Of a stretch of 64,000 bases of DNA, positions 1 to 64,000 are shown piece by piece. Below the pieces are notes generated by a model, which was given only the letters and a program-made list of their open reading frames with translations, ran no database searches and was not told the DNA's origin. The translations under genes and the position numbers were made by a program. The DNA comes from an uncultured Candidatus Rokubacteria bacterium (GTDB lineage Bacteria; Methylomirabilota; Methylomirabilia; Rokubacteriales; CSP1-6): NCBI GenBank assembly GCA_963762145.1, contig CAVXJS010000021.1:608001-672000 (forward strand). Direction: 5' to 3'. Positions within the stretch are counted from its first letter, which is position 1. Each line of letters starts with the position of its first letter.

Positions 1-200
1 AGGCCCGCGGCGAGCTTCTCCAGCACCACCGCGGTCGGGCTGCTCTCCCCGCGCTCGATCACCGAGATCATCGAGCGGCTCACGCCGCTCTTGGCGGCCA
101 GCGCATCCAGCGAGAGGCCCCGCGCGGCCCGCAGGTCGCGCACCCGTTCCGCGATGCGCTCGTTCAGGTCCGACCCGGCTTCCGATCTCGCTTCCTTCAT
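1..200 (-). CDS. XRE-family HTH transcriptional regulator (runs off window edge)
   Basis: Manual translation from ATG at 200: MKEARSEAGSDLNERIAERVRDLRAARGLSLDALAAKSGVSRSMISVIERGESSPTAVVLEKLA, a typical HTH_3; not in ORF track. Confidence 0.9.
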   Translation of the reverse strand, partial: MKEARSEAGSDLNERIAERVRDLRAARGLSLDALAAKSGVSRSMISVIERGESSPTAVVLEKLAAG

Positions 201-228
201 GATGGACACACTATCCATCATGCTGGAT
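193..228. promoter_or_regulatory. Putative autoregulatory operator of the XRE regulator
   Basis: Perfect inverted repeat CATGATGGA (198-206) / TCCATCATG (214-222), two TCC-N-TGGA boxes overlapping the start codon. Confidence 0.5.
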
Positions 229-260
229 ACCCTCGTCAAGCCCCGGCCGCCGCTCCCCGG

Positions 261-1082
261 TCAGCGCTCGCTGGTGATCACGTAAGCCTGCATCTTGCCG
301 TCCACCTCGCCCCGGCCGAACCGCCGGCCGAGCGCGTCCGCCGTGACCTCGGTCGCTTCCTCGAGCCGCGCGGCGTCGCGCGCCTCGATCTCGCTCCGCA
401 GCGGGGTGCCCTGGCAGTACGCGATCGCGGGGTCCCGCGGCGACGGTGCCCGGCTCCGCGCGGCCAGGGTGACGATCTCCGGCGGCGCCACGAAGCCGCC
501 GCCGGCCAGATCCTGCGCGATCTGCGCCGGCACGTGATAGCCGTGGGGCGTGCGCGCCAGGAACCGGGGCGGATCCGCGGGAAACAGCGGGGCCAGCGCG
601 GCGGTCACGACGTCCGCGAACTCGTTCTCCTCGATCCGATCCCAGACATTGAAGAGCAGCACGCCCCCGGGACGGAGCACGCGGTGCGCCTCCGAGAACG
701 CCCTGGCCTTGTCGGGGAAGAACATGACCCCGAACTGGCACACCACCGCGTCGAACGCACCGTCGGGGAAAGGCAGCTGCATGGCGTCCGCCTGACGCCA
801 TTCCACCGGCCGCCGGGTTCCGAGGGCCGCCGCCTGATCGAGCATCGGCTGATTCAGGTCCGTGGCCACGATCGCGGCGCGCTCGGGCAACCCGGCTGCC
901 AGCGCGCGCGTCACGACGCCGGTGCCGGCGGCCACCTCGAGCACGCGGCCGGGCGATCGCGCCGCGAGCCGCCGCGCCAGGTCCGCCGCGTACGGCTCGA
1001 AGAGCAACGGGACCAGATACCGCTCGTAGAACTTCGGGATCGATCCTGCGAAGACCTTGTCGGCACCCGCCCCCGTCGTCAT
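261..1082 (-). CDS. Class I SAM-dependent methyltransferase
   Basis: VLEVAAGTG motif I, ADAMQLPFPDGAFDAVVCQFG, VLRPGG. Confidence 0.9.
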   Translation of the reverse strand: MTTGAGADKVFAGSIPKFYERYLVPLLFEPYAADLARRLAARSPGRVLEVAAGTGVVTRALAAGLPERAAIVATDLNQPMLDQAAALGTRRPVEWRQADAMQLPFPDGAFDAVVCQFGVMFFPDKARAFSEAHRVLRPGGVLLFNVWDRIEENEFADVVTAALAPLFPADPPRFLARTPHGYHVPAQIAQDLAGGGFVAPPEIVTLAARSRAPSPRDPAIAYCQGTPLRSEIEARDAARLEEATEVTADALGRRFGRGEVDGKMQAYVITSER

Positions 1083-1083
1083 A

Positions 1084-1860
1084 TCACGCCACGAGCTCGA
1101 TGCTGACGACGCCCAGGCGGGCAAATCTGGCCCGGATCGCATCGCCGGGCTTCGGGCGCAGCATCTTCGAGATGGCACCGGACATGACCACGTCTCCGGC
1201 CTTCAACGCGAGGCCTCGGCTGGCGAGATGGTTGGCGAGCCAGGCGAGGGCGTTCAACGGATTGCCCATCACCTCCGCCGCGGTGTAGGTCCCGACGACT
1301 TCGCCGTTGTGCTCGTACACGACTTCCTCCCGCGCCAGATCGAGCTCCTGGATCGGCACGAGCGGGCTCCCCAGCGCGATGGCCTTGCCAATGACGGTAT
1401 TGGCGATGAAATCTGCCGCGCCGGGCTTCCCGGAGTACATGAAATCAAGCAGCTCGAGCGCGGGCACCGCGCTCTCCACCGCGAGCAGTGCGGTGGCGGC
1501 GGTGACCCTGGGCCCGACCAGCTCGGTGCGCATCCTGAAGGCCACCTCGGCCTCCACCCGCAAGTCGGCGAATCCGCTGACCGACACCGCGGCGCCGCTG
1601 GCGTACTGACCCGGTAGCAGAAAGCCGGAGGCTGGCTCCTGGAGTCCCATGACGGCCTGGCCGGACGGGCTCGTAGCCCCCAGCTTCCATCCGATCGTTC
1701 GCTCTCCGCGCTGTTCCAGCTTCTCGCGGAGGGCGTCCTGGATCGCGTAGGCGTGCTCGAGCGTGAACTCGCCCATCGTCTCCGAGAGAGGGGCCAGCAC
1801 TCGACGGCTGGATCGGGCATCGACCAGGCGCTGGACGGCTGCCGGAACCGAGACGGTCAT
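1084..1860 (-). CDS. 2-keto-4-pentenoate hydratase / FAH-family protein
   Basis: GWKLGATS, RVEAEVAF, VMGNPLNALAWLAN, LKAGDVVMSG. Confidence 0.9.
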   Translation of the reverse strand: MTVSVPAAVQRLVDARSSRRVLAPLSETMGEFTLEHAYAIQDALREKLEQRGERTIGWKLGATSPSGQAVMGLQEPASGFLLPGQYASGAAVSVSGFADLRVEAEVAFRMRTELVGPRVTAATALLAVESAVPALELLDFMYSGKPGAADFIANTVIGKAIALGSPLVPIQELDLAREEVVYEHNGEVVGTYTAAEVMGNPLNALAWLANHLASRGLALKAGDVVMSGAISKMLRPKPGDAIRARFARLGVVSIELVA

Positions 1861-1918
1861 GGACGCTGCCTTGCCTGCCTCATGAGTTTCCTCCTCCGGC
1901 GAGTAGCGCCATGAGCGA

Positions 1919-2926
1919 TCACTGGACGACGTAGTCCGCCCGCTGCAGCAGCGCCGGCGGGATCGTGAGGCCGAGCACCCTAGCCGTCTTCAGGTTGATC
2001 GCCAGCTCGAACTTCGTCGGCGCCTCCACGGGCAGCTCCGCGGGGTTCGCGCCGGTGAGGATCCGGTGAACGTAGGTGGCGCTGCGACGATACAGATCGC
2101 GCCGGTCGGTGCCGTACGACATGAGGCCGCCGGCGTCCACGAACTCCCGGCGGCCGTAGATGGCAGGGAGCCGGCTCATCGACGCGAACTCTAATATGCG
2201 CGCCCGGTACGTGAACATCAGCAGGTCCTCCACCGCGATGAGCGCGTCGACCTGGCCCAGCAGCCCTCGCTCGAATAGCTGTTCGAACGACTCGGATCGC
2301 TGTACCTCGAGGCTCGTGAGCTGGATCCCCATGGCCCGGGCCGCCTTCTCCGTGTCTCTCACGATCGGCGGCGAGTAGAGATCGCCCGGATTCCAGAGGA
2401 TGCTGATTCGCGACGCCCCGGGCACCGCCTCCGCGAGCAGCCGCAGCCGTCGCCCGCCCAGATCGGGCGGGCCCGCGGTGTGCAGCCCGGTGACATTGCC
2501 ACCCGGCCGCTTCAGGCTGGCCACGAGACCCTCGAACACCGGGGCGCCGCCCGATGCCATCACGATCGGGATCGTTCGCGTGGCCTGCCTGGCCGTCAGC
2601 GTCGCGGCGGTTCCGCTCGTCACGATCACGTCGACCTCGAGCCGGACCAGCTCGGTCGCGAGGTCCAGGAACCGCTCGGGGCGGCCATCCGCCGAGCGGT
2701 ACTCGATCACCACGTTCTGCCCCTCCGTGTAGCCCTGCTCCGCCAGTCCCTGGCGGAACGCGCCGAGGTTCGCCGAGTTCGACGCCGCGTCGACGAGCTC
2801 CAGCATCCCGATGCGGTATCCCTTCGCCGCCGGCTGCGCCTGGGGCGTGACCGGCGCGGCGAGCACGAGGACCGCCGCGACCAGGCCCTTGAGCCCGGTC
2901 AGCCACCCGTCAGGCCGGTGTGGCAA
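1919..2926 (-). CDS. ABC transporter substrate-binding protein (ABC_sub_bind type)
   Basis: Signal peptide, [40 protein letters not shown]. Confidence 0.9.
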
Positions 2927-3231
2927 GCTTCAAGCCGACTATTCCAGCGATGATGAGCGCCACGCTGATCAGCCGCCCGGCATTGGCGGACTCTCCCAGC
3001 AGCACGATCCCGAGGATCACGGTACCGACCGAGCCCACACCCACCCAGATGCTGTACGCGGTGCCCACCGGAAGGGACTTCATGGCAACGCCCAGGAGCC
3101 ACAGACTGACGACCATCGCCAGGACCGTCCAGACGCGTGGGCCACAATCGCGTGAACCCTTCCGTGTACTTCAATCCGATGGCCCAGCCGACCTCGAACA
3201 ACCCCGCCAGCACGAGAATGATCCAGGCCAT
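2910..3231 (-). CDS. sugE: SMR efflux transporter SugE/Gdx (one frameshift, likely sequencing error)
   Basis: [32 protein letters not shown] continues in another frame as [16 protein letters not shown]. Confidence 0.85.
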
Positions 3232-3248
3232 ATCGCGATCTCTTCCTT

Positions 3249-3722
3249 TCACACCGGCTTGCGCATCGTGATGCTCGTCGGCCGATCGAATCCGGGGTGG
3301 GCGGACTCGGCGACCTTGCCAAACCCGAGCGCGGCAAACGTCTCGTGGTTCTCGATCAGCTCGATGCGGGTCTCGAGCTCGAGGAACGGCCGTCCGTGCG
3401 CGCGAGCGAGCGCCTCGGCGGCCTCCATGATCCTGCGCGCCACGCCCCGGCGCCTGACCGTCGCATCCACCGCGAGCTTGCCCACGTACACGCAATCCTC
3501 GCGCAGGGAGGCGAACCCGCAGCCGACGAGGCGCTGGCCCTCGAGCGCGAGGATCAGGGCTTCCTCCCGGGCCTTCTCCTCGAGCTGCGCGACGTCCATG
3601 CGCAGCAGCGACGAGGGCGGATCGATCCGTGATTCCATGTAGGCGTAGGCCGAGCGCAGCAGCGCGAGCAGGCCCGTCCAGTCCGAGAATCGCGGCGGCG
3701 ACACCACGACCCGCACACTCAC
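3249..3722 (-). CDS. GNAT N-acetyltransferase
   Basis: [21 protein letters not shown] acetyl-CoA motif; GTG start overlaps upstream stop. Confidence 0.85.
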
Positions 3723-4078
3723 TCGCTCAGGATCTTGTCCGCCCACTCGATGAGCTGAACGAGGATGGTGGGGTTCGCGAAGGACGCTTTCTTCCCCGCC
3801 AGATCGCTCTCGAGGACTCCCCGAGCCCTCGAACAGGCCCCTCACACGTGGATCGCGATCCCGTGGCCCACCGTCGCGCGGAGGGTCTCGGCCAGCGGCG
3901 GCCAGCCCACCGGCACCACCGCGTTGGCGACCGGATCGCGCATCAGCGAGACGGCCTCGCCGAGCAGGAATATCTGAGCCGCGTGGCCGCCCTCCGCCAG
4001 GGCGTTGGCGTGCAGGAACGGGAACACGGCCTTGGTCGGATCGTCGGAGCCCCAGGCGCTCTTCAGCAGGATCTTCAC
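3719..4078 (-). CDS. DsrE-like protein with in-frame UGA (probable selenocysteine, UxxC)
   Basis: Reading through TGA 3844-3842 gives ...[13 protein letters not shown]...[11 protein letters not shown], completing the DsrE fold; G-rich hairpin 3810-3832 follows. Confidence 0.8.
3810..3832 (-). promoter_or_regulatory. Candidate bacterial SECIS element
   Basis: UCGAGGGCU-CGGGG-AGUCCUCGA 9-bp stem starting 9 nt after the UGA, G-containing loop 18 nt downstream. Confidence 0.6.
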
Positions 4079-4095
4079 GCTCGCCTCGTGCCCGC

Positions 4096-4851
4096 CTAGA
4101 CCCGGACCGGTTCGTGCGCCTTCAGGAAGCGCCGCGCGTGCTCCACGACCTCGTCGATGTGCTCCGGCGAATCCTTCCAGGGATAGATGGTCACCTCGGA
4201 CTTCGGGGCGAGGCTGGCCACCTCCATGGCGACCTTGTACGGGTGCGCGGGCACGTCGTCCGGCGCGATCAGCAACGGGGTCTGGATGGAGCGCACGAAG
4301 TCGCGCGACACGGTGAACACGAAGTCGGCCCGGTTGGTGTACATGCTGGTGAGGAAATCATGGACCATGGCCATCGTGACGTCGGAGCGCTTCTCGCACA
4401 GCGCGGGTCCCCAGCCCTTGATGTTGTTCTGGTAGAACAGGTCGCGCATCTCGGGCCGGGAGCCGCTCGGCTGCATCATCGCGGCCGCGACGACGCGCTC
4501 CGGAGCCCGCCGGATGAGGTTGTGGATCATCGGCCCGCCGATGCAGAAGCCCATGACCAGGAACTCCCGGATGCCGAGGTGGTCCATCAGCCCGAGCTGG
4601 TCGTCGGTGTAGGCATCCCAGGGTCGGTCGATCTCCAGGGGTCCGCTGGATCGGCCGGGGTTGGCGTTGCGCAGGTCGGCGCAGATACAGCGGAAGTCGT
4701 CCTTGTACCGCTCCATCGGGTTGAAGGGCGAGGCGGTCTGCCAGGATGACAGGGCCGAGTTGAGCCCGCCGCCCGGGATCAGCAGCAGGGGGAACCCGGA
4801 ACCAACCTCTTCGTAGTGGATGCGGACGGGGCCTCTCTCGTAGAACGGCAT
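4096..4851 (-). CDS. Alpha/beta fold hydrolase
   Basis: GFPLLLIPGGG, GFCIGG nucleophile elbow (Cys), DDVPAHP. Confidence 0.85.
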   Translation of the reverse strand: MPFYERGPVRIHYEEVGSGFPLLLIPGGGLNSALSSWQTASPFNPMERYKDDFRCICADLRNANPGRSSGPLEIDRPWDAYTDDQLGLMDHLGIREFLVMGFCIGGPMIHNLIRRAPERVVAAAMMQPSGSRPEMRDLFYQNNIKGWGPALCEKRSDVTMAMVHDFLTSMYTNRADFVFTVSRDFVRSIQTPLLIAPDDVPAHPYKVAMEVASLAPKSEVTIYPWKDSPEHIDEVVEHARRFLKAHEPVRV

Positions 4852-4897
4852 GGCGACTCTCCTCTCTGAGCGGGTTGGCGTTACTCTACCTCACCTC

Positions 4898-5167
4898 TCA
4901 CGGCTGGTACGGCGCCTCGGACCGGGGCGCATGAGGCAGCTGCTCGTCCAGAGACTGGCGATAGCTCAGGCATCCCCGCAGGAACTCCGGCCACGTGGGG
5001 ACCGTCGGCACGGGATCCGTCTTCTCGGGTAGGAGGCCCCAGAGATCCGGGTGATGCCAACAAAGATCGTGTCCGGTGCTGTCTCGGTGCGTCCGGATCC
5101 CCGCGCGCAGCCGTCTGGCCTCGTCAATCAGCCGCTCGCGCGTCATGCCCTCGAGATCCTCGTCCAT
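4898..5167 (-). CDS. Conserved hypothetical protein
   Basis: 89 aa ORF, HRDSTGHDLCWHHPDLWGLLPE motif, tightly packed. Confidence 0.7.
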   Translation of the reverse strand: MDEDLEGMTRERLIDEARRLRAGIRTHRDSTGHDLCWHHPDLWGLLPEKTDPVPTVPTWPEFLRGCLSYRQSLDEQLPHAPRSEAPYQP

Positions 5168-5173
5168 CGAGCG

Positions 5174-5554
5174 CTATTCAACGATCTTCCAGTAAGAGTC
5201 CTTGCGTAGGACCTTCCCGCCACGGAACTCCCAGTGATCGCACCCTCGGACCTCTACCTTGCGGCCATCCTTCGTCGTACCGGTCAGCAACCACTCTGAT
5301 ACGCCCATGCTGCCCGACACCCAGTGTCGATCGTCGCCATAGTGCACGTCAGGAGTCGCTTCGAACCTCATCGCCAGGCCCTTGCGCACCCCATCCTTTC
5401 CGGTGAAGCGAGTGCCCCACGGCTTACTGCCCCTCGGCATGTCCAGCGATGAGTCCTCGGCAAAGTAGCCCATGATCTTGTCCAGGTCGTGGGCATTGAA
5501 TGCCGCGGCCAGCTCGAGAAGCAGCTGATAATTGGCCTCTTCCTCGTTCGTCAT
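5174..5554 (-). CDS. SnoaL-like / NTF2 family protein
   Basis: AAFNAHDLDKIM, GVSEWLLTGT, VRGCDHWEF, KDSYWK. Confidence 0.85.
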   Translation of the reverse strand: MTNEEEANYQLLLELAAAFNAHDLDKIMGYFAEDSSLDMPRGSKPWGTRFTGKDGVRKGLAMRFEATPDVHYGDDRHWVSGSMGVSEWLLTGTTKDGRKVEVRGCDHWEFRGGKVLRKDSYWKIVE

Positions 5555-5598
5555 AGTCGCTCTTGTCCTCTCTGGGTTTCGACCGCCGGTCTGACCCC

Positions 5599-6129
5599 TT
5601 ATCGAACACGCCTTGCCCGGTCGAGGAACGCCTCCATCCGTACCTTTTCATCCTCCATGTCCTCCCTCGACCAAGAGGAGCCGGACTCAAAGGTGGCGCC
5701 GTCGGACATCTTGACCATCAGAGTATAGCTGGGAGGACCATCGCTCCACTCATGGGCCCGCACATGGACGCTCTCGAGCGAAGACAGCGGAAGCACCCGC
5801 GTCCGATGTGGAACGACCGGCGCCCCCGTCGAGTACGTGAACGTCGCACGCGCCGCATCGAGGGTCATCCGGGAGCTCAGCCCCGCGACCGCGGCGAATA
5901 CCAGCAACGCGCTCAGCGCGACCGCCCCCGCCGAGATGATCGCCGCGAACAGAAACGCGGGGTGCCGGTAGTCGTTCCATTGGACACGCCATATTAGCTC
6001 GTATGGTGCGAGCAGCGGAATCAAGGCGAGCAACGCAAAGAGGAGCCGCTTCCCGGGCGGCATCGGCGAGAAGACATCGAGACGCTCGTCGGTCTCGGAG
6101 ACCTGGATCCTGGATGCCCCGCTCATCAT
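5599..6129 (-). CDS. Hypothetical membrane protein
   Basis: Two hydrophobic segments; ATGA overlap with upstream gene. Confidence 0.65.
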   Translation of the reverse strand: MMSGASRIQVSETDERLDVFSPMPPGKRLLFALLALIPLLAPYELIWRVQWNDYRHPAFLFAAIISAGAVALSALLVFAAVAGLSSRMTLDAARATFTYSTGAPVVPHRTRVLPLSSLESVHVRAHEWSDGPPSYTLMVKMSDGATFESGSSWSREDMEDEKVRMEAFLDRARRVR

Positions 6130-6930
6130 TGCCGCGAGTCGAGGAACTCCTCGATCAGGCGTGCGGTCAGCTCGGGGTAGCGGGTGTCCGTCTGCGTCAT
6201 CACGACCTCGCCAAGATAGTCCCCATGTCCACCGGGCAACACCAGCAGGCGCGCACCTGAAATCAGCCGAGTCAGCTCGACGGCATGCTCGAGCTTCACG
6301 ATGTCCCGGTCTCCAAGGACGATCAACGTCGGCGCACTCACCGAGCGCACCATATCATCCGGCACATCCTTGAAGTTCTGCATCCTCGCCGCGTCTTTGT
6401 CGTGCATGGTCTTGAGTTGCCGCGCATCCGGGTTCACCCGCAGGAACGCGTCCTTGAGCAGCTTGTGGCATATTCGAGAAGTCGGCCTGCTTCATGAATT
6501 CCCAGAGCTGGGGCTGAGCGCCGGCCTTCTTTGTGATCGACGAAGCAAAGACCAGCCTTCGAACCAGCTGCGGATGCCGTATGGCGACCTGGAGCGCGAC
6601 GCTGGCGCCGTTGCTGAAGCCCAGGATGTCGGCCTTTTCGACTTTCAGATAACGAAGTAAGGCCGCAACGTCGTCCGCGGAGGCTTCGAAGGTAACTGGT
6701 GCCTCGCGATCGCTCGTTCGGCCGTGCCCCTGTTCCTCCACCGCGATCACCCTTCGGCTCCTGGCCAGAACCGGAAGCGCTCTGCCGAACGTGACCTCGA
6801 TGGTCGACCCACCGCCGTGAAGCAGGACCAGCGGCACGCCGTCTCTGCGCCCGTGCACCTCATAGTACATGTTGATGCCGTTGACGGGCGCATGGCCGCT
6901 CTCCAGCGCCTTCGCTTGCGGGGTTGACAT
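6126..6930 (-). CDS. Alpha/beta hydrolase (frameshift ~6465)
   Basis: PLVLLHGGG, GFSNGA elbow; C-terminal half PTLIVLGDRD...LPGGHG in other frame. Confidence 0.8.
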
Positions 6931-6938
6931 GTTATGCG

Positions 6939-7887
6939 CTAGTCGCGTGCTGAATACCAGTCCAGCACCCGTAGGGCGCGGAGCGTGTTCCAGCGGCTGG
7001 GCTTTCCTGCCCCGCCTTCCATGTCGAGCTGGACCGGATCGGGGTGGTGCTCGTGAAGCGCCCATCGTCCGTCCTGATTCCGTCTGCTGGTCACGAGACC
7101 GACCGCCTCGGCAACGCGCTCGTCCGGCTCGACGCCGGCGGCGCGCAAGTAGTCCAGGCCCCTGAGCACGTCGTAGTGCCACGTGGGCGGGAACGCGAAC
7201 CGCGTCCAGTCGTGATTGCCCTTTCGGTCCATGACCACCTCACCGGTTGACAGCCTCCGGAACAAGCGACGCGTCAGGAGGTACTCCTGGGCCCGGCCCC
7301 GCGCGTCCGTCACCGGCGGCCATGGCGCCTCTGGTCTTCTCGTACGCCAGGAGCCCTTCGAGGACGCAGATCGTGGTGTGGAACGACGACCGCACGGAGC
7401 CGCGCTCCGCCTCGCAGTTCCAGCCGCCGTCCGCGAGCTGCTCGCCCAGGAGCCGATCGAGCAGCCGATCGCTCGTCTCACCGAAGTAGGCGCCGAGCGC
7501 CAGGACCCGGCCGTTGATGCAGGGCTCGACCTCGCCCTCGAAGAACGGCGAGTCCCCGAACTCCGACCCCCAGGTGACCTGCTCGCGCACGAGCCCCACG
7601 GCCCTGCGGGCTCGCTCGCTCGTCGGGTCGAGACCCATATCCCGCAGCAGCACCAGGGTGCACAGGGTGGACTGCCAGTGCGGTGCGGCGATGCCATCAC
7701 CCCACTTGCCGTCCGGCCGCTGACGGTCGAGCAGCCGGGAACCCCAACCCTCGGCGGCGACCCGCGCTCGTTCACCGGCAACGGCCTCGTCGGGCTCGCC
7801 GCAGAGGTCGCGCATGACCTGCCAGCAAATCGAAGGGTCCGAATCGAGCAGCCAGGGTATGACCGATTCCCTCGGCTCCGGGATCAA
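6939..7887 (-). CDS. Prenyltransferase/squalene-cyclase-repeat-like protein (frameshift ~7320)
   Basis: WLLDSDPSICWQVMRDL, QLADGGWNCE, SFHTTICVLEGL; FPPTWHYDVLRGLDY...PSRWNTLRALRVL in second frame. Confidence 0.75.
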
Positions 7888-8225
7888 GATTTGTTCAAGG
7901 CGACGGCGGCCCGGATGAGAGCCTTCAGAGCCGCCCGGTCCAGCTTGTCGCCTTCGTGGAAGTCGATGGCGCGCCTGGTGTTGCCCTCGAGACTGGAATT
8001 GAAGAGGCCGGAAGGGTCCTTCAGGAAGGCGCCCTTGGCGAAGGTCATCTTCACGACCTTCTTGTACGCCTCGCCGGTACAGATCAGCCCGTTGTGCGAC
8101 CAGACCGGAGTCCCTCTCCACTTCCGCTCCTCGGTCACTTCGGGGTCCGCCTCCTTGATCACGGCGCGGAGCCGGGAGAGCATCTCGCCCCTCCAGTCGT
8201 CTCCCTTCGGCCTGCTCTTCTTCAT
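7884..8225 (-). CDS. DUF1801 domain protein
   Basis: EADPEVTEERKWRGTPVW, DPSGLFNSSLEGNTRRAID. Confidence 0.85.
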   Translation of the reverse strand: MKKSRPKGDDWRGEMLSRLRAVIKEADPEVTEERKWRGTPVWSHNGLICTGEAYKKVVKMTFAKGAFLKDPSGLFNSSLEGNTRRAIDFHEGDKLDRAALKALIRAAVALNKS

Positions 8226-8879
8226 GCTTTCACCTGGCGCCTGAACACGACATGGGTAGCCTTCTCCGAAGCCACATGCTCGACGCAGTCGTATCCCAGG
8301 GCGCGCAAGTCGACGCCTTCGAACAGCCGCTCGCCCTCGGCCCAACAGGATCGGAGCTATGGCCACGTGCATCTCATCGATGAGGCCTGCGCGAAGGTAC
8401 TGCTGGATGGTATTCGCGCCACCCCCAACCCGTACATCCATCCCGTTCGCTGCCTTACGGGCCCGGTCCAGCGCGTCCTGAACGCCGCCGGTGACGAAGT
8501 GGAACGTTGTCCCGCCTTCCATCTCAACCGGCGGCCGCGCGTGGTGAGTCAAGATGAAGACCGGAACGTGGTAGGGCGGGTTGTCGCCCCACCAACCTCT
8601 CCAGTTCATGTCGGGCCAGGGCCCCCGTATCGGACTGAACATGTTCCTTCCGAGAATCCACGCGCCGATGCCCGTGACTCCACGTGCCGCGAAGTCGTCA
8701 TCGATCCCGGTTGTGCCGTCCTCGGCCCCGAACAGGAGACGCTGGAACGTGCGCGTCGGAAGGGCCCACTGATGCAGATCTTCCCCGCCCACGCCGAGGG
8801 GATTGTCGATGCCTTGGCCGGGGCCAGCCCCGTATCCGTCAAGTGATATGGTAAAGCTCTCCACTCGGACTCGAGTCAT
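8222..8879 (-). CDS. Dihydrofolate reductase / RibD C-terminal family protein (frameshift ~8335)
   Basis: ISLDGYGAGP, GAWILGRNMF, GGANTIQQYLRAGLIDEMHVAIAP. Confidence 0.85.
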
Positions 8880-8905
8880 CTCAACCTCTTGTCAAGAGAC
8901 AGAAC

Positions 8906-9124
8906 ATGAACGAACACACGCCCATGAAACACGGCACCCTTTCTATCACACGACAGATCAATGCACCCCGCGAGTTGGTGTATGAAGCCTGGACGACACT
9001 TGAACATAGGAGACACTGGTTTGTTGGGCCGGCCTGGACCGAAATAGAAAGAAGCGTAGATTTAAAGGTGGGCGGACGAGAGATTGCGCATGGCCCAAGG
9101 ACACATCCGCCGCAACCGAGCTAA
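8906..9124 (+). pseudogene. Truncated SRPBCC/AHSA1-like gene, opposite to array orientation
   Basis: LSITRQINAPRELVYEAWT..RRHWF..SVDLKVGG, then breaks off; AT-richer than flanks. Confidence 0.6.
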
Positions 9125-9259
9125 CCTATACCGAGCAAGCGTTCTTCTTGGCCGGAGACTATGGAGCCGAGTCTCGCGAGAAGGGCACCAATGGGCTTCT
9201 GGACCAATTTGCGTCCTACCTAGGAACACTGCGTCGAACCGGACCACGCACATAGCTCG

Positions 9260-9736
9260 CTAGGCATCACGCACGTCGAGACGGATCTGCGCGCCAGGAG
9301 GGAGATCCTTTATCTGCCTCCCCACATCGCCGCTCACCGCAAGCCACTCCAGCCGCGACTTGATGGTCATGTTCTCGACGTCATATGCCCCTCCGAGGAC
9401 CGGCCAGATCTTGAACCCATAGCATTGTCCCTCCCCCAGTGGTCTAAGCGCCGGCTCCGCCACCTCGATCCATGCATCGCCGGCCCAGTCGGTCTGAAAC
9501 TCCTGATCTGCCCACAGCTCGGGGATTGCCGATTCCGATTCGGCTACTTTCGCGGCCGTCACATCCTCGGGACACACGCGCCAGATGCTCCCATCGCTGA
9601 GCTCGACCAGCACGTTTCCAAAGGAATTTTGCGCCAGTACGCGGGTCGCCTCGGCCAACAAGGCCCACGACCACCTCGTCCGCAACACTTCGAGGACCGC
9701 AGGCACCTGTGCGGGGCTCTCCAACCAGTGGAGCAC
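9260..9736 (-). CDS. DUF1851/Tdi1-like immunity-type domain protein (N-terminus chimeric)
   Basis: NSFGNVLV..DGSIWRVCPE, GQCYGFKIWPVLGGAYDVEN, GDVGRQIKDLPPG. Confidence 0.65.
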   Translation of the reverse strand: MLHWLESPAQVPAVLEVLRTRWSWALLAEATRVLAQNSFGNVLVELSDGSIWRVCPEDVTAAKVAESESAIPELWADQEFQTDWAGDAWIEVAEPALRPLGEGQCYGFKIWPVLGGAYDVENMTIKSRLEWLAVSGDVGRQIKDLPPGAQIRLDVRDA

Positions 9737-9760
9737 ATCGCGATGGTCGCGCTTGGCGGC

Positions 9761-9910
9761 CTACTTCAGGATGGCCAGTTGCGCCCGCTCTCGCCCCGGC
9801 TCACCCGGTTCCGCACCGTAACGATCGAGCGCCTGCATGACCGCCGCTACGTCCGTCTCGCCAAAGAGACGGCGAACCATCGCAAGTACATCTTCGCGCT
9901 TACGGTTCAT
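9761..9910 (-). pseudogene. Internally deleted small hypothetical gene
   Basis: MNRKREDV...ERAQLAILK* then in-frame AAKRDHRDVLHW running into the downstream ORF. Confidence 0.5.
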
Positions 9911-10078
9911 GGTCTCACGAGGGCTCGGGCCGCACTTGCGCCTATGACTTGTGAGCCGAGGCCATGAGCTTTACACGCGGGCACGGCAAGCAACATCACC
10001 TGGAGGCCACAGAGCGCGACGTAACCGTGGCTCGTCCCGAGGCGCGCTCGGGAGTAGAATTCGACCATCGTGTGCGGC

Positions 10079-10543
10079 ATGAGAGCATGGCTGCTCCTCG
10101 TCAGGCTACTACTCGTCGCAGGACTCGGCATCCTGCTCGCGGTACCCTCTCAGGGTGCCGGGCCGGCGGGGACGACGCGCGTCGTGGAGGCGGAGTACAC
10201 CGGCGACTGGGTCTGCCAGGCGCTCAGGCCGGGCTACAACATCCGGCCTCCCAGCGCCGATGCGTCGCAGCCGCTGACCAATAACATGACCACGCCGTCG
10301 ACGGTGACCGTGCTGAAGCTCACCCTCCGCACCGACCGGACCTACGTAGCCGCGGACGGCGGCGGGCGCTTCGCACTGGACCCGGCGGCCAAGACGATCA
10401 CCTGGCTGGACGGCCCGTACCGTGACGCGTTGACGAAGACGCAGCTGGGGCGCCGTGACAACGGCGCGCCCACGCTGGGATTCGTCAAGGACAAGCGCTA
10501 CTTTGGATGCTTCAAGCCGGAGCGGCAGGAGCGAGGGCGGTAG
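10079..10543 (+). CDS. Hypothetical secreted protein
   Basis: Hydrophobic signal peptide; coherent 154 aa ORF opposite to array. Confidence 0.65.
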   Translation: MRAWLLLVRLLLVAGLGILLAVPSQGAGPAGTTRVVEAEYTGDWVCQALRPGYNIRPPSADASQPLTNNMTTPSTVTVLKLTLRTDRTYVAADGGGRFALDPAAKTITWLDGPYRDALTKTQLGRRDNGAPTLGFVKDKRYFGCFKPERQERGR

Positions 10544-10565
10544 CGGCGGGCGAACGCCGGGAGCC

Positions 10566-11320
10566 CTACGTGATCTCCTCCTGGCTCCGGAAGACATCCA
10601 GGAGCAGCTCCTCGAAGGTCCGGAAGGAGGCCACCCGCTCGTCCTCGAAGCCGAAGGTGACGACGTGGAAGTGGCGGTCACGCGTGTCGAACACGTACTC
10701 GTCCACGTTGCCGGCATTCCCGAGCACGATGACATGGGCCGCGGGACGTCCAGATTCTCCAGGACCAGGTTCTCCGCCTCCTTGAAGAACGCCCCGTTGA
10801 TCTGCGCGCCGTTGGTCAGCCTCAAGAGGCGCACGAAAGATTCCGGGACCTGTTCTCCCAGCCTCGTCCGGGCGTCGCGCTGGAGATTGAGGATGGCCGC
10901 TTCGCCAGCGCCGGGCCTCAGGTAGACGGCTCTCTCCGGATCCGCTCCCAGACGGGCCAGCGTGTCGTAGACACCGGAGGCAAAGCCCGCGTCGACGTAC
11001 ACCCAGGCCGGCCGCTCCGAAGCCAGCGTCACGCTCACGCGTCCGAAGCCGGCGGCCGCTTCCGAACGGTCGGCCGCCGCTAGCTCGGCGTCGGTGACCT
11101 CGAACAGCGTGCCGCCCACACGGCTCTCACCCCGGCAGGTGAACGTGACGCTGGCATGGTGCGTCCGGCCACTTGCCGCCACGACCCGCGGATCCTCGAT
11201 CGGGACCGACGACGCCTCGAACCCGACGAGCTCGTCCCTCGGGCCCCGAAGCAGCCTCCCCAGGATGGACCGTTGCACCTCTTCCTGCTGGAAGGTGCCG
11301 TACGAGAAGAGAAGCGGCAT
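10566..11320 (-). CDS. Gamma-glutamylcyclotransferase domain fused to SMI1/KNR4 (YrhA-like) domain (frameshift ~10740)
   Basis: LFSYGTFQ..AWVYV, then LRPGA..VPESFVRLLRLTNGAQING..., HVIVLGN..SFRTFEELL in next frame. Confidence 0.7.
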
Positions 11321-11339
11321 GACAACGGGTTTCTTGCTC

Positions 11340-13040
11340 TCAGGGTTTCCAATCCACCGAGTGCTCCTCGAGGTAGGCGTCGACGGCGGCGCCCACGGTG
11401 GGATGGAAGCTCGCGGGACCGAAGTGCTCGAGCAGCTCGAAGCGCTTCAGCTTGTCCTTGACCGGATCCTTCATTTCCGCGAAGCGGATCTCGATGCCCG
11501 ATTCGCGCAGGGCCTGCTCCAGCTCGGCGAGCATGTCCGCCGAGGTCACGTCGATGCTGGTGACCGGCTCGGCGGTCACGATGATCCGCCGCACCGGCGT
11601 CGGCGATTGCGCCACGGCCTCGAGCACGCGCTGGTGAAACAGCTCGGCATTGGCGAAGAAGAGCGGCGCATCCCACCGGAACAGGACCAGGCCCGGAACG
11701 AGCCGCGCCTCGGGATAGCGCTTGATGTCGTGGAAGCCCCGGACGCCGTCGGCTCGGCCCAGCACGGCGTAATGTGGCCGCCAGCCGTCCCATAGAAATT
11801 CCATGACCGCGATGACGATCGCCAAGCAGATGCCGGGAATCGCCCCGAATGATGCGACGCCAACGAAGCAGACGACGGACAGCCAGAACTCCCAGCGCTG
11901 GATGCGGAAAATGCGGCGCAGGTCGGCGAATTCGAACAGACCGATAGCCGACGCAATCACGACGGCTGCCAGCGCGCTGCTGGGCAGGTCTTTCAGCAGA
12001 TTGGGTGCCACTAACAGCAGCAGCGCGACGGCCGCGGCGCCGACCACGCCGGTGAGCTGGGTCTTCGCGCCCGCGGCTTCGGCGACCGGCGTGCGCGAGG
12101 AGCTGCTGCTGATCGGAAACCCCTGGAACAGTCCAGCCGCCAGGTTGGCCGCGCCCAGACCGACCATCTCCTGGTTCGGATCGACATGGGAGCGGGTCTT
12201 GGCCGCATACGTGCGCGACAGGACGCTCGTATCGGCGAACGCCACCATGGCGACGGCGCAGCCGCCGATCACCACCTGGACGAGATCGGCGAGCTCGATC
12301 CACGGCAGCGCGAACGACGGCAGGCCTTGCGGCAGCGGACCGAGCACCTTCACCCCGGCGCTCTCCAGGCCGAGCGCCCCGACCACGACCGTGGCGCCCA
12401 CGACCGCGATCAGGAGGCCGGGGATTCGCTTCCAGGGCTTGAGCAGCAGGATCGCCGCCAGCGTCCCGGCGCCGACCGCGAACGTCGTCCAGTTGGCCTG
12501 GCCGCCCAGGATCGCCTGAGCGATCCGCAGGACGTCGCGCATCGGCCCGACGCTGTCGATCGAAAAGCCGAACAGCTTCGGCAGCTGGCTGATCAGCACG
12601 GTGAGCGCGATCCCGTTCATGTAGCCGTAGCGGATCGGCTTGGACAGCAGCTCGGTGACGAATCCCAGGCGCATCACGCCGATCAGGATGCACACCAGCC
12701 CGGACACCACCGCCATCATGCTCGCCAGGGCCACGGCCCGCATCGGGTCGCCGGCAGAGAGAGGCAGCACGACCGCGAGGATCACCGCGGCGAGCGCGGA
12801 ATCCGGCCCCAGCACCAGGATGCGGCTCGGGCCGAACAGGGCGTAGGCGAGCAGCGGGACGATGGTGGCGTACAGGCCGTAGATTCCCGGGACGCCCGAA
12901 GCCACTGCGTAGGCGATTCCGACCGGCACCAGCATCGTGGTCAGCACGAGGCCGGCCATCAGATCGTGCGGCAGCCAGACGGCCTCGTACCGGCCGAGCA
13001 TCTGCAGTCCGGGCAGCCAACGCTTCCAGCCGTTCATCAA
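11340..13040 (-). CDS. SulP family anion transporter with STAS domain
   Basis: DLMAGL, GLYATIVP, DPNQEMVGLGAAN, SSSRT, APLFFANAE. Confidence 0.95.
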   Translation of the reverse strand: MMNGWKRWLPGLQMLGRYEAVWLPHDLMAGLVLTTMLVPVGIAYAVASGVPGIYGLYATIVPLLAYALFGPSRILVLGPDSALAAVILAVVLPLSAGDPMRAVALASMMAVVSGLVCILIGVMRLGFVTELLSKPIRYGYMNGIALTVLISQLPKLFGFSIDSVGPMRDVLRIAQAILGGQANWTTFAVGAGTLAAILLLKPWKRIPGLLIAVVGATVVVGALGLESAGVKVLGPLPQGLPSFALPWIELADLVQVVIGGCAVAMVAFADTSVLSRTYAAKTRSHVDPNQEMVGLGAANLAAGLFQGFPISSSSSRTPVAEAAGAKTQLTGVVGAAAVALLLLVAPNLLKDLPSSALAAVVIASAIGLFEFADLRRIFRIQRWEFWLSVVCFVGVASFGAIPGICLAIVIAVMEFLWDGWRPHYAVLGRADGVRGFHDIKRYPEARLVPGLVLFRWDAPLFFANAELFHQRVLEAVAQSPTPVRRIIVTAEPVTSIDVTSADMLAELEQALRESGIEIRFAEMKDPVKDKLKRFELLEHFGPASFHPTVGAAVDAYLEEHSVDWKP

Positions 13041-13043
13041 TAC

Positions 13044-13724
13044 CTAGGGCAATCCCACCGAGATCCTCTCCAGGAGCTTCGTCGCGGCGTCGAACAGAAA
13101 GTACGTGTCGTGCCCGCTACGACGGAACCGAACGACGTCCTGGAATTCGAGTCCTGGGCTGGAACCGAGCCCGGCGGCCACTGCCTCTTTCCGCCGTTGC
13201 TCGCCTGACTTCACCTCGGGACTGTGCTCGGACAGTAGCTGCAGGACCTTCTCTTCATTCCACGTTGCGTCGACTGCGGGCTTGAGCTCACCAGCGAATC
13301 GTTGATAGTGCAGCTGGGAGCCCTTATCCCATGACTTGGAGAAGTAGATCGTCACGGTGGTGATCCTGTCCCCTTTGGCGGGCTGCTCGAACCGGAAGCT
13401 CAGGCCCGCGTCGTGAAAATGAACTTGTGGGCCGGTGACCCCCGCCATACCACGCTGAACCGCGCTCGGCCGACCGAGTAGGTCCGTGAGCTGGTCGATC
13501 GTGAACGTCGAGATCGGACGGCCGTCGATGCTGCCCGAAAGCACGTCGATCCCCACCGTCCGTGTGCTCTGGGCCTCAACCCCCGCCGCCGTCATTGCGA
13601 CCAGGAAAGCTGCGATGCACGCTCCGAACGTCCGCGTCATTGTCCTCCCCGGCTGAGCCAAGCTGCGGTCGATGCCCGATGCTGGCGTGCAGTCTATCAC
13701 CCGCGACCGTGCCATCACCCTCAT
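13044..13724 (-). CDS. Hypothetical secreted protein (true start probably ~13640)
   Basis: MTRTFGACIAAFLVAMTAAG signal-like segment. Confidence 0.6.
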   Translation of the reverse strand: MRVMARSRVIDCTPASGIDRSLAQPGRTMTRTFGACIAAFLVAMTAAGVEAQSTRTVGIDVLSGSIDGRPISTFTIDQLTDLLGRPSAVQRGMAGVTGPQVHFHDAGLSFRFEQPAKGDRITTVTIYFSKSWDKGSQLHYQRFAGELKPAVDATWNEEKVLQLLSEHSPEVKSGEQRRKEAVAAGLGSSPGLEFQDVVRFRRSGHDTYFLFDAATKLLERISVGLP

Positions 13725-13745
13725 GCCGGCGGCTGCAACCGGTTG

Positions 13746-14618
13746 TCAGGCGCCCTGGGCCGTCTCGGAGTTTCTTGCGGTCATCAGCGCATTCAATTCA
13801 CGAAACGTGACCGTGTCGTCGGCAAACGCGAACGTTCCTTGCTCTGTGACCTCCCGCGCGGCGCGCAAGAACGCGGTCATCGCCGCCCGAAAGAATGTCG
13901 GTCCCAGACTGATACGCCGGACCCCCGCCTCGACCAGCTTGCCGACCGGAAAACATTGATTCTTCGGTCCCACCATCACTTTGAGCGGACGAGACACCGA
14001 TGCGCACACGGTCCGAATGGCAGCCAAGTCAGGCAGGCTCGGCGCGTAGAGCACATCCGCTCCGGCGGCGGCGAATGCCTGAAGACGCTCGATGGTGTCA
14101 TCGAGATCCGGTTGTCCGCGGAGAACATTCTCGGCACGGGCGGTCAGCGTGAACGCGAACGGCAGCGACCGTGCCGCCTCGACTGCGGCCCTTATGCGCT
14201 CCACGGCGTGGGATCTGGAGTAGATCGGACGGTGGGGATCGCCGGTCGCGTCTTCGATGGAGCAACCAACCAGTCCGACGGAGGCGGCGAGCCGAACAGT
14301 TTCGGCGACACTTTCCGGCTCGTTCCCATACCCGTTCTCCATGTCGGTCGATACCGGAAGATCGGTGGACTGGACGAGCGCACGCGCATGGGCAAGCACC
14401 TCCGCTCGCGTCACCGCGCCTTCGCCATCCCGCTTTCCAAGAGTGATTGCGAAGCCGCCACTGGTCGTCGCCAGTGCTTCGTACCCCAACCCGGCCAGCA
14501 TCCGCGCGGTGCCTGCGTCCCACGGGTTGGGGATCACGAATCCGCCCGGACGCTCGTGCAGCGCGCGAAACCGTTCGGCCTTGTCTGCTTGACTGACAAC
14601 CATCGGTTCTCCCCTCAT
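13746..14618 (-). CDS. Isocitrate lyase/PEP mutase family protein
   Basis: IPNPWDAGTAR, ATTSGG, DMENGYG, GCSIED, ARAEN. Confidence 0.9.
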   Translation of the reverse strand: MRGEPMVVSQADKAERFRALHERPGGFVIPNPWDAGTARMLAGLGYEALATTSGGFAITLGKRDGEGAVTRAEVLAHARALVQSTDLPVSTDMENGYGNEPESVAETVRLAASVGLVGCSIEDATGDPHRPIYSRSHAVERIRAAVEAARSLPFAFTLTARAENVLRGQPDLDDTIERLQAFAAAGADVLYAPSLPDLAAIRTVCASVSRPLKVMVGPKNQCFPVGKLVEAGVRRISLGPTFFRAAMTAFLRAAREVTEQGTFAFADDTVTFRELNALMTARNSETAQGA

Positions 14619-14633
14619 CAGCGTTGAGCGGAC

Positions 14634-14855
14634 TCACGGTGACTTCGGACGCGCCGATCCGCCGCCGCGTACGAGGTAGTACAGCCCCACCACCAGCAGC
14701 AATACCGCAAACACCAACCCAACCACCTGCCCGGCCCCGTAGGCCTCGGCTCCATCACCGGCACCACCCCCTGAAAGACGCCCCAAGAGAATCAGCCCGC
14801 CCCACAGTACGCCGATCGCGCCGAGGACCCGGTTACGCACTCTGCACCTCCTCAA
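14634..14855 (-). CDS. Small hypothetical membrane protein
   Basis: Two TM helices directly downstream of attC 14868-14925. Confidence 0.6.
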   Translation of the reverse strand: MRRCRVRNRVLGAIGVLWGGLILLGRLSGGGAGDGAEAYGAGQVVGLVFAVLLLVVGLYYLVRGGGSARPKSP

Positions 14856-14867
14856 TCATGTAGAGAC

Positions 14868-14925
14868 GCCTAACGCTCAAGGTGAGCGGCAAGCGCCGCG
14901 CGTTCGCTCAAGCGTGGAGTTAGGG
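14868..14925 (-). mobile_element. attC site (intact)
   Basis: GCCTAAC ... GTTAGGG with internal imperfect palindrome (TGAGCG/CGCTCA), 58 bp, just after a stop codon. Confidence 0.85.
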
Positions 14926-14930
14926 CGCGG

Positions 14931-15227
14931 TCACTGCTCTAGAAGCGAGCAACGGATCCCACTGAGCTTCGTCACCATCCCCGTGGTTTCTGCACGCATT
15001 CGTGCGACATGTGGACCATCCCAGTGGACTTGGAAGGCCGCATCGTCCGCATAGACCTCGTAGAGCATCACGCTGCTCTCCTCGTTCCTCGGTCGGAGAA
15101 CGTCGAAACGAAGAGTGCCCGGCTCATCCTTGAGGCAACGATCGCGGTGGGCCATCAGCAGTGGCAAGAATGCCTCCATATGTCCCGGCGCAATCTCAAA
15201 GGTAGCGACGATCGCAAATTTAGCCAT
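14931..15227 (-). CDS. Antibiotic biosynthesis monooxygenase (quinol monooxygenase-like)
   Basis: DEPGTLRFDVL, LYEVYADDAAFQVH. Confidence 0.85.
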   Translation of the reverse strand: MAKFAIVATFEIAPGHMEAFLPLLMAHRDRCLKDEPGTLRFDVLRPRNEESSVMLYEVYADDAAFQVHWDGPHVARMRAETTGMVTKLSGIRCSLLEQ

Positions 15228-15298
15228 CCTGTTGCTCCTCACTACTGCCACGCCAGTTGAACCGATACACAAGCACGCTCCCTTGTCGCTCCCACGCC

Positions 15299-15320
15299 CG
15301 CTAAAGCATGGGGGTTAGGT
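15299..15320 (-). mobile_element. Collapsed attC remnant
   Basis: CGCTAAA-gcatgggg-GTTAGGT next to the GNAT stop; core boxes only, stem absent. Confidence 0.45.
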
Positions 15321-15323
15321 GGC

Positions 15324-15761
15324 CTACCTCTCCCAGCCCTCAAGGGTTTTCTCCATCTCGCCACCGCTCGACGGGTACACTCGGTATCCGCGACGCTCGT
15401 ACCCAGCGACCAGACGGTTCTCGCTGATCCCATCGTCGATCGGACGCGGGTACAGCCGGACGCGTCTATAACCCGCTTGCCGGGCCAAGTCTTCGCCGAA
15501 CTGAACAAGCGCTGCTCCGATACCTCTCGATCGGAATTCGCTGAGCACGAAGACTTCGTATATCACTCCGAGGGCCACATCTGGATGGTCGTCAAACGAC
15601 AGGTAACCAGCCTCCTTGTCGTTGACCCTTGCTGCAAACTGGCGCGCATTGGGCCGTGCCGCGCGCTCCGCACGTCCCCGAAGTATTGGACTGGCCAGGT
15701 GACTCGGGCTCAGTATGGCCGCCACTCCAATGCTTGGCCTCCGGTTCACGGCGCTATCCAC
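15324..15761 (-). CDS. GNAT N-acetyltransferase (N-terminus possibly chimeric)
   Basis: VFVLSEFRSRGIGAALV, YERRGY. Confidence 0.7.
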   Translation of the reverse strand: MDSAVNRRPSIGVAAILSPSHLASPILRGRAERAARPNARQFAARVNDKEAGYLSFDDHPDVALGVIYEVFVLSEFRSRGIGAALVQFGEDLARQAGYRRVRLYPRPIDDGISENRLVAGYERRGYRVYPSSGGEMEKTLEGWER

Positions 15762-16729
15762 CTGACGCTCCCGCTCATCGGCCGAACGACTTCGAGCGCC
15801 GGCGCGGACTCTTCGTCGTGGATCTCACCTTGCAAGCCCCGATGGATCGCCCAGGCTAGAAAGAATCCGATGTGGGTACCGCCATTCTCCGGAGGCAGAT
15901 CCGGTGGGTAGTCGCCGCCATACCGACCCGCCCGATGCAACTCGCCCATCGTCACGAGATGCCGGGTGAGGTGTTCTGGCAGCCCCGCCTTCTTGAGCTC
16001 GCGTTCCCAATCCTCGGCGGGGATGTCGGAGTACGTGACCTCCCGGTTGAGCGCGTCCGAGAACTCCCGGGCGACCCCGTGCATGTCCTGTGACCGCGGA
16101 CCGGTGAGTTCGTATACCCGGCCCAGATGCGGCCCGGGGTCGGCGAGAACGGCAGCGACCACCCGGGCGACATCAGCCGCCGCAACCGGAGAGGTCTTGC
16201 CCCGCCCGAACGGCACCTCGATGCGGCCTCGGGCACGCACGGTCGGAGCGGCCAGAGGGAGAAAGGTCTCCAGGAACATCGTCGGTCGGATGGTGACGAC
16301 CGGCAGGCCGGACCACGCGAGCGCCTGCTCACCGAGCCAGTGCTGCCGCTGCTGACCGCTCGAGGTGGTCTTCTGAATGCTCATCTGGGAGACGGTCATC
16401 TGCGACATGTTGACCACGGCGTCCACCCCGACTTCCCGGGCGACCACCGCCATGGTGACCGTCGCTTCCAGGTACCCGGCAGACACGGACATGCCGAAGT
16501 AGACTCGCCGACAGCCGCTGACGACCCGATAGACGTCGGCCGGCTCGAGGAGGTCTCCGACCACCACCTCCGCCCCGACGGCCCGTAGAGCTGCCGCCCG
16601 GTCGTCTTCGCGGCGCACCATGGCGCGAACCGGGAGCCCGCGATCGAGGAGCAGGCCGCAGACCGTTCGCCCCACCGCCCCGAGTTGACCGGCCGCCCCG
16701 GTGACGAGGATCGGTCCGTCATCGGTCAT
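15746..16729 (-). CDS. NmrA/NAD(P)-binding protein with foreign C-terminal segment
   Basis: ILVTGAAGQLG Rossmann motif; after GRY switches to GGDYPPDLPPENGGTHIGFFLAWAI. Confidence 0.8.
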   Translation of the reverse strand: MTDDGPILVTGAAGQLGAVGRTVCGLLLDRGLPVRAMVRREDDRAAALRAVGAEVVVGDLLEPADVYRVVSGCRRVYFGMSVSAGYLEATVTMAVVAREVGVDAVVNMSQMTVSQMSIQKTTSSGQQRQHWLGEQALAWSGLPVVTIRPTMFLETFLPLAAPTVRARGRIEVPFGRGKTSPVAAADVARVVAAVLADPGPHLGRVYELTGPRSQDMHGVAREFSDALNREVTYSDIPAEDWERELKKAGLPEHLTRHLVTMGELHRAGRYGGDYPPDLPPENGGTHIGFFLAWAIHRGLQGEIHDEESAPALEVVRPMSGSVRWIAP

Positions 16730-16741
16730 ATGACGGTTCCT

Positions 16742-17116
16742 TCACGCCAGCCCCTCCGGGGCGACCACGCCCATTGCTTGACGAAGACTGCGAGAGCCTC
16801 TTGGCATTCTCTCTAGCTCGGAGAAGACCGCCTCCCATTGCGGTGGATCAAGCCACTCGTACAGATGACCGTCGTCATCAACATCCATGGCTGGTGCCAG
16901 CAACTGCATGCGCGCCTGCCACGCGGCAAACGCCCGCCTGGATGCGACTGCCTCCCGGCGGCTCCGCCACATCAGCCCCATACCGAGTGCCATGGCTAGA
17001 CCAAATAGCGAAAGAAACAGAGGACTCCATGGCCGAGGCCGCACGACAACCAACACGAGAAGGAGCAGCGCCCAGAGAGCATAGTGCGCGAACTGAGAAC
17101 GCAGGAGCCTATTCAT
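16742..17116 (-). CDS. Hypothetical membrane protein
   Basis: Two N-terminal TM helices. Confidence 0.6.
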   Translation of the reverse strand: MNRLLRSQFAHYALWALLLLVLVVVRPRPWSPLFLSLFGLAMALGMGLMWRSRREAVASRRAFAAWQARMQLLAPAMDVDDDGHLYEWLDPPQWEAVFSELERMPRGSRSLRQAMGVVAPEGLA

Positions 17117-17143
17117 CGCTCTCTGACGCCGACACGCGTCAGC

Positions 17144-17348
17144 TCATGCCCTCGCGACCGCCTCACCACACTGAAGGAGGTAGCCATTGTTGTCATAGAT
17201 CGCACACTCGCGCATTCCGTAGTCGAACGTCTCAATGGGATAACACACGCGAGCTTCGTTCTTGAGGCGGGACCAGAGGCCGTCGACATCGCTCACACGA
17301 AAGTAGAGCGACCCGGTGAACGCCGGGGCCGGGTCTCTCTACGTTCAT
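17144..17348 (-). pseudogene. VOC/glyoxalase gene with internal deletion
   Basis: MNVER joined out of frame to PAFTGSLYFRVSDVDGLW...YGMRECAIYDNNGYLLQCGE; not in ORF track. Confidence 0.7.
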
Positions 17349-17650
17349 TGAATCCCCTCAGAGTCCTGGCTAGCCGGGTAGAAGGCAAAACCAGGCGTTA
17401 CATCTGGAACATCCTCGACTCCAACCTCGTCAATATCCTCCACATAGATGATCGGCGGATCAGCGCGCTCGTTGAGCACGCTACGGCCAAGCTTTGGATC
17501 CTGTCTGATGATCTCGACTGCGGCACTCTCTGCCTCGATCTCGCTGGCCGCTTGGACAAAACGCGTCGTGAAAAACCCAACACACTCGGGACCGGTATCA
17601 TGCCGAAGCCAGAAGTTCCGGCCACGCACCAACACCCGGTAGTGCGGCAT
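17345..17650 (-). CDS. Hypothetical protein
   Basis: MPHYRVLVRGRNF..GFFTTRFVQA..GFAFYP with GGAG RBS. Confidence 0.65.
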   Translation of the reverse strand: MPHYRVLVRGRNFWLRHDTGPECVGFFTTRFVQAASEIEAESAAVEIIRQDPKLGRSVLNERADPPIIYVEDIDEVGVEDVPDVTPGFAFYPASQDSEGIQ

Positions 17651-17711
17651 CTCCCCATCCACTCCGTCCAACAGACCAACGTTCAGCGCCTGAACGGGCG
17701 ACGGTCCAACC

Positions 17712-18197
17712 TCAACCGCGGCGCGCCGCCTCGATTGCGGCGATGTCGATCTTGTTCATCTGCATCATCGCATCGAACGCGCGCTTGGCGGCGGCGGGAT
17801 CGGGATCGGTTATCGCGTTGGTCAGAGCGATCGGCGTAATCTGCCAGGACAATCCCCACATGTCCTTGCACCAGCCGCACGCACTCTCTTGGCCGCCGTT
17901 GCCGACGATTGCGTTCCAGTAACGATCGGTTTCGGCCTGGTCGGCGGTTGCGACCTGAAACGAGAATGCTTCGTTGTGCTTGAATGAGGGTCCGCCATTG
18001 AGTCCGAGGCAGGGAATCCCCATCACGGTAAACTCAACCGTCAACACATCCCCTTTCTTCCCGGACGGAAAGTCTCCCGGGGCGCGATGCACCGAGCCGA
18101 CGGATGAATCGGGAAAGGTCTTGGCGTAGAATCGCGCCGCGTCCTCAGCGTTGCCATCGTACCAAAGGCAAATCGTGTTCTTTGCTGGCTTCACCAT
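17712..18197 (-). CDS. PhnB-like VOC family protein
   Basis: ICLWYD, GLNGGP, ESACGWCKD.WGLSWQI, MMQMNKIDIA. Confidence 0.9.
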   Translation of the reverse strand: MVKPAKNTICLWYDGNAEDAARFYAKTFPDSSVGSVHRAPGDFPSGKKGDVLTVEFTVMGIPCLGLNGGPSFKHNEAFSFQVATADQAETDRYWNAIVGNGGQESACGWCKDMWGLSWQITPIALTNAITDPDPAAAKRAFDAMMQMNKIDIAAIEAARRG

Positions 18198-18241
18198 GTC
18201 ACTCTCCTCCGTGATGAGTGATTCCCTGTGCCTCCGGCCGC

Positions 18242-18658
18242 TCACAATTTGACCTGCGTGTCAGCGGGCGGAATGCTCGAGGTGGACACGCGACGGCATA
18301 GCCAGAGCGCAACACACAGTGGGCCCCACATGAACCAGGACGTCAAGAGGATCACCAGCAAAGCATCGAACACCGAGCCTCGCGCAAGCGCGAGCATACG
18401 GTAGCCACACCACAGAATTCCGAGCGACAGACATACAGACGCCAGCCACCTCGCTCCTCGTGCCTGGACTCCTATCGCGGCCACCAAGGCTGAGGCGGCT
18501 ACCAGCAGGACCATCACGGCGGTGGCGAGAATCTCTGCGGTCCCCCGACAAGGCGTGTCGGAGCACGCCAGTCTGGGATCGACAATCGGCAGGATCGCAG
18601 TAGGGGCCAGCAGACCGACAGCAAACACCGCTACGTATACTCGAAGAGCGACGATCAA
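18242..18658 (-). CDS. Hypothetical membrane protein
   Basis: Four hydrophobic segments; TTGA overlap with LysE stop. Confidence 0.5.
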   Translation of the reverse strand: MIVALRVYVAVFAVGLLAPTAILPIVDPRLACSDTPCRGTAEILATAVMVLLVAASALVAAIGVQARGARWLASVCLSLGILWCGYRMLALARGSVFDALLVILLTSWFMWGPLCVALWLCRRVSTSSIPPADTQVKL

Positions 18659-19319
18659 CGGGCGCGAACCTCCTGGAACACCATCCGAAGCGCCAGGCCG
18701 ACAAACACAAGTCCGAGGACGCTGGACGCCACGTGGTCGAATCTGCCGCTCGGGTTGAAAGCCCAACGCACTGAACCCGCTCCCCACGCTACGCCTAGAT
18801 TCACCGTCATCACGGTAATCGTGAGGAGTCCCCCCAGCACCGCGATCTGCAACGGCACTTCTTCTGCCGGCGCGGTGGCGAACTGAGGAAGGAACAAGCT
18901 GAAGAAGAGCAGCGCCTTGGGATTGAGCAGATTATTGACCAGGCCTCGCCACACCCAGCCACGTGGTCGCTCGCGGTCGATCGCCCGTGGCGCCGCGGAA
19001 ACCTCCTCGCCGGTACGCCTCGCCTTCCTGAGCAGGCCTATCCCGATCCACAGGAGATAGGCCGCTCCAACGAACCGCACACCGTCGGCGACGACCGGCA
19101 TGCGTTGCATGAGGTGCCCCAAGCCGAACGCCACCAGGGCTGTCTGAAGGAATCCGGCCAAGGCGATGCCACGGAACACCACACGCCGGCTCGGGCGCCG
19201 CGCGCGAGCGCATGAGACACGATCAACGTCAGGTCCGGGCCGGGGGCGACTGCCAACGCGAGCACTGCGAGGAAGAACACCGGAAGAACAGCCGGGTCGA
19301 GCATAACGAAGCTTACCAT
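18655..19319 (-). CDS. LysE family translocator (frameshift ~19185)
   Basis: LAVAPGPD, GAAYLLWIG, NLLNPKALLFF..FLPQF. Confidence 0.85.
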
Positions 19320-19369
19320 CGAGCGTTCGCGTGAGACTTCCGCGCGGCCTGATAGCACGGCGGCAACGG

Positions 19370-19397
19370 GTCTAGCGCTTCAACCACGGCCTTTGGG

Positions 19398-19398
<1 letters not shown>
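19370..19398 (-). mobile_element. Collapsed/degenerate attC remnant
   Basis: GTCTAGC ... TTTGGGC abutting the DHFR stop codon, only 29 bp. Confidence 0.4.
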
Positions 19399-19949
<551 letters not shown>

Positions 19950-19974
19950 GTAAGCGTACCGATCGCCATAGGGC

Positions 19975-20070
19975 GGCCTACGCCCGGATCAGGCGCGGCG
20001 GGCGCCCGCCAACCACCCGTCAGCGGCCGCGCGCCTTGCCCCTGCCGCCGCCTGCATTCGGAAGTTGGGC
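19975..20070 (-). mobile_element. attC site (one core box damaged)
   Basis: GGCCTAC-gcccggatCAGGCGcggcggg ... ccgcCGCCTGcattcggaa-GTTGGGC; long stem with bulged base. Confidence 0.7.
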
Positions 20071-20076
20071 GGCACA

Positions 20077-21065
20077 TCACTCTATGATGTGGTCGGCCTG
20101 CGCCAGCACAGAGGCGGGAATCTTGATACCTAGAGCTGTCGCGGTCTTCAGATTGATGATGAGCTCGAACTTGTTCGGTTGAAGCACCGGAAGATCTGCT
20201 GGCTTGGCGCCTTTGAGAATTCGGCCGGCGTAGATGCCGGCGTGGCGATGCGCATCCGTCATGTTGGTTCCGTAGCTGATCAGACCGCCAGCGGAAACGA
20301 GCTCGCGCCGGTCATAAATAGTGGGCAGTCGGTGGCGGGTAGCCAGTTCAGTAAGCCGATCGCGCGCGGAGACAAAAAGCAGGTCGGGGGTGACAAGCAG
20401 GGCGCCGACCCTCTGCTCGACGAGAATGGCGAAAGCCGTGTCGAAATCGCGCCTGGTGCGGGCGGCCACGACATGGGTCTGCAGCCGGAGCGCGCGGGCG
20501 GCGGCCTCGACATCTTTCGTGTCGGACGCGGCATTGGGGTTGTTCGGATTGACCAGCACGCCGATGGTTCTGGCTGTCGGCACCACCTCGTGCAGAATCT
20601 GCAAGCGTTTCGCCAAGAGCACATTGAACAAAAAACTCACCCCCGTGAGGTTCCCTCCCGGACGACCGAGACTGGCGACGAGACCGAACTTGACGGGGTC
20701 GGCCCCCATCACGAAAACGACGGGGATAGTCGGAGTCGCGGCCTTCCCGCGAGTGCCAGAGCCGTTCCAGCGCTTGTGACGATCACGGTCACCTGACGGC
20801 CGACCAAATCAGCCGCGAGCGGCGACAATCGATCGGATCGGTCCTCCGCCCAGCGGAATTCGATCGTGACGTTGCGGCCGTCGACATAGCCTGCCTCGCT
20901 GAGCCCCTGACGGAACCCGGCCACGTAACCTGCCCAAGCCGCGGCCGTCGAGGTGCCGAGGAAACCGATCACCGGCATTGCTGGCTGCTGCGCGTGAGTG
21001 GCGGCCGACACGACGAGAAGGAAGATGGCCGTGACGACCGTGACCGCTCTGAGCGGCCGTCTCAT
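20077..21065 (-). CDS. ABC transporter substrate-binding protein (frameshift ~20745)
   Basis: [27 protein letters not shown]; [26 protein letters not shown]. Confidence 0.9.
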
Positions 21066-21257
21066 AGCTGTCCTTCACGCGTCATCATCGAAGCCCCCAT
21101 CACCGGTCTGCCCAATGCGCGAACCATCCTGGAAACCTCTCGCCGACTCTGTTGAAGGTCATTTCCTACGCGATGCCCCGGCCGTCGTACGCCGAGGCCT
21201 CGGCTAAGACTACCTCGACGTCGACATCCCTATCAGGTCTGTACCTGTCACATGTGC

Positions 21258-21710
21258 TCATCGGGAAGTCTGCTGCCCGAGCTCTTGGGCAAGCCCGATG
21301 AGGATTCCTTCGGGGCCCCGGATGTAGCAGAGCCGATACGTGTCTTCGTACTGGACCACTTCGCCGACGAGCTCCGCGCCGCGTTTGCCGAGCCTGGCGA
21401 GCGTATCGTCGATGTCCTCCACGGTGAACATAACGCGCAGGTAACCGAGAGCGTTCACCGGGGCGCTGCGGTGATCGGCGACCACAGGCGGCGCGAGGAA
21501 TCGGGACATCTCGAGCCGGCTGTGCCCGTCCGGCGTACGCATCATGGCAATCTCGACGCGCATGTCGCGCAATCCAGTGACGCCATCTGCCCAGGCTCCT
21601 GCGATTGGGGCGCGCCCCTCGAGCTCGAGGCCAAGTTCGGTGAAGAACTCAATGGCGGCGTCGATGTCTTCTACCACGATGCCGACGTTGTCCATACGCT
21701 TGACCGTCAT
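21258..21710 (-). CDS. VOC family protein
   Basis: MDNVGIVVEDI, YRLCYIRGPEGILIGLA. Confidence 0.9.
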   Translation of the reverse strand: MTVKRMDNVGIVVEDIDAAIEFFTELGLELEGRAPIAGAWADGVTGLRDMRVEIAMMRTPDGHSRLEMSRFLAPPVVADHRSAPVNALGYLRVMFTVEDIDDTLARLGKRGAELVGEVVQYEDTYRLCYIRGPEGILIGLAQELGQQTSR

Positions 21711-21724
21711 GATGTCTCCTGGGC

Positions 21725-21777
21725 CTCTAGCGCCGCGTTCAGAGGCGCACCCGGCGCGTCCTCTGCAACGATTAGGC
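21725..21777 (-). mobile_element. Degenerate attC site
   Basis: CTCTAGC..CGTT-CAGAGG ... CCTCTG-c-AACG-ATTAGGC; stem and extrahelical base kept, both core boxes mutated. Confidence 0.65.
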
Positions 21778-21793
21778 TGTCTCGTGAACACCG

Positions 21794-22279
21794 TCACGGC
21801 TGAGACGCCGCGGACGCATGCAGATGGGCAAGCTTCCACGTCTCACGCTCCCAGACGAACAGGAGTGTGCGTCTCTGCAGGGGCAACTGGCGACCGTCAG
21901 CGGTGGACAGCCCGTCAAGCATGAATGTGACGAGCGCCACATCCCCCAAGCGTTCCAGTCTGAGGTCGCGCGGCTTCAGGTGCAGGTAGGGAGGCCCGGG
22001 CCTACGCGCCCGCGTTTCCTCGAAGAACCGCCGCCAACGCGCCTCGACTTCTGTCCTTCCGGTCACGCGATCGGGTGTATCACCAAACGGGAAGAAGACC
22101 GTCGGCTCTGATGCCCAGATGGTCCGGAATGGCTCCCAGTCGAGATCGTCCAGCGCACGTAGGAATCGCTCAGCCGCCGTGCAGACTCCTGCGAGGTCCT
22201 CCGGGGCCTTAGCCTGCGAGGCAGTCACCGGCCCCTGTACCAGCGCAGTTCCCACCACCGAGACCGCCAGAACCGCCAC
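21794..22279 (-). CDS. SnoaL-like / NTF2 family protein
   Basis: FLRALDDLDW, RRTLLF..WKLAHLHAS. Confidence 0.75.
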   Translation of the reverse strand: MAVLAVSVVGTALVQGPVTASQAKAPEDLAGVCTAAERFLRALDDLDWEPFRTIWASEPTVFFPFGDTPDRVTGRTEVEARWRRFFEETRARRPGPPYLHLKPRDLRLERLGDVALVTFMLDGLSTADGRQLPLQRRTLLFVWERETWKLAHLHASAASQP

Positions 22280-22432
22280 ATAACATCACCGGGTCTGCAG
22301 CCACCGTAGGGAACGCATAAGCCCCCTTTGGCACCGGCGGTTCGTTCGCGCGCCGGGGTATCGAAGACTTTCTCCGCACGGCCGGTGGGATCCGCCCTGC
22401 CCCGTCGACCACCGCTAGAGGTTCGGGTGCCA

Positions 22433-22702
22433 TCAGTCGTTGAGGAAGTAGATGTCAGGTCGATCGAGAACGCCGACCTTCTGCATGGTCTCGCGCAGGT
22501 CGGCAGATTCGGCGAATGCCTTCGCGCGGTCTAGGTCCGCGGCGCGGAAGAGGATGACAACCTCGTTCGAGTCGTGAGCGCCCCGGAAAAGGTGCGCTTC
22601 CGTGAGGCCGGCTTCAACACGCTTGGGAAGGTCAGCGTCGTATCCGGGTTTCCACACCGAGAAGTCGCGAACCTTGTGCCGCACGAGCATGTAGCGTGCC
22701 AT
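22433..22702 (-). CDS. Small conserved hypothetical protein
   Basis: LVRHKVRDFSVWK..DSNEVVILF..LRETMQKVGV; GGAGG RBS. Confidence 0.75.
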   Translation of the reverse strand: MARYMLVRHKVRDFSVWKPGYDADLPKRVEAGLTEAHLFRGAHDSNEVVILFRAADLDRAKAFAESADLRETMQKVGVLDRPDIYFLND

Positions 22703-22755
22703 GGAGGGCCTCCTTCAGGTTGGTGAGCTGGTTAGAGGGATGATACCCGATTGCC

Positions 22756-22830
22756 GTCTAACGCTCGCATTCACCCGCGGCCGAGCGAGCGCACGCGAGC
22801 CCGGCCGTCAGGTGCAATGCGTGGTTAGCC
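22756..22830 (-). mobile_element. attC site (intact)
   Basis: GTCTAAC..CGCATT-CACC ... GGTG-c-AATGCG..GTTAGCC, 75 bp. Confidence 0.9.
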
Positions 22831-22840
22831 GGCGCGCCAT

Positions 22841-23281
22841 TCACCGTGGCTCGTATTGCTTTGCGTAGTCGACGGTGAGCCATCGTTCTGGCCGCATACG
22901 AACAAGCACGTTCCCGACCACGTCCCGCGTGCGCTCGATGTACGAGTCGCCCACTTCGGTGCCGAGATAACGGCGCGCGAGGGGGCGCCGGTCGCGCTCA
23001 AGATCCGCCGCTTCGACCGCGACGATCGGCCCCTCCACGCTGACGTACTTATACGGCAGCGTTTCCGTTTGCACGCACAGACTGAATCGGCCCGCGCGCT
23101 CCAGCAGCTTTCCCTTTCGCGACGTCCGACCAGTTATGATTCGGACCTCGCCTCCCGGCTCGTAGGAATACCAAATCGGAACCACGAGCGGCCCATGACC
23201 ATCTTCCGCAACGCTGATGACGGCCACATGAACGTCGGCCAGAAATGCCTCCCGTTCTTCCTTCGTCATCGTGAGCGACAT
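22841..23281 (-). CDS. Pyridoxamine 5'-phosphate oxidase family protein (cassette 3)
   Basis: EREAFLA, VPIWY, YKYVSVEG, RPERWLTVDY. Confidence 0.85.
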   Translation of the reverse strand: MSLTMTKEEREAFLADVHVAVISVAEDGHGPLVVPIWYSYEPGGEVRIITGRTSRKGKLLERAGRFSLCVQTETLPYKYVSVEGPIVAVEAADLERDRRPLARRYLGTEVGDSYIERTRDVVGNVLVRMRPERWLTVDYAKQYEPR

Positions 23282-23310
23282 CGTTGTCCCTTTCGGTCGG
23301 AAACTTCATC

Positions 23311-23380
23311 GGCTAACGCCCGCGCTCACCGGCCGGAGCGAGCAACGTGAGCTCCGGGCCGGTGCCGCGCGACGTTGGGC
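23311..23380 (-). mobile_element. attC site (intact)
   Basis: GGCTAAC..CGCG-CACCGGCCGGAGC ... GCTCCGG-GCCGGTG-c-CGCG..GTTGGGC, 70 bp. Confidence 0.9.
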
Positions 23381-23396
23381 AGCCCCCCGAACACCG

Positions 23397-23792
23397 TCAC
23401 TCGATGACTTCATCTGCATGCACCAGCAGTGATCGAGGGATCGTGAGACCAAGCGCCGTGGCGGTTCTCAGGTTGATGATCAGCTCGAACTTCGTGGGCT
23501 GCTCCACGGGGAGGTCACCCGGCTTGGCGCCCTTCAAGATCCTGTCCACGTACTCGGCAGCTCGACGATAGATCTGCCGTCGATTGACGCCGTACGACAT
23601 CAACCCGCCCTCCTCGGCATAGTCTCTGCCCGGGTACATCGCCGGGAGCCTGACCTTTGCTGCAAGATCGGCGATCTGTCGGCGAAGGCTGTACGTCAAT
23701 GGATCCGGGATGACGAGCAAGCCACCTGCGCCAGCCGCGATCGCGGCCTCGAACTGGCGTGGCACCTGATCGGCGGTTCTCGCCTCAACCAA
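23397..23792 (-). pseudogene. 5'-truncated ABC substrate-binding protein gene (cassette 2)
   Basis: Only the C-terminal ~130 aa ([22 protein letters not shown]) remain, ~35 bp from the upstream attC. Confidence 0.8.
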
Positions 23793-23828
23793 GCCGACCG
23801 AGTTCGCGACCTCGCGCCCATCCCTGCC

Positions 23829-23889
23829 CTCTAACGTTTGAGCTCAGCGGCGGCCTGAAAGGGCCGTCCGCTGCAGCGACTTGTTAGGT
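23829..23889 (-). mobile_element. attC site (intact, first cassette)
   Basis: CTCTAAC..GCT-CAGCGG-cggcc tgaaa gggccg-CCGCTG-c-AGC..GTTAGGT, 61 bp; gene stop TAA lies inside the R'' box. Confidence 0.9.
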
Positions 23890-24198
23890 GGAATACGCTG
23901 GGCCACCTATGCCAGGAACCACCACTGTTTTAAAGATTGCCGATTCCCGGTCGGTTGCCAACGACAAGAGCTCGAGGTCAGCGCGATAGGCGGCGAACTG
24001 CTCCTGGCCAGGGAAGCTGACAAGATGTATCTCAAACGGGATATCTGGCGAATTCTCTTGCCCCGTGCGAACCACCTTTTCAATTGAGCCGCCATACTTC
24101 CTCATGATTCGGGCCGCCTTTCGCTCATAGGCTTCGAATTCAGCAACGGCGCCTGGGCGGACCCACAGACTTACGACCCGATAGATTGGACTCTGCAC
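23884..24198 (-). CDS. DUF1330-like small protein (cassette 1)
   Basis: FEAYERKAARIMRKYGG, FEIHLVSFP; GGAGG RBS; lower GC. Confidence 0.75.
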   Translation of the reverse strand: MQSPIYRVVSLWVRPGAVAEFEAYERKAARIMRKYGGSIEKVVRTGQENSPDIPFEIHLVSFPGQEQFAAYRADLELLSLATDRESAIFKTVVVPGIGGPAYST

Positions 24199-24214
24199 TC
24201 AAACCTCCAAGCCC

Positions 24215-24280
24215 ACCTAACTAGAAGTATCCCGGGCCGCATATTTCCCCCCCCCGGGGTGGGTCTGATGCGGATAATCC
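24215..24280 (-). mobile_element. attI-like primary recombination site
   Basis: Minus strand TTATCCGCA..ATATGCGG..GATACTTCTA-GTTAGGT; GTTAGGT complements the cassette-1 R'' ACCTAAC; no attC hairpin. Confidence 0.75.
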
Positions 24281-24401
24281 CGGCCGGATGGCCGGGTGAT
24301 GTGGCGGGAGCGGCGCGTGGGGGCACGTGGTTGCGCATGGTCCCGGGGTGCTCAGTTTTACACGGACCTGGGTATTTCTGGTGGGGATTGGGGATGGGCG
24401 A

Positions 24402-24576
24402 TTAGAGGAGAGGGAGGCGGTCGGCGGGGCTGAGGACGCCGGCGGGGCCTCGGTTGAGAACGTCGGTGTAGATCATGGTGGTCGAGACGTCGCGGTGGCC
24501 GAGGGGCTGCAGTGGCGGGCGCGCAGGGCCGCGCGCACGCGATCCAATAGCCGCGGCGCGCGTCGAGAGGCGTCAT
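24402..24576 (-). pseudogene. intI: Integron integrase remnant (N- and C-termini only)
   Basis: [17 protein letters not shown] (24556-24506) joined out of frame to [30 protein letters not shown] (24503-24402), both IntI hallmark termini. Confidence 0.9.
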
Positions 24577-24641
24577 GGCGTCAGGCTATCGGGGCGGCGC
24601 CGGCACGCAAGACGTGGACATGGCGATACACGGGCGGTAGC

Positions 24642-25629
24642 ATGCAGAGCCGGATGCCCTTCGCCTACTTCCAGCGGCTCACGCGGCGCCAGCAGGCGAT
24701 CTATCTCGAGAGCGACGGCATCGTGACGATGCCGCTGCCGCAGGCGCGGACGGCTCCAGCCCGTCGTGACCGCGCTGGCCCGGGCGCTCGAGGGCGGCGA
24801 TCGCGCCACCACCGAGGCGGCTGCGCAGCGGCTGGTCGCGGGCCTGGCCCGCGCGCTGGGCGCGCCGCCGGTGCGCGTGAGCGTGCTGGCCGCGCGGCCG
24901 CACGCGCGCTGGGGCGAGCTGCACGGGCTCTACGAATCGCCCGGACGCGGCCCGGAGCCGCCGCTGATCACCCTCTGGATGCGCACCGCGCGGCAGAAGC
25001 GCGTGGTGGCCTTCCGCACCTTCCTCCGCACGCTACTCCACGAGGTGGGGCACCACGTGGACTATACTCTGCTGCGGCTGGGCGACTCCTTCCACACCCA
25101 GGGCTTCTACGCGCGGGAGTCGCACCTGTTCCATCAACTGGTCACCGACGGGGGCATCCTCATGGCGAGTGTCGAAGAGCAGATGGCGCGCATGGAGCGC
25201 ACGGCGGAGGACTATGCGGCCGCCATCAAGGGCGTGTCGGACGCCGCGCTCAGCAAGCGGCCGGACGACAAGAGCTGGTCGGCCAAGGAATCGCTGTGCC
25301 ACGTGCGCGACACCGAGGAGTCCTTCATGATCCGGTTCCAGACCATCATGGAGATGGACGAGCCGCGGTTCCTGCCCGGCGATCCCGACCGCTGGGCGAC
25401 GGAGCGCCAGTATCAGAGAAACGACGCGGGCGAGGCGCTGCAGGCCTTCCGGGTGCGGCGCGACGAGACCTTGAAGTTCCTGCGCGGGCTACGGCCCGAG
25501 CACTGGGAGCGCGGCGGCGTGCACCCGACCCGGGGCCGCATGACCGTCAAGGACTTCGTGGGCCTCATGGCCTGGCACGACGACAACCACCTCGATCAGC
25601 TCAAGCGGGCGCTCGCGGGCAAGCCCTAG
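24642..25629 (+). CDS. HExxH-motif domain fused to DinB family domain (frameshift ~24750)
   Basis: TLLHEVGHH; WSAKESLCHVRD, HPTRG, AWHDDNHLDQ. Confidence 0.75.
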
Positions 25630-26319
25630 CGCGCGCCCGCCTGCCGCAGGCGCGCCGCCATCGCGTCGTAGCCCGCGGCCCTGGGCAAGGGCCAGCGGCG
25701 TCTTGCCGCCGCGATCCGCCAGGTTCACGTTCGCGCCCGCGTCGATCAGCGCGATCAGGGTGTCGGTGTGGCGCGCGCCGCCATCGCCCAGCACGATGGA
25801 CTCGATCAGCGCGGTCCAGCCCAGGTTGTTGACGTGGTCGAGCGGGGCGCCCGCGCGGATGAGCGTGCGCACCACCTCCGCGTGGCCCAGGTGCGCAGCC
25901 GCGATCAGCGCGGTGCCGTCGTAGCGGCTGGTCACGTTCCGCGCGCTCGCGCCCACCTCCAGCGCCACCCGCAGGGTCGGCACGTCGCCGGCCACCGCCG
26001 CGATCGTCACGATGTCGTAGCGGTCGCGCTCGAGGGCGTTCGGGTCGGCGCCCGCGGCGACGAGGGCCCGCATGGCCTCGTGGTGCCCGCCGTAGGCGGC
26101 CACGTGCAGGGGCGTGCGGCCGTAGGCGTCGCGGCCGTCGGGCTTCTGACCGCTCGCGACCAGCGCCTTGATCTGCGCCGCGTCGCCCCGGGCCGCGGCG
26201 GCGAGGAGCCCAGTGTAGCCGGCCCGGTCCTCCGCCGAGGGCGGCACCTGCGCCGCCACGTAGCCGGCCCAGCCGGCCAGGAACGCGAGCGCCACCGCGC
26301 GGGCGATCGCGCGGGCCAT
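25626..26319 (-). CDS. Ankyrin repeat protein (frameshift near 3' end)
   Basis: GRTPLHVAA, GTALIAAA, GWTALIES, GKTPLALA. Confidence 0.85.
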
Positions 26320-26327
26320 CGTGCAGA

Positions 26328-26600
26328 TCAGGGCCGCCCGGCGATGTGCTGGGCCGCCTCGGCCGAGGTGCGTACCGGGATGATCTCGAAGTGGGCCACG
26401 TCGCTCCAGGCCTTCATCCAGACGTCGAACAGCGACCGGTCCTCGGTGCGCATGAGCTGAAAGCACCGGAAGTAGTCGAGATCCACCCAGCTGTCCACGT
26501 ACTCGAGCCCGGGCGGGAGCTGGCGGCCGCGCTCGCGGGCCCGGCGATAGATCTCGGGCGCCGCGCCCGCGTTGAAGTACTCGATGACCATGTAGAGCAT
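26328..26600 (-). CDS. DUF3303 family protein
   Basis: MLYMVIEYF..GRQLPPGLEYVDSWV..RCFQLM..FEIIPV. Confidence 0.8.
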   Translation of the reverse strand: MLYMVIEYFNAGAAPEIYRRARERGRQLPPGLEYVDSWVDLDYFRCFQLMRTEDRSLFDVWMKAWSDVAHFEIIPVRTSAEAAQHIAGRP

Positions 26601-26605
26601 GCGGC

Positions 26606-27568
26606 TCAGGCGGCGACCGCCGCCTCCACCGTCGGCTGGTAGTGCGGAGCGTCGGGAAAGCCCATGGGGCGCACCGCGGGCAGCGTCACGCCGGCCGCGC
26701 GGTACTCGCCGACGAAGGCCGACACCGCGCGGAAGTCGCCGATGCCGCCCAGCGCGGCCACCAGGCGGTCCGAGACCGCGTCGGGGCCCGGCGCGCGGTC
26801 GAAGGCCGCGACGTCGGCGGTGAAGCCGCTCTGCTCGAGCATCGCGCGGTAGAACGGCAGCACCAGGTAGCGCTGCAGCTCGGTGCGGAAGAGCGCGGTC
26901 GCCGCGGCCCGGTCCGCGGTGAGCGCCGCGGGGGCGGCGGCCACGATCTCGAAGCCCTCGAGCGGCTTGCCCGCGCGGGCGCGGCCCCGCTTGATGGCGG
27001 GCACCGCGTGGTCGCGCACGTAGGCGGGCGCGGCCAGCCAGAGCACGACGCCGTCGGCGATCTCGCCGGCCAGCTCCAGCATGCGCGGGGCGAGCCCGGC
27101 CAGCAGGATCGGCGGGGCGGGCGGGATCTTCGGCAGCCCGCTCTGCCAGTTGACCCGGTAACGCGCGCCCTCGTGACGCACCTTGCCGGTCAGCGCGCCG
27201 CGCAGCACCGTGACGTACTCGCGGATGACCTCGAGCGGCTTGCCCATGTCGAGGCCGAGCGCGCCTTCCATCACCGGGCGATGGCTCACCCCGATGCCCA
27301 GGCGCAGCCGGCCTCCGCTCGTGTCGGAGAGCGTGAGCGCTTCCTGGGCCAGCAGCACCGGATGCCGCGGGTACGTGGGGATCACGCCCGAGCCGAGGCC
27401 CACGTGCGGGGCCACGTGCGCGTAGGCCGACAAGGTCAGCAGCGCGTCGCGGCCGATCCCGTGGGTGACCCAGAGGCTCTCGTAGCCCAGCGCATCGGCG
27501 CGCCGGGCGAGGGCCAGCGCGGGCGCCAGATCGGCGCCGGGGCTCAGGAAGAGCGCGGTGCGCGCCAT
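26606..27568 (-). CDS. LLM class flavin-dependent oxidoreductase
   Basis: ADALGYESLW, GRLRLGIG, PILLAGL..MLELAGEIADG. Confidence 0.9.
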   Translation of the reverse strand: MARTALFLSPGADLAPALALARRADALGYESLWVTHGIGRDALLTLSAYAHVAPHVGLGSGVIPTYPRHPVLLAQEALTLSDTSGGRLRLGIGVSHRPVMEGALGLDMGKPLEVIREYVTVLRGALTGKVRHEGARYRVNWQSGLPKIPPAPPILLAGLAPRMLELAGEIADGVVLWLAAPAYVRDHAVPAIKRGRARAGKPLEGFEIVAAAPAALTADRAAATALFRTELQRYLVLPFYRAMLEQSGFTADVAAFDRAPGPDAVSDRLVAALGGIGDFRAVSAFVGEYRAAGVTLPAVRPMGFPDAPHYQPTVEAAVAA

Positions 27569-28203
27569 CGCGCTCGGCCCCGGCGCCACGCCGAGCGCCG
27601 CGAGCTGGGCGCGCAGGTCGTGGCCCTGGTCCACGCGGTGCAGCACCGCCTGCATGCCGACCGCGCGCGCCGCGTCCACGTTCTTGTCCCAGTCGTCCAC
27701 GAAGACGCACGCCTCGGGTGGCAGGCCCAGGCGATCGGCGGCGAGGCGGAAGATCTCCGGCCGGGGCTTCGCCATGCCGACCTCGGCGGAGACCACGATG
27801 TCGTCGAAGAGGGGTCCAGAGCCAGCTCGCCCTTCAGCCGGCCACGCAGCGAGATATCCGCGTTGCTCAGCACCGAGCAGCGATACCGCGAGCGGAGGGG
27901 CCGGGCCAGTTTGATATTGGCGGCGATCATGGGCTGGGCGCGGCGCCACTCGTCGTGCAGGCGCGGCAGCGGCGCGGCCGGCCCGGCGCTCGAGCTCGCG
28001 GTGGGCGTTCTCCGTCCAGGCCGCGGGATCACCCACACCGCACTCGATATCGTTCCAGGCCGGGCAGCCGTAGAGCGTCTCGAACACCGAGGACTTGGGC
28101 AGGCTGTGGGCGCGATCCAGCTCCCGCGCCACGTCCCAGCGCATGTCCACAGGACGCCGCCGAAGTCGAAGATGACGGCGCGAAGGCTAGTAGCGGGGGC
28201 CAC
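27569..28203 (-). CDS. HAD family phosphatase (several frameshifts)
   Basis: AVIFDFGGVL, VLSNAD, SAEVGMAKP, VFVDD..N spread over three frames. Confidence 0.75.
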
Positions 28204-28449
28204 GCGGACCCGGGCGGGCTTGGGGAGCTCGAGGGCCGCGCGATCAGTCGTGAGTGGCACCCAGCCGCGCTGCTTCATGCACTGCTCGTCCAGCTCCTGC
28301 CCTTGCGTGCACTCGTCCCGGTCGCGCGTGAACTCGGTCACCGTGTAGTTCCCGCCGGGCTTGTACCACTGGCGGTCGCGCTCGGAGCTGCAGCCGGCGG
28401 GAACGAGCGACGCGATGACGAGGAGCAGCAGGCAAAACCGTCCGTTCAT
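28188..28449 (-). CDS. Small hypothetical lipoprotein
   Basis: Signal plus lipobox-like PAGC, WYKPG..RDRDEC..CMKQRGW. Confidence 0.6.
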
Positions 28450-28477
28450 GTCGGGCATGGTACCATGCCGCCCACCG

Positions 28478-29499
28478 ATGCTGGACACCACCATCGCGGG
28501 AAGTCTCCCGAAACCGGAGTGGCTGGCCCCGCCCAACACGCTGTGGGCGCCCTGGCGGCTCGACGGCCGAGCGCTCGAGGAGGGCAAGCGCGACGCGGTG
28601 CTCCTGGCCCTGCGCGAGCAGGAGCAGGCGGGCATCGACATCGTGACCGACGGCGAGCAGACCCGCCGCCACTTCGTGTGGGGCTTCGTCGAGGCCCTCG
28701 ACGGCATCGACTTCTCGAAGATGATCACGATCGGCATCCGCGCCGATCGCTACAAGGCCACCGTGCCGACGGTGACGGGGCCGGTACGGCGCCGCGGCCC
28801 GATCCACGGTGAGGACGTGCGGTGGGCGCGGGCCAATACCGGCCGCCGGCTCAAGCTGACGATCCCGGGGCCGATGACGATCGTGGACACCATCCACGAC
28901 GCGCACTACGGCAGCCGCGAGCGCCTCGCGATGGACCTGGCCCGGCTATCAACGAGGAGGCGCGCGAGCTGGAGGCGCTCGGGCTCGACATGCTCCAGCT
29001 CGACGAGCCCGCCTTCAACGTCTACATGGACGAGGTCCGCGACTGGGGCGTGGCCGCGCTCGACCGCGCGGTGGAGGGCCTGCGCTGTCGCACCGCGGTG
29101 CACATCTGCTACGGCTACGGCATCAAGGCCAACACCGACTGGAAGCAGACGCTGGGCGGCGAGTGGCGCCAGTACGAGCGGACCTTCCCGGTGCTCGCGC
29201 GGAGCCGCATCGGCGGCGTGTCGCTCGAGTGCGCCGGCTCGCGGGTGCCGATCGCGCTCATCGGCCTGCTCGGCGACAAGGACGTGCTGGTGGGGGCGGT
29301 GGACGTGGCCACCGACCGGGTCGAGACGCCCGAGGAGGTGGCCGCGGTGATCCGCGCCGCGATGGCCCACGTGCCCGCCGAGCGCATCTTCCCCTGCACC
29401 AACTGCGGGATGGTGCCGCTCTCCCGGGGCGTGGCGCAGGCCAAGCTGCGGGCGCTCGGAGCGGGCGCGGCCCTGGTGCGCCGGGAGCTCGGCCGGTGA
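28478..29499 (+). CDS. Cobalamin-independent methionine synthase II (catalytic domain only; frameshift ~28945)
   Basis: AGSLPKP, TDGEQ, QLDEP, HICYG, NCGM zinc ligands. Confidence 0.85.
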
Positions 29500-29591
29500 C
29501 GCGGAAGATCCGCGTCGGCTGATCAGCCCTTCGAGATCGGCGCCATGTCATGTCCTCCTTGGCCCCAGCGTCACGGGGGGAGGACGGACAA

Positions 29592-31098
29592 TTAACTCCG
29601 AGGTGAGCGCGCCGCCTCGATCGCGGCGGCGAGCCGCTCCATGCCGCGGCGCGCCGCCTCGGGGCGCACCGCGGCGAAGCCCAGCACCAGCGCGTTGACG
29701 CGCGGGCCGCGGCGCGCGAAGTAGGCGGACAGCGGCGTCGCCTCCACGCCCCGGGCGGCCGCCTCCCGCGAGACGCGCGCCGCGTCGGCGCCCTCGAGAT
29801 CGGCGATCGCGTGCAGGCCGGTGCGGGTCGGCCGCAGCCGGAGCGCGCCGCCGCAGTACCGCGGCCGCCGCGGCGGTGAGCGCCTCGAGGCGCTCGCGGT
29901 AGGCCGACGCGCATGCGCCGCAGGTGGCGCGCGAAGTGGCCCTCGCCGATGAAGTCGGCCAGCACCGCCTGGTCGAGCACCGGCGGATGCTGGTCGGCGG
30001 CGGCGCGGGCCGCCACCAGCCCGTCCTGCAGGTCGGGCGGCACGATCAGGAAGCCCAGGCGCAGCGCGGGGAACAGCGTCTTGCTGAAGCTGCCGACGTA
30101 GATCACGCGGCCGTCGACGTCGAGCCCGTGCAGGCAGGGGACCGGCCGGGCGCCGTAGCGGAACTCGCTGTCGTAGTCGTCCTCGATCACCCATGCGCCC
30201 GCGCGGCTCGCCCAGCGCAGCAGGGCCAGCCGCCGCGGCAGGCTCATGGGCACGCCCAGCGGGATACTGGTGCGACGGCGTCACGTAGGCCAGCCGCGCA
30301 TCGCCCGCCCCGCGGGCGCCCGTCTCGACGGCGAGGCCCTCGGCGTCCACCGGGACCGGGACGATCCGCGCGCCCGCGCCGAGCAGCGCGCTGCGCGCGC
30401 CCGGGATAGCCCGGCTCCTCCATCCAGACGCGATCGCCCGGATCGAGCAGCACGCGGCTGATCAGCTCGAGGCCCTGCTGCGCGCCGGCCACGATCAGGA
30501 CCTGATCGGCGCTGACAGCGGGTGCCCGCGCGCGGCCTGCACGTGGTCGGCGATGGCCTCGCGCAGCGCGCGAAGGCCGGCCGGCGTCGCCGTAGTCGAG
30601 CTGGGCCGGCGTGATCGACGCGCAGCCGCCGGCTCGCGAGCCGCGACCAGAGCGCGCACCGGGAAGAGATCGACCGCGGGGGTGCCGATGCGGAAGGCGC
30701 GCGGCGGGCCCGCGAGCCGGTGGGCGCCCTGGGGCGCCGCCACCAGCGCGGCCCCGCGGCGCGAGAGGGGCGGATGCTTCGGCGGCGCGGCGCGGCCGGG
30801 CCGTCGCGCCGGCGCAGGCAGATCGTCCGGCAGCTCGTCGGCCACGAAGGTGCCGGAGCCGCGGCGCGCCGGTGAGGTAGCCCTCCGCCTGGAGCTGCTG
30901 GACCGCGAGCAGCGTGGTGGTGCGGGACACGCCGAGGTCGTCGGCCAGGGCGCGGGACGAGGGCAGGCGCGTGCCGGGCCCCAGGACGCCGTCCAGGATC
31001 GCCCGCTGGATGCTCGCGTAGATCTGCCGCTGGAGCCCGCCGCGCTGGCGCGGATCGAGGCGGATCAGGAGGCTCGTCGGGCGCTTCGAAGTGGCCAT
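29592..31098 (-). CDS. MocR/GabR-family PLP-dependent regulator (multiple frameshifts)
   Basis: LPSSRALA..VSRTT wHTH, EEPGY, YVTPSHQ, IEDDYDSE, GSFSK. Confidence 0.85.
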
Positions 31099-31130
31099 AC
31101 CGTGCGCGCCCCCCGCAGGCTCGCCCGATG

Positions 31131-31171
31131 ATACCAGCAAGTGGCTACATGCCTTCTCGCCGGAACTGGCT
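31131..31171. promoter_or_regulatory. Putative MocR-family operator (direct repeats)
   Basis: ATACCA, then AAGTGGCT (31139) and AACTGGCT (31164) in the divergent intergenic region. Confidence 0.45.
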
Positions 31172-31208
31172 CTTCGCGTTCGCCGGCGCGCGCCGGACAC
31201 TCGTGGCC

Positions 31209-31903
31209 ATGACAACCGGTGCTGCGCGGTCGTCGAGCTAGACAGTACACGCTGCATCCCGGGCCGCGGGACACGCTGGTCCGGACTCTTCGACGAGCAC
31301 TTCGTCGAGGGTCAGGAGCGGTGCGGCATGCGCGTCATCGGGCAGTTCCGCGACCTCGACGATCCGGACCGCTTCGTCTGGCTCCGTGGCTTCGCGGACA
31401 TGGAGGCGCGGACGCGGGCGCTCGAGGCCTTCTACGGCGGCCCGGTCTGGAAGGAGCACGGGCCCGCCGCCAACGCCACCATGGTGGACCACACCGACGT
31501 GCTGCTGCTCCGGCCGGCCGGCGAGTCGGACGGGTTTCGCTTCGATCCGCGTCTGCGGCCGGAGCCGGAGAGCCCGGCCGTCGCGGGCGGCGTGGTGATC
31601 GCCACGATCGACCACCTGAGCGGCCCGCCGTCGCCCGACGTCGTCGCGGCCTCGGGCGACGCGCGCGCGCTGGCCCGGCTCGTCACCGAGCGGGCGCCGA
31701 ATCCGTTCCCCCGGCTGCCGGTGCGCGAGGACGCGAACGTCCTCGTGACCGTCTTCTCGTTCGCCGCGGCCGACGCCTATCATCCCGCTCCGGTCCCCGC
31801 CCCCGGCGTCGACCGCCGCGAGCTCCTGCGCCTGCAGCCCACCCGCCGCTCCTACCTCCGCCACACCCTCCGCCCTCTCACCGAAGAGGAGAAGGCAGGG
31901 TGA
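31209..31903 (+). CDS. NIPSNAP family protein (5' frameshifts)
   Basis: RQYTLHPG.RDTL, GQFRDLDDPDRFVWLRGF, FYGGPVW, ANATM. Confidence 0.8.
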
Positions 31904-31905
31904 GG
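31873..31905 (+). repeat. Degenerate REP copy within NIPSNAP 3' end
   Basis: ccctctcaccgaagaggagaaggcagggtgagg, 2 mismatches to the reverse complement of REP 58074-58113. Confidence 0.7.
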
Positions 31906-31913
31906 AGAGCGAC

Positions 31914-32396
31914 ATGACGCCCACGCCCGATCGCGACGGCTCGCACGACTTCGACTTCCAGACCGGCCGCTGGCGCATCCGCAACGAGCGGCTGAAGACG
32001 CGCCTGCAGGGGTGCACGGAATGGGAGACGTTCGAGGCGAGCCAGGAGGCACGCCTGCTTCCGGGCGGGCTCGGCAACATCGACGATTTCGTCACCGACC
32101 ACTGGCCCGGCTTCGTCGGGATGTCCCTGCGCCTGTACAACCGGCGCACCGGCCGGTGGAGCATCTACTGGGCGAGCAACCAGATCGAGGGGCTCGAGCC
32201 GCCGGTGGTCGGGTCGTTCGAGAACGGCGTCGGCGTCTTCGAGGGCCGGCAGGAGCTCGAGGGCCGGCCGATCCTGGTCCGGTTCACGTGGTCGGACATC
32301 ACGCGGAACGGGGCCCGCTGGGAGCAGGCGTTCTCCCCCGACGACGGCAAGACCTGGGAGAAGAACTGGGTCATGACCATGACCCGCGTGGAGTGA
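31914..32396 (+). CDS. DUF1579-like conserved protein
   Basis: HDFDFQTGRW, WSIYWA, ARWEQAFSPDDGKTWEKNW. Confidence 0.8.
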   Translation: MTPTPDRDGSHDFDFQTGRWRIRNERLKTRLQGCTEWETFEASQEARLLPGGLGNIDDFVTDHWPGFVGMSLRLYNRRTGRWSIYWASNQIEGLEPPVVGSFENGVGVFEGRQELEGRPILVRFTWSDITRNGARWEQAFSPDDGKTWEKNWVMTMTRVE

Positions 32397-32400
32397 GCGC

Positions 32401-32691
32401 GTGGAGCTGTTCATCTTCGGACGATTTCACGCGGGGCCCGGGAACGAGCGCGCGCTGGACGAGGCGCTCGGCCAGGTCGTCGGTCCCTCCCGCGCGGAGG
32501 CCGGATGCCTGAGCATCCAGGCGTTTCGCTCGACCCGCGACCCGCGCCTCTTCTACATCCACTCGCGCTGGGTGGACGAAGCGGCCTTCGAGCATCACGC
32601 GACCCTGCCGCACACGGTACGCTTCATCGAGCGCGCGCAGGCGCTGATCGACCACCCGCTCGATGTGACCCGCGCGCGGCCCGTTGCCTAG
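32401..32691 (+). CDS. Antibiotic biosynthesis monooxygenase
   Basis: SRAEAGCL, WVDEAAFEHHA. Confidence 0.8.
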   Translation: MELFIFGRFHAGPGNERALDEALGQVVGPSRAEAGCLSIQAFRSTRDPRLFYIHSRWVDEAAFEHHATLPHTVRFIERAQALIDHPLDVTRARPVA

Positions 32692-34315
32692 GGCTCGGCG
32701 CGGCCCTTCGTGGCGAACTGCCGCTCGTACAGCCCGCGCAGCTCCTCCAGCGTGGTGGCCTGGCCGGGCGCCTTGTCCTCCCGGATGCGCGTGATGCGGG
32801 CGAAGCGGAGCGCGAAGCCGGAGGGATAGGTGGGGCTCTTCTGGATCTCGTTGTACTCCACCTCGACCACCACCTCGGGGCGCACCCGCACCGTGTAGCC
32901 GTCGTCGGCGGTGGCCAGCGCCCGCAGCCGCTCGGTCATCTCGGTGAACTCGCGATCGGTGAGCCCCTTGAAGGTCTTGCCCACGTCGGCCCAGCTCTCC
33001 CTGTCGCGCACCGCCAGGTGGTAGTTCGAGAGCCAGCCCACGCGACGGCCGGAGCCGCGGTCGGCGGCGACGATCACGCAGTCCACGCTCTGCGCGGCCT
33101 TGAGCTTGAACCACCGCTTGCCGCGGCCGCCCGGCTCGTACGTGCTGCGCGGGTCCTTGGCCATCACGCCCTCGTGGCCGGCGGCCAGGGCGCGGGCCAT
33201 CACCGCCTGGCCCTCCGCCGCGCTCGTGATCATCGCGCGCTCGGCGAGCCAGCGGCCGCCGGTCAGACGCTCGAGGGCCTCCCAGCGCGCGGCGTAGGGC
33301 TCATCGAGCAGCGAGCGGCCGTCGGCCATCAGGCAGTCGAAGAGATGCAGCGTGAGCGGCAGCTCGGCCGCGGCGGCCTCCACGCCCCGCACGCGGCGGA
33401 AGCGGCGCATCAGCTCCTGGAAGGGGAGCGGCCGGCCGCCGGCGTCGAGGGCCACCACCTCGCCGTCCAGGATGAACGGGGCGCCGCCGAGATCGCGCCG
33501 CGCGATGGCCACGATGTCGGGCAGGCTCCGCGTGACGTCGGACATCCGCCGGCTCCAGATCGCCACGCGGTCGCCGTCGCGGTGGAGCTGGATGCGCGCG
33601 CCGTCGTACTTGTACTCGAAGGCCGAGGCCCCGCCGTGGGCGGCCAGCGCCTCGTCCACGTCGCCCGCGATCTCGGCCAGCATCGGCAGCAGCGGCACGA
33701 AGACCCGCGGCGCCGCGGCGGCCAGGGCCTCCGCCCCCTGCCCCAGCGCGAGCGCGGCCACCGTGGTGAGATCGCCGGTCACCAGGGCGGCGCGGCGCAC
33801 CGCCGCCGGCGCGACGCCGGCCGCCTCCGCGATGGCCTCGAGCACGAGCCCTTCCGAGAGGCCCATGCGCATCTCGCCGAAGATCACGCGCTGGAGCAGA
33901 TCACGCTCTTCCGGCGACGCCCGCGCGGCCAGCTCGCCGAGGCGCGCGTCCCGCACCTTCCGCGCGCCCGCCCCGCTCGCCTCCGCCACCGCCCCGAACG
34001 CCTCCGCCACATCCGCCAACCTCAACTCCCCCCTCCCCAACTCCCCCTCTCCCCTCCGGGGAGAGGGCAGGGTGAGGGGCCTGGTGATGAGGGATCTGGT
34101 GGTGAGGGATCTGGTGGTGAGGGCAGCCCCCGCACGTTCAGCACCCGCGGGTCAGACACGGGGAACGCGCGCCCACTCAGATACGTCACGGCCAGCCGCA
34201 GATCCTCGGGCGAGAGCCCGCGCAGGTAGTCGGCAACCAGGCGCCGCTTCTCGAGCCGGCCGGGGCTCGCGGCTACGCGGGCGCGAAGAGCCGTGAGCTC
34301 GGAGAGCAGTGCCAT
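32688..34315 (-). CDS. ATP-dependent DNA ligase (REP insertion; homopolymer frameshift ~34045)
   Basis: EYKYDGARIQ, LDGEVV, EGVMAK, WFKLK, ALRFARI..REDK; N-terminus RLEKRRLVADYL. Confidence 0.9.
34044..34081 (-). repeat. REP palindrome inside ligase gene
   Basis: Exact 38-bp reverse complement of 34648-34685. Confidence 0.9.
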
Positions 34316-34346
34316 GCGCGCATTATCCTCCTCCCCGGCGTGGCCA

Positions 34347-34571
34347 CTAGCCTGGCGAGGGTGGGATGTCTCGCTGGACGTCTCGCTTGTCTGGGTCCTG
34401 CTCGCCCCGTACCGGCGGCATCGGCGCGCGGTGGCGCATGGCGAGATACACGAGGCCGGCGAATCCACATACGAGAGCCACCAGCACGATGCTATCCGCT
34501 GGCCCTGCCCACCAGACCCGGATCGCCACCAGGGCAGTAACGAAGGGGATCAGCCACCATAGATGCTTCAT
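34347..34571 (-). CDS. Small hypothetical membrane protein
   Basis: Two TM helices, GGAGG RBS. Confidence 0.65.
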   Translation of the reverse strand: MKHLWWLIPFVTALVAIRVWWAGPADSIVLVALVCGFAGLVYLAMRHRAPMPPVRGEQDPDKRDVQRDIPPSPG

Positions 34572-34647
34572 CCGGGGGCCTCCTTCCTCGCCGACTCGTC
34601 GTACGTGGAGAGGGTAGCGCGACTCCCGGCGCAGGGTCAGTCTCCCC

Positions 34648-34685
34648 GGCCCCTCACCCTGCCCTCTCCCCGGAGGGGAGAGGGG
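34648..34685 (+). repeat. REP palindrome
   Basis: ggcccctcaccctgCCCTCTCCCC-gga-GGGGAGAGGGg. Confidence 0.9.
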
Positions 34686-34686
34686 T

Positions 34687-35925
34687 TCAGGCGGGGAGGA
34701 GGACGAGGAGAAGCCAGCCCACCAGGAGGGTCAGCACGGTGATCGGCACGCCGACCTTGCTGTACTCGAGGAACCCGACCGGGATGCCCGCGCCGCGCGC
34801 CTGCTCCACCACGATCAGGTTGGCCACCGAGCCCAGGATCGTGAGGTTGCCCGCGAGGGTCGAGGCCATCGCGAGCAGCAGCCAGGCCCGGACCGGCTCG
34901 CCGAAGGTCGGGATCACGCTCTTGAAGAGCAGCACCGCCGGGACGTTGGAGACCAGGTTCGAGAGCAGCGCGGTGACCACCGTGAGCACGAGCGGCCGGT
35001 GCAGCCCGGCCGCGGAGGCCCAGCCGAGCGCCTCGGCGGCCAGGCCCGTCTCCTCCACCGCGCCGATCACCACGAAGAGGCCGGTGAACAGCACGAGCAG
35101 CCCCCAGTCGATCTCGCGGTAGACCTTCTCCGGGTTCACCCGCCGCGTGAGCAGCGTGCAGGCGGCGCCGCCGATGGCCACCACCGCGATCGGCACCCCG
35201 GCCAGGAACGCCACCAGCATGATCGCCACCGCGATGATGGTCTTGATCATCAGGGGGTAGTGCACCGCGAAGCGGTCCTCGAGGTCCGCGGCGGGCAGCG
35301 CCTCCGGGAGCTGGCGGCGGTACACGAGCCAGATCACGCCGAACACCAGCGCGAGCCCGATGACCGCGACGGGCGCCTCGCGCAGCAGGAAGGCGCGGTA
35401 GCTGATCCCGGAGAAGCTGCCCACCAGCATGTTCTGCGGATTGCCGGTGAGGGTGGCCACGCTGCCCACGTTGGCCGCGGTGGCGAGGGCGATCAGGTAC
35501 GGCACCGGCGGCAGGCGGAGCTGGCGGGCCAGGTCCAGCACGATCGGCGCCATCACCAGGCACACCACGTCGTTGACGAAGAGCGCGGAGAGCAGGCCCG
35601 CCGCGACGATGATCAGGGCCAGCAGCCCGACCGGCGTGTGGGCCCGCCGCACCGCCGCGTAGGTCACGAGCCGGAAGAAGCCGGACAGACGCAGGTAGGC
35701 GGCCACGATCATCATGCCGAAGAGGAGCACCAGGGTGTGGGCGTCCACCGCGGCCACCGCGCGCTCCCACGGCAGGACCCCGGTCACCACGACGAGCGCG
35801 CCGCCGATGATGGCGACGCCGGTGCGGTCCACGCGGAAGAGCGGCAGGCGGCCGAGGGCCAGGCCCAGATAGGTGCCGACGAGCGCGACCAGCGCGATCA
35901 GCCGCTCGAGGTACAGCTCAGCCAT
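34687..35925 (-). CDS. ArsB/NhaD-family (SLC13-like) anion transporter
   Basis: SALFVND, ANVGSVATLTGNPQN, LSNLVSNVPA, STLAGNLTILGSVAN. Confidence 0.9.
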   Translation of the reverse strand: MAELYLERLIALVALVGTYLGLALGRLPLFRVDRTGVAIIGGALVVVTGVLPWERAVAAVDAHTLVLLFGMMIVAAYLRLSGFFRLVTYAAVRRAHTPVGLLALIIVAAGLLSALFVNDVVCLVMAPIVLDLARQLRLPPVPYLIALATAANVGSVATLTGNPQNMLVGSFSGISYRAFLLREAPVAVIGLALVFGVIWLVYRRQLPEALPAADLEDRFAVHYPLMIKTIIAVAIMLVAFLAGVPIAVVAIGGAACTLLTRRVNPEKVYREIDWGLLVLFTGLFVVIGAVEETGLAAEALGWASAAGLHRPLVLTVVTALLSNLVSNVPAVLLFKSVIPTFGEPVRAWLLLAMASTLAGNLTILGSVANLIVVEQARGAGIPVGFLEYSKVGVPITVLTLLVGWLLLVLLPA

Positions 35926-35946
35926 CTCGGGCTCGCCCGCGGGGCG

Positions 35947-37560
35947 TCAGTAGCCGATCGCGGCGCCGTCGCTCCGCGGGTCGGCTCCGCCCACGCGCGC
36001 GCCGGTTTCGGGATCGATCGTGATGCCGTGGGCGTGCCCCGCGAGCTCGTTCCACGCCTCCCAGCGATTGACCTCGTGGCCCCGCCGCGCCAGCTCCGCG
36101 ATGGTGGCGGGCGCGAACCGGCCCTCCAGGTTCAGCACCTCGCGCGCGTCCCCCAGGGCGAAGCGCCCGGCGAGCCAGCGCGGCGCCTCGACGGCCTGCT
36201 GGATGTCGAGCCCGAAATCGATCAGCCCGGTATACACCTGCAGGTGGATCTGCGGCTGGCCGTCGGCGCCCATGCAGCCCACGACCTGCCAGAGGCGCCC
36301 GTCCTTGAAGGCCAGCGACGCGATCAGCGTGTGCAGCGGCCGCTTGCCGGGCTCGAGGCGGTTGGGATGCGCGGGATCGAGCGAGAAGTAGGCGCCGCGG
36401 TTCTGGAGCACGACGCCGGTGCGGCCCGCCACCACGCCCGAGCCGAAGCCGAAGTAGAGGCTCTGGATCAGGGAGACCGCGTTGCCCGCGGCATCGACGG
36501 CCGCCACGTAGACCGTGTCGCCGGTCAGCGTGCCGCTCGACGGGACGCGATCCCAGGGCAGCGCGCGCTCGGCGTCCATGAGCGCCCGGCGCTCGTCCGC
36601 GTACGCGCGCGACAGCAGGCGCTCGACGGGCACCGGCGCGAACTCGGGATCGGCCACGAGCCGGTCCCGGTCGTGGAAGGCGATCTGCTTGGCCTGGACC
36701 AGCAGGTGCACGTGATCCGGCCCCAGGAACGGCAGCGCGCCGATGTCCCACGGCTCGACCAGCCGGAGCGCTTGCAACACCGACACACCCTGGCTCGGCG
36801 GGGGCGTCTCGTGGATGGTGACGCCGCGATAGGCGGCGTGGATGGAGTCGCCCCACTTCGCGTGCTGCGCCGCGAAGTCGCGCTCGGTGTAGAAGCCGCC
36901 GTGCTCGCGCGCGTGCCGCGCCATCTCGCGCGCGGTCTCCCCCTCGTAGAAGCCGGCCCGCCCCGCGGCCGCGCGCTCGAGCGTGCGCGCCAGATCCGGA
37001 TTGGTGAGCCGGCGGCCCACCGCCGGCCTCGGCCCGCCCGCGAGGAAGATGCGCGCCGCCGCCGGATCCGCCGCGAGCACGCCGGCCGAGCGCTCGATCC
37101 ACTCCGCGAGCCGCCGCGTGACCGGGAAGCCGTCGCGCGCGTAGCCGACGGCGGCGGCCAGGTCGGTGGCGAGCGGGAGCCGGCCGTAGGCCGCGTGCGC
37201 CTGGTACCAGCCGTCCACCGCGCCGGGCACGGTGAGCGTGGCGGGCACGATCCCGCGCACCGGGATCTCGCGGAGCCCGCGCGCCGCGAACCAGTCCCCG
37301 GTCGCGGCGGCCGCCGCGCGCCCCGCCGCCTCCAGCGAGCGCACCGCGCCGGTGCCCGCGTCGTGGATCAGCCAGAAGGCGTCGCCGCCGAGGCTCGTCA
37401 TGTGCGGGTAGATGACGGAGAGGACGGCGGCGGCCGCGATCGCGGCATCCACCGCGGAGCCGCCGGCCTGCAGGATCGCGACCCCCGCCTGGGAGGCGAG
37501 CGTGTGCGGCGAGGTGACCATGCCGCGGTACGCGAGCGTGGCCGGGCGACCGCTGTCCAC
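35947..37560 (-). CDS. ggt: Gamma-glutamyltransferase
   Basis: GGSAVDAAIA, LGGDAF, GDTVY catalytic Thr, PGKRPLHT, GGADPR. Confidence 0.92.
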   Translation of the reverse strand: MDSGRPATLAYRGMVTSPHTLASQAGVAILQAGGSAVDAAIAAAAVLSVIYPHMTSLGGDAFWLIHDAGTGAVRSLEAAGRAAAAATGDWFAARGLREIPVRGIVPATLTVPGAVDGWYQAHAAYGRLPLATDLAAAVGYARDGFPVTRRLAEWIERSAGVLAADPAAARIFLAGGPRPAVGRRLTNPDLARTLERAAAGRAGFYEGETAREMARHAREHGGFYTERDFAAQHAKWGDSIHAAYRGVTIHETPPPSQGVSVLQALRLVEPWDIGALPFLGPDHVHLLVQAKQIAFHDRDRLVADPEFAPVPVERLLSRAYADERRALMDAERALPWDRVPSSGTLTGDTVYVAAVDAAGNAVSLIQSLYFGFGSGVVAGRTGVVLQNRGAYFSLDPAHPNRLEPGKRPLHTLIASLAFKDGRLWQVVGCMGADGQPQIHLQVYTGLIDFGLDIQQAVEAPRWLAGRFALGDAREVLNLEGRFAPATIAELARRGHEVNRWEAWNELAGHAHGITIDPETGARVGGADPRSDGAAIGY

Positions 37561-37562
37561 GA

Positions 37563-38070
37563 TCAACTGAGCGGACGCTCCATCCAGACGTCGGCCCGAG
37601 GATTGCGGTTGTAGTCCGGAATCTCCTCGAACCCGTAGCGGCGATAGAGCTTCACCGCCACCGCCAGCCGGTCGCGCTCGCTGTCCAGCCGCAGCACGCG
37701 GCCGCCCAGCGCCCGCGCCTCGTCGAGGCAGCGGTCCATCAAGCGCGGCGCCAGCCCGCGCCCGCGGCAGTCCGGGCGCAGCCACATGCGCTTGAGCTCG
37801 GCCACGCCCGGCGCGAGCCGCCGCACCGCCGCGGTGCCCACTACCTCGCCCGCGGGGTCCACGACGACCAGCATCACGCCCGCGACGCCGTCGTACTCGC
37901 CCTGCCAGTCCGCCACGTCGTGGTCGAGCCCGTCGGGGTCCACGTCCTCGCCGAGGAAGGCGAAGTAGGCGGCGAGCTCGCGCACCACGCCCTCGTGATC
38001 GGCCGGGCCCGCGCGGCGCACCTGGTAGTCGCCCGCGGGCGCGGCCGGGAGGGCTATCGCTTGCGGGCAT
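37563..38070 (-). CDS. GNAT N-acetyltransferase
   Basis: AELKRMWLRPDCRGRGLA, LYRRYGF; start uncertain. Confidence 0.8.
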
Positions 38071-38662
38071 GGGAGGCGAGGCCGCGCTCCCAGAGGTACT
38101 CGGTCTCGCCCAGATGCTTGCCGACCCAGCGCGAGAGCACGAAGAACAGGTCGCTCAGCCGGTTCACGTACTTGAGCGGCCACTCGCCGATGTCCTCCGT
38201 CCGCGAGAGCGCGAGCACGCCGCGCTCGGCGCGTCGGCACACCGTGCGGGCCTGGTGGAGGAAGCCGCCCACCGGCCCGCCGCCCGGCAGCACGAAGGAC
38301 TTGAGCGGGGCGAGGTCCTTCTGGCACTCGTCCATCAGCTTCTCGAGCGCGGTGACCTCGGCGGCGCCCACGCGAAACATGCCCTCGTAGAACGACTCGC
38401 GCGGGGTGGCGAGCTCGCTGCCCAGATCGAACAGCTCGTTCTGGATCCGGCGCAGGATCTCGTCGAGCCGACGATAGTTCTTGCCGCGCTTGAGCCGGGG
38501 CGCGTTGAAGGCCCGCGCGAGACCGACGATCGAGTTCAGCTCGTCGATGGTGCCGTAGGCCTCGATGCGCGGCGAGTCCTTGGGCACGCGGCGCCCGCCG
38601 ACGAGCGCGGTCGCGCCGTCGTCGCCGGCGCGCGTGTAGACACGGTTGATGCGGACGGGCAT
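38054..38662 (-). CDS. pduO: Cob(I)alamin adenosyltransferase
   Basis: VYTRAGDDG, YGTIDELNS, ARTVCRRAER, NRLSD. Confidence 0.92.
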   Translation of the reverse strand: MPVRINRVYTRAGDDGATALVGGRRVPKDSPRIEAYGTIDELNSIVGLARAFNAPRLKRGKNYRRLDEILRRIQNELFDLGSELATPRESFYEGMFRVGAAEVTALEKLMDECQKDLAPLKSFVLPGGGPVGGFLHQARTVCRRAERGVLALSRTEDIGEWPLKYVNRLSDLFFVLSRWVGKHLGETEYLWERGLASHARKR

Positions 38663-38709
38663 GACGGCTCCTCCCGCGCCGAGGCTAGCACAGGTGCTAG
38701 ACTCTGACC

Positions 38710-39150
38710 ATGAGCGACTGGCGCGCGAACCTCGTCACCACCCCCGACGACGTCGCGCAAATCGTCCGCGAGAACACGCGCATCGCGGTGCTGGGGATCA
38801 AGACCGAGGCGCAGCGCGATCAGCCCGCGTTCTACGTGCCCGAGTACATGGCGCGCGCCGGCTACGACATCGTGCCGGTGCCGGTCTACTACCCGGAGGC
38901 GACCGAGATCCTCGGCCGCCCGGTCTTCCGCACCGTGAGCGCGGTGCCCGCCCCGGTGCAGATGGTCAACGTGTTCCGGCGGCCGCGCGACATTCCTCCC
39001 CACGTGCAGGACATCCTGGCCGCGCGGCCCCGCGTGGTCTGGCTCCAGCTCGGCATCCGCCACGACGAGGCCGCCGAGACCTGGGCGAAGGCGGGCATCC
39101 AGGTCGTGCAGGACCGCTGCCTGCTGGTGGAGCACCGCCGCCTGCGGTAG
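38710..39150 (+). CDS. CoA-binding protein (YccU-like)
   Basis: IAVLG, VNVFRRP, VWLQLGI, VVQDRC. Confidence 0.88.
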   Translation: MSDWRANLVTTPDDVAQIVRENTRIAVLGIKTEAQRDQPAFYVPEYMARAGYDIVPVPVYYPEATEILGRPVFRTVSAVPAPVQMVNVFRRPRDIPPHVQDILAARPRVVWLQLGIRHDEAAETWAKAGIQVVQDRCLLVEHRRLR

Positions 39151-39153
39151 GCG

Positions 39154-41217
39154 TCAGCGCGCGCTGAGGGCCGCGAGCGCGCGCGTCACTTCCTGGCGCT
39201 CCGCCTCGCTGAGCGCGGCGTCGCCGAAGCGGGCGCGCTCGTAGTAGCCGGTGAGGCGCTCGAAGGCGGCCGCGCGGTCCGGCGCGCGCTCCTCCACGCG
39301 CGCGGCGAACTGCCGCGCGGTCTCCGCGGCGTCGGGAGCCAGCCCGCGGCGGGCCAGGAGCCGGAGCGCGCGCTCGTAGAACGCGGGCATCCGGGCCGCC
39401 GGCCCGCGCCGCGGCACGACGTGCCCGTAGTGCCGCAGCCCCCACAGCAGCGCCACCAGCACCGCGAGGCCCGCGCCGGTCAGCAGCGGGGGGCTCACGC
39501 GCCAGTCGCGCGGCCACCGGAGCGCCACGCGCGCGTCCGCGGCCTGGCGATGGACGGAGGCGGCGAGCTGCACCTGGTCGCGCAGGCTCCAGTTGACCAC
39601 GTAGCGATACCAGCGCATGCGGGCGGCGTCGAAGTAGAGCGACACGCGGCCGGGGATCTCTTCCGCCGTCGCCTCCGCGCGCGGGGACGGATCGAAGGCC
39701 ACCCAGCCCCGCCCCTCGAGGTAGACCTCGACCCAGGCGTGGGCGTCGCTCAGGCGCACCATGAAGTAGCGCCCGTACGGGTTCCACTCGCCCTGCTGGA
39801 AGCCCGCCACCACCCGGGCCGGAACGCCGATGCTCCGCAGCATCACCGCCATCGCGGCCGCGAAGTACTCGCAGTTGCCCGAGCGGCGCACGAAGAGGAA
39901 CTCCTCGAGGGGGGCCAGCGTGGTCGGGGTCTGCCGCTTGAGCGCGAGGGTGTAGCGATAGTGGGTGCTCAGATACTCGCTGAGCCGGCCGGCCGCCGTC
40001 TCCGCGTCGGCGCTGCCCGCGGTCACCTCCCGGGCGAGGCGCTCGATCTCGGGCGCCAGGGGCGGCAGCTGCACGAACCGCGCGCGATCCTCGGCGGACA
40101 GGGCGGGCCACAAGCGGCGGCTGATCCCGAGGGGCCGGCCGGGGGTGTCGATCTCGGAGTCGACGACGTAGTGCAGGCGCGCGCTCGGGCTCGACACCGT
40201 GAGGCCGTCCATGTCGTCCACCACCAGGGAGGGCGAGCGGAGCTCGATCCGCATCGCGCGCGGCGCCGCGAACACCGCGTCGCTCCCGATCGGCTCGAGG
40301 TAGATCTCCTGGCGCACCATCGGCCCCGTTGCGCGGGGCAGCCCGAGCCCGAAGTCGCCGGTGATCGCGCGCTGCAGGTACCGCCGGGGCGCCGACACGC
40401 TCGACCACGTCCGCCCGTCGAACTGGTCGAACGCCACGCCGCGCCAGCGCAGCGTGGGCAGGGTGTCCGGCGAGAGCCGCTCGTCCGCCAGGTAGACGCG
40501 CATGACCACGGAGCGGTCGCTCTCGATGTCGCCGAAGCTGCCCAGGTCCACCCGGTCCGAGAACCCGGTCACCATGCGCCCGATGGACGCCCGGAGCGGC
40601 AGCGCGGCCTGCCCCACCCGCGGGATCACGAAGAAGAGGCCGGCCGCGAGCGTGAAGGTGATGACGGCGGCGGCCAGGCCCACCCGGGTGAGCGGCCCGC
40701 GGAAGAAGACCCGCCGCGCGGTGGTGGTGGCGTGGCCGGGGCGACCCGCCAGCTCCAGCTCGGTCACCACGTGGTGGAGAATCAGCATCCAGGTGCCGAG
40801 CAGGAAGTAGACGACGAACACGAACAGGAAGCTCAGGTTGAAGCTGATCGAGGCGGCGGCCACCAGCATGAAGAAGGACAGCAGCCCCGCGTCGCGCAGG
40901 TCTCGCAGGCCGCGGCGCGCGAAGAGCCGCAGCAGGATCAGGAACAGCAGCAGGTGCACCATGCCGTCGAGCAGCGAGTAGGCCAGGTAGAAGAGATCCA
41001 CCGCGATGGCCACCGCGGCGGTGGCCACCAGGCTCCAGCCGAGCGCGGGCCGCACCGCGCCGCGCTCGCGCGCCTGCTCGTGGCCCCAGCTCACCAGGAT
41101 CGCCAGCACCACCAGCGCGGCCCCCGGCGCGCCGATCAGGTTGGCGAGATAGAGCGCGGCCACGCCCGCGCACACCATCAGATACGTGACGAGGCGGAGG
41201 GCGAGGAGGGCCGACAT
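39154..41217 (-). CDS. DUF3488/transglutaminase (TgpA-like) protein
   Basis: TM N-terminus, WRGVAFD, GNCEYFA, AHAWVEVY, DPSP. Confidence 0.92.
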   Translation of the reverse strand: MSALLALRLVTYLMVCAGVAALYLANLIGAPGAALVVLAILVSWGHEQARERGAVRPALGWSLVATAAVAIAVDLFYLAYSLLDGMVHLLLFLILLRLFARRGLRDLRDAGLLSFFMLVAAASISFNLSFLFVFVVYFLLGTWMLILHHVVTELELAGRPGHATTTARRVFFRGPLTRVGLAAAVITFTLAAGLFFVIPRVGQAALPLRASIGRMVTGFSDRVDLGSFGDIESDRSVVMRVYLADERLSPDTLPTLRWRGVAFDQFDGRTWSSVSAPRRYLQRAITGDFGLGLPRATGPMVRQEIYLEPIGSDAVFAAPRAMRIELRSPSLVVDDMDGLTVSSPSARLHYVVDSEIDTPGRPLGISRRLWPALSAEDRARFVQLPPLAPEIERLAREVTAGSADAETAAGRLSEYLSTHYRYTLALKRQTPTTLAPLEEFLFVRRSGNCEYFAAAMAVMLRSIGVPARVVAGFQQGEWNPYGRYFMVRLSDAHAWVEVYLEGRGWVAFDPSPRAEATAEEIPGRVSLYFDAARMRWYRYVVNWSLRDQVQLAASVHRQAADARVALRWPRDWRVSPPLLTGAGLAVLVALLWGLRHYGHVVPRRGPAARMPAFYERALRLLARRGLAPDAAETARQFAARVEERAPDRAAAFERLTGYYERARFGDAALSEAERQEVTRALAALSAR

Positions 41218-41218
41218 G

Positions 41219-42262
41219 TCAGGCCAGCGCGATCCGGATCTCGCGCAGCGGGCGGGGGCCGCGCCGCGCCTCGGGGCCCGTGGACGCGGCCGGCTCCGGC
41301 CGGGGGGCGTCCGCGTCGTACAGCGCGAGCTCGGTGAGCATGCGCCGCAGGTGCGTGCGGCCGTGGCCGAGCGGGACCGCGCAGGCCGCGCCCGCCAGCT
41401 CCACCCCCGCGCCCGCGCGGACGAGCGCCACCGCCAGCGAGGCCGCCTCCGAGAGCCCGCGCTCGAGCGCCTCGGTGCCGCGCCGGCCGCGCCCGACCAG
41501 CACCAGGCGCGTGTTCGGGCTCGTGTCCGCCTCGAGCTCGCGCACCAGGAGGCCGTCCGTCTTGGCGCTGCTGCGCCAGTGGATGAAGCGCGGGTCGTCG
41601 CCCGACCGGTAGGCGCGCAGGTTGTAGAGGTCGTTGCCGCGGCCGCGCCGCCGGGCGGAGGCGTCGCCGCTCTCGCCGAGCCGGCGGAGCGTCTCGGCCG
41701 AGACCGGGTGCACCGCCGGGAACACGACCACGTCGTCGGTGAGGGCGGGCCGCCCCGCCTTCACGAAGAGGCCGAAGGGAAAGCGCGTGGTCAGTCGCAC
41801 GCCGGTGAGGCGATGGCGGCCGCGCTGCGGCAGCGTCTCCTCCCAGGTCGCGAGGCGCTCGAGCCCCGCCTCGATCCGGCGCACGTAGATGAAGCGCGAG
41901 GAGGAGTCGAGCGAGCGCGCCTCGGGGGCGAGCAGCTCCACCGTGACCGAGTAGGAGGTGAACCAGCCCTTGCGATTGGCGAGCGCGGCCCCGAGGAGCG
42001 CGGGCTGGCCCGCGTAGATCTCGTCCGGCGCGATGCCGGTCAGGTGGAGGCCCCGCATGCTCTGCTCGGAGAGGATGCCCGAGACCACGATGAGAGCCAG
42101 CAGGGCCGAGACCAGCAGGTAGAGCAGGTTGTTGCCGGTGTTGATGGCGGCGACGCCCAGTCCCACCGCCACGAGCAGGCACCACCAGCCGTCGCGGGTG
42201 GGCTTGATGGTCCGGCGCGGGTGGAAGAGCCGCCAGATCGCGGCCCGGACCAGCGTCAGCAC
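41219..42262 (-). CDS. DUF58 domain protein
   Basis: AAINTGNNLLY, FPFGLF, LRAYRSGDDPRFIHWRSSAK. Confidence 0.92.
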   Translation of the reverse strand: MLTLVRAAIWRLFHPRRTIKPTRDGWWCLLVAVGLGVAAINTGNNLLYLLVSALLALIVVSGILSEQSMRGLHLTGIAPDEIYAGQPALLGAALANRKGWFTSYSVTVELLAPEARSLDSSSRFIYVRRIEAGLERLATWEETLPQRGRHRLTGVRLTTRFPFGLFVKAGRPALTDDVVVFPAVHPVSAETLRRLGESGDASARRRGRGNDLYNLRAYRSGDDPRFIHWRSSAKTDGLLVRELEADTSPNTRLVLVGRGRRGTEALERGLSEAASLAVALVRAGAGVELAGAACAVPLGHGRTHLRRMLTELALYDADAPRPEPAASTGPEARRGPRPLREIRIALA

Positions 42263-42263
42263 G

Positions 42264-43199
42264 CTACCTCGGAACGGGAACGTCCTGCAGGATGGCGGTG
42301 ACGGCGGCCTCGCCGTCCATCCCGCCCGCCGCGGAGCCCGCGAGGGAGCCCTTGACGATCACGCGGTGGGCGAGCGCCGGCACCGCCAGGTGCTTGACGT
42401 CGTCGGGCAGCAGGTAGTCGCGCCCGTCGGCGAGCGCGCGGGCGCGGGCGGCGCGCAGCAGGGCGAGCGAGCCGCGCGGGCTCACCCCCAGCGCGAGCAG
42501 GGGCGACCGGCGCGTGGCGGTGACCAGCGCGACCAGGTAGTCGAGGACCGATTCCTCCACCCGTACCTTGTCGGCCGCCTCCTGGAGGACCAGCACGTCG
42601 TCGGCCTCGACCACCGGCATGAGATCGGCGGGCGCGATGTCGCCGCGCAGCACCGCCTTCTCGTCGGCGGCGGCCGGGTAGCCGATGCGGATGCGCAGGA
42701 GGAAGCGGTCGAGCTGCGATTCGGGGAGCGGGAAGGTGCCCTCGTACTCGCGCGGGTTCTGGGTGGCCAGCACCATGAAGGGACGCGGCAGCGGATAGGT
42801 CGAGTGGTCGAGCGAGACCTGCGCCTCGTTCATCGCCTCGAGCAGCGCGGACTGCGTCTTGGGCGTGGTGCGGTTGATCTCGTCGGCGAGCACGATGTTG
42901 GTGAAGAGCGGGCCCGGCTTGAAGACGAACTCCGCGCGCTTGGGCTCCCACACCGAGACCCCCAGCACGTCGGAGGGCAGCATGTCGGACGTGAACTGGA
43001 TGCGCTGGAACGAGGCCCCGATGGACCGGGCCAGGCCCGAGGCCAGCGTGGTCTTGCCCACCCCGGGCACGTCCTCGATCAGCAGGTGCCCGCGGGCGAC
43101 CAGGCCGATGACGGCGAGCCGCACCACCTCCGGCTTTCCGACCAGCGCGCGCCCGACGTTTTCCTCGAGACGGCGGATGGTTTCCGTCGAGTCGCCCAT
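42264..43199 (-). CDS. moxR: MoxR-family AAA+ ATPase
   Basis: [34 protein letters not shown]. Confidence 0.95.
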
Positions 43200-43284
43200 A
43201 GGATTCCACTATACCGTACGGGCATTTTTCGGCCCGCGCGGGTCGCTGGCCGGACCCGCGCCCATCGGCTACACTGGCCCCGCG

Positions 43285-44112
43285 ATGGCCTTCGGTCCAC
43301 CCCCCACCGTCTACTGGCCCCGCGGCGCCCGCGCGGCCTGCGCCTTCACCTTCGATCTGGACGCCGAGACGCTGTGGATGGCCCGCGGCGTTCACGAGCC
43401 GGTCACGCTCTCGCAGGGCCGGTTCGGGCCGGTGGAAGCGTTGCCGCGCATCCTGGCGCTGCTGCGAACCCACGACATTCGCGCCTCGTTCTTCATCCCG
43501 GCCTGGGTGGCCGAGCACCACCAGGACGCGGTGCGCGCCATCGCGGACGGCGGCCACGAGATCGGCTGCCACGGCGACGAGCACGAGCGGGTGAGCGAAT
43601 TGCCGCCCGACCGCGAGGAGGCCATCCTGGCCCGCAGCGTGGACGTGCTCACGCGCCTCGGGGGCACGCGCCCCCTCGGGTACCGCGCGCCCGCCTGGCA
43701 GCTCTCGGCCGCGACGATCCCGCTGCTCGTGCAGTACGGCTTCGCCTACTCCTCGAACATGATGGACCGGCTCTCGCCGTACCTGCATCCGGTGGTGGGG
43801 GGCCGCGCGCTGGTGGAGATCCCGGTGTCGTGGGTGCTCGACGACGCCCCGTACTTCATGTTCACCGGCCAGCGGGCGATCCAGCCGCCGGGTCCGGTGC
43901 TGCAGGGCTGGCTCACCGAGTTCGAGGGCATCACGGAGGCGCACGGGGTGACCAACTTCACCTTCCACCCCCAGATCATCGGCCGGCCGTCACGCCTGGC
44001 CTGCCTGCGCGAGCTGATGGAGCACGCGCGCCACACGCCGCGGGTGTGGATCGCCTCGCTCGGCGAGATCAGCGCCCACTACCGCACCGCGCTGGAGAGC
44101 GCGGCGGGCTAG
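43285..44112 (+). CDS. Polysaccharide deacetylase family protein
   Basis: FTFDLDAE, GHEIGCHG..H, GYRAP, FHPQ. Confidence 0.88.
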   Translation: MAFGPPPTVYWPRGARAACAFTFDLDAETLWMARGVHEPVTLSQGRFGPVEALPRILALLRTHDIRASFFIPAWVAEHHQDAVRAIADGGHEIGCHGDEHERVSELPPDREEAILARSVDVLTRLGGTRPLGYRAPAWQLSAATIPLLVQYGFAYSSNMMDRLSPYLHPVVGGRALVEIPVSWVLDDAPYFMFTGQRAIQPPGPVLQGWLTEFEGITEAHGVTNFTFHPQIIGRPSRLACLRELMEHARHTPRVWIASLGEISAHYRTALESAAG

Positions 44113-45044
44113 GCGCGGAAGGCGGGCGCGACCTCGGCCATGAAGCGATCGAGCGTGGCGTGGCGATCGGCGGGGAGCAGGAAGGTCGGGACGAAGAGCA
44201 TGCCCACGCCGGCGTCCCGGAGCGTCGCCAGCTTGTCCTTGATCTGGCTCACGCTGCCCGCGAGCACCGTGTCGCGCGCCTTCTCCGCGTCGGCGCCCAT
44301 CCGCTTCATGTAGGCCTGCTCGATCTTCTCGATCCCCGCGCGGTCGTCCGCGAAGCCCAGCACCATCACCGCCGAGCGCAGGATGCTCTTCGGATCGCGC
44401 TTCTCCGTCGCGCAGTGCTGATCGAGGATCCCGCCCTTGTGCCGCAGGGTGGCCGGGCCGCCCCACACGTTCCAGTGATCGGCGTGCCGGGCCGCGATGC
44501 GCAGGGTGACCTTCTCGCCCCCGCCGCCGATCATCAGCTCGGGGTACGGCTTCTGCACCGGCTTGGGCATGAGCGGCGCGCTCTCGAGCTGGTAGTACTT
44601 GCCCTTGTAGTCGGCCTTGGTCCCGGTCCACAGCGCCTTCATCACGTGGCAGGCCTCGTCGAGGCGCGCGAGCCGCTCGCGAGTGGTGTAGAAGTCCATC
44701 CCGTAGGCGCGGTGCTCGTTCTCCTGCCAGCCCGCGCCGACGCCGCAGATGAGCCGGCCGCGGGAGATGATGTCCACGTTGGTGGCCATCTTGGCGAGCA
44801 GCGCGGGATGGCGATAGGTATTGCCGCTCACGATCGTGCCCACGCGCAGGCGCGTGGTCAGGCCGGCCAGCGCGGCGAGCGCGGTCCAGCACTCGAGGGT
44901 GTCGCCGACGCGGTCGGCGGTGTTGGGCATGAAGTGGTCGGTGACGCAGGCCGCGTCCCATCCGGTCTCGTCCGCGTGGCGCCACAGCGTGAGGATCTCG
45001 TCCCAGGTCGTGCCGGTCATGCCGGTGAAGATGGAGAATTTCAT
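44109..45044 (-). CDS. LLM class (F420-type) oxidoreductase
   Basis: DHFMP, NTYRHPALLAK, GAGW..EH, IGGGGEK. Confidence 0.9.
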   Translation of the reverse strand: MKFSIFTGMTGTTWDEILTLWRHADETGWDAACVTDHFMPNTADRVGDTLECWTALAALAGLTTRLRVGTIVSGNTYRHPALLAKMATNVDIISRGRLICGVGAGWQENEHRAYGMDFYTTRERLARLDEACHVMKALWTGTKADYKGKYYQLESAPLMPKPVQKPYPELMIGGGGEKVTLRIAARHADHWNVWGGPATLRHKGGILDQHCATEKRDPKSILRSAVMVLGFADDRAGIEKIEQAYMKRMGADAEKARDTVLAGSVSQIKDKLATLRDAGVGMLFVPTFLLPADRHATLDRFMAEVAPAFRA

Positions 45045-45082
45045 GGTGGCTGGATGCTACGGGCCGTCATGGGAGAGGTCAA

Positions 45083-45979
45083 GTGGAAACCGGGTTCCTG
45101 ATCATTCACCCGGGCGCGCTGGGCGACGTGCTCCAGGCGGTGCCCGCGCTGCGCGGCCTCCGCGCGGCGGCGCCCGCGGCGCCGATCACGTTCGTGGGCC
45201 AGCCGCGGCTCGCGCACCTGCTCGTCGAGCTCGGCGCGGCGCAGCGGGCGCGCACCTTCGACGGCTTCGGCCTCGAGGCCCTCTTCGCGGACGCGCCGAC
45301 GCCGGCCGCGCTGGCGGACGCCATGAGCGGCGCGAGCCACATCGTCTCGTGGTTCGGCTCGCGCGACGAGACCTACGGCCGCCGGCTCCGCGCGCTCGCC
45401 CCCCGGGCGCTCGTCGCGCCGCCGGTGCCCGGGGACGACACGCCGGTCTGGCGGCACCTGCTCGGAACGCTGACCGGCTGGGATCTCGCGATCCCGGAGC
45501 GCGTGGAGCCGCTGCGCGCGCCCCCCCTGCCCGCGGGCGATGCCGCGAGCCGGCCCCGCCTGGTCGTGCATCCGGGGAGCGGCGGCGACTGGAAGCGGTG
45601 GCCGGTCGAGCGCTTCGCGGAGGTGATCCGCGGGCTCGGTCAACCGCGCAACCTCGAGATCCTGGTGCATCAGGGCCCCGCGGACGCGGAGCCGGCGCAG
45701 CGCCTGCTGGCGCTGCTCGAGGGCGAGGCGACCGTGCTGCTCCAGCCCGACCTGCCACGGCTCGCCGCGGTGCTCGGCACCGCCCGCGCCTACCTGGGCG
45801 GTGACTCCGGGGTAAGCCACCTGGCCGCCGCGGTGGGCGCCCCGAGCGTGGTGCTGTTCCCGCCCGCGACCTCCCGACGCTGGACGCCCTGGAGCCCGAC
45901 CGCGGTACCGGTCGAGCTCCAGGGCGTGGACGGCGACGTCGCGCGCGCGCGCGAGGCGCTCGCGCTCATGCTCGGCTGA
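45083..45979 (+). CDS. Glycosyltransferase family 9 (heptosyltransferase-like)
   Basis: GALGDV, HPGSG..KRWP, DSGVSHLAAA. Confidence 0.88.
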   Translation: METGFLIIHPGALGDVLQAVPALRGLRAAAPAAPITFVGQPRLAHLLVELGAAQRARTFDGFGLEALFADAPTPAALADAMSGASHIVSWFGSRDETYGRRLRALAPRALVAPPVPGDDTPVWRHLLGTLTGWDLAIPERVEPLRAPPLPAGDAASRPRLVVHPGSGGDWKRWPVERFAEVIRGLGQPRNLEILVHQGPADAEPAQRLLALLEGEATVLLQPDLPRLAAVLGTARAYLGGDSGVSHLAAAVGAPSVVLFPPATSRRWTPWSPTAVPVELQGVDGDVARAREALALMLG

Positions 45980-46456
45980 TCACTTCTCGGCGTAGGAGCG
46001 CAGCATCCAGGCCATCTTCTCGTGCTTCTCCATGAGGCCGGTCAGGAAGTCGTTGGTGCCGGCGTCGTTGTGCTTCTCCATCACGGTTTCCAGGTCCGCC
46101 CGCAGGGACCGCACCAGGGCCTCGTGGTCGGCCTGCAGGTTCGCGACCATGGTCAGCGCGGGCGGCTGCTTGCCCGGCTGCTCCTCGAGCCGCGTGTGCT
46201 GCGAGAACTCGGCCAGCGTGCCGAAGGCCTTCCCGCCCAGCGAGCGGGCGCGCTCGGCCACGTCGTCCACGACCTCGTCGAGGGCCTCGTACTGCGCCTC
46301 GAAGAACTTGTGCAGGTCGTTGAACTGGGGGCCCACCACGTTCCAGTGGTAGTTGCGGGTCTTCGTATAGAGCACGTACTCGTCCGCGAGGACGGTATTG
46401 AGGATCTTGACGATGCTGTCCCGGTTGGATTCGGAGATGCCGATATTGAGTGTCAT
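45980..46456 (-). CDS. dps: DNA starvation/stationary phase protection protein
   Basis: YHWNVVGPQF..LH, DDVAER, HEKMAWML. Confidence 0.95.
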   Translation of the reverse strand: MTLNIGISESNRDSIVKILNTVLADEYVLYTKTRNYHWNVVGPQFNDLHKFFEAQYEALDEVVDDVAERARSLGGKAFGTLAEFSQHTRLEEQPGKQPPALTMVANLQADHEALVRSLRADLETVMEKHNDAGTNDFLTGLMEKHEKMAWMLRSYAEK

Positions 46457-46479
46457 GTGTCCCTCCCTCCAACCCTTCA

Positions 46480-46508
46480 GATGCAGCCGGGGGCCTCCCG
46501 GCTGCATC
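46480..46508. terminator. GC-rich hairpin between the HhH gene and dps
   Basis: GATGCAGCCGGG / CCCGGCTGCATC 12-bp perfect stem, no clear U tract. Confidence 0.4.
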
Positions 46509-46525
46509 GTTCCGCCACTTTCTTG

Positions 46526-46846
46526 CTATTTCTGCTTGGCGACCACGTGGTCCTTGATCTTGTCGTAGGTGGCCTGCGGCACGACCTTCTTCTGGACCAG
46601 CTCGTCCTTCCGCTTGTAGGGCCGGTTCTGGACGATCTTCTTGGCGTAGGCGTCCCCGATGCCCGGGACCATCTTGAGATCGGCCTCGCTCGCGGTGTTG
46701 AGGTCGATCGGGTCGTGGCCCATGGACTTCATGTCGCTCTTGGCCGGGGGCGTGGGGGCCTTGGGGGCCTGGGCCCAGGCCGCGGGTGCGCTCAGCGCGC
46801 CGACCGAGAACAGGGCCACGACGAGTAACGCGATCGATCGCTTCAT
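46526..46846 (-). CDS. Secreted helix-hairpin-helix (ComEA-like) protein
   Basis: IDLNTAS..L..VPGIG..YAKKIV..RPY. Confidence 0.88.
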   Translation of the reverse strand: MKRSIALLVVALFSVGALSAPAAWAQAPKAPTPPAKSDMKSMGHDPIDLNTASEADLKMVPGIGDAYAKKIVQNRPYKRKDELVQKKVVPQATYDKIKDHVVAKQK

Positions 46847-46877
46847 GCGGTGCCCTCCTGCTGAAATGAGTGAGCTC

Positions 46878-47240
46878 CTAGCGAATCCCCAGCAGCTCCA
46901 CCTCGAAGATCAGGGTCGCCCCGCCCGGGATGACCCCGCCGGCCCCGCGGTCACCGTAACCCAGGTGCGCGGGGATGATCAGCTTGCGCTTGCCGCCCAC
47001 CTTCATGGAGATGACGCCCTCGTCCCAGCCCTTGATGACCCGGCCCTTGCCCACCGGGAACTCGAACGGCGTGCCGCGGTCCACCGAGCTGTCGAACTTC
47101 GTGCCGCTCTTGAGCCAGCCGGTGTAGTGCACGCTCACGGTGTCGCCGGTCTTCGGCTGAGCGCCGGTCCCCTCCACCAGGTCCACGTAGCCCAGCCCCG
47201 TCGCGGTCTCGACGACCTGCTCGTCGTTCTTGTCGGCCAT
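46878..47240 (-). CDS. FKBP-type peptidyl-prolyl isomerase
   Basis: VHYTGWL, FDSS, VIKGWDEG, LGYG, LIFEVELL. Confidence 0.95.
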   Translation of the reverse strand: MADKNDEQVVETATGLGYVDLVEGTGAQPKTGDTVSVHYTGWLKSGTKFDSSVDRGTPFEFPVGKGRVIKGWDEGVISMKVGGKRKLIIPAHLGYGDRGAGGVIPGGATLIFEVELLGIR

Positions 47241-47289
47241 GCGGTGCGCTCCTTTCGCGCGTGCTGCAGGTGGACGGCGGGCTCCGGCC

Positions 47290-48168
47290 CTAGCCGGCGG
47301 CCGCCGTCGGGAACAGGCGATCCAGATCCCGCGCCAGCGCGTCCGAGACGCGCGTGAGGGGCAGCCGGCACTCCGCCGAGGCGATCAGGCCCTGGCGCCA
47401 GAGGCAGTGCTTGATCGGAACCGGGTTCGGCTCCTTGAAGAGCAGCGGCACCATCGCCTCGAGGCGCGACCAGGCCTTGAGCGCGCCCTGGTGATCGTTG
47501 GCGGCCATGCGCTCGTACACCGAGAGGAACGTCGCGGTCTCGACGTGCGCGGAGGCGAGGATGCCGCCGTCGCCGCCGTGGGCCAGCATGGTGTAGAAGA
47601 ACGCGTCCTCCCCGGTCAGCACCGCGAATCCGGACGGGCGCTGCCGCAGCAGATCGAGCGACTGGACGATGCTGCCGGACGAGTCCTTCACGCCCGCGAT
47701 GTTGGGAACGTCGGCTAGCGCGAGCAGGGTCTCGTTGGTGAGATTCACGCCGGTGCGATAGGGGATGTTGTAGATCAGGATCGGCCGGTCGGTGGCCTCG
47801 GCCACCCGGGTGAAGTGCTCGCGCATGCCGTCCTGGCTCGGCCGGTTGTAGTAGGGGCAGACCGAGAGGATGCCCTGCACCGCGTGCTTCTGCAGCCGCT
47901 TCACCGCCTTCACGACCTTGCGGGTGTCGTTGCCGCCGACGCCCACCAGGATCGGCACTCGCCCCGCGACGGTGGCCACGGTGCGCTCGACGAGCGCCTC
48001 GGTCTCCGCCTCGTCGATCGTCGGGCTCTCGCCGGTGGTGCCGAGCGGGATGACCCCGGTGACCCCGGCGCGCACGTAGTGGTCGAGCAGGCGCTCGTAG
48101 CCCGCGTGGTCCACGAGGCCGTCCTTGAACGGAGTGATGATCGGCAGCCAGACGCCGGAGAAACGCAT
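47290..48168 (-). CDS. dapA: 4-hydroxy-tetrahydrodipicolinate synthase
   Basis: GTTGE, PYYNRP, YNIPYRTG, GVKDS, PNPVPIK. Confidence 0.9.
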   Translation of the reverse strand: MRFSGVWLPIITPFKDGLVDHAGYERLLDHYVRAGVTGVIPLGTTGESPTIDEAETEALVERTVATVAGRVPILVGVGGNDTRKVVKAVKRLQKHAVQGILSVCPYYNRPSQDGMREHFTRVAEATDRPILIYNIPYRTGVNLTNETLLALADVPNIAGVKDSSGSIVQSLDLLRQRPSGFAVLTGEDAFFYTMLAHGGDGGILASAHVETATFLSVYERMAANDHQGALKAWSRLEAMVPLLFKEPNPVPIKHCLWRQGLIASAECRLPLTRVSDALARDLDRLFPTAAAG

Positions 48169-48186
48169 CGCTCTACCTCCTGGACT

Positions 48187-48861
48187 TCAATAGTACCAGC
48201 GGTGCAGCCGCGCGGGGGCCACCCCGCAGAAGTGCAGGAAGCGGAGGGCCCACATGAGGCCGATGGTGCGCAGGGGGCCCTCCCGCTCCCACTTCCGCGC
48301 GGAGGTGGTGACGCGCAGGCGGAGCGCGCGCATCCGTCCGCGGCGCTTCAGGGCGCGGCTCAGCTCGATGTCCTCCATCAGCGGGATCTCGGGATAGCCC
48401 CCGATCGCCTCGAAGTCGGCCCGGCGCACGAAGATGGCCTGATCGCCGGTGCAGATGCCGGAGGCCCGCGAGCGGGCGTTCATGAACCAGGCGATCACCC
48501 GGAAGAGAGCGCGCGCGTTGTCGAAGCGCACGTCGAAGCGGCCGCCCACCACGCCCGGCTCGGCGAGGGCCTGCGCGATGGCCTCCGCCGCGCCCGCGGG
48601 CAGGCGCGTGTCGGCGTGCAGGAACAGCAGCGTGTCACCGCCGGTCGCGCGCGCGCCGTGGTTCATCTGGAGCGCCCGGCCCCGCGCGGTCTCGAGCAGC
48701 TGCGGTCCCGGCGCGCGCGCCACCACCGCCGCGGTCTCGTCGCGGCTGCCGCCGTCCACCACCACGATCTCGGCCCCGGGACAGTCGCGGGCGAGGTCGG
48801 GCAGGAGGCGGGCGAGATTGGCCGCCTCGTCGAGAGCCGGGATGACGATCGCGAGCCTCAT
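48187..48861 (-). CDS. GT2 glycosyltransferase (TIGR04283-like)
   Basis: VDGGSRDET, GRALQMNHGA, LFLHAD, TGDQAIF, MEDIE, TSARKW. Confidence 0.88.
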   Translation of the reverse strand: MRLAIVIPALDEAANLARLLPDLARDCPGAEIVVVDGGSRDETAAVVARAPGPQLLETARGRALQMNHGARATGGDTLLFLHADTRLPAGAAEAIAQALAEPGVVGGRFDVRFDNARALFRVIAWFMNARSRASGICTGDQAIFVRRADFEAIGGYPEIPLMEDIELSRALKRRGRMRALRLRVTTSARKWEREGPLRTIGLMWALRFLHFCGVAPARLHRWYY

Positions 48862-49604
48862 CGAACCGGCGCGATGGTCAGCGCGTCGTAGTAGGCGACG
48901 GCCCGCTCGCCGGTGTCGTCGGTGTCGGTCATCAGCGCGATGCCCACGATGCGGGGCGGCTCCCCGCCCATGATGCGGCGATACTCCTCGTAGATGTCCC
49001 GGGTCTCGGTGACCCAGCGCCCCGCCTCCGCGGCCCCGCTGCGGGCCACCACGATCTTCGCGCGAGCGGTGTAGGCATTGTCGAGCACCGTGCCCACCGG
49101 CAGCCGGCTCTCCCACACGTAGTTGAGGGCGACGCCGGGCGGGTAGCGGCCGTAGAAGAGCCGGTACGCGGCGAAGCGCGCGCGCTCCCACAGCGAGGCG
49201 CCGGCCGGATCGTACTGGAAGGCCACGTACACGCGCGCGGCGTAGTCGTCGCCCTGCTTGCGCCGCGGATCGGACTTGTCGAGCACGTGATCCACCTTCC
49301 AGCGCCAGGAGAGCACGCGGTGGACCTTCGGGTCGAGATCGAGCGGGTGATAGAGGCCGGAGGCCGCCGCGTCGCTCTCCGCGCGCAGCACCCATCGCCC
49401 GCCCTCCAGCACCACGGTGTAGCGCGTGTGGCGGGCCACGCGGGGGAAGGTGAGCGCCTCCCAGCCCGAAGGCGGCGCCGTCGCATCCGTGGGCGGCGTG
49501 AAGTCGCCGAGCCGCAGCGGCTCGGCCGCCCCGCCGGCGGCGACCGCACACAGCAACCCGAGCAGCGCGGCGCCCAGGCGCGCGCGGCCGGCGCGCGACG
49601 TCAT
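48858..49604 (-). CDS. DUF3047 domain protein
   Basis: LSWRWKV, DDYAARVYV, LNYVW, ALMTDTDDTG. Confidence 0.88.
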   Translation of the reverse strand: MTSRAGRARLGAALLGLLCAVAAGGAAEPLRLGDFTPPTDATAPPSGWEALTFPRVARHTRYTVVLEGGRWVLRAESDAAASGLYHPLDLDPKVHRVLSWRWKVDHVLDKSDPRRKQGDDYAARVYVAFQYDPAGASLWERARFAAYRLFYGRYPPGVALNYVWESRLPVGTVLDNAYTARAKIVVARSGAAEAGRWVTETRDIYEEYRRIMGGEPPRIVGIALMTDTDDTGERAVAYYDALTIAPVR

Positions 49605-50290
49605 CCCGGGCGCAGCAGGTCGTCGAGCGCGGCGCTCCGGCCGCGCAGCCAGCGCGGCAGCAGCGAGAGCGCGACGAGCAGCACGCCGGCCAGGCCCAGC
49701 AGGAGCAGCATGCGCCGCGCGTCCCAGGCGCCCGCCACCACCGCCCCCGCCGCCGCGGTGAAGGCCAGCGTGCCCGGCAGCATGCAGAGGAACGACGTCA
49801 CCGCGTACGAGCCGAACCCGATCGAGGTGAGTCCGTAGGCGTAGTTCTGGAGGTTGAACGGGAAGATCGGCACCAGCCGCGTGACCATCACGATGCGGAA
49901 CCCGTGCCGCGCCACCGCGCGGTCCATGCGCTCGATCGCCGGATAGCCGGCCATCCAGCGCGCCACCGCCGCGCGGGCCGCGTAGCGCGCGATCAGGAAG
50001 GACAGGCAGGCGCCGGTAGTGGCCGCGATCGCCGCGTAGACCGTGCCCCACGCGGCGCCGAAGACGAGCCCGGCAAGGATGGTGAGGGGCAGCGCGGGGA
50101 CGAAGGCGACCACCGCGATCACGTAGCCCAGGACGAACACCAGCGGCGCCCACGCGCCCAGCCCCTCGATGCGCTCGCGCAGCCGGGCCAGGTTCTCGAG
50201 CCGGATCAGGTCGGTGAGCCCGAGGGCGCGGACGACCACCACCGCCAGCGCGAGGGCCAGCAGCGTGACGACCAGCAGCCGCCGGCTCAG
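49601..50290 (-). CDS. TVP38/TMEM64 (VTT/DedA) membrane protein
   Basis: RLVPIFPFNLQNYAYGLT, LPGT; start uncertain. Confidence 0.85.
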   Translation of the reverse strand: MSRRLLVVTLLALALAVVVVRALGLTDLIRLENLARLRERIEGLGAWAPLVFVLGYVIAVVAFVPALPLTILAGLVFGAAWGTVYAAIAATTGACLSFLIARYAARAAVARWMAGYPAIERMDRAVARHGFRIVMVTRLVPIFPFNLQNYAYGLTSIGFGSYAVTSFLCMLPGTLAFTAAAGAVVAGAWDARRMLLLLGLAGVLLVALSLLPRWLRGRSAALDDLLRPG

Positions 50291-51087
50291 TACTTGCCCC
50301 GGGCGCGCTCGCGGGCGGGCAGGTTCTCCAGGCAGGTGGTCCACCAGCCGGTGCGGATCGTCTCCGCGAACTCGGCCGGCAAGCCCTCCCGGTCCATCTC
50401 GCGGGCCAGCGTCTCGTGATCGTAGACGAGCGGCACGAACTCCACCTGGAGGTCGGGCGCCGCGGTCAGCACCGCGTACCAGACATTGGTGCGGCCGTCG
50501 TTCTCGGGCCGCCCGATCACGCCCACGTTCACCGCGTGGCGGGCGTCGGGCAGCGCGCGATGCCACTTCATGCCGGTGTGGGTGCACAGCATCACGTCGG
50601 CCTCCGCGCGGTCCATCAGGTGGCGCAGCAGCCCGTTCGGCGTCGCCGACTCCCACAGGAACTCGTTGACCACGCGCGGGGAGCCGTGGCACATCAGCAC
50701 CCGGTGCGGTCCCAGCTTGAGCCGCCGGTGGCGCGGCAGCGCGCCGAGCCACGTCTTGTTCTCGGCCGAGGTGTGCTCGAACGTGTAGCGGTAGCTGATC
50801 GCCGCGTAGTGATTGTCGCGCGGGTCGGTGTAGCCACAGCCGCAGTCGGTGCGCCCGGAGGCGAGCGACTCGTCGTAGTTGCCCTGGATCGCCACGACCC
50901 CGTGCTCGCGCAGGAGCGGGAACACGCGGTCCGGATGCGGGCCGAAGCCGCCCATGTCGCCCAGGCAGAACACCGCCTCCACGTCGCGGGCCCGCGCGTC
51001 GGCCAGCAGCGCCTCGAGGGCGAGCGCGTTGCTGTACACCCCGCCGAATACCGCGATCCGCCGGTACTCGCCTAGCTGTTCCGACAC
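50287..51087 (-). CDS. Metallophosphoesterase family protein
   Basis: GGVYSN, CLGD, QGNYD, DCGCGY, CHGSP, CTHTG. Confidence 0.85.
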   Translation of the reverse strand: MSEQLGEYRRIAVFGGVYSNALALEALLADARARDVEAVFCLGDMGGFGPHPDRVFPLLREHGVVAIQGNYDESLASGRTDCGCGYTDPRDNHYAAISYRYTFEHTSAENKTWLGALPRHRRLKLGPHRVLMCHGSPRVVNEFLWESATPNGLLRHLMDRAEADVMLCTHTGMKWHRALPDARHAVNVGVIGRPENDGRTNVWYAVLTAAPDLQVEFVPLVYDHETLAREMDREGLPAEFAETIRTGWWTTCLENLPARERARGKY

Positions 51088-51977
51088 GTCATCCCCGTCT
51101 GGCGGCAGGTCACGCACGCCGGGTGGTAGAGCGGCGTGGGCTGGAACGATTCCTCCAGGCCGCCGCCGGAGAGACGCGCGCCCTCGAGCCCGGCCAGGAT
51201 CGGGCACGCGTAGACCCCGCCCGCCGCCACCACGCGGGCGTCCGCGCACTGCAGCACCGAGCGGTCGAAGCCCTCGAGGTCCTCCTCGGTGAGCGGCGCG
51301 ACCGCGCCCGCCGGCTGCCGGCCGAGGCCGAACACCGGCATGATCTTCACGCGCGGCCGCTCCACGCCCTGCGCGTGCAGGAAGTCGCGGAAGCGCTCGT
51401 ACATGCCGGAGCCCGCCGGGTGCTCGTCGCGCGTGATCTCGGTGGCGGTCACGATCGGCAGCAGGCCCCGCTCGCGCAGCAGCCGGACCGCCTCCACCGC
51501 CTTTGCCCACGCGCCCGCGCCGCGGATGCGGTCGTTCCTCTCGGGGTCCGTGTCGTCGAGGCTCACGCGCAGCTCCAGCGAGTACGGCGCCCGCGCGGCC
51601 AGCGCGGCGAGCGCGTCGGCCATCGCCGGCCCGATCAGCGTGCCGTTGGTGAGCACGGTGGTCGGCGCGGCCGCGAGGGCCCGCTCGAGGAGCGGCAGGA
51701 TCTCGCCGTGCAGGAAGGGCTCGCCGCCGGTGAAGTAGATCTCCTTCACGCCCGCGCGCTCGGCCTCGCGGATGGCGCGCTCGATGGTGGCGGGGTCGAG
51801 CGGCTTCAGCCAGGGCGACTCCGGGCCGCTCGCGTTGATGCAGTGGCGGCACTCGAGGTTGCACCACGTCCCGGTGATCTGCACCCACAGCGTGGCGAGC
51901 CCCACGAACGGGGCGAGCGGCGCCGGGCCCGCGGGGGTGCCCGCGAATGTAACCGTCTGGAGCGGGATCCGGGTCAT
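51072..51977 (-). CDS. Radical SAM protein
   Basis: CNLECRHC, FTGGEPF, LTNG, C-terminal Cys cluster. Confidence 0.9.
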   Translation of the reverse strand: MTRIPLQTVTFAGTPAGPAPLAPFVGLATLWVQITGTWCNLECRHCINASGPESPWLKPLDPATIERAIREAERAGVKEIYFTGGEPFLHGEILPLLERALAAAPTTVLTNGTLIGPAMADALAALAARAPYSLELRVSLDDTDPERNDRIRGAGAWAKAVEAVRLLRERGLLPIVTATEITRDEHPAGSGMYERFRDFLHAQGVERPRVKIMPVFGLGRQPAGAVAPLTEEDLEGFDRSVLQCADARVVAAGGVYACPILAGLEGARLSGGGLEESFQPTPLYHPACVTCRQTGMTCRNS

Positions 51978-52050
51978 TCCGCGGGCTCGTGCTTCATTGG
52001 AGGCTTCAGCATGCTCCGGTCCCGACGCGGATTGTCACAGCCGCGTCAAT

Positions 52051-52980
52051 TCAGACGAAGACGCCTTCCGGCAGGAACGCGGAGACGATCCAGTTCGGCG
52101 CGTCCACGATCTCGCTGATCTTGAGGTCCACCGTCACGCTGCACAGGATGTAGGCCTGCTCGCGCGAGAGCCCGCGCTCGCGGACCAGGTGGTCGATCAT
52201 GTAGCGCACCGCCTGCTGGGAGGACGCGAAGAGATCGGGCCCGTGCGCGGTGGTGGCGAACCACGTGCCCGCGGGCGCCGCCGCGGAGGGCGCGCGCGTG
52301 GTGCGGAGCTGCGGCTCGGCGAGCCCGCGCCCGGACTGGAGCCCGAAGCGCGCGGTCACGCGGCCGCCCATCTCCACCGCGGTGACGCAGACCTCCCCGT
52401 CCCCCTGGATCCCGTGGGTGTCGCCCACGCTGAACAGCGCGCCGTCCACCCACACCGGCAGGTAGAGCGTGGAGCCGGCGGTGAGCTGCTTGATGTCCAT
52501 GTTGCCGCCGTTCTTGCGAGGCGGCATCGTGCTGTGACCGCCCGGCTCGTCGAGGGCCGTCCCCATCACCCCCGGGAACGGATCGAGCGGCACCGCGATG
52601 TGGTTCCCCGCGCGCGCGAAGCGCCCGTCGGACAGGTCCCAGATCTGGAGATGCGGCTTGCTGAAATCGGCCTCGGGCAGGAGCCCGCGGCCGGGCCGGA
52701 TGGCGGTCCAGCCGAACTCGGCCGGCTTCACCTCGAGGATCTCGACCACCAGGACGTCGCCCGGCCGGGCGCCCTTGACCCGGACCGGCCCGGTGAGCGG
52801 ATGGCCGCGGAAGGGGCCGCGCCCCATCACGTCGTCGTGCGTGGAGCTGCGGGTGTAGTACCGGTTCGCCGCATCGCGGCAGTCGAACACCACGGTGTCG
52901 CCCGGCTCGATCTCGAGCCGCGGGGGCAGCGCGTTGTTCCATTCCTGGTGGATCTGCGCGTCGTCGAGGTGATGGTCCAT
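52051..52980 (-). CDS. Acetamidase/formamidase family protein
   Basis: HPLTGPV..GARPGD, GGNMD, GDTHGIQGDGEV..TAVE. Confidence 0.92.
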   Translation of the reverse strand: MDHHLDDAQIHQEWNNALPPRLEIEPGDTVVFDCRDAANRYYTRSSTHDDVMGRGPFRGHPLTGPVRVKGARPGDVLVVEILEVKPAEFGWTAIRPGRGLLPEADFSKPHLQIWDLSDGRFARAGNHIAVPLDPFPGVMGTALDEPGGHSTMPPRKNGGNMDIKQLTAGSTLYLPVWVDGALFSVGDTHGIQGDGEVCVTAVEMGGRVTARFGLQSGRGLAEPQLRTTRAPSAAAPAGTWFATTAHGPDLFASSQQAVRYMIDHLVRERGLSREQAYILCSVTVDLKISEIVDAPNWIVSAFLPEGVFV

Positions 52981-53039
52981 GGCGCCGTCGAGTATACACG
53001 CCCGGACACGGGACGGCGGGCGCGTAGTATGCTCTCGGC

Positions 53040-53702
53040 GTGCCGTTCACCAGGACGCTCTGGAGCAGCATCGAGCCGATCTACGCGACGATCCTCGCGC
53101 ACCCGTTCCTGCGCGGGCTCACCGACGGATCGCTCCCGCGCGAGGCCTTCCAGTTCTACGCGGTGCAGGACGCGCTCTACCTGCGCGACTTCGCCCGCGC
53201 GCTGGCGCTGGCCGCCGCCCGCGCCCCGCGCGAGGACTGGATCATCATGTTCACCGAGCACGCCGCGGGCGCGCTCAAGGTGGAGAAGACGCTGCACGAG
53301 TCCTTCTTCAAGGACTTCGGGCTCTCCCCGGAGGCGGTCTCGGCCACGCCGCTCGCGCCCACGAACCTCGCCTACACCTCGTACCTGCTCGCGACGTCGC
53401 ACGCGGGGCCCTTCCACGAGGCGGTCGCCGCCCTCCTGCCCTGCTACTGGATCTACTGGGAGGTGGGGAAGAACCTCGAGCGCGCGGGCTCGCGCGACCC
53501 TCTCTACGCCCGCTGGATCGGCACCTACGCCTCCGAGGAGTTCGCCGCGGTGGTGCGCGACGTGCTGGCGTGCACCGACACGCTCGCCGAGAGCCTGCGC
53601 GACCACGAGCGCGAGACGATGCGGCGGCACTTCGTCACCACCAGCCGCTACGAGTGGATGTTCTGGGACATGGGCTGGCGCCAGGAGACCTGGCCCGTCT
53701 AG
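53040..53702 (+). CDS. tenA: Thiaminase II
   Basis: HPFL, QDALYL, LLPCYWIY, WIGTY, EWMFWD. Confidence 0.92.
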   Translation: MPFTRTLWSSIEPIYATILAHPFLRGLTDGSLPREAFQFYAVQDALYLRDFARALALAAARAPREDWIIMFTEHAAGALKVEKTLHESFFKDFGLSPEAVSATPLAPTNLAYTSYLLATSHAGPFHEAVAALLPCYWIYWEVGKNLERAGSRDPLYARWIGTYASEEFAAVVRDVLACTDTLAESLRDHERETMRRHFVTTSRYEWMFWDMGWRQETWPV

Positions 53703-53743
53703 CCTCTCCCTCTGACCGAAGGGGAGAGGGCAGGGTGAGGGGG
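53703..53743 (-). repeat. REP palindrome (long-loop variant)
   Basis: cctctccctctgaccgaaggggagagggcagggtgagggg. Confidence 0.85.
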
Positions 53744-53750
53744 CCACGGT

Positions 53751-54302
53751 ATGCGAATAGCTCCACGAAGCGCACTTCCCGTCTTGGCGCTGGCCATCGC
53801 GGTTGCTGGTTGCTCGACCTACGCGGCACCGCGCTATTCGATCGCTCCAACCAATATCGCGGCCTTGCGCGCGTTCAGAGGGCAGGCGGTCAACGTTGGA
53901 CCGTTCACCGCTGCAAAGCCCGGGCGAAACGAGATCACCTGTCGCGCGGTCGGGCCAACTCGGACGCCCGACGGCGAGCCATTCGAGGAATACATTCGGA
54001 AAGCCTTCATTGCCGATCTGAGCATCGCCGAAGTGTACTCGGCGGCTGCCCCGGTTACCTTGACCGGACGGGTAGACGCCCTCGATTTCTCTTCCGGACT
54101 CACGGACGCGGCCTGGGACATCGCCGTAACGATCTCATCGTCAAACGGCAAGAGCGTCTCGGTCGACAATCGCTATCCATTCTCCGGGAACTTCGTTGGT
54201 GAAGTCGCATGCAATCAGACCGCCCAGGCTCTGATGCCGGCCGTCCAGGATCTCATCGGCAAGATCATCGCGCACCCGGACTTCGCGGCCCTCTTGCGTT
54301 GA
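53751..54302 (+). CDS. Hypothetical lipoprotein
   Basis: Lipobox VAGC; AT-richer codon usage than neighbours. Confidence 0.75.
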   Translation: MRIAPRSALPVLALAIAVAGCSTYAAPRYSIAPTNIAALRAFRGQAVNVGPFTAAKPGRNEITCRAVGPTRTPDGEPFEEYIRKAFIADLSIAEVYSAAAPVTLTGRVDALDFSSGLTDAAWDIAVTISSSNGKSVSVDNRYPFSGNFVGEVACNQTAQALMPAVQDLIGKIIAHPDFAALLR

Positions 54303-54341
54303 TGGCCGACAAATAGACAGTAGACGGGAGACCTCGCCCGC

Positions 54342-55240
54342 CTAGCGAACGGGGCGCGGGCGGGTGAGCCAGATCCCGAGCCCGGTGATCGCCAGCGCCA
54401 CCGGCGTGAGCCCGCCCGCCACGTAGACCCACCGCGAGACGAGCCCGCCGAAGCGCCCCTCGTGCAGCGCAGCGGTCAGGGCCCAGATCCCCGCGCCGGA
54501 TTGTGGCGGGGCGCTCGTCACCGCCCCGGTGGCGCGATCCACCCGCGCCACGCTCCCGTCGCGCTCCCGCACCTCCACCGTCCCGGCAGGCGGCGGCACC
54601 GCGTCGACGGCCAGCGCGAGCAGCGCCCCGGTCCCCGCCACCGGCAGGTGGAACGCGAGCGAGGCGATCCCGACCACCTTGTGCACGTCGAACCCCACCA
54701 CGGGCCAGCGGCGGCCGCGCCGGATCGTGAAGCCGCGCGACGGCCGCCGGGTGAAGGGCCACCAGAGGAAGAGCCCGGTCGCGCCCTGCAGCACCAGGAG
54801 CCCCCCGAGCGCGCCCACGGCGAAGCGCCCGCGCCCACCGAGGTAGAGCTCGGTGTGAAGGGCGCGCAGCGCGTGCAGCGGCGAGCGCTCGAGCCAGCGG
54901 GAGCCGAGCACGCGCGCGGAGCCTGGATCGATCCACACCTCCACGATCTCGCCCCCCGGCCGCTCGAGGCGCAGCCGCGCGGCGTGGCCCTCGCGCTCCG
55001 GCAGCGTGAGGCGCACGGGGGCCAGCCCGGGATGCGCGGCCTGGCCGGCGGCCAGCAGCGACCGGAGCGGCGCGCGGACCCCGCCGGTGTCACGCGCAAC
55101 GCGCCGCCGAACACCGCGTCGTCCAGCTCGGGGCGGAAGACCAGCAGGGCGCCGCTCACGCTCACCAGCAGCAGCCCCGCGCCCGCGAGCAGGGCGATGC
55201 CCAGGTGCAGCCACAGGACGGCGGCGCGGCCTTTCCTCAT
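54342..55240 (-). CDS. PepSY-associated TM helix protein (frameshift ~55085)
   Basis: WLHLGI..VSGALLVF, LH.ELY, TGLFLWWP, DVHKVVG, LHEG. Confidence 0.85.
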
Positions 55241-55306
55241 GGGGCCTATGCTATGCTACCGGCGCGTTCCACCCTTCGTTTCGCCGTTGGAGCCAGAGGG
55301 CGCGAC

Positions 55307-56662
55307 ATGTCGCAGAGCCTTCCCGGATATCTCGATGAGATCAAGCGCAGCAAACCCGACGACCTGGTCGTCGTCTCCCGGGAGCTGGACCCGGCCTACG
55401 AGGTCACCGCGCTGGTGGTGAAGCTCGAGCGCGAGGGCCGCCGGCGCCCGGTCCTGATCTGCGAGCGCGTGCGCGGCACCCAGTTCCCGGTGCTGACCAA
55501 CCTGCACGCGAGCCGCTCCCGCCTGGCGCTGGCCATGGGCTCGGCGCCCGAGGACATGCTGGCCACCTATCTGCGCGGGATGGACAAGCCGATCCCTCCG
55601 CGCGTCGTCACGAGCGGGCCGTGCCAGGACGTGGTGCTGACCGGCGACCGCATCAACCTGTACGACCTGCCGCAGATCCTCCACCACGAAGGCGACGCGG
55701 GCGCCTACCTCACCGCCGCGATCTCGTTCGCGAAGGACCCGACGAGCGAGACCTGGAACTGCGCCTACAACCGGCTCATGATCCAGGGGCGCGACCGCAC
55801 CTCGATCCACCTGACCGCGGGCAAGCACCTCTGGGAGTTCCAGCGCATCGCGGAGTCGCTCGGCAAGCCGCTGCCGGTGGCCTTCGCCATCGGCGTGCAC
55901 CCGGCCATCGCGCTGGGTGCGCTGGCCATCGGCTCCATCGACGAGGACGAGCGCGCGATCATGGGCGCGCTCCTGCGCGAGCCGCTCGAGCTGGTGAAGT
56001 GCCAGACCTCCGACGTGCTCGCCCCCGCCCACGCCGAGATGATCATCGAGGCCGAGATCCTGCCCGGAGCGCGGACCCCCGAGGGCCCCTTCGGCGAGTT
56101 CACCGGCTACAGCCTGGGCGAGCGCGCGCGCGAGGTGGTACAGGTCAAGGCCATCACCCACCGGCGGGGCGCCTACTTCCAGGACATCACGGTGGCCCAC
56201 CTCGACCACATGCTGCTCTCCACGATCCCGATGGAGGCCAACCTCTACCGCGCGGTGCGCGCGATGGTGCCCTCGGTGAAGGCGGTGCGCGTGCCCGCGC
56301 CGTTCACCTGCTACGTCTCCATCGAGCAGCGGCTGATCGGCCAGGCCAAGAACGCGATCCTGTCCGTGCTGGGCGCCGATCTCTACATGAAGCGCGTGGT
56401 GGTCGTGGACGAGGACGTGAACATCTTCGACGACCGCCAGGTCACCTGGGCCATCGCCACCCGCTGCCAGCCCGACCGCGACATCACCATCATCACCAAC
56501 GCGCGCGGCTCGGACCTCGATCCCTCGTCCCGCGAGGACGGCTACTCCGCGAAGTGGGGCGTGGACGCGACCGCGAAGCCCTCGCTCGCCGGCTACACCC
56601 CGCGGCACCGCGTGCCGCCCGCGGTGTGGAAGCGCCTCAACTTGAAGGACTACGTGGAGTAG
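55307..56662 (+). CDS. UbiD family decarboxylase
   Basis: EGPFGEFTGY, VVVDEDVNI, TWAIATR, LDPS, KWGVDAT. Confidence 0.92.
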   Translation: MSQSLPGYLDEIKRSKPDDLVVVSRELDPAYEVTALVVKLEREGRRRPVLICERVRGTQFPVLTNLHASRSRLALAMGSAPEDMLATYLRGMDKPIPPRVVTSGPCQDVVLTGDRINLYDLPQILHHEGDAGAYLTAAISFAKDPTSETWNCAYNRLMIQGRDRTSIHLTAGKHLWEFQRIAESLGKPLPVAFAIGVHPAIALGALAIGSIDEDERAIMGALLREPLELVKCQTSDVLAPAHAEMIIEAEILPGARTPEGPFGEFTGYSLGERAREVVQVKAITHRRGAYFQDITVAHLDHMLLSTIPMEANLYRAVRAMVPSVKAVRVPAPFTCYVSIEQRLIGQAKNAILSVLGADLYMKRVVVVDEDVNIFDDRQVTWAIATRCQPDRDITIITNARGSDLDPSSREDGYSAKWGVDATAKPSLAGYTPRHRVPPAVWKRLNLKDYVE

Positions 56663-56678
56663 CGGCCGCGCCCCTCTC

Positions 56679-58058
56679 GTGATCTCCGAGCGGACGCCGA
56701 ACGTCACCGCGCGGCTGACCGAAGCCGCGCGCCGTCGGCCCGCGCACCCCGCGCTGGTCTGGGACGGCGGCGCGCTCTCCTGGCGCGAGCTCGAGGGACG
56801 CGCGGCCGGCCTGGCGCGGCGGCTCGCGCGCCAGGGCGTGGGCGCGGGCGACGTCGTCGCGCTGCTCCTGCCCAACTCGTGGGGCCTCGTCGCCGCGCTC
56901 TGGGGCGGCCTCGCGCTCGGGGCCACCGTGGCGCCGCTCAACCCGCTGCTCGCCGGCGACGAGCGCGAGCGCATCCTCCGCCACCTGGGTCCGAAGGCGG
57001 TGGTGGACGCCGCGCCCGCGGAGGAAGCCGCCGACCCGATGGAGGTCGCGGACCCCAGCGCGCCCGGCATCATCCTCTACACGTCGGGCAGCACCGGGCA
57101 ACCCAAGGGCACGCTCCTCTCCCACGCCGCGCTCGCGGTCGCCAACGAATCCTGGGCCGGTCCGGTCATGGCGCTCGTGCCCGACGATCGCGTGCTGGCC
57201 GCACTGCCGCTCGCCCACTCGTTCGGGCTGAACGGGGCGCTGCTGGCGCCGCTGCTGGCCGGGGCCACGGTGGTGCTGCAGGAGCGCTTCTCACCCGACG
57301 AGACGCTCGGCGCCATCGGGCGGCACCGGGTCACCGTGTTCCCCGGGGTGGCCACGATGTTCGCGCGCATCCTCGAATCGCCCGCGCTGGCGGGCGCGGA
57401 CGTCTCGAGCCTCCGCCTCGCGGTGTCCGGCGCGGCGCCCTGTCCGTGGCCGCTCGCCCGCGAGTGGCGGCGGCGCACCGGGGTACGCATCGTGCGCGGT
57501 TACGGGATGACCGAGCTCTTCCGCCCCATCTCCTATCAGGCCGCCGAGCCGACCGACCATCCGGATTCGATCGGCCGCGCGGTGCCCGGCGTCGAGCTCC
57601 GGCTCGTGGACGACGAGCTCTGGATCCGCTCGCCCGCGGCCATGGACGGCTACCTGCGCGCGCCCGAGGAGACCGCCGCGGTGCTCGAGGGCGGCTGGTT
57701 CAAGACCGGCGACCTCGCCACCATCTCAGACGATGGCTTCGTCAGCATCGTGGGGCGCAAGCGCGAGCTCATCCTGCGCGGAGGGTACTCGGTGGTGCCC
57801 GGCGAGGTCGAGGCGACGCTGCTCGGTCACCCGGCGGTGGCGGAGGCCGCGGTGGTCGGCGTCGCGCACGCCGAGCTGGGCGAGGAGGTGGCCGCCTTCG
57901 TGACGCTGCGGTCGCGCGCCGCGGCCGATCCGGAGGAGCTGATCGCCTTCTGTCGGGCGCGCCTGGCCGGCTTCAAGTACCCGCGGCGGATCACGATCGT
58001 GGGCGAGCTGCCGAAGAGCGCGACGGGGAAGATCCTGAAGGGGAAGCTGCGGGAGTAA
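56679..58058 (+). CDS. AMP-binding acyl-CoA synthetase
   Basis: YTSGSTGQPKG, GYGMTE, FKTGD, LPKSATGK. Confidence 0.92.
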   Translation: MISERTPNVTARLTEAARRRPAHPALVWDGGALSWRELEGRAAGLARRLARQGVGAGDVVALLLPNSWGLVAALWGGLALGATVAPLNPLLAGDERERILRHLGPKAVVDAAPAEEAADPMEVADPSAPGIILYTSGSTGQPKGTLLSHAALAVANESWAGPVMALVPDDRVLAALPLAHSFGLNGALLAPLLAGATVVLQERFSPDETLGAIGRHRVTVFPGVATMFARILESPALAGADVSSLRLAVSGAAPCPWPLAREWRRRTGVRIVRGYGMTELFRPISYQAAEPTDHPDSIGRAVPGVELRLVDDELWIRSPAAMDGYLRAPEETAAVLEGGWFKTGDLATISDDGFVSIVGRKRELILRGGYSVVPGEVEATLLGHPAVAEAAVVGVAHAELGEEVAAFVTLRSRAAADPEELIAFCRARLAGFKYPRRITIVGELPKSATGKILKGKLRE

Positions 58059-58073
58059 GGCGCCTCACCTCCT

Positions 58074-58113
58074 CCCCTCACCCTGCCCTCTCCCCTTCGG
58101 TGAGAGGGAGAAG
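58074..58113 (+). repeat. REP palindrome (long-loop variant)
   Basis: cccctcaccctgccctctccccttcggtgagagggagaag, near-exact reverse complement of 53703-53743. Confidence 0.85.
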
Positions 58114-58120
58114 GGGAGCA

Positions 58121-58151
58121 GGCGGCGCGGGGGTGCTCCCCCCGCGCCGCC
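58121..58151. terminator. Hairpin between convergent genes
   Basis: GGCGGCGCGGGGG / CCCCCGCGCCGCC stem. Confidence 0.5.
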
Positions 58152-58207
58152 GCGCCTATGTGAACGCGCGATCCCTCGCGCGGCTGGACGCTACCTGTTT
58201 CGCGGGC

Positions 58208-58489
58208 CTACTTCTTGACTTCGGGCGTGGGTGCCGGCGTCGTGGCGGGCGCGGCCTTCGTCGCGTCGCCTTCGGCCTTCTTGGCGGCGTGCTTCTTCTT
58301 GCCGTGCTGCTTGTCGGCCTTCTTGTCCTTCTTCTCCATCTGCATGTCGCCGCCCTTCGCGGGAGGCGTGGCGGGCGTCGTCGCCGGCGCGGGGGCGGGA
58401 GTGGCCGGGGTCTGCGCCACCGCCGAGCCCACCACGCCGAGCGCGAACACCGAGGCCGCCACGAGAGACATCACACGAGCCGTCTTCAT
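58208..58489 (-). CDS. Small secreted Pro/Ala/Lys-rich protein
   Basis: MKTARVMSLVAASVFALG signal peptide. Confidence 0.7.
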   Translation of the reverse strand: MKTARVMSLVAASVFALGVVGSAVAQTPATPAPAPATTPATPPAKGGDMQMEKKDKKADKQHGKKKHAAKKAEGDATKAAPATTPAPTPEVKK

Positions 58490-58542
58490 TTCAAGAACTC
58501 CTCTCTCTACGATGAGATTTGTTTGTGTCTGCTTGCTGCCGG

Positions 58543-58872
58543 TTAGTCGAACAGGGTCGTGAAGAAATTCTTCACGCTGTGGCCGAACGACACGGCCCCT
58601 TCCTTCGTCTTGGTCCAGGCCGACTTGGCCTCGGGCTCCGCCGCCCGCCCCGCCTCCTTGATCTTCTCGCCCGCCGTCTCGGCGCCTCCGACCACGGTGT
58701 TGCCGATGCCCTTCGCGGTGTCCTGGACGCCCTGACCGATCTGCTTGGCGCCGCTCTCGACCTGCTGCGCGCCCTGCCGGGCCTTGGCGTCGTCGGCCAT
58801 CGCGGCCGGCGCCGTCGTCAGCGCCAGCGCCATGACGAGCCCCGTGATCCGCTTGTTCACCGCCGTCCTCAT
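58543..58872 (-). CDS. Small secreted helical-repeat protein
   Basis: Signal peptide, GAKQIGQGV-type repeats. Confidence 0.7.
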   Translation of the reverse strand: MRTAVNKRITGLVMALALTTAPAAMADDAKARQGAQQVESGAKQIGQGVQDTAKGIGNTVVGGAETAGEKIKEAGRAAEPEAKSAWTKTKEGAVSFGHSVKNFFTTLFD

Positions 58873-59042
58873 CCGCCGCCTCCTTGCGTCGTGGGTGTAA
58901 CGCCGTGACTCGCAGGAAAGTTCGGGGCAACCCACATGCCAGCGCCGCGGGGTCGCGGCGAAGGCAATCGCGCGCTGGCAAGGCGTTTGCCTCTCGCGGG
59001 CAGCGAAGTGGCGGGGAGGAATTACATGGCGGCGTGTAAGGA

Positions 59043-59441
59043 TTACCAGGAGAAGACGTGGGTCGGAGTCATCTCCACGATCACCGAGTCGGACTCGCCG
59101 AGCGCCGCCTCGCGCGGGTACTGCGGATACTTTGCGTAGAGCCGCCGCCGCAGGCTCCGGAAGCGCGGACCGCGCTCGATCACCCGCGCGGTGCCCTGCA
59201 CCATCACGCCCTGGATCTGGTCCCAGTCGTCCGAGTAGAGATCCACGGTCAGGGCCAGCTTCGGGTTGGCGCGCAGGTTGAGGACCTTGCGCCCCTTCTT
59301 CCCCGACGCGAAGTAGATCTTGCCGCCGAGGAGAAGCTGGCAGACCGGCACGAGGTGCGGCACGCCCGCCGCGCCCACGGTGGCGACGCGCGCCACGCGC
59401 TCCCACTGGATCAGCTTCGCCTGCGCTTTCGTCAGTCGCAT
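59043..59441 (-). CDS. Pyridoxamine 5'-phosphate oxidase family protein
   Basis: ARVATV..PHLVPV, KVLNLRANP, GVMVQG, KYPQY. Confidence 0.85.
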   Translation of the reverse strand: MRLTKAQAKLIQWERVARVATVGAAGVPHLVPVCQLLLGGKIYFASGKKGRKVLNLRANPKLALTVDLYSDDWDQIQGVMVQGTARVIERGPRFRSLRRRLYAKYPQYPREAALGESDSVIVEMTPTHVFSW

Positions 59442-59515
59442 GGGGTTTCCTCCGTGGGCGTGAAGTGTACGCGACGCATTGACCGCGACGCGCGCGTTGA
59501 TGTAGATTCGGCCGC

Positions 59516-59713
59516 ATGAAAAGCAAGAGCGGTTCCAAGAAGAGCAAGACGTCGTCCGCGCGCGCCAAGACCAAGCCGGCCAAGAAGCCGGCCGCGAAGG
59601 CGCCCGCCAAGAGCACCGCCTCGAAGGCCGCCCCCGCGGCGCCCCGCCCCGCCCCCTACACCCCGAAGCCGATCGAGGGGATGGGCTGGGCCCCCTTCCG
59701 CTACTCGCGCTAA
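59516..59713 (+). CDS. Small Lys/Ala-rich basic protein
   Basis: MKSKSGSKKSK..KPAKKPAAK..GWAPFRY; high-GC3 codons. Confidence 0.6.
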   Translation: MKSKSGSKKSKTSSARAKTKPAKKPAAKAPAKSTASKAAPAAPRPAPYTPKPIEGMGWAPFRYSR

Positions 59714-59718
59714 CCCCC

Positions 59719-60468
59719 CTGGTCCGGGGGGCCGCGCTCGGGGCGCTCCTGCTGCTGCTGACCGGGGGCTGCGCGGTATTCGAGCGGGCTGGTCAAAGCT
59801 GGTGGGAGCTGCGGCGCGACTCCTCCGGGCAGGCTCCGGATCCCGCCGACTCCCGGGACGCCATCGTCCAGGTCTATGCGGCCCGGACGGTGGGATGGCG
59901 GGGCGTGATGGCGGTCCACAGCTGGATCTCGGTCAAGCCAAGCGGCGCGGACTCTTACACCCGCTACGAGGTCATGGGCTGGGGGGTCGGCGACGGAGCG
60001 CCGTCGGTCCGGGTCAACCGGAGCGGGCCGGACAACTACTGGTTCGGGAGCCGGCCGGAGCGGCTGGTGGACCGGCGGGGCGAGGGCGTTGACGAGCTGA
60101 TCACCCGGATCCAGGCCGCGGTGGAGGCCTACCCCTACCCGACCAGTTACCGCACGTGGCCCGGGCCCAACAGCAACACCTTCATCGCCTACCTGGGGCG
60201 GGCCGTGCCGGAGCTCCGGATCGACCTGCCCGCCACCGCCATCGGCAAGGACTTCATCCCCGGCGGGATGCCGGTGGCCATGAGCCCCAGCGGCACTGGG
60301 GTGCAGCTCTCCCTCTTCGGGCTGCTGGGGGTGCTGGCCGGCGTGGAGGAGGGGGTTGAGCTGAACGTGCTGAGCCTGACCTTCGGGGTGGACGTCAAGC
60401 GGCCGGCGCTGAAGCTGCCGATCGTGGGGCGGATCGGGTTCAGCCAGCTCCCGGACCCTGCGAGATAG
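59719..60468 (+). CDS. DUF3750 domain protein (start uncertain)
   Basis: VQVYAART.GWRG..VHSWI, YTRYEV.GW, WPGPNSNTF, PATAIGKD. Confidence 0.85.
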   Translation: MVRGAALGALLLLLTGGCAVFERAGQSWWELRRDSSGQAPDPADSRDAIVQVYAARTVGWRGVMAVHSWISVKPSGADSYTRYEVMGWGVGDGAPSVRVNRSGPDNYWFGSRPERLVDRRGEGVDELITRIQAAVEAYPYPTSYRTWPGPNSNTFIAYLGRAVPELRIDLPATAIGKDFIPGGMPVAMSPSGTGVQLSLFGLLGVLAGVEEGVELNVLSLTFGVDVKRPALKLPIVGRIGFSQLPDPAR

Positions 60469-61546
60469 TCTCCCAGCCGGCCTCGGCCAAGGGCCGCGCC
60501 CGCTCCCCCCGCGAGCGCGCGTTGGGATCGTTCGCGGTGCCGGCGATCACGCGGCCCATGATCCCCTGGGCGATCGCGGCCAGACGGAACATCGCGAAGG
60601 CCAGATAGAACTCCCAGTCGGGAATGCTCGAGCGGCCGGTCCGCCGGCAATAGGCCGCCACGTAGTCCGCCTCGGTCGGCAGCCCCAGCTCGGCGAGGTT
60701 GGCGCCGAGCACGCCGCCCAGGGTGCTGGGGGCGAGGCGGTAGGGCATGCAGTTGTAGGCCAGGTCGGCCAGAGGGCTGCCCAGCGTGGACAGCTCCCAG
60801 TCGAGCACCGCCACCACCCGCGGCTCCGTCGGGTGGACGATGAGGTTGCCGGGCCGGAAATCCCCGTGGACGATCGTGGGCTGCTCCTCCGCGGGCACGT
60901 GCTCGGGCAGCCAGGCGATCAGCCGCTCCATGGCCTCGATCGGCTCCGTCTCCGAGGCGCGGTACTGGGTCGTCCAGCGATGGATCTGGCGGGCGAAGTA
61001 ACTGCCGGGCCGGCCGTAGTCGGTGAGCCCGGCGGCCTGGAGGTCCACCGTGTGCAGGCGCGCGAGCACGTCGTTCATCGAGTTGTAGATGCGCCCGCGA
61101 TCGCCCGGACTCAGGCCGGGCAGCAGCGGATCGGCCATGACCCGCCCCGCCACCCACTCCATGATGAAGAACGCGGTGCCGATCACCGTGTCGTCCTCGC
61201 AGAGGGCGTAGGTGCGCGGCACCGGGACCGGGGTGCGGGCCAGCGCGGTGATGATGCGGTACTCGCGCTCGACGGCGTGGGCGGAGGGCAGGAGCTTGCC
61301 CGGCGGCTTGCGGCGCAGCACGTACTCGCCGCCCGGCGAGCTCAGGCGATAGGTCGGGTTGGACTGCCCGCCCTGGAACTGGCTCACGGTGACGGGCCCC
61401 TTGAAGCCCAGCACGTGCTCCATCATGTACCGCTCGAGCGCGACGACGTCGAAGCGATGCGTCTCGCGCACCGGCACGGTGTCGGCGGTCGAGGTGACAT
61501 CGGGAGTCGGGCGCGCGCGGTCCTGGGCGTCCATCGAAGGCTCCAT
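60440..61546 (-). CDS. APH-family phosphotransferase (ACAD10/11-like)
   Basis: GGQSNPT, VLRRKPPG, HGDFRPGN, LDWELSTLG. Confidence 0.92.
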   Translation of the reverse strand: MEPSMDAQDRARPTPDVTSTADTVPVRETHRFDVVALERYMMEHVLGFKGPVTVSQFQGGQSNPTYRLSSPGGEYVLRRKPPGKLLPSAHAVEREYRIITALARTPVPVPRTYALCEDDTVIGTAFFIMEWVAGRVMADPLLPGLSPGDRGRIYNSMNDVLARLHTVDLQAAGLTDYGRPGSYFARQIHRWTTQYRASETEPIEAMERLIAWLPEHVPAEEQPTIVHGDFRPGNLIVHPTEPRVVAVLDWELSTLGSPLADLAYNCMPYRLAPSTLGGVLGANLAELGLPTEADYVAAYCRRTGRSSIPDWEFYLAFAMFRLAAIAQGIMGRVIAGTANDPNARSRGERARPLAEAGWETISQGPGAG

Positions 61547-61582
61547 GGGCGAACGAGTCCGGATTATTACACGACCGGGCGG

Positions 61583-62833
61583 TCAGGGCGTCGCGGGAGT
61601 TGACGACGGCGGCGGCTCGAGCGGCGCCGGATACCAGCGCCGCCACGCCCCGGTGAGCGCCAGGATCAGCACGAGCCCGGCCCCGCCGCCCACCGCGCAC
61701 GCCCAGGAGACGCCCCAGTGCTCGGCCAGCGTGCCCATGATCAGCGCCCCGAACGGCGTCATTCCCGCGAAGACCAGCGCGTAGAGGCCCATCACGCGCC
61801 CCCGCAGCTCGTCGGGCACCGCGATCTGGACGGTGGTGTTGCAGCTCGTCATGAAGACGATCTGCGCGAAGCCGAGCGCCATCAGGACCGCCGCGGTCGC
61901 GCTGAAGTGGCGCGCGGCGGAGAGCAGGAGCAGCAGCGACGCCGCGGCCACCGCGGGGCCCACCACCATGCCGAGTGGCGGGCGCCCGGAGGACAGGACC
62001 GCCACCGCGAGCGAGCCCGCCACCGCGCCCAGGCCGAGCGAGGCCATCAGCAGGCCGAAGCCGTGCGCGCCCTCCTGCAGCACGTCGCGGGCGATCAGGG
62101 GCACGAGCACGTTCATGTTGACCACGAAGAGGCTCACCGCCACGAGCAGGCTCATCACGAGCGCGACGCGGGGCGTGCCCGCCGCGTAGCGCAGCCCTTC
62201 CGCGATCTCGGCCCGGAGGCCGAGGCCCCGCCGCGGGCTCGGGGTGCCCTCGGTGCGGATGGCCGCGAGGGCGCCGATCACCGCGATGAAGCTGAGGCCG
62301 TTCATCACGAAGGCGGCCGCGGTCCCATAGCGCGCTACCAGGAGGCCCGACACCGCGGGGCCGACCACGCGGGCGCCATTGAACACCGCCGAGTTCAGCG
62401 CGATCGCGTTCATGAGATCGCCGCGGGGCACCAGGTGCGCGACGTAGGCCTGGCGCGACGGCATGTCGAGCGTGGTGGCGAGGCCGTAGAGGGCGGCCAG
62501 CACCGCCACGTGCCAGAACTGCACGTGGCCGCTCCAGACCAGGGCCGCCAGCGTGAAGGCCTGCACCATGAGCGCGGTCTGGGTGCCGAGGAGCAGCCGC
62601 CGCTTGCGCACCCGATCGCTGATCGCGCCGGACAGGAACGAGAAGAGGAGGATGGGACCGAACTGGAGCGCGCCGATCAGGCCGAGCCGGAACGGAGAGT
62701 TCGTCAGCTCGAGCACGAGCCACGATTGCCCCACGCTCTGCATCCACGTGCCGATGAGGGAGACGAGCTGTCCGCACCAGAACAGGCGGAAATCCCGGTG
62801 GCCGAGGGCACGCAGCCCGGCGGGAAGGACCAT
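61583..62833 (-). CDS. MFS transporter
   Basis: FRLFWCGQLVSLIGTWMQ, NAIALNS..FN.AR..GP, LRGRVMG. Confidence 0.92.
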   Translation of the reverse strand: MVLPAGLRALGHRDFRLFWCGQLVSLIGTWMQSVGQSWLVLELTNSPFRLGLIGALQFGPILLFSFLSGAISDRVRKRRLLLGTQTALMVQAFTLAALVWSGHVQFWHVAVLAALYGLATTLDMPSRQAYVAHLVPRGDLMNAIALNSAVFNGARVVGPAVSGLLVARYGTAAAFVMNGLSFIAVIGALAAIRTEGTPSPRRGLGLRAEIAEGLRYAAGTPRVALVMSLLVAVSLFVVNMNVLVPLIARDVLQEGAHGFGLLMASLGLGAVAGSLAVAVLSSGRPPLGMVVGPAVAAASLLLLLSAARHFSATAAVLMALGFAQIVFMTSCNTTVQIAVPDELRGRVMGLYALVFAGMTPFGALIMGTLAEHWGVSWACAVGGGAGLVLILALTGAWRRWYPAPLEPPPSSTPATP

Positions 62834-62848
62834 TCGCTATACTGTGCC

Positions 62849-63523
62849 ATGCCTCTCGCTCGTCTGCTCACGGGTGCCCCGGTCGTGCTCGGCATCGCGC
62901 TCGGCCTCGTGGCCGGGCTCGCGTGGGTGGGCGCGGCGCCGTCGAGCCCGGGCGCGAGTCCGGCGCCGCACGGGCTCGTGCAGGGCGGCGGCCCGGGCCT
63001 CGCGGGGCAGTTCCTCGTCGCCACCGAGGCGCTGCGCGCGCCCGCCTTCGCGCGCACCGTCATCTACATGGTCCGCGACGACGCGAGTGGCGCGATGGGG
63101 CTGGTCGTCAACCGGCCCGTGCGCGACGTGCCGGTAGCGTCCCTCCTCCGCCAGTTCGGCCTCGACGATCGTGGGGTCACCGCCAGCGTGCGCGCCCACT
63201 ACGGCGGGCCGGTCGAGCGCGGGCAGGGCTTCATGCTGCACACCGGCGAGTACACCACACAGGGCACCGAGCGCATTGCGGGCGACATCGCGCTGACGCC
63301 GACGCCCGGCGTGCTCACCGCGCTGCGCGACATCGCCAGCGGCACGGGGCCGCGGCTGTCGCTCTTCGCGGTGGGCTACGCGGGCTGGGCGCCGGGCCAG
63401 CTCGCGGGCGAGATCGAGCAGGGCGCCTGGATCACGGTGCTCGCCGACGAGGCTCTCCTCTTCGACGACGACCACGCGAGCAAGTGGGACCGCGCCACCG
63501 CCCGCCGCCGCATCAACATCTGA
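62849..63523 (+). CDS. YqgE/AlgH family protein
   Basis: FLVA, GAMGLVVNRP, GGPV, GYAGWAPGQL..E. Confidence 0.9.
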   Translation: MPLARLLTGAPVVLGIALGLVAGLAWVGAAPSSPGASPAPHGLVQGGGPGLAGQFLVATEALRAPAFARTVIYMVRDDASGAMGLVVNRPVRDVPVASLLRQFGLDDRGVTASVRAHYGGPVERGQGFMLHTGEYTTQGTERIAGDIALTPTPGVLTALRDIASGTGPRLSLFAVGYAGWAPGQLAGEIEQGAWITVLADEALLFDDDHASKWDRATARRRINI

Positions 63524-63525
63524 TC

Positions 63526-63590
63526 GGGCTCAGGTCTTACATTCCGACAATGTGTGAATGTAAGACCTGACCCCATCTAGTGCTGACCCC
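63526..63590. repeat. GGGTC-type REP-like palindrome
   Basis: TCAGGTCTTACATTC (63530-63544) / GAATGTAAGACCTGA (63556-63570) perfect IR, extra CTGACCCC copy at 63583. Confidence 0.7.
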
Positions 63591-63592
63591 AA

Positions 63593-64000
63593 CTAATGCG
63601 CGTTGCCGGCGGTATACGTCGGGGCGGGGAGGCCTTCGATCGCGACGTTGACGATGGCGGGGAGGCCGGCGCGGAGCGCGCGATCGAGGGCGGGCTCGAG
63701 GTCCTCCGCGCGCTCGACGTGCTCGCCGTGGGCGCCGAGCCCGGCCGCGAGCTGGTCGTAGCGCGAGGCTGCGAGCTCGCAGCCCACCGTGCGATCGGCG
63801 CCGTAGTGCTGGATCTGGAGCTGGTGCTCCGCGTTCCAGCGCGCGTCGTTGCCGATCACGGTCACCACCGGCAGGCGGTAGCGCGCCGCGGTGTCGAGCT
63901 CGAAGGCGTGGAAGCCGAAGGTGCCGTCGCCCAGCACCGCGAACACGGGGCGATCGGGATGACGGAGCCGGGCCGCGATCGCCATCGGGATCGCGCTGCC
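63593..64000 (-). CDS. Thiamine pyrophosphate-binding protein, C-terminal part
   Basis: GDGTFGF...IGND TPP motif. Confidence 0.88.
   Translation of the reverse strand, partial: GSAIPMAIAARLRHPDRPVFAVLGDGTFGFHAFELDTAARYRLPVVTVIGNDARWNAEHQLQIQHYGADRTVGCELAASRYDQLAAGLGAHGEHVERAEDLEPALDRALRAGLPAIVNVAIEGLPAPTYTAGNAH

Follow-up and report, generated by a model that had tools for sequence, protein, structure and literature searches.

Positions 247-24556 of the window, the whole 64-kb stretch analysed here from an uncultured soil Rokubacteria (Methylomirabilota) genome (contig CAVXJS010000021.1, assembly GCA_963762145.1), are in all likelihood a sedentary chromosomal Rokubacteria integron in advanced decay, its attC sites eroded by deletion (probability about 0.8). 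The locus shows mobile cassettes turning into ordinary, often broken, chromosomal genes, and the process appears to be decay with a survivorship filter, not the building of operons. The idea has been published before, in the form of a hypothesis (Cury 2016).

A variable array beside a broken integrase gene

Comparison with two relatives, G008 and G013, delimits a variable region at 247-24221, with flanks on either side that are conserved in the genus. Homology with G008:C20 picks up again at 39764-39995, past the variable region, and genes upstream of the left flank are conserved in G013 too. GC content is 0.59-0.70 in the bins covering 1001-25000 (0.73 in bin 1-1000); of the 39 bins past 25000, 36 have 0.70-0.78 and the remaining three 0.654-0.696. 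Taken as a whole, 261-24221 is supported as array DNA that probably derives from an integron, or is at the least variable. Cassettes are on the minus strand, starting from attI at ~24221, and orientation is not uniform, an AHSA1-like gene at 8906-9255 being on the plus strand. The boundaries are formed by the following features:

1..246, minus: end of an HTH-like gene, forming the left conserved flank (81% nucleotide identity to G008:C20 39764-39995)
24222..24410, minus: attI region, conserved as far as TAGTT in G013 and G020 and divergent beyond
24411..24556, minus: intI remnant in the same direction as the cassettes, with residues 10-26 of 327 in one frame and 295-327 in another
24766..25629, plus: DinB_2 gene (Pfam PF12867), right conserved flank

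The attI crossover falls at the GTT of ...TTCTAGTTAGG (~24221-24223), and G023 has the same junction motif. Homologues of DinB_2 (89-98% amino acid identity) adjoin intI in G011, G013, G014, G015, G016 and G020; the gene lies beside intI in 7 of the 14 intI loci compared, with L026 giving only a 49-residue partial match at the locus end. The platform is probably a sedentary chromosomal integron, its locus fixed in the genus beside the DinB_2 gene.

An earlier note on this DNA had assumed a live integron, which the internally deleted intI contradicts. Each of the two surviving pieces is 94% identical to IntI of G013 (tblastn), no other IntI residues were recovered, and TIGR02249 gives just a 31-residue C-terminal match on the contig (positions 285-315). 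A TIGR02249 profile search of the genome turned up no complete integron integrase; full-length intI scores above the curated cut-off in 10 of 20 same-genus genomes. A single internal deletion appears to have taken ~268 of the 327 intI codons, and with it the genome would have lost any factor able to move the cassettes.

Intact, mutated and missing attC sites

We scanned all 64 kb on both strands, filters off, with a home-made attC covariance model, which was first seeded with the window's own four sites and then rebuilt from 19 attCs of relatives only (model R2). The R2 scan returned 66 matches at E<=10, including six detectable attCs, all with the strand expected:

23827..23891, minus: intact attC (47.1 bits; fold z = -4.45)
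23309..23382, minus: intact attC (51.3 bits; bottom-strand DNA fold z = -3.55)
22754..22832, minus: intact attC (63.4 bits)
21723..21784, minus: degenerate attC (20.2 bits; AAC to AAT, GTT to GCT)
19973..20072, minus: degenerate attC (20.6 bits; GTT triplet short by one T)
14866..14927, minus (bottom strand = plus strand): intact attC (47.7 bits, E 7.9e-9)

Much of the earlier description is borne out. The three sites close to attI are intact (47-63 bits), the two further ones at ~20 bits are point-mutated in conserved triplets, and G008 carries the same degenerate attC as the 21723 site (19.4 bits). Below 14.8 kb, past the lone survivor at 14866, attCs are undetectable: the top R2 score in 1-14800 is 11.3 bits, which is noise level, with no full-scoring attC between distal genes, and 30 kb of sequence to the left of the window yielded none either. 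An unusual attC type missed by R2 may be present in this distal part, where the gap between genes has a median of 6 nt across 21 junctions; the six attC-bearing junctions have gaps of 83-138 nt. The proposed gradient, read as a time series outwards from attI, stands as regards its intact, mutated and absent states, but with six detectable attCs it is coarse, and it does not run monotonically, in that two junctions nearer attI (at 1.9 and 3.0 kb) have no attC and an intact one lies at 9.3 kb.

Collapsed stubs had also been proposed as an intermediate stage:

19370..19398, minus: proposed stub, 3'UTR remnant of a RibD_C cassette (27/28 nt equal to the G080 3'UTR)
15299..15321, minus: proposed stub, core-like boxes 8 nt apart

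The first is not a collapsed attC, since the match to the 3'UTR of the G080 cassette covers the nucleotides directly after the stop codon and the G080 attC lies further downstream. At 15299-15321 the R2 scan gave no match and a homologue sought for comparison was not found, and a possible stub at 17121 is without support. Two relatives do have collapsed attCs: the RibD_C attC of G133 is the G080-type site less 28 central nucleotides, a hairpin collapse, and the VOC attC of G013:C33 has shrunk to two core boxes 5 nt apart.

Former cassettes with attC-bearing homologues in relatives

Eight attC-less genes over the array (SulP, an 89-aa gene, two RibD_C, DUF1801, NmrA, VOC and a 73-aa gene) have close homologues with attCs in relatives, and the homology breaks sharply at or near the ORF ends. 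Together these observations indicate that the attCs were removed by deletion, as the earlier note had suggested for cassettes in this array; attC loss, its breakpoints, and gene fusion and truncation are all directly visible in these comparisons.

4898..5167, minus: 89-aa gene, former cassette (84% amino acid identity to G017 L066 9306-9572, which has attCs of 60.2 and 51.3 bits on its two sides; homology limited to the ORF)
7884..8225, minus: DUF1801 gene (Pfam PF08818), former cassette (homologue in G050, 93% nucleotide identity, with attCs of 49.5 and 48.4 bits either side)
8222..8879, minus: RibD_C gene (RibD_C_8226), former cassette, frameshifted near 8338 with two frames in the window (homologue in G004, 79% nucleotide identity, with attCs of 68.8 and 58 bits on its sides)
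11340..13040, minus: SulP sulfate permease, former cassette (95% amino acid identity to G133 L065 1624-3321, 566/566 residues aligned, there followed by an attC of 38.3 bits; homology from the ATG to ~12 nt past the stop)
14634..14855, minus: 73-aa cassette gene, own attC gone (93% nucleotide identity to G017:C118 9641-9919, attCs both sides there; 30 nt to the next gene in the window)
15746..16729, minus: fusion ORF of an NmrA-like part (residues 1-270) and a DUF7832 fragment (Pfam NmrA 6-264; DUF7832 positions 9-55/115)
19398..19949, minus: RibD_C cassette gene (RibD_C_19398), attC lost (97% nucleotide identity to the first G023 cassette)
21258..21710, minus: Glyoxalase/VOC cassette gene, attC lost (94-99% amino acid identity in six genomes)

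The 17 homologous NmrA loci besides G008 align to residues 1-270 (one to 5-270); the G008 copy aligns as two pieces, 1-181 and 189-270. Downstream attCs follow NmrA in G114 and G081 (48.6 and 49.8 bits). For RibD_C_19398, the G023 cassette has an attC of 51.1 bits with model R1 and 58.2 bits with R2, and homologues in G080 and G103 have attCs as well. VOC homologues in G044, G052 and G131 are flanked by attCs on both sides, and the homology of the window stops ~28 nt after the stop codon.

Junctions, gene decay and selection

All six four-base stop/start overlaps in which joined genes had been seen do exist (3722/3719, 6129/6126, 7887/7884, 8225/8222, 17348/17345 and 18658/18655), but two are not plain gene joins. 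At 8225/8222 the upstream RibD_C is frameshifted and the actual ORF, 7884-8879, runs on into DUF1801, the two genes being joined at a short microhomology with the attC absent; the frame starting from the ATG at 17348 has 39 codons and does not agree with the frame of the glyoxalase remnant that follows. In the cases open to examination, the stop/start overlap results incidentally from the position of a deletion endpoint. The genes between attI and the 14866 site, other than those above, are as follows:

23884..24198, minus: first cassette gene, weak DUF1330 match (95% amino acid identity in G013:C33)
23397..23792, minus: ABC_sub_bind fragment, C-terminal third only (Pfam positions 199-293/293)
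22841..23281, minus: PNPOx cassette gene (Pfam; homologue of 97% amino acid identity with attC in G132)
22433..22702, minus: 89-aa ORF, then 153 nt without attC
21794..22279, minus: SnoaL_3 cassette gene (Pfam; attC-flanked homologue in G017)
20077..21065, minus: ABC_sub_bind cassette gene (ABC_sub_bind_20077), frameshifted near 20712 (Pfam split 16-70 / 90-292; one frame in G089; 5' boundary of the cassette at 21110 agrees with G133)
18655..19358, minus: LysE transporter gene, frameshifted (Pfam LysE positions 31-191, in 18655-19182 only; single continuous frame in G008, 94% nucleotide identity)
18242..18658, minus: 138-aa ORF
17712..18245, minus: PF06983 (3-dmu-9_3-mt) gene (Pfam 166.8 bits; in G006 a RibD_C gene adjoins with a 4-nt gap)
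17345..17671, minus: 108-aa ORF
17144..17323, minus: glyoxalase/VOC remnant, 5'-truncated, 59 codons, start codon absent (aligns with the C-terminal 54 residues of a full-length Glyoxalase gene of G019; zero Pfam matches on its own)
16742..17116, minus: 124-aa ORF
15324..15761, minus: GNAT acetyltransferase (Pfam)
14931..15272, minus: ABM monooxygenase cassette (Pfam PF03992)

Approximately ten array genes are frameshifted, truncated or fused. A reading as adaptive 'domestication' into translationally coupled operons is not supported, given a dead intI and this damage: seven frameshifts (SMR, the second alpha/beta hydrolase, 6939-7887, RibD_C_8226, LysE, ABC_sub_bind_20077 and AHSA1-like), two truncated fragments (ABC_sub_bind and glyoxalase) and two fusion ORFs (NmrA+DUF7832 and RibD_C+DUF1801). 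The frameshifts may be consensus errors of a metagenome-assembled genome in a strain-variable region; at 26.6-62.8 kb, none of the 31 ORFs scanned has a domain split over two frames. Intact distal genes compared with their homologues give dN/dS of 0.05-0.30, indicating purifying selection overall, so some of them are probably still useful.

A model of array decay

We propose that three attI-adjacent cassettes and the one at 9.3 kb keep competent-looking attC hairpins, while two attCs would have been inactivated by point mutation of their conserved AAC/GTT triplets. At the remaining ~30 junctions, discrete deletions would have taken the attC and usually the untranslated flanks too. These may be illegitimate or slippage events of an ordinary kind, to which the hairpin-forming attC and short stretches of microhomology would predispose; building up with residence time, they would leave the distal part barest. 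Selection would filter only weakly, in that ORF-sparing deletions would persist and so produce tight, operon-like spacing, and despite this filter many genes would have ended up frameshifted, truncated or fused.

Arrays of relatives, one with an intact intI, are likewise divided into a proximal attC-bearing and a distal attC-less zone. G013, with intact intI, has six attCs no more than 4.2 kb from attI and, over the other 13.8 kb of the locus (L028 1-13762), no match above 16.3 bits; G017 has five attCs followed by 28 kb with none above 18.8 bits; and G008 has one attC plus one degenerate. The two-zone build in a relative with intact intI argues that attC erosion is a standing process, not just a consequence of integrase loss.

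Genes of the distal part

No attC-flanked homologue was found for the methyltransferase, FAA hydrolase, PEP mutase, the 4096-4851 hydrolase and several orphan ORFs, and for such distal genes it is position that suggests a cassette origin.

13746..14618, minus: PEP_mutase-family gene (Pfam PF13714, 255 bits)
13044..13724, minus: 226-aa ORF
10109..11320, minus: long ORF, GGACT-like over the first ~110 residues, remainder doubtful (overlapped by an orphan plus-strand ORF, 10079-10540)
9260..9736, minus: Tdi1_C-like gene (Pfam PF08906, 37.7 bits)
8906..9255, plus: AHSA1/SRPBCC-like gene, apparently frameshifted (Pfam PF08327 positions 1-35/125 in 8906-9121; another frame beyond, read by eye)
6939..7887, minus: conserved gene without a Pfam family, native 5' end replaced, frameshifted near 7320 (G008 has one intact ORF, the window two frames)
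6126..6932, minus: second alpha/beta hydrolase, frameshifted near 6460 (an intact G105 ORF aligns to 6933-6463 and 6458-6135 in two frames)
5599..6129, minus: 176-aa ORF, no family
5174..5554, minus: SnoaL_2 gene (Pfam PF12680, 71.6 bits)
4096..4851, minus: alpha/beta hydrolase without attC (Pfam PF00561)
3719..4078, minus: DsrE-like gene, selenoprotein candidate (in-frame TGA at 3839-3841)
3249..3722, minus: GNAT acetyltransferase (Pfam PF00583; GTGA overlap with the upstream gene)
2910..3231, minus: SMR (small multidrug resistance family) gene, broken in two by a frameshift (3121-3231 covers positions 1-32 of Pfam PF00893, and 2913-3116, in a different frame, positions 40-93)
1919..2926, minus: ABC_sub_bind gene, full length (Pfam PF04392 positions 2-292/293)
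1084..1860, minus: FAA_hydrolase-family gene (Pfam PF01557, 39 bits)
261..1178, minus: SAM methyltransferase gene, variable region (Pfam Methyltransf_11, 89 bits)

At the far end, the methyltransferase is present in G013 (86% amino acid identity) and absent from this place in G008, and a counterpart of the FAA_hydrolase gene at this place was found in neither. The full-length ABC_sub_bind gene, one of three array paralogues, has 78% amino acid identity to G013 L028 4156-5118, and paralogues elsewhere terminate beside attCs. The 4096-4851 hydrolase recurs at ~91-94% nucleotide identity in 26 loci, which span many genera and mostly differ in their neighbouring genes; an R2 scan of 24 copies, filters off, gave one strong match nearby (35.2 bits, ~380 nt upstream of the L060 copy) and, at 13.7-14.8 bits, three weaker matches (L043, L056 and L060). 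In the DsrE-like gene, the TGA and the frame downstream are conserved in G008, an 11-bp hairpin follows the TGA, and Pfam DsrE scores 45.5 bits on read-through; the genome has tRNA-Sec and SelB.

A long variable region with few attC sites

From ~24.2 kb to the start of the window, credible genes are nearly all short and lie on the minus strand. GC content is 0.59-0.70 in the bins covering 1001-25000 (0.73 in bin 1-1000); beyond the array it is 0.70-0.78 in 36 of 39 bins and 0.654-0.696 in the other three. Against G008, a related genome, homology is absent between 246 and 24633 save for scattered cassette-sized blocks. A second relative, G013, shares with the window the genes to its left, the methyltransferase gene (261-1178) and an ABC_sub_bind gene (1919-2926), and everything from 2929 to attI differs. 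Therefore, the interval 261-24221, which an earlier note had described as an integron array, is a variable region between flanks conserved in both relatives.

An Rfam search of the window returned no matches, and Rfam has no attC family. We built a covariance model (R1) from the window's four clear sites, collected 19 attCs from eight relatives with it and rebuilt a second model (R2) from those 19 sites only; R2 is thus home-made and is not the model used by IntegronFinder. It was sensitive across the order, detecting attCs of 33-69 bits in more than 12 genomes from other genera. A finder of our own, based on regular expressions and ungapped pairing, recovered no true sites and was dropped. 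Scanning the whole window on both strands with filters off, R2 detected the following sites in the array.

attC sites detected in the array with R2, all on one strand and directly after stop codons
23827, proximal site: 47.1 bits
23309, proximal site: 51.3 bits
22754, proximal site: 63.4 bits
21723-21784, degenerate site: 20.2 bits
19973-20072, degenerate site: 20.6 bits
14866, isolated intact site: 47.7 bits

On the minus strand, a canonical attC comes after each of the first genes: its R'' box ends in AAC, its R' box begins with GTT, and the site includes an imperfect palindrome. The plus strand of these sites folds as a bulged hairpin (z = -4.45, -3.55 and -2.92 at the three proximal sites), and the attC at 14868 folds more weakly (z -1.16). 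By the home-made model the proximal sites score 47-63 bits and lie within 1.1 kb, a multi-attC arrangement (at least two sites in one orientation, <4 kb apart). Both weak sites retain the stem and have damaged core triplets in the R2 alignments. In line with what the earlier note had seen by eye, R2 detected no full-scoring attC between the distal genes: nothing in 1-14800 exceeded 11.3 bits, and nothing in the 30 kb left of the window exceeded 13.7 bits. The array holds ~36-39 gene units versus only 6 detectable attCs. An additional match outside the array on the other strand (31945-32009, 22.2 bits) was rejected as chance, both core boxes being absent from the alignment.

A sedentary chromosomal integron with a dead integrase

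Contig C21, of which the window is positions 608001-672000, has no tyrosine recombinase match (PF00589), and a TIGR02249 profile search of the whole genome found no full integron integrase. The profile matches only 24414-24506 (minus strand), over 31 C-terminal positions and with 35 bits versus a cut-off of 265; this conserved, tyrosine-bearing C-terminus closes the translation of the intI remnant. In a tblastn search with the 327-residue IntI of G013, residues 295-327 aligned to 24411-24509 and residues 10-26 to 24506-24556, each at 94% identity and in different frames, and therefore a single internal deletion has removed ~268 codons. Where a complete integron has an integrase gene, the locus has these two pieces only, and its attC cluster, like a CALIN, has no integrase in its neighbourhood beyond the remnant.

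The surroundings of intI are conserved. A full-length intI scoring above the curated cut-off is present in 10 of 20 genomes of the same genus, and the DinB_2 gene (24766-25629, plus strand), 89-98% identical, adjoins intI in six compared genomes (G011, G013, G014, G015, G016 and G020) and attC arrays in G008 and G017. Only 6 of 80 DinB_2 loci have attCs beside them, and in all 6 DinB_2 is at least 87% identical. The ~190 nt from the intI stop codon to the motif TTCTAGTT are kept in G013 and G020, and similarity stops right after TAGTT, which places the attI crossover at ~24221-24223; the first cassette would accordingly begin at the GTT core of a putative attI beside the intI remnant. The locus occupies the same chromosomal position in related species. 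Given the conserved DinB_2 and attI surroundings and the gutted intI, it belongs to the sedentary chromosomal integrons, its integrase being dead in the present genome.

The sedentary chromosomal integrons of Xanthomonas likewise occupy a fixed locus, often with an inactivated integrase, and carry arrays that differ between close relatives; the present locus resembles them in all three respects. Its intI has the same orientation as the cassettes, with the stop codon upstream of attI on the cassette strand. Co-directional intI also marks the 'inverted' integrase group, for example in Treponema denticola, a likeness that concerns gene orientation alone. In G017, a relative with five strong attCs, 1.8 kb separates DinB_2 from the first of them (L066 7310-9093, on G017:C118), and tblastn found no IntI match in this stretch; something else lies at the integrase position.

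Eight genes without attC are cassettes in related genomes

We searched 183 genomes of the order at the DNA level, scanned the fetched loci with R2 and mapped their genes by tblastn. Eight window genes that have no attC have attC-bearing counterparts.

Window genes without attC (minus strand) and their attC-bearing counterparts in other genomes
4898-5167, 89-aa gene: matches a G017 cassette at 84% identity, with similarity confined to the ORF; in G017 the cassette is flanked by attCs of 60 and 51 bits
7884-8225, DUF1801 gene: separate cassette in G050, between two attCs of 48-69 bits
8222-8879, RibD_C gene (RibD_C_8226): separate cassette in G004, between two attCs of 48-69 bits
11340-13040, SulP gene: 95% amino acid identity, across the full 566 residues, to a G133 gene that has an attC of 38.3 bits behind it inside an array; similarity runs from the ATG to ~12 nt past the stop codon, and the window's neighbouring genes begin 6 nt upstream and 19 nt downstream of it
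14634-14855, 73-aa gene: cassette between attCs in G017 and G131
19398-19949, RibD_C gene (RibD_C_19398): 97% identical to the first G023 cassette, from the cassette 5' boundary to just past the stop codon; an attC follows the homologue in G023 (R1 51.1, R2 58.2 bits), G080 and G103
21258-21710, glyoxalase gene: flanked on either side by attCs in G044, G052 and G131; similarity to the window stops ~28 nt past the stop codon
NmrA gene: downstream attCs of 48.6 bits in G114 and 49.8 bits in G081; the window ORF is homologous at residues 1-270 only

Because several of these pairs are 95-97% identical, the unalignable flanks do not result from drift; they are deletion or replacement breakpoints. 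Four of the genes (SulP, the 89-aa gene, RibD_C_8226 and DUF1801) lie in the distal part, where the earlier note had asked whether homologues are attC-flanked in relatives; its core proposal, loss of attCs by deletion within one array, is backed by these matched pairs. It is very improbable that the integron spans only ~14.8-24.2 kb and that the distal 14 kb is an ordinary variable island, its chromosomal genes having been made into cassettes elsewhere. That account would fit the lack of detectable attCs below 14.8 kb, the larger genes there (SulP, 566 aa; PEP mutase), a hydrolase gene (4096-4851) that is attC-less in nearly all 24 loci scanned (exception L060, 35.2 bits) and the statement by Cury et al. 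(2016, PMC4889954) that the origin of cassettes is unknown. However, the distal part continues the strand, lower-GC and small-gene pattern of the proximal part, the region differs completely among the window's genome, G008 and G013 inside identical flanks, the four distal genes are bona fide cassettes elsewhere, and those copies show nothing of the genes that adjoin them in the window.

Cassettes are shared across genera at 85-99% identity. In G133, a nearly closed genome of another genus, an attC cluster (G133:C6 ~1214700-1220800, L064/L065) contains the window's ABC_sub_bind > RibD_C adjacency, at 95-98% and 89% identity to the window, together with the SulP cassette; the 20 kb upstream of this cluster gave no IntI match. 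Multi-cassette blocks thus seem to be shared between genera.

The hydrolase is also widespread. The 251-aa alpha/beta hydrolase gene with a 43-nt leader (4105-4894, minus strand) recurs at ~91-94% nucleotide and 92-98% amino acid identity in 26 genomes (loci L038-L063, one of which, L048, comes from the unpublished genome G048). Nothing else reported here draws on unpublished genomes. The copies span many genera and two families, between whose genera the flanking DinB_2 is only 55-66% identical in amino acids, and at most 5 of the 26 loci have a neighbour in common. Among 24 copies scanned with filters off, only that in L060 has a strong attC nearby, ~380 nt upstream. The hydrolase gene with its leader appears to be a gene-sized unit that moves or is exchanged.

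How attC sites were lost

Two kinds of event are visible in the window and its relatives. The sequence of the RibD_C_8226/DUF1801 junction matches the G004 cassette until a few codons before the cassette end and continues as the last ~10 nt of the 5'UTR of the G050 DUF1801 gene, with the switch at a short similar stretch. This is the signature of a microhomology-mediated deletion, which took away the gene end, the attC behind it and the greater part of the leader of the following cassette. In G133, a deletion that extends into the gene's attC has cut an ABC_sub_bind gene short, and in G006, another relative, a gap of 4 nt lies between a PF06983 gene and RibD_C. The other kind of event, hairpin collapse, is seen in relatives: the attC of RibD_C in G133 is a G080-type site minus 28 central nucleotides (18.7 bits), and the glyoxalase attC on contig G013:C33, intact in G044, consists of two core boxes 5 nt apart. 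Cases in G133, G013 and G006 indicate that such events are therefore common in the order. Palindromes are well known to be unstable, and we infer that the hairpins together with microhomology promote the deletions.

Three short 'stubs' had been proposed as collapsed attCs of the window, and here the earlier note fared less well. At 19370-19398, 27 of the 28 nt after the stop codon match the 3'UTR of the G080 gene, whose attC starts ~50 nt past the stop; the stretch is 3'UTR rather than an attC remnant. We had placed it as the last stage of a collapse series running from G023 through G133 to the window, and dropped this placement after the G080 alignment. Relative to G080, the window is without the rest of the RibD_C_19398 3'UTR and without the entire attC. 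For a possible stub at 17121 we found no support, and for that at 15299-15321 no homologue that could serve as comparator turned up in DNA searches of the order's genomes. A 40-nt spacer that the note had not listed (17672-17711, minus strand), after the PF06983 gene, ends in ...GGCGCTGAACGTTGGTC and resembles the L'/R' 3' end that attCs of the RibD_C type have in G023 and G080; possibly it is a genuine remnant of an attC.

A two-zone build in related genomes

The same division into an attC-bearing and an attC-less zone recurs elsewhere. G013, whose intI is intact, has six attCs in the first 4.2 kb from attI, five of them at 49-69 bits and the sixth at 17 bits with filters off and 27 bits with default filters; in the other 13.8 kb of the locus (L028 1-13762) no attC above 16.3 bits was found, though glyoxalase and SnoaL_3 genes lie there. 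In G017, five attCs of 46-60 bits are followed by 28 kb, with DUF1801 and hydrolase genes among their contents, where no hit exceeds 18.8 bits. G008, without intI, has one attC (41.9 bits) and one degenerate site in common with the window; its attC-less genes are LysE, glyoxalase, NmrA, the 6939-type gene, DsrE-like and hydrolase, in a partly different order. Since G013 has this build with an intact intI, the build is a genus property, independent of integrase loss.

A wider reading, which we hold to be unlikely, is that the chromosomal integron of Rokubacteria works as a conveyor belt even with an active integrase, as in G013. Cassettes would enter at attI and drift distally, hairpin collapse and microhomology deletions would systematically strip attC hairpins and untranslated flanks, outcomes that spare the ORFs would be kept by selection, and the far end of the array would come to supply new operons that are fixed and fusion proteins that are new. 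If this were true, permanent gene gain by way of integrons would be general, and a single genus would show all of its intermediate stages.

State of the array genes

Many array genes are damaged.

Damaged, truncated and fused genes of the array
6126-6932, hydrolase gene: frameshift versus an intact homologue
6939-7887, gene: frameshift versus an intact homologue
8222-8879, RibD_C_8226: frameshift versus an intact homologue
8906-9255, plus strand, AHSA1-like gene: probable frameshift
17144-17323, glyoxalase remnant: fragment of 59 codons
20077-21065, ABC_sub_bind_20077: frameshift, from the Pfam profile and a homologue
23397-23792, ABC_sub_bind fragment: profile positions 199-293 only
SMR gene: frameshift versus the Pfam profile
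LysE gene: frameshift, from the Pfam profile and comparison with G008
NmrA + DUF7832 fragment: fusion ORF
RibD_C + DUF1801: fusion ORF, a frameshift putting both in one 331-codon frame

The glyoxalase remnant has no Pfam match and no similarity to the array's other glyoxalase, and was identified through homologues only. The frameshifts may be consensus errors in a strain-variable region; the truncations and fusions are independent of single bases. An assembly artefact, with variants from several strains of a hypervariable array collapsed in the bin to give false junctions and frameshifts, is extremely improbable. The genome is a bin of 6.26 Mb in 25 contigs, 88% complete with 5.4% contamination, and most relatives' assemblies break at integron arrays right after intI. 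Nevertheless, blocks that include neighbourhoods of attC-less junctions recur at 88-94% identity in G008, an independent assembly, junctions of these kinds are also present in G006, G013 and G133, and 59-81% of sampled words from 15000-24900 were present in soil metagenome runs of two studies, one of which may be the source sample. Outside the array, a domain was split between two frames in 0 of 31 ORFs scanned (26.6-62.8 kb).

The earlier note had further proposed that the attC-less genes are being built into translationally coupled operons. All six of its four-nucleotide stop/start overlaps are present, and translational coupling at them is possible from the arrangement of codons. A reading by which selection favours attC-stripping deletions and packs useful cassettes into coupled operons transcribed from the integron promoter would draw on five exact 4-nt overlaps, the median gap of 6 nt at 21 distal junctions, deletions that end exactly at ORF boundaries (SulP at its ATG, the 89-aa gene at both ends), the preservation of a candidate selenoprotein gene with its recoding hairpin and the two-zone build under an intact intI in G013. 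We consider it quite improbable, because frameshifts affect seven genes in the same runs, which also contain two fusion ORFs and a pair of truncated fragments, and because the overlaps, where they can be dissected, are by-products: the TGA at 8225 is merely part of DUF1801's native ATGAAG, reached after the deletion, the TTG at 7887 replaces a deleted native start, and the ATG at 17348 opens a short out-of-frame ORF of 39 codons rather than the frame of the gene remnant. The dN/dS of 0.05-0.30 for intact array genes versus homologues (a set without SulP) might also speak for it, but these values record past constraint over the whole divergence and are not specific to the time since attC loss.

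Our preferred reading is of a dead integron in the course of fossilising, with some ORFs spared by a selection filter. The earlier observation was mostly right, and its core proposal, loss of attCs by deletion, is supported; support is lacking for its adaptive framing, and the stub at 19370 did not hold.

Comparison with known systems

IntegronFinder distinguishes CALIN, or degenerate integrons, which the locus resembles in having an attC cluster without a working integrase and an intI pseudogene nearby; Cury et al. (2016, PMC4889954) report intI pseudogenes near 15 of 279 CALIN and regard CALIN with very degenerate attCs as a possible intermediate towards stabilisation of cassette genes. Unlike in those CALIN, the attC-bearing part here is a minority of a 24-kb array, the attC-less rest is tied to cassettes through relatives' homologues, and the locus, in an uncultured phylum, is a chromosomal site maintained by vertical inheritance. 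In class 1 integrons, fused cassettes form by attC loss, according to PMC4670013. The RibD_C + DUF1801 and NmrA + DUF7832 junctions are of the same kind, the former joining two genes that are separate, each with two strong attCs, in G004 and G050; whereas the fused cassettes of mobile integrons are described as rare single events, ~30 consecutive junctions are affected here, in a chromosomal array.

Cassette fixation has so far been mostly a hypothesis (Cury et al. 2016, PMC4889954). This locus and its relatives offer the same cassettes with and without attC, exact breakpoints, collapsed hairpins and fused ORFs, and so the process is open to study event by event. Fixed-site chromosomal integrons are, moreover, common in one genus of an abundant, uncultured soil phylum; screening a limited set of journals by title and the start of the abstract, we found no report on integrons of Rokubacteria or Methylomirabilota. 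For annotation, tools that rely on attCs would report only a cluster of 4-6 sites versus the ~24 kb that are array-derived.

Additional features of the region

The DsrE-like gene (3719-4078, minus strand) contains an in-frame TGA in a U-x-x-C context, and both the TGA and the downstream frame are kept in G008. An 11-bp hairpin lies ~11 nt after the TGA, the read-through product matches Pfam DsrE (45.5 bits), and the genome encodes Sec machinery (tRNA-Sec at C9:756629-756726; SelB, 363 bits). We had at first taken the gene for a pseudogene; conservation of the TGA, together with the hairpin and the Sec machinery, makes it a selenoprotein candidate instead, and it is likely a selenoprotein gene in an integron-derived region.

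Genes with PF04392 (ABC_sub_bind) recur as cassettes, with three copies here (1919-2926, 20077-21065 and 23397-23792) and several in relatives (L028, L065, L167 and L176), often directly before an attC, an unusual and repeatedly captured family. Two plus-strand frames interrupt the otherwise minus-strand array: an AHSA1/SRPBCC-like gene (8906-9255), which seems frameshifted, and an orphan ORF with a signal-peptide-like start (10079-10540), for which 182 other genomes of the order yielded no homologues. The minus-strand ORF at 10109-11320 probably consists of a GGACT-like gene with non-coding or remnant sequence after it. Immediately to the right of the integron, an ORF at 26606-28186 (minus strand) joins a C-terminal HAD fragment (profile positions 134-191 of 191) to a full luciferase-like monooxygenase, and at 28813-29499 (plus strand) a Meth_synt_2 match is limited to profile positions 155-317 of 324; both may be further gene remnants outside the array.
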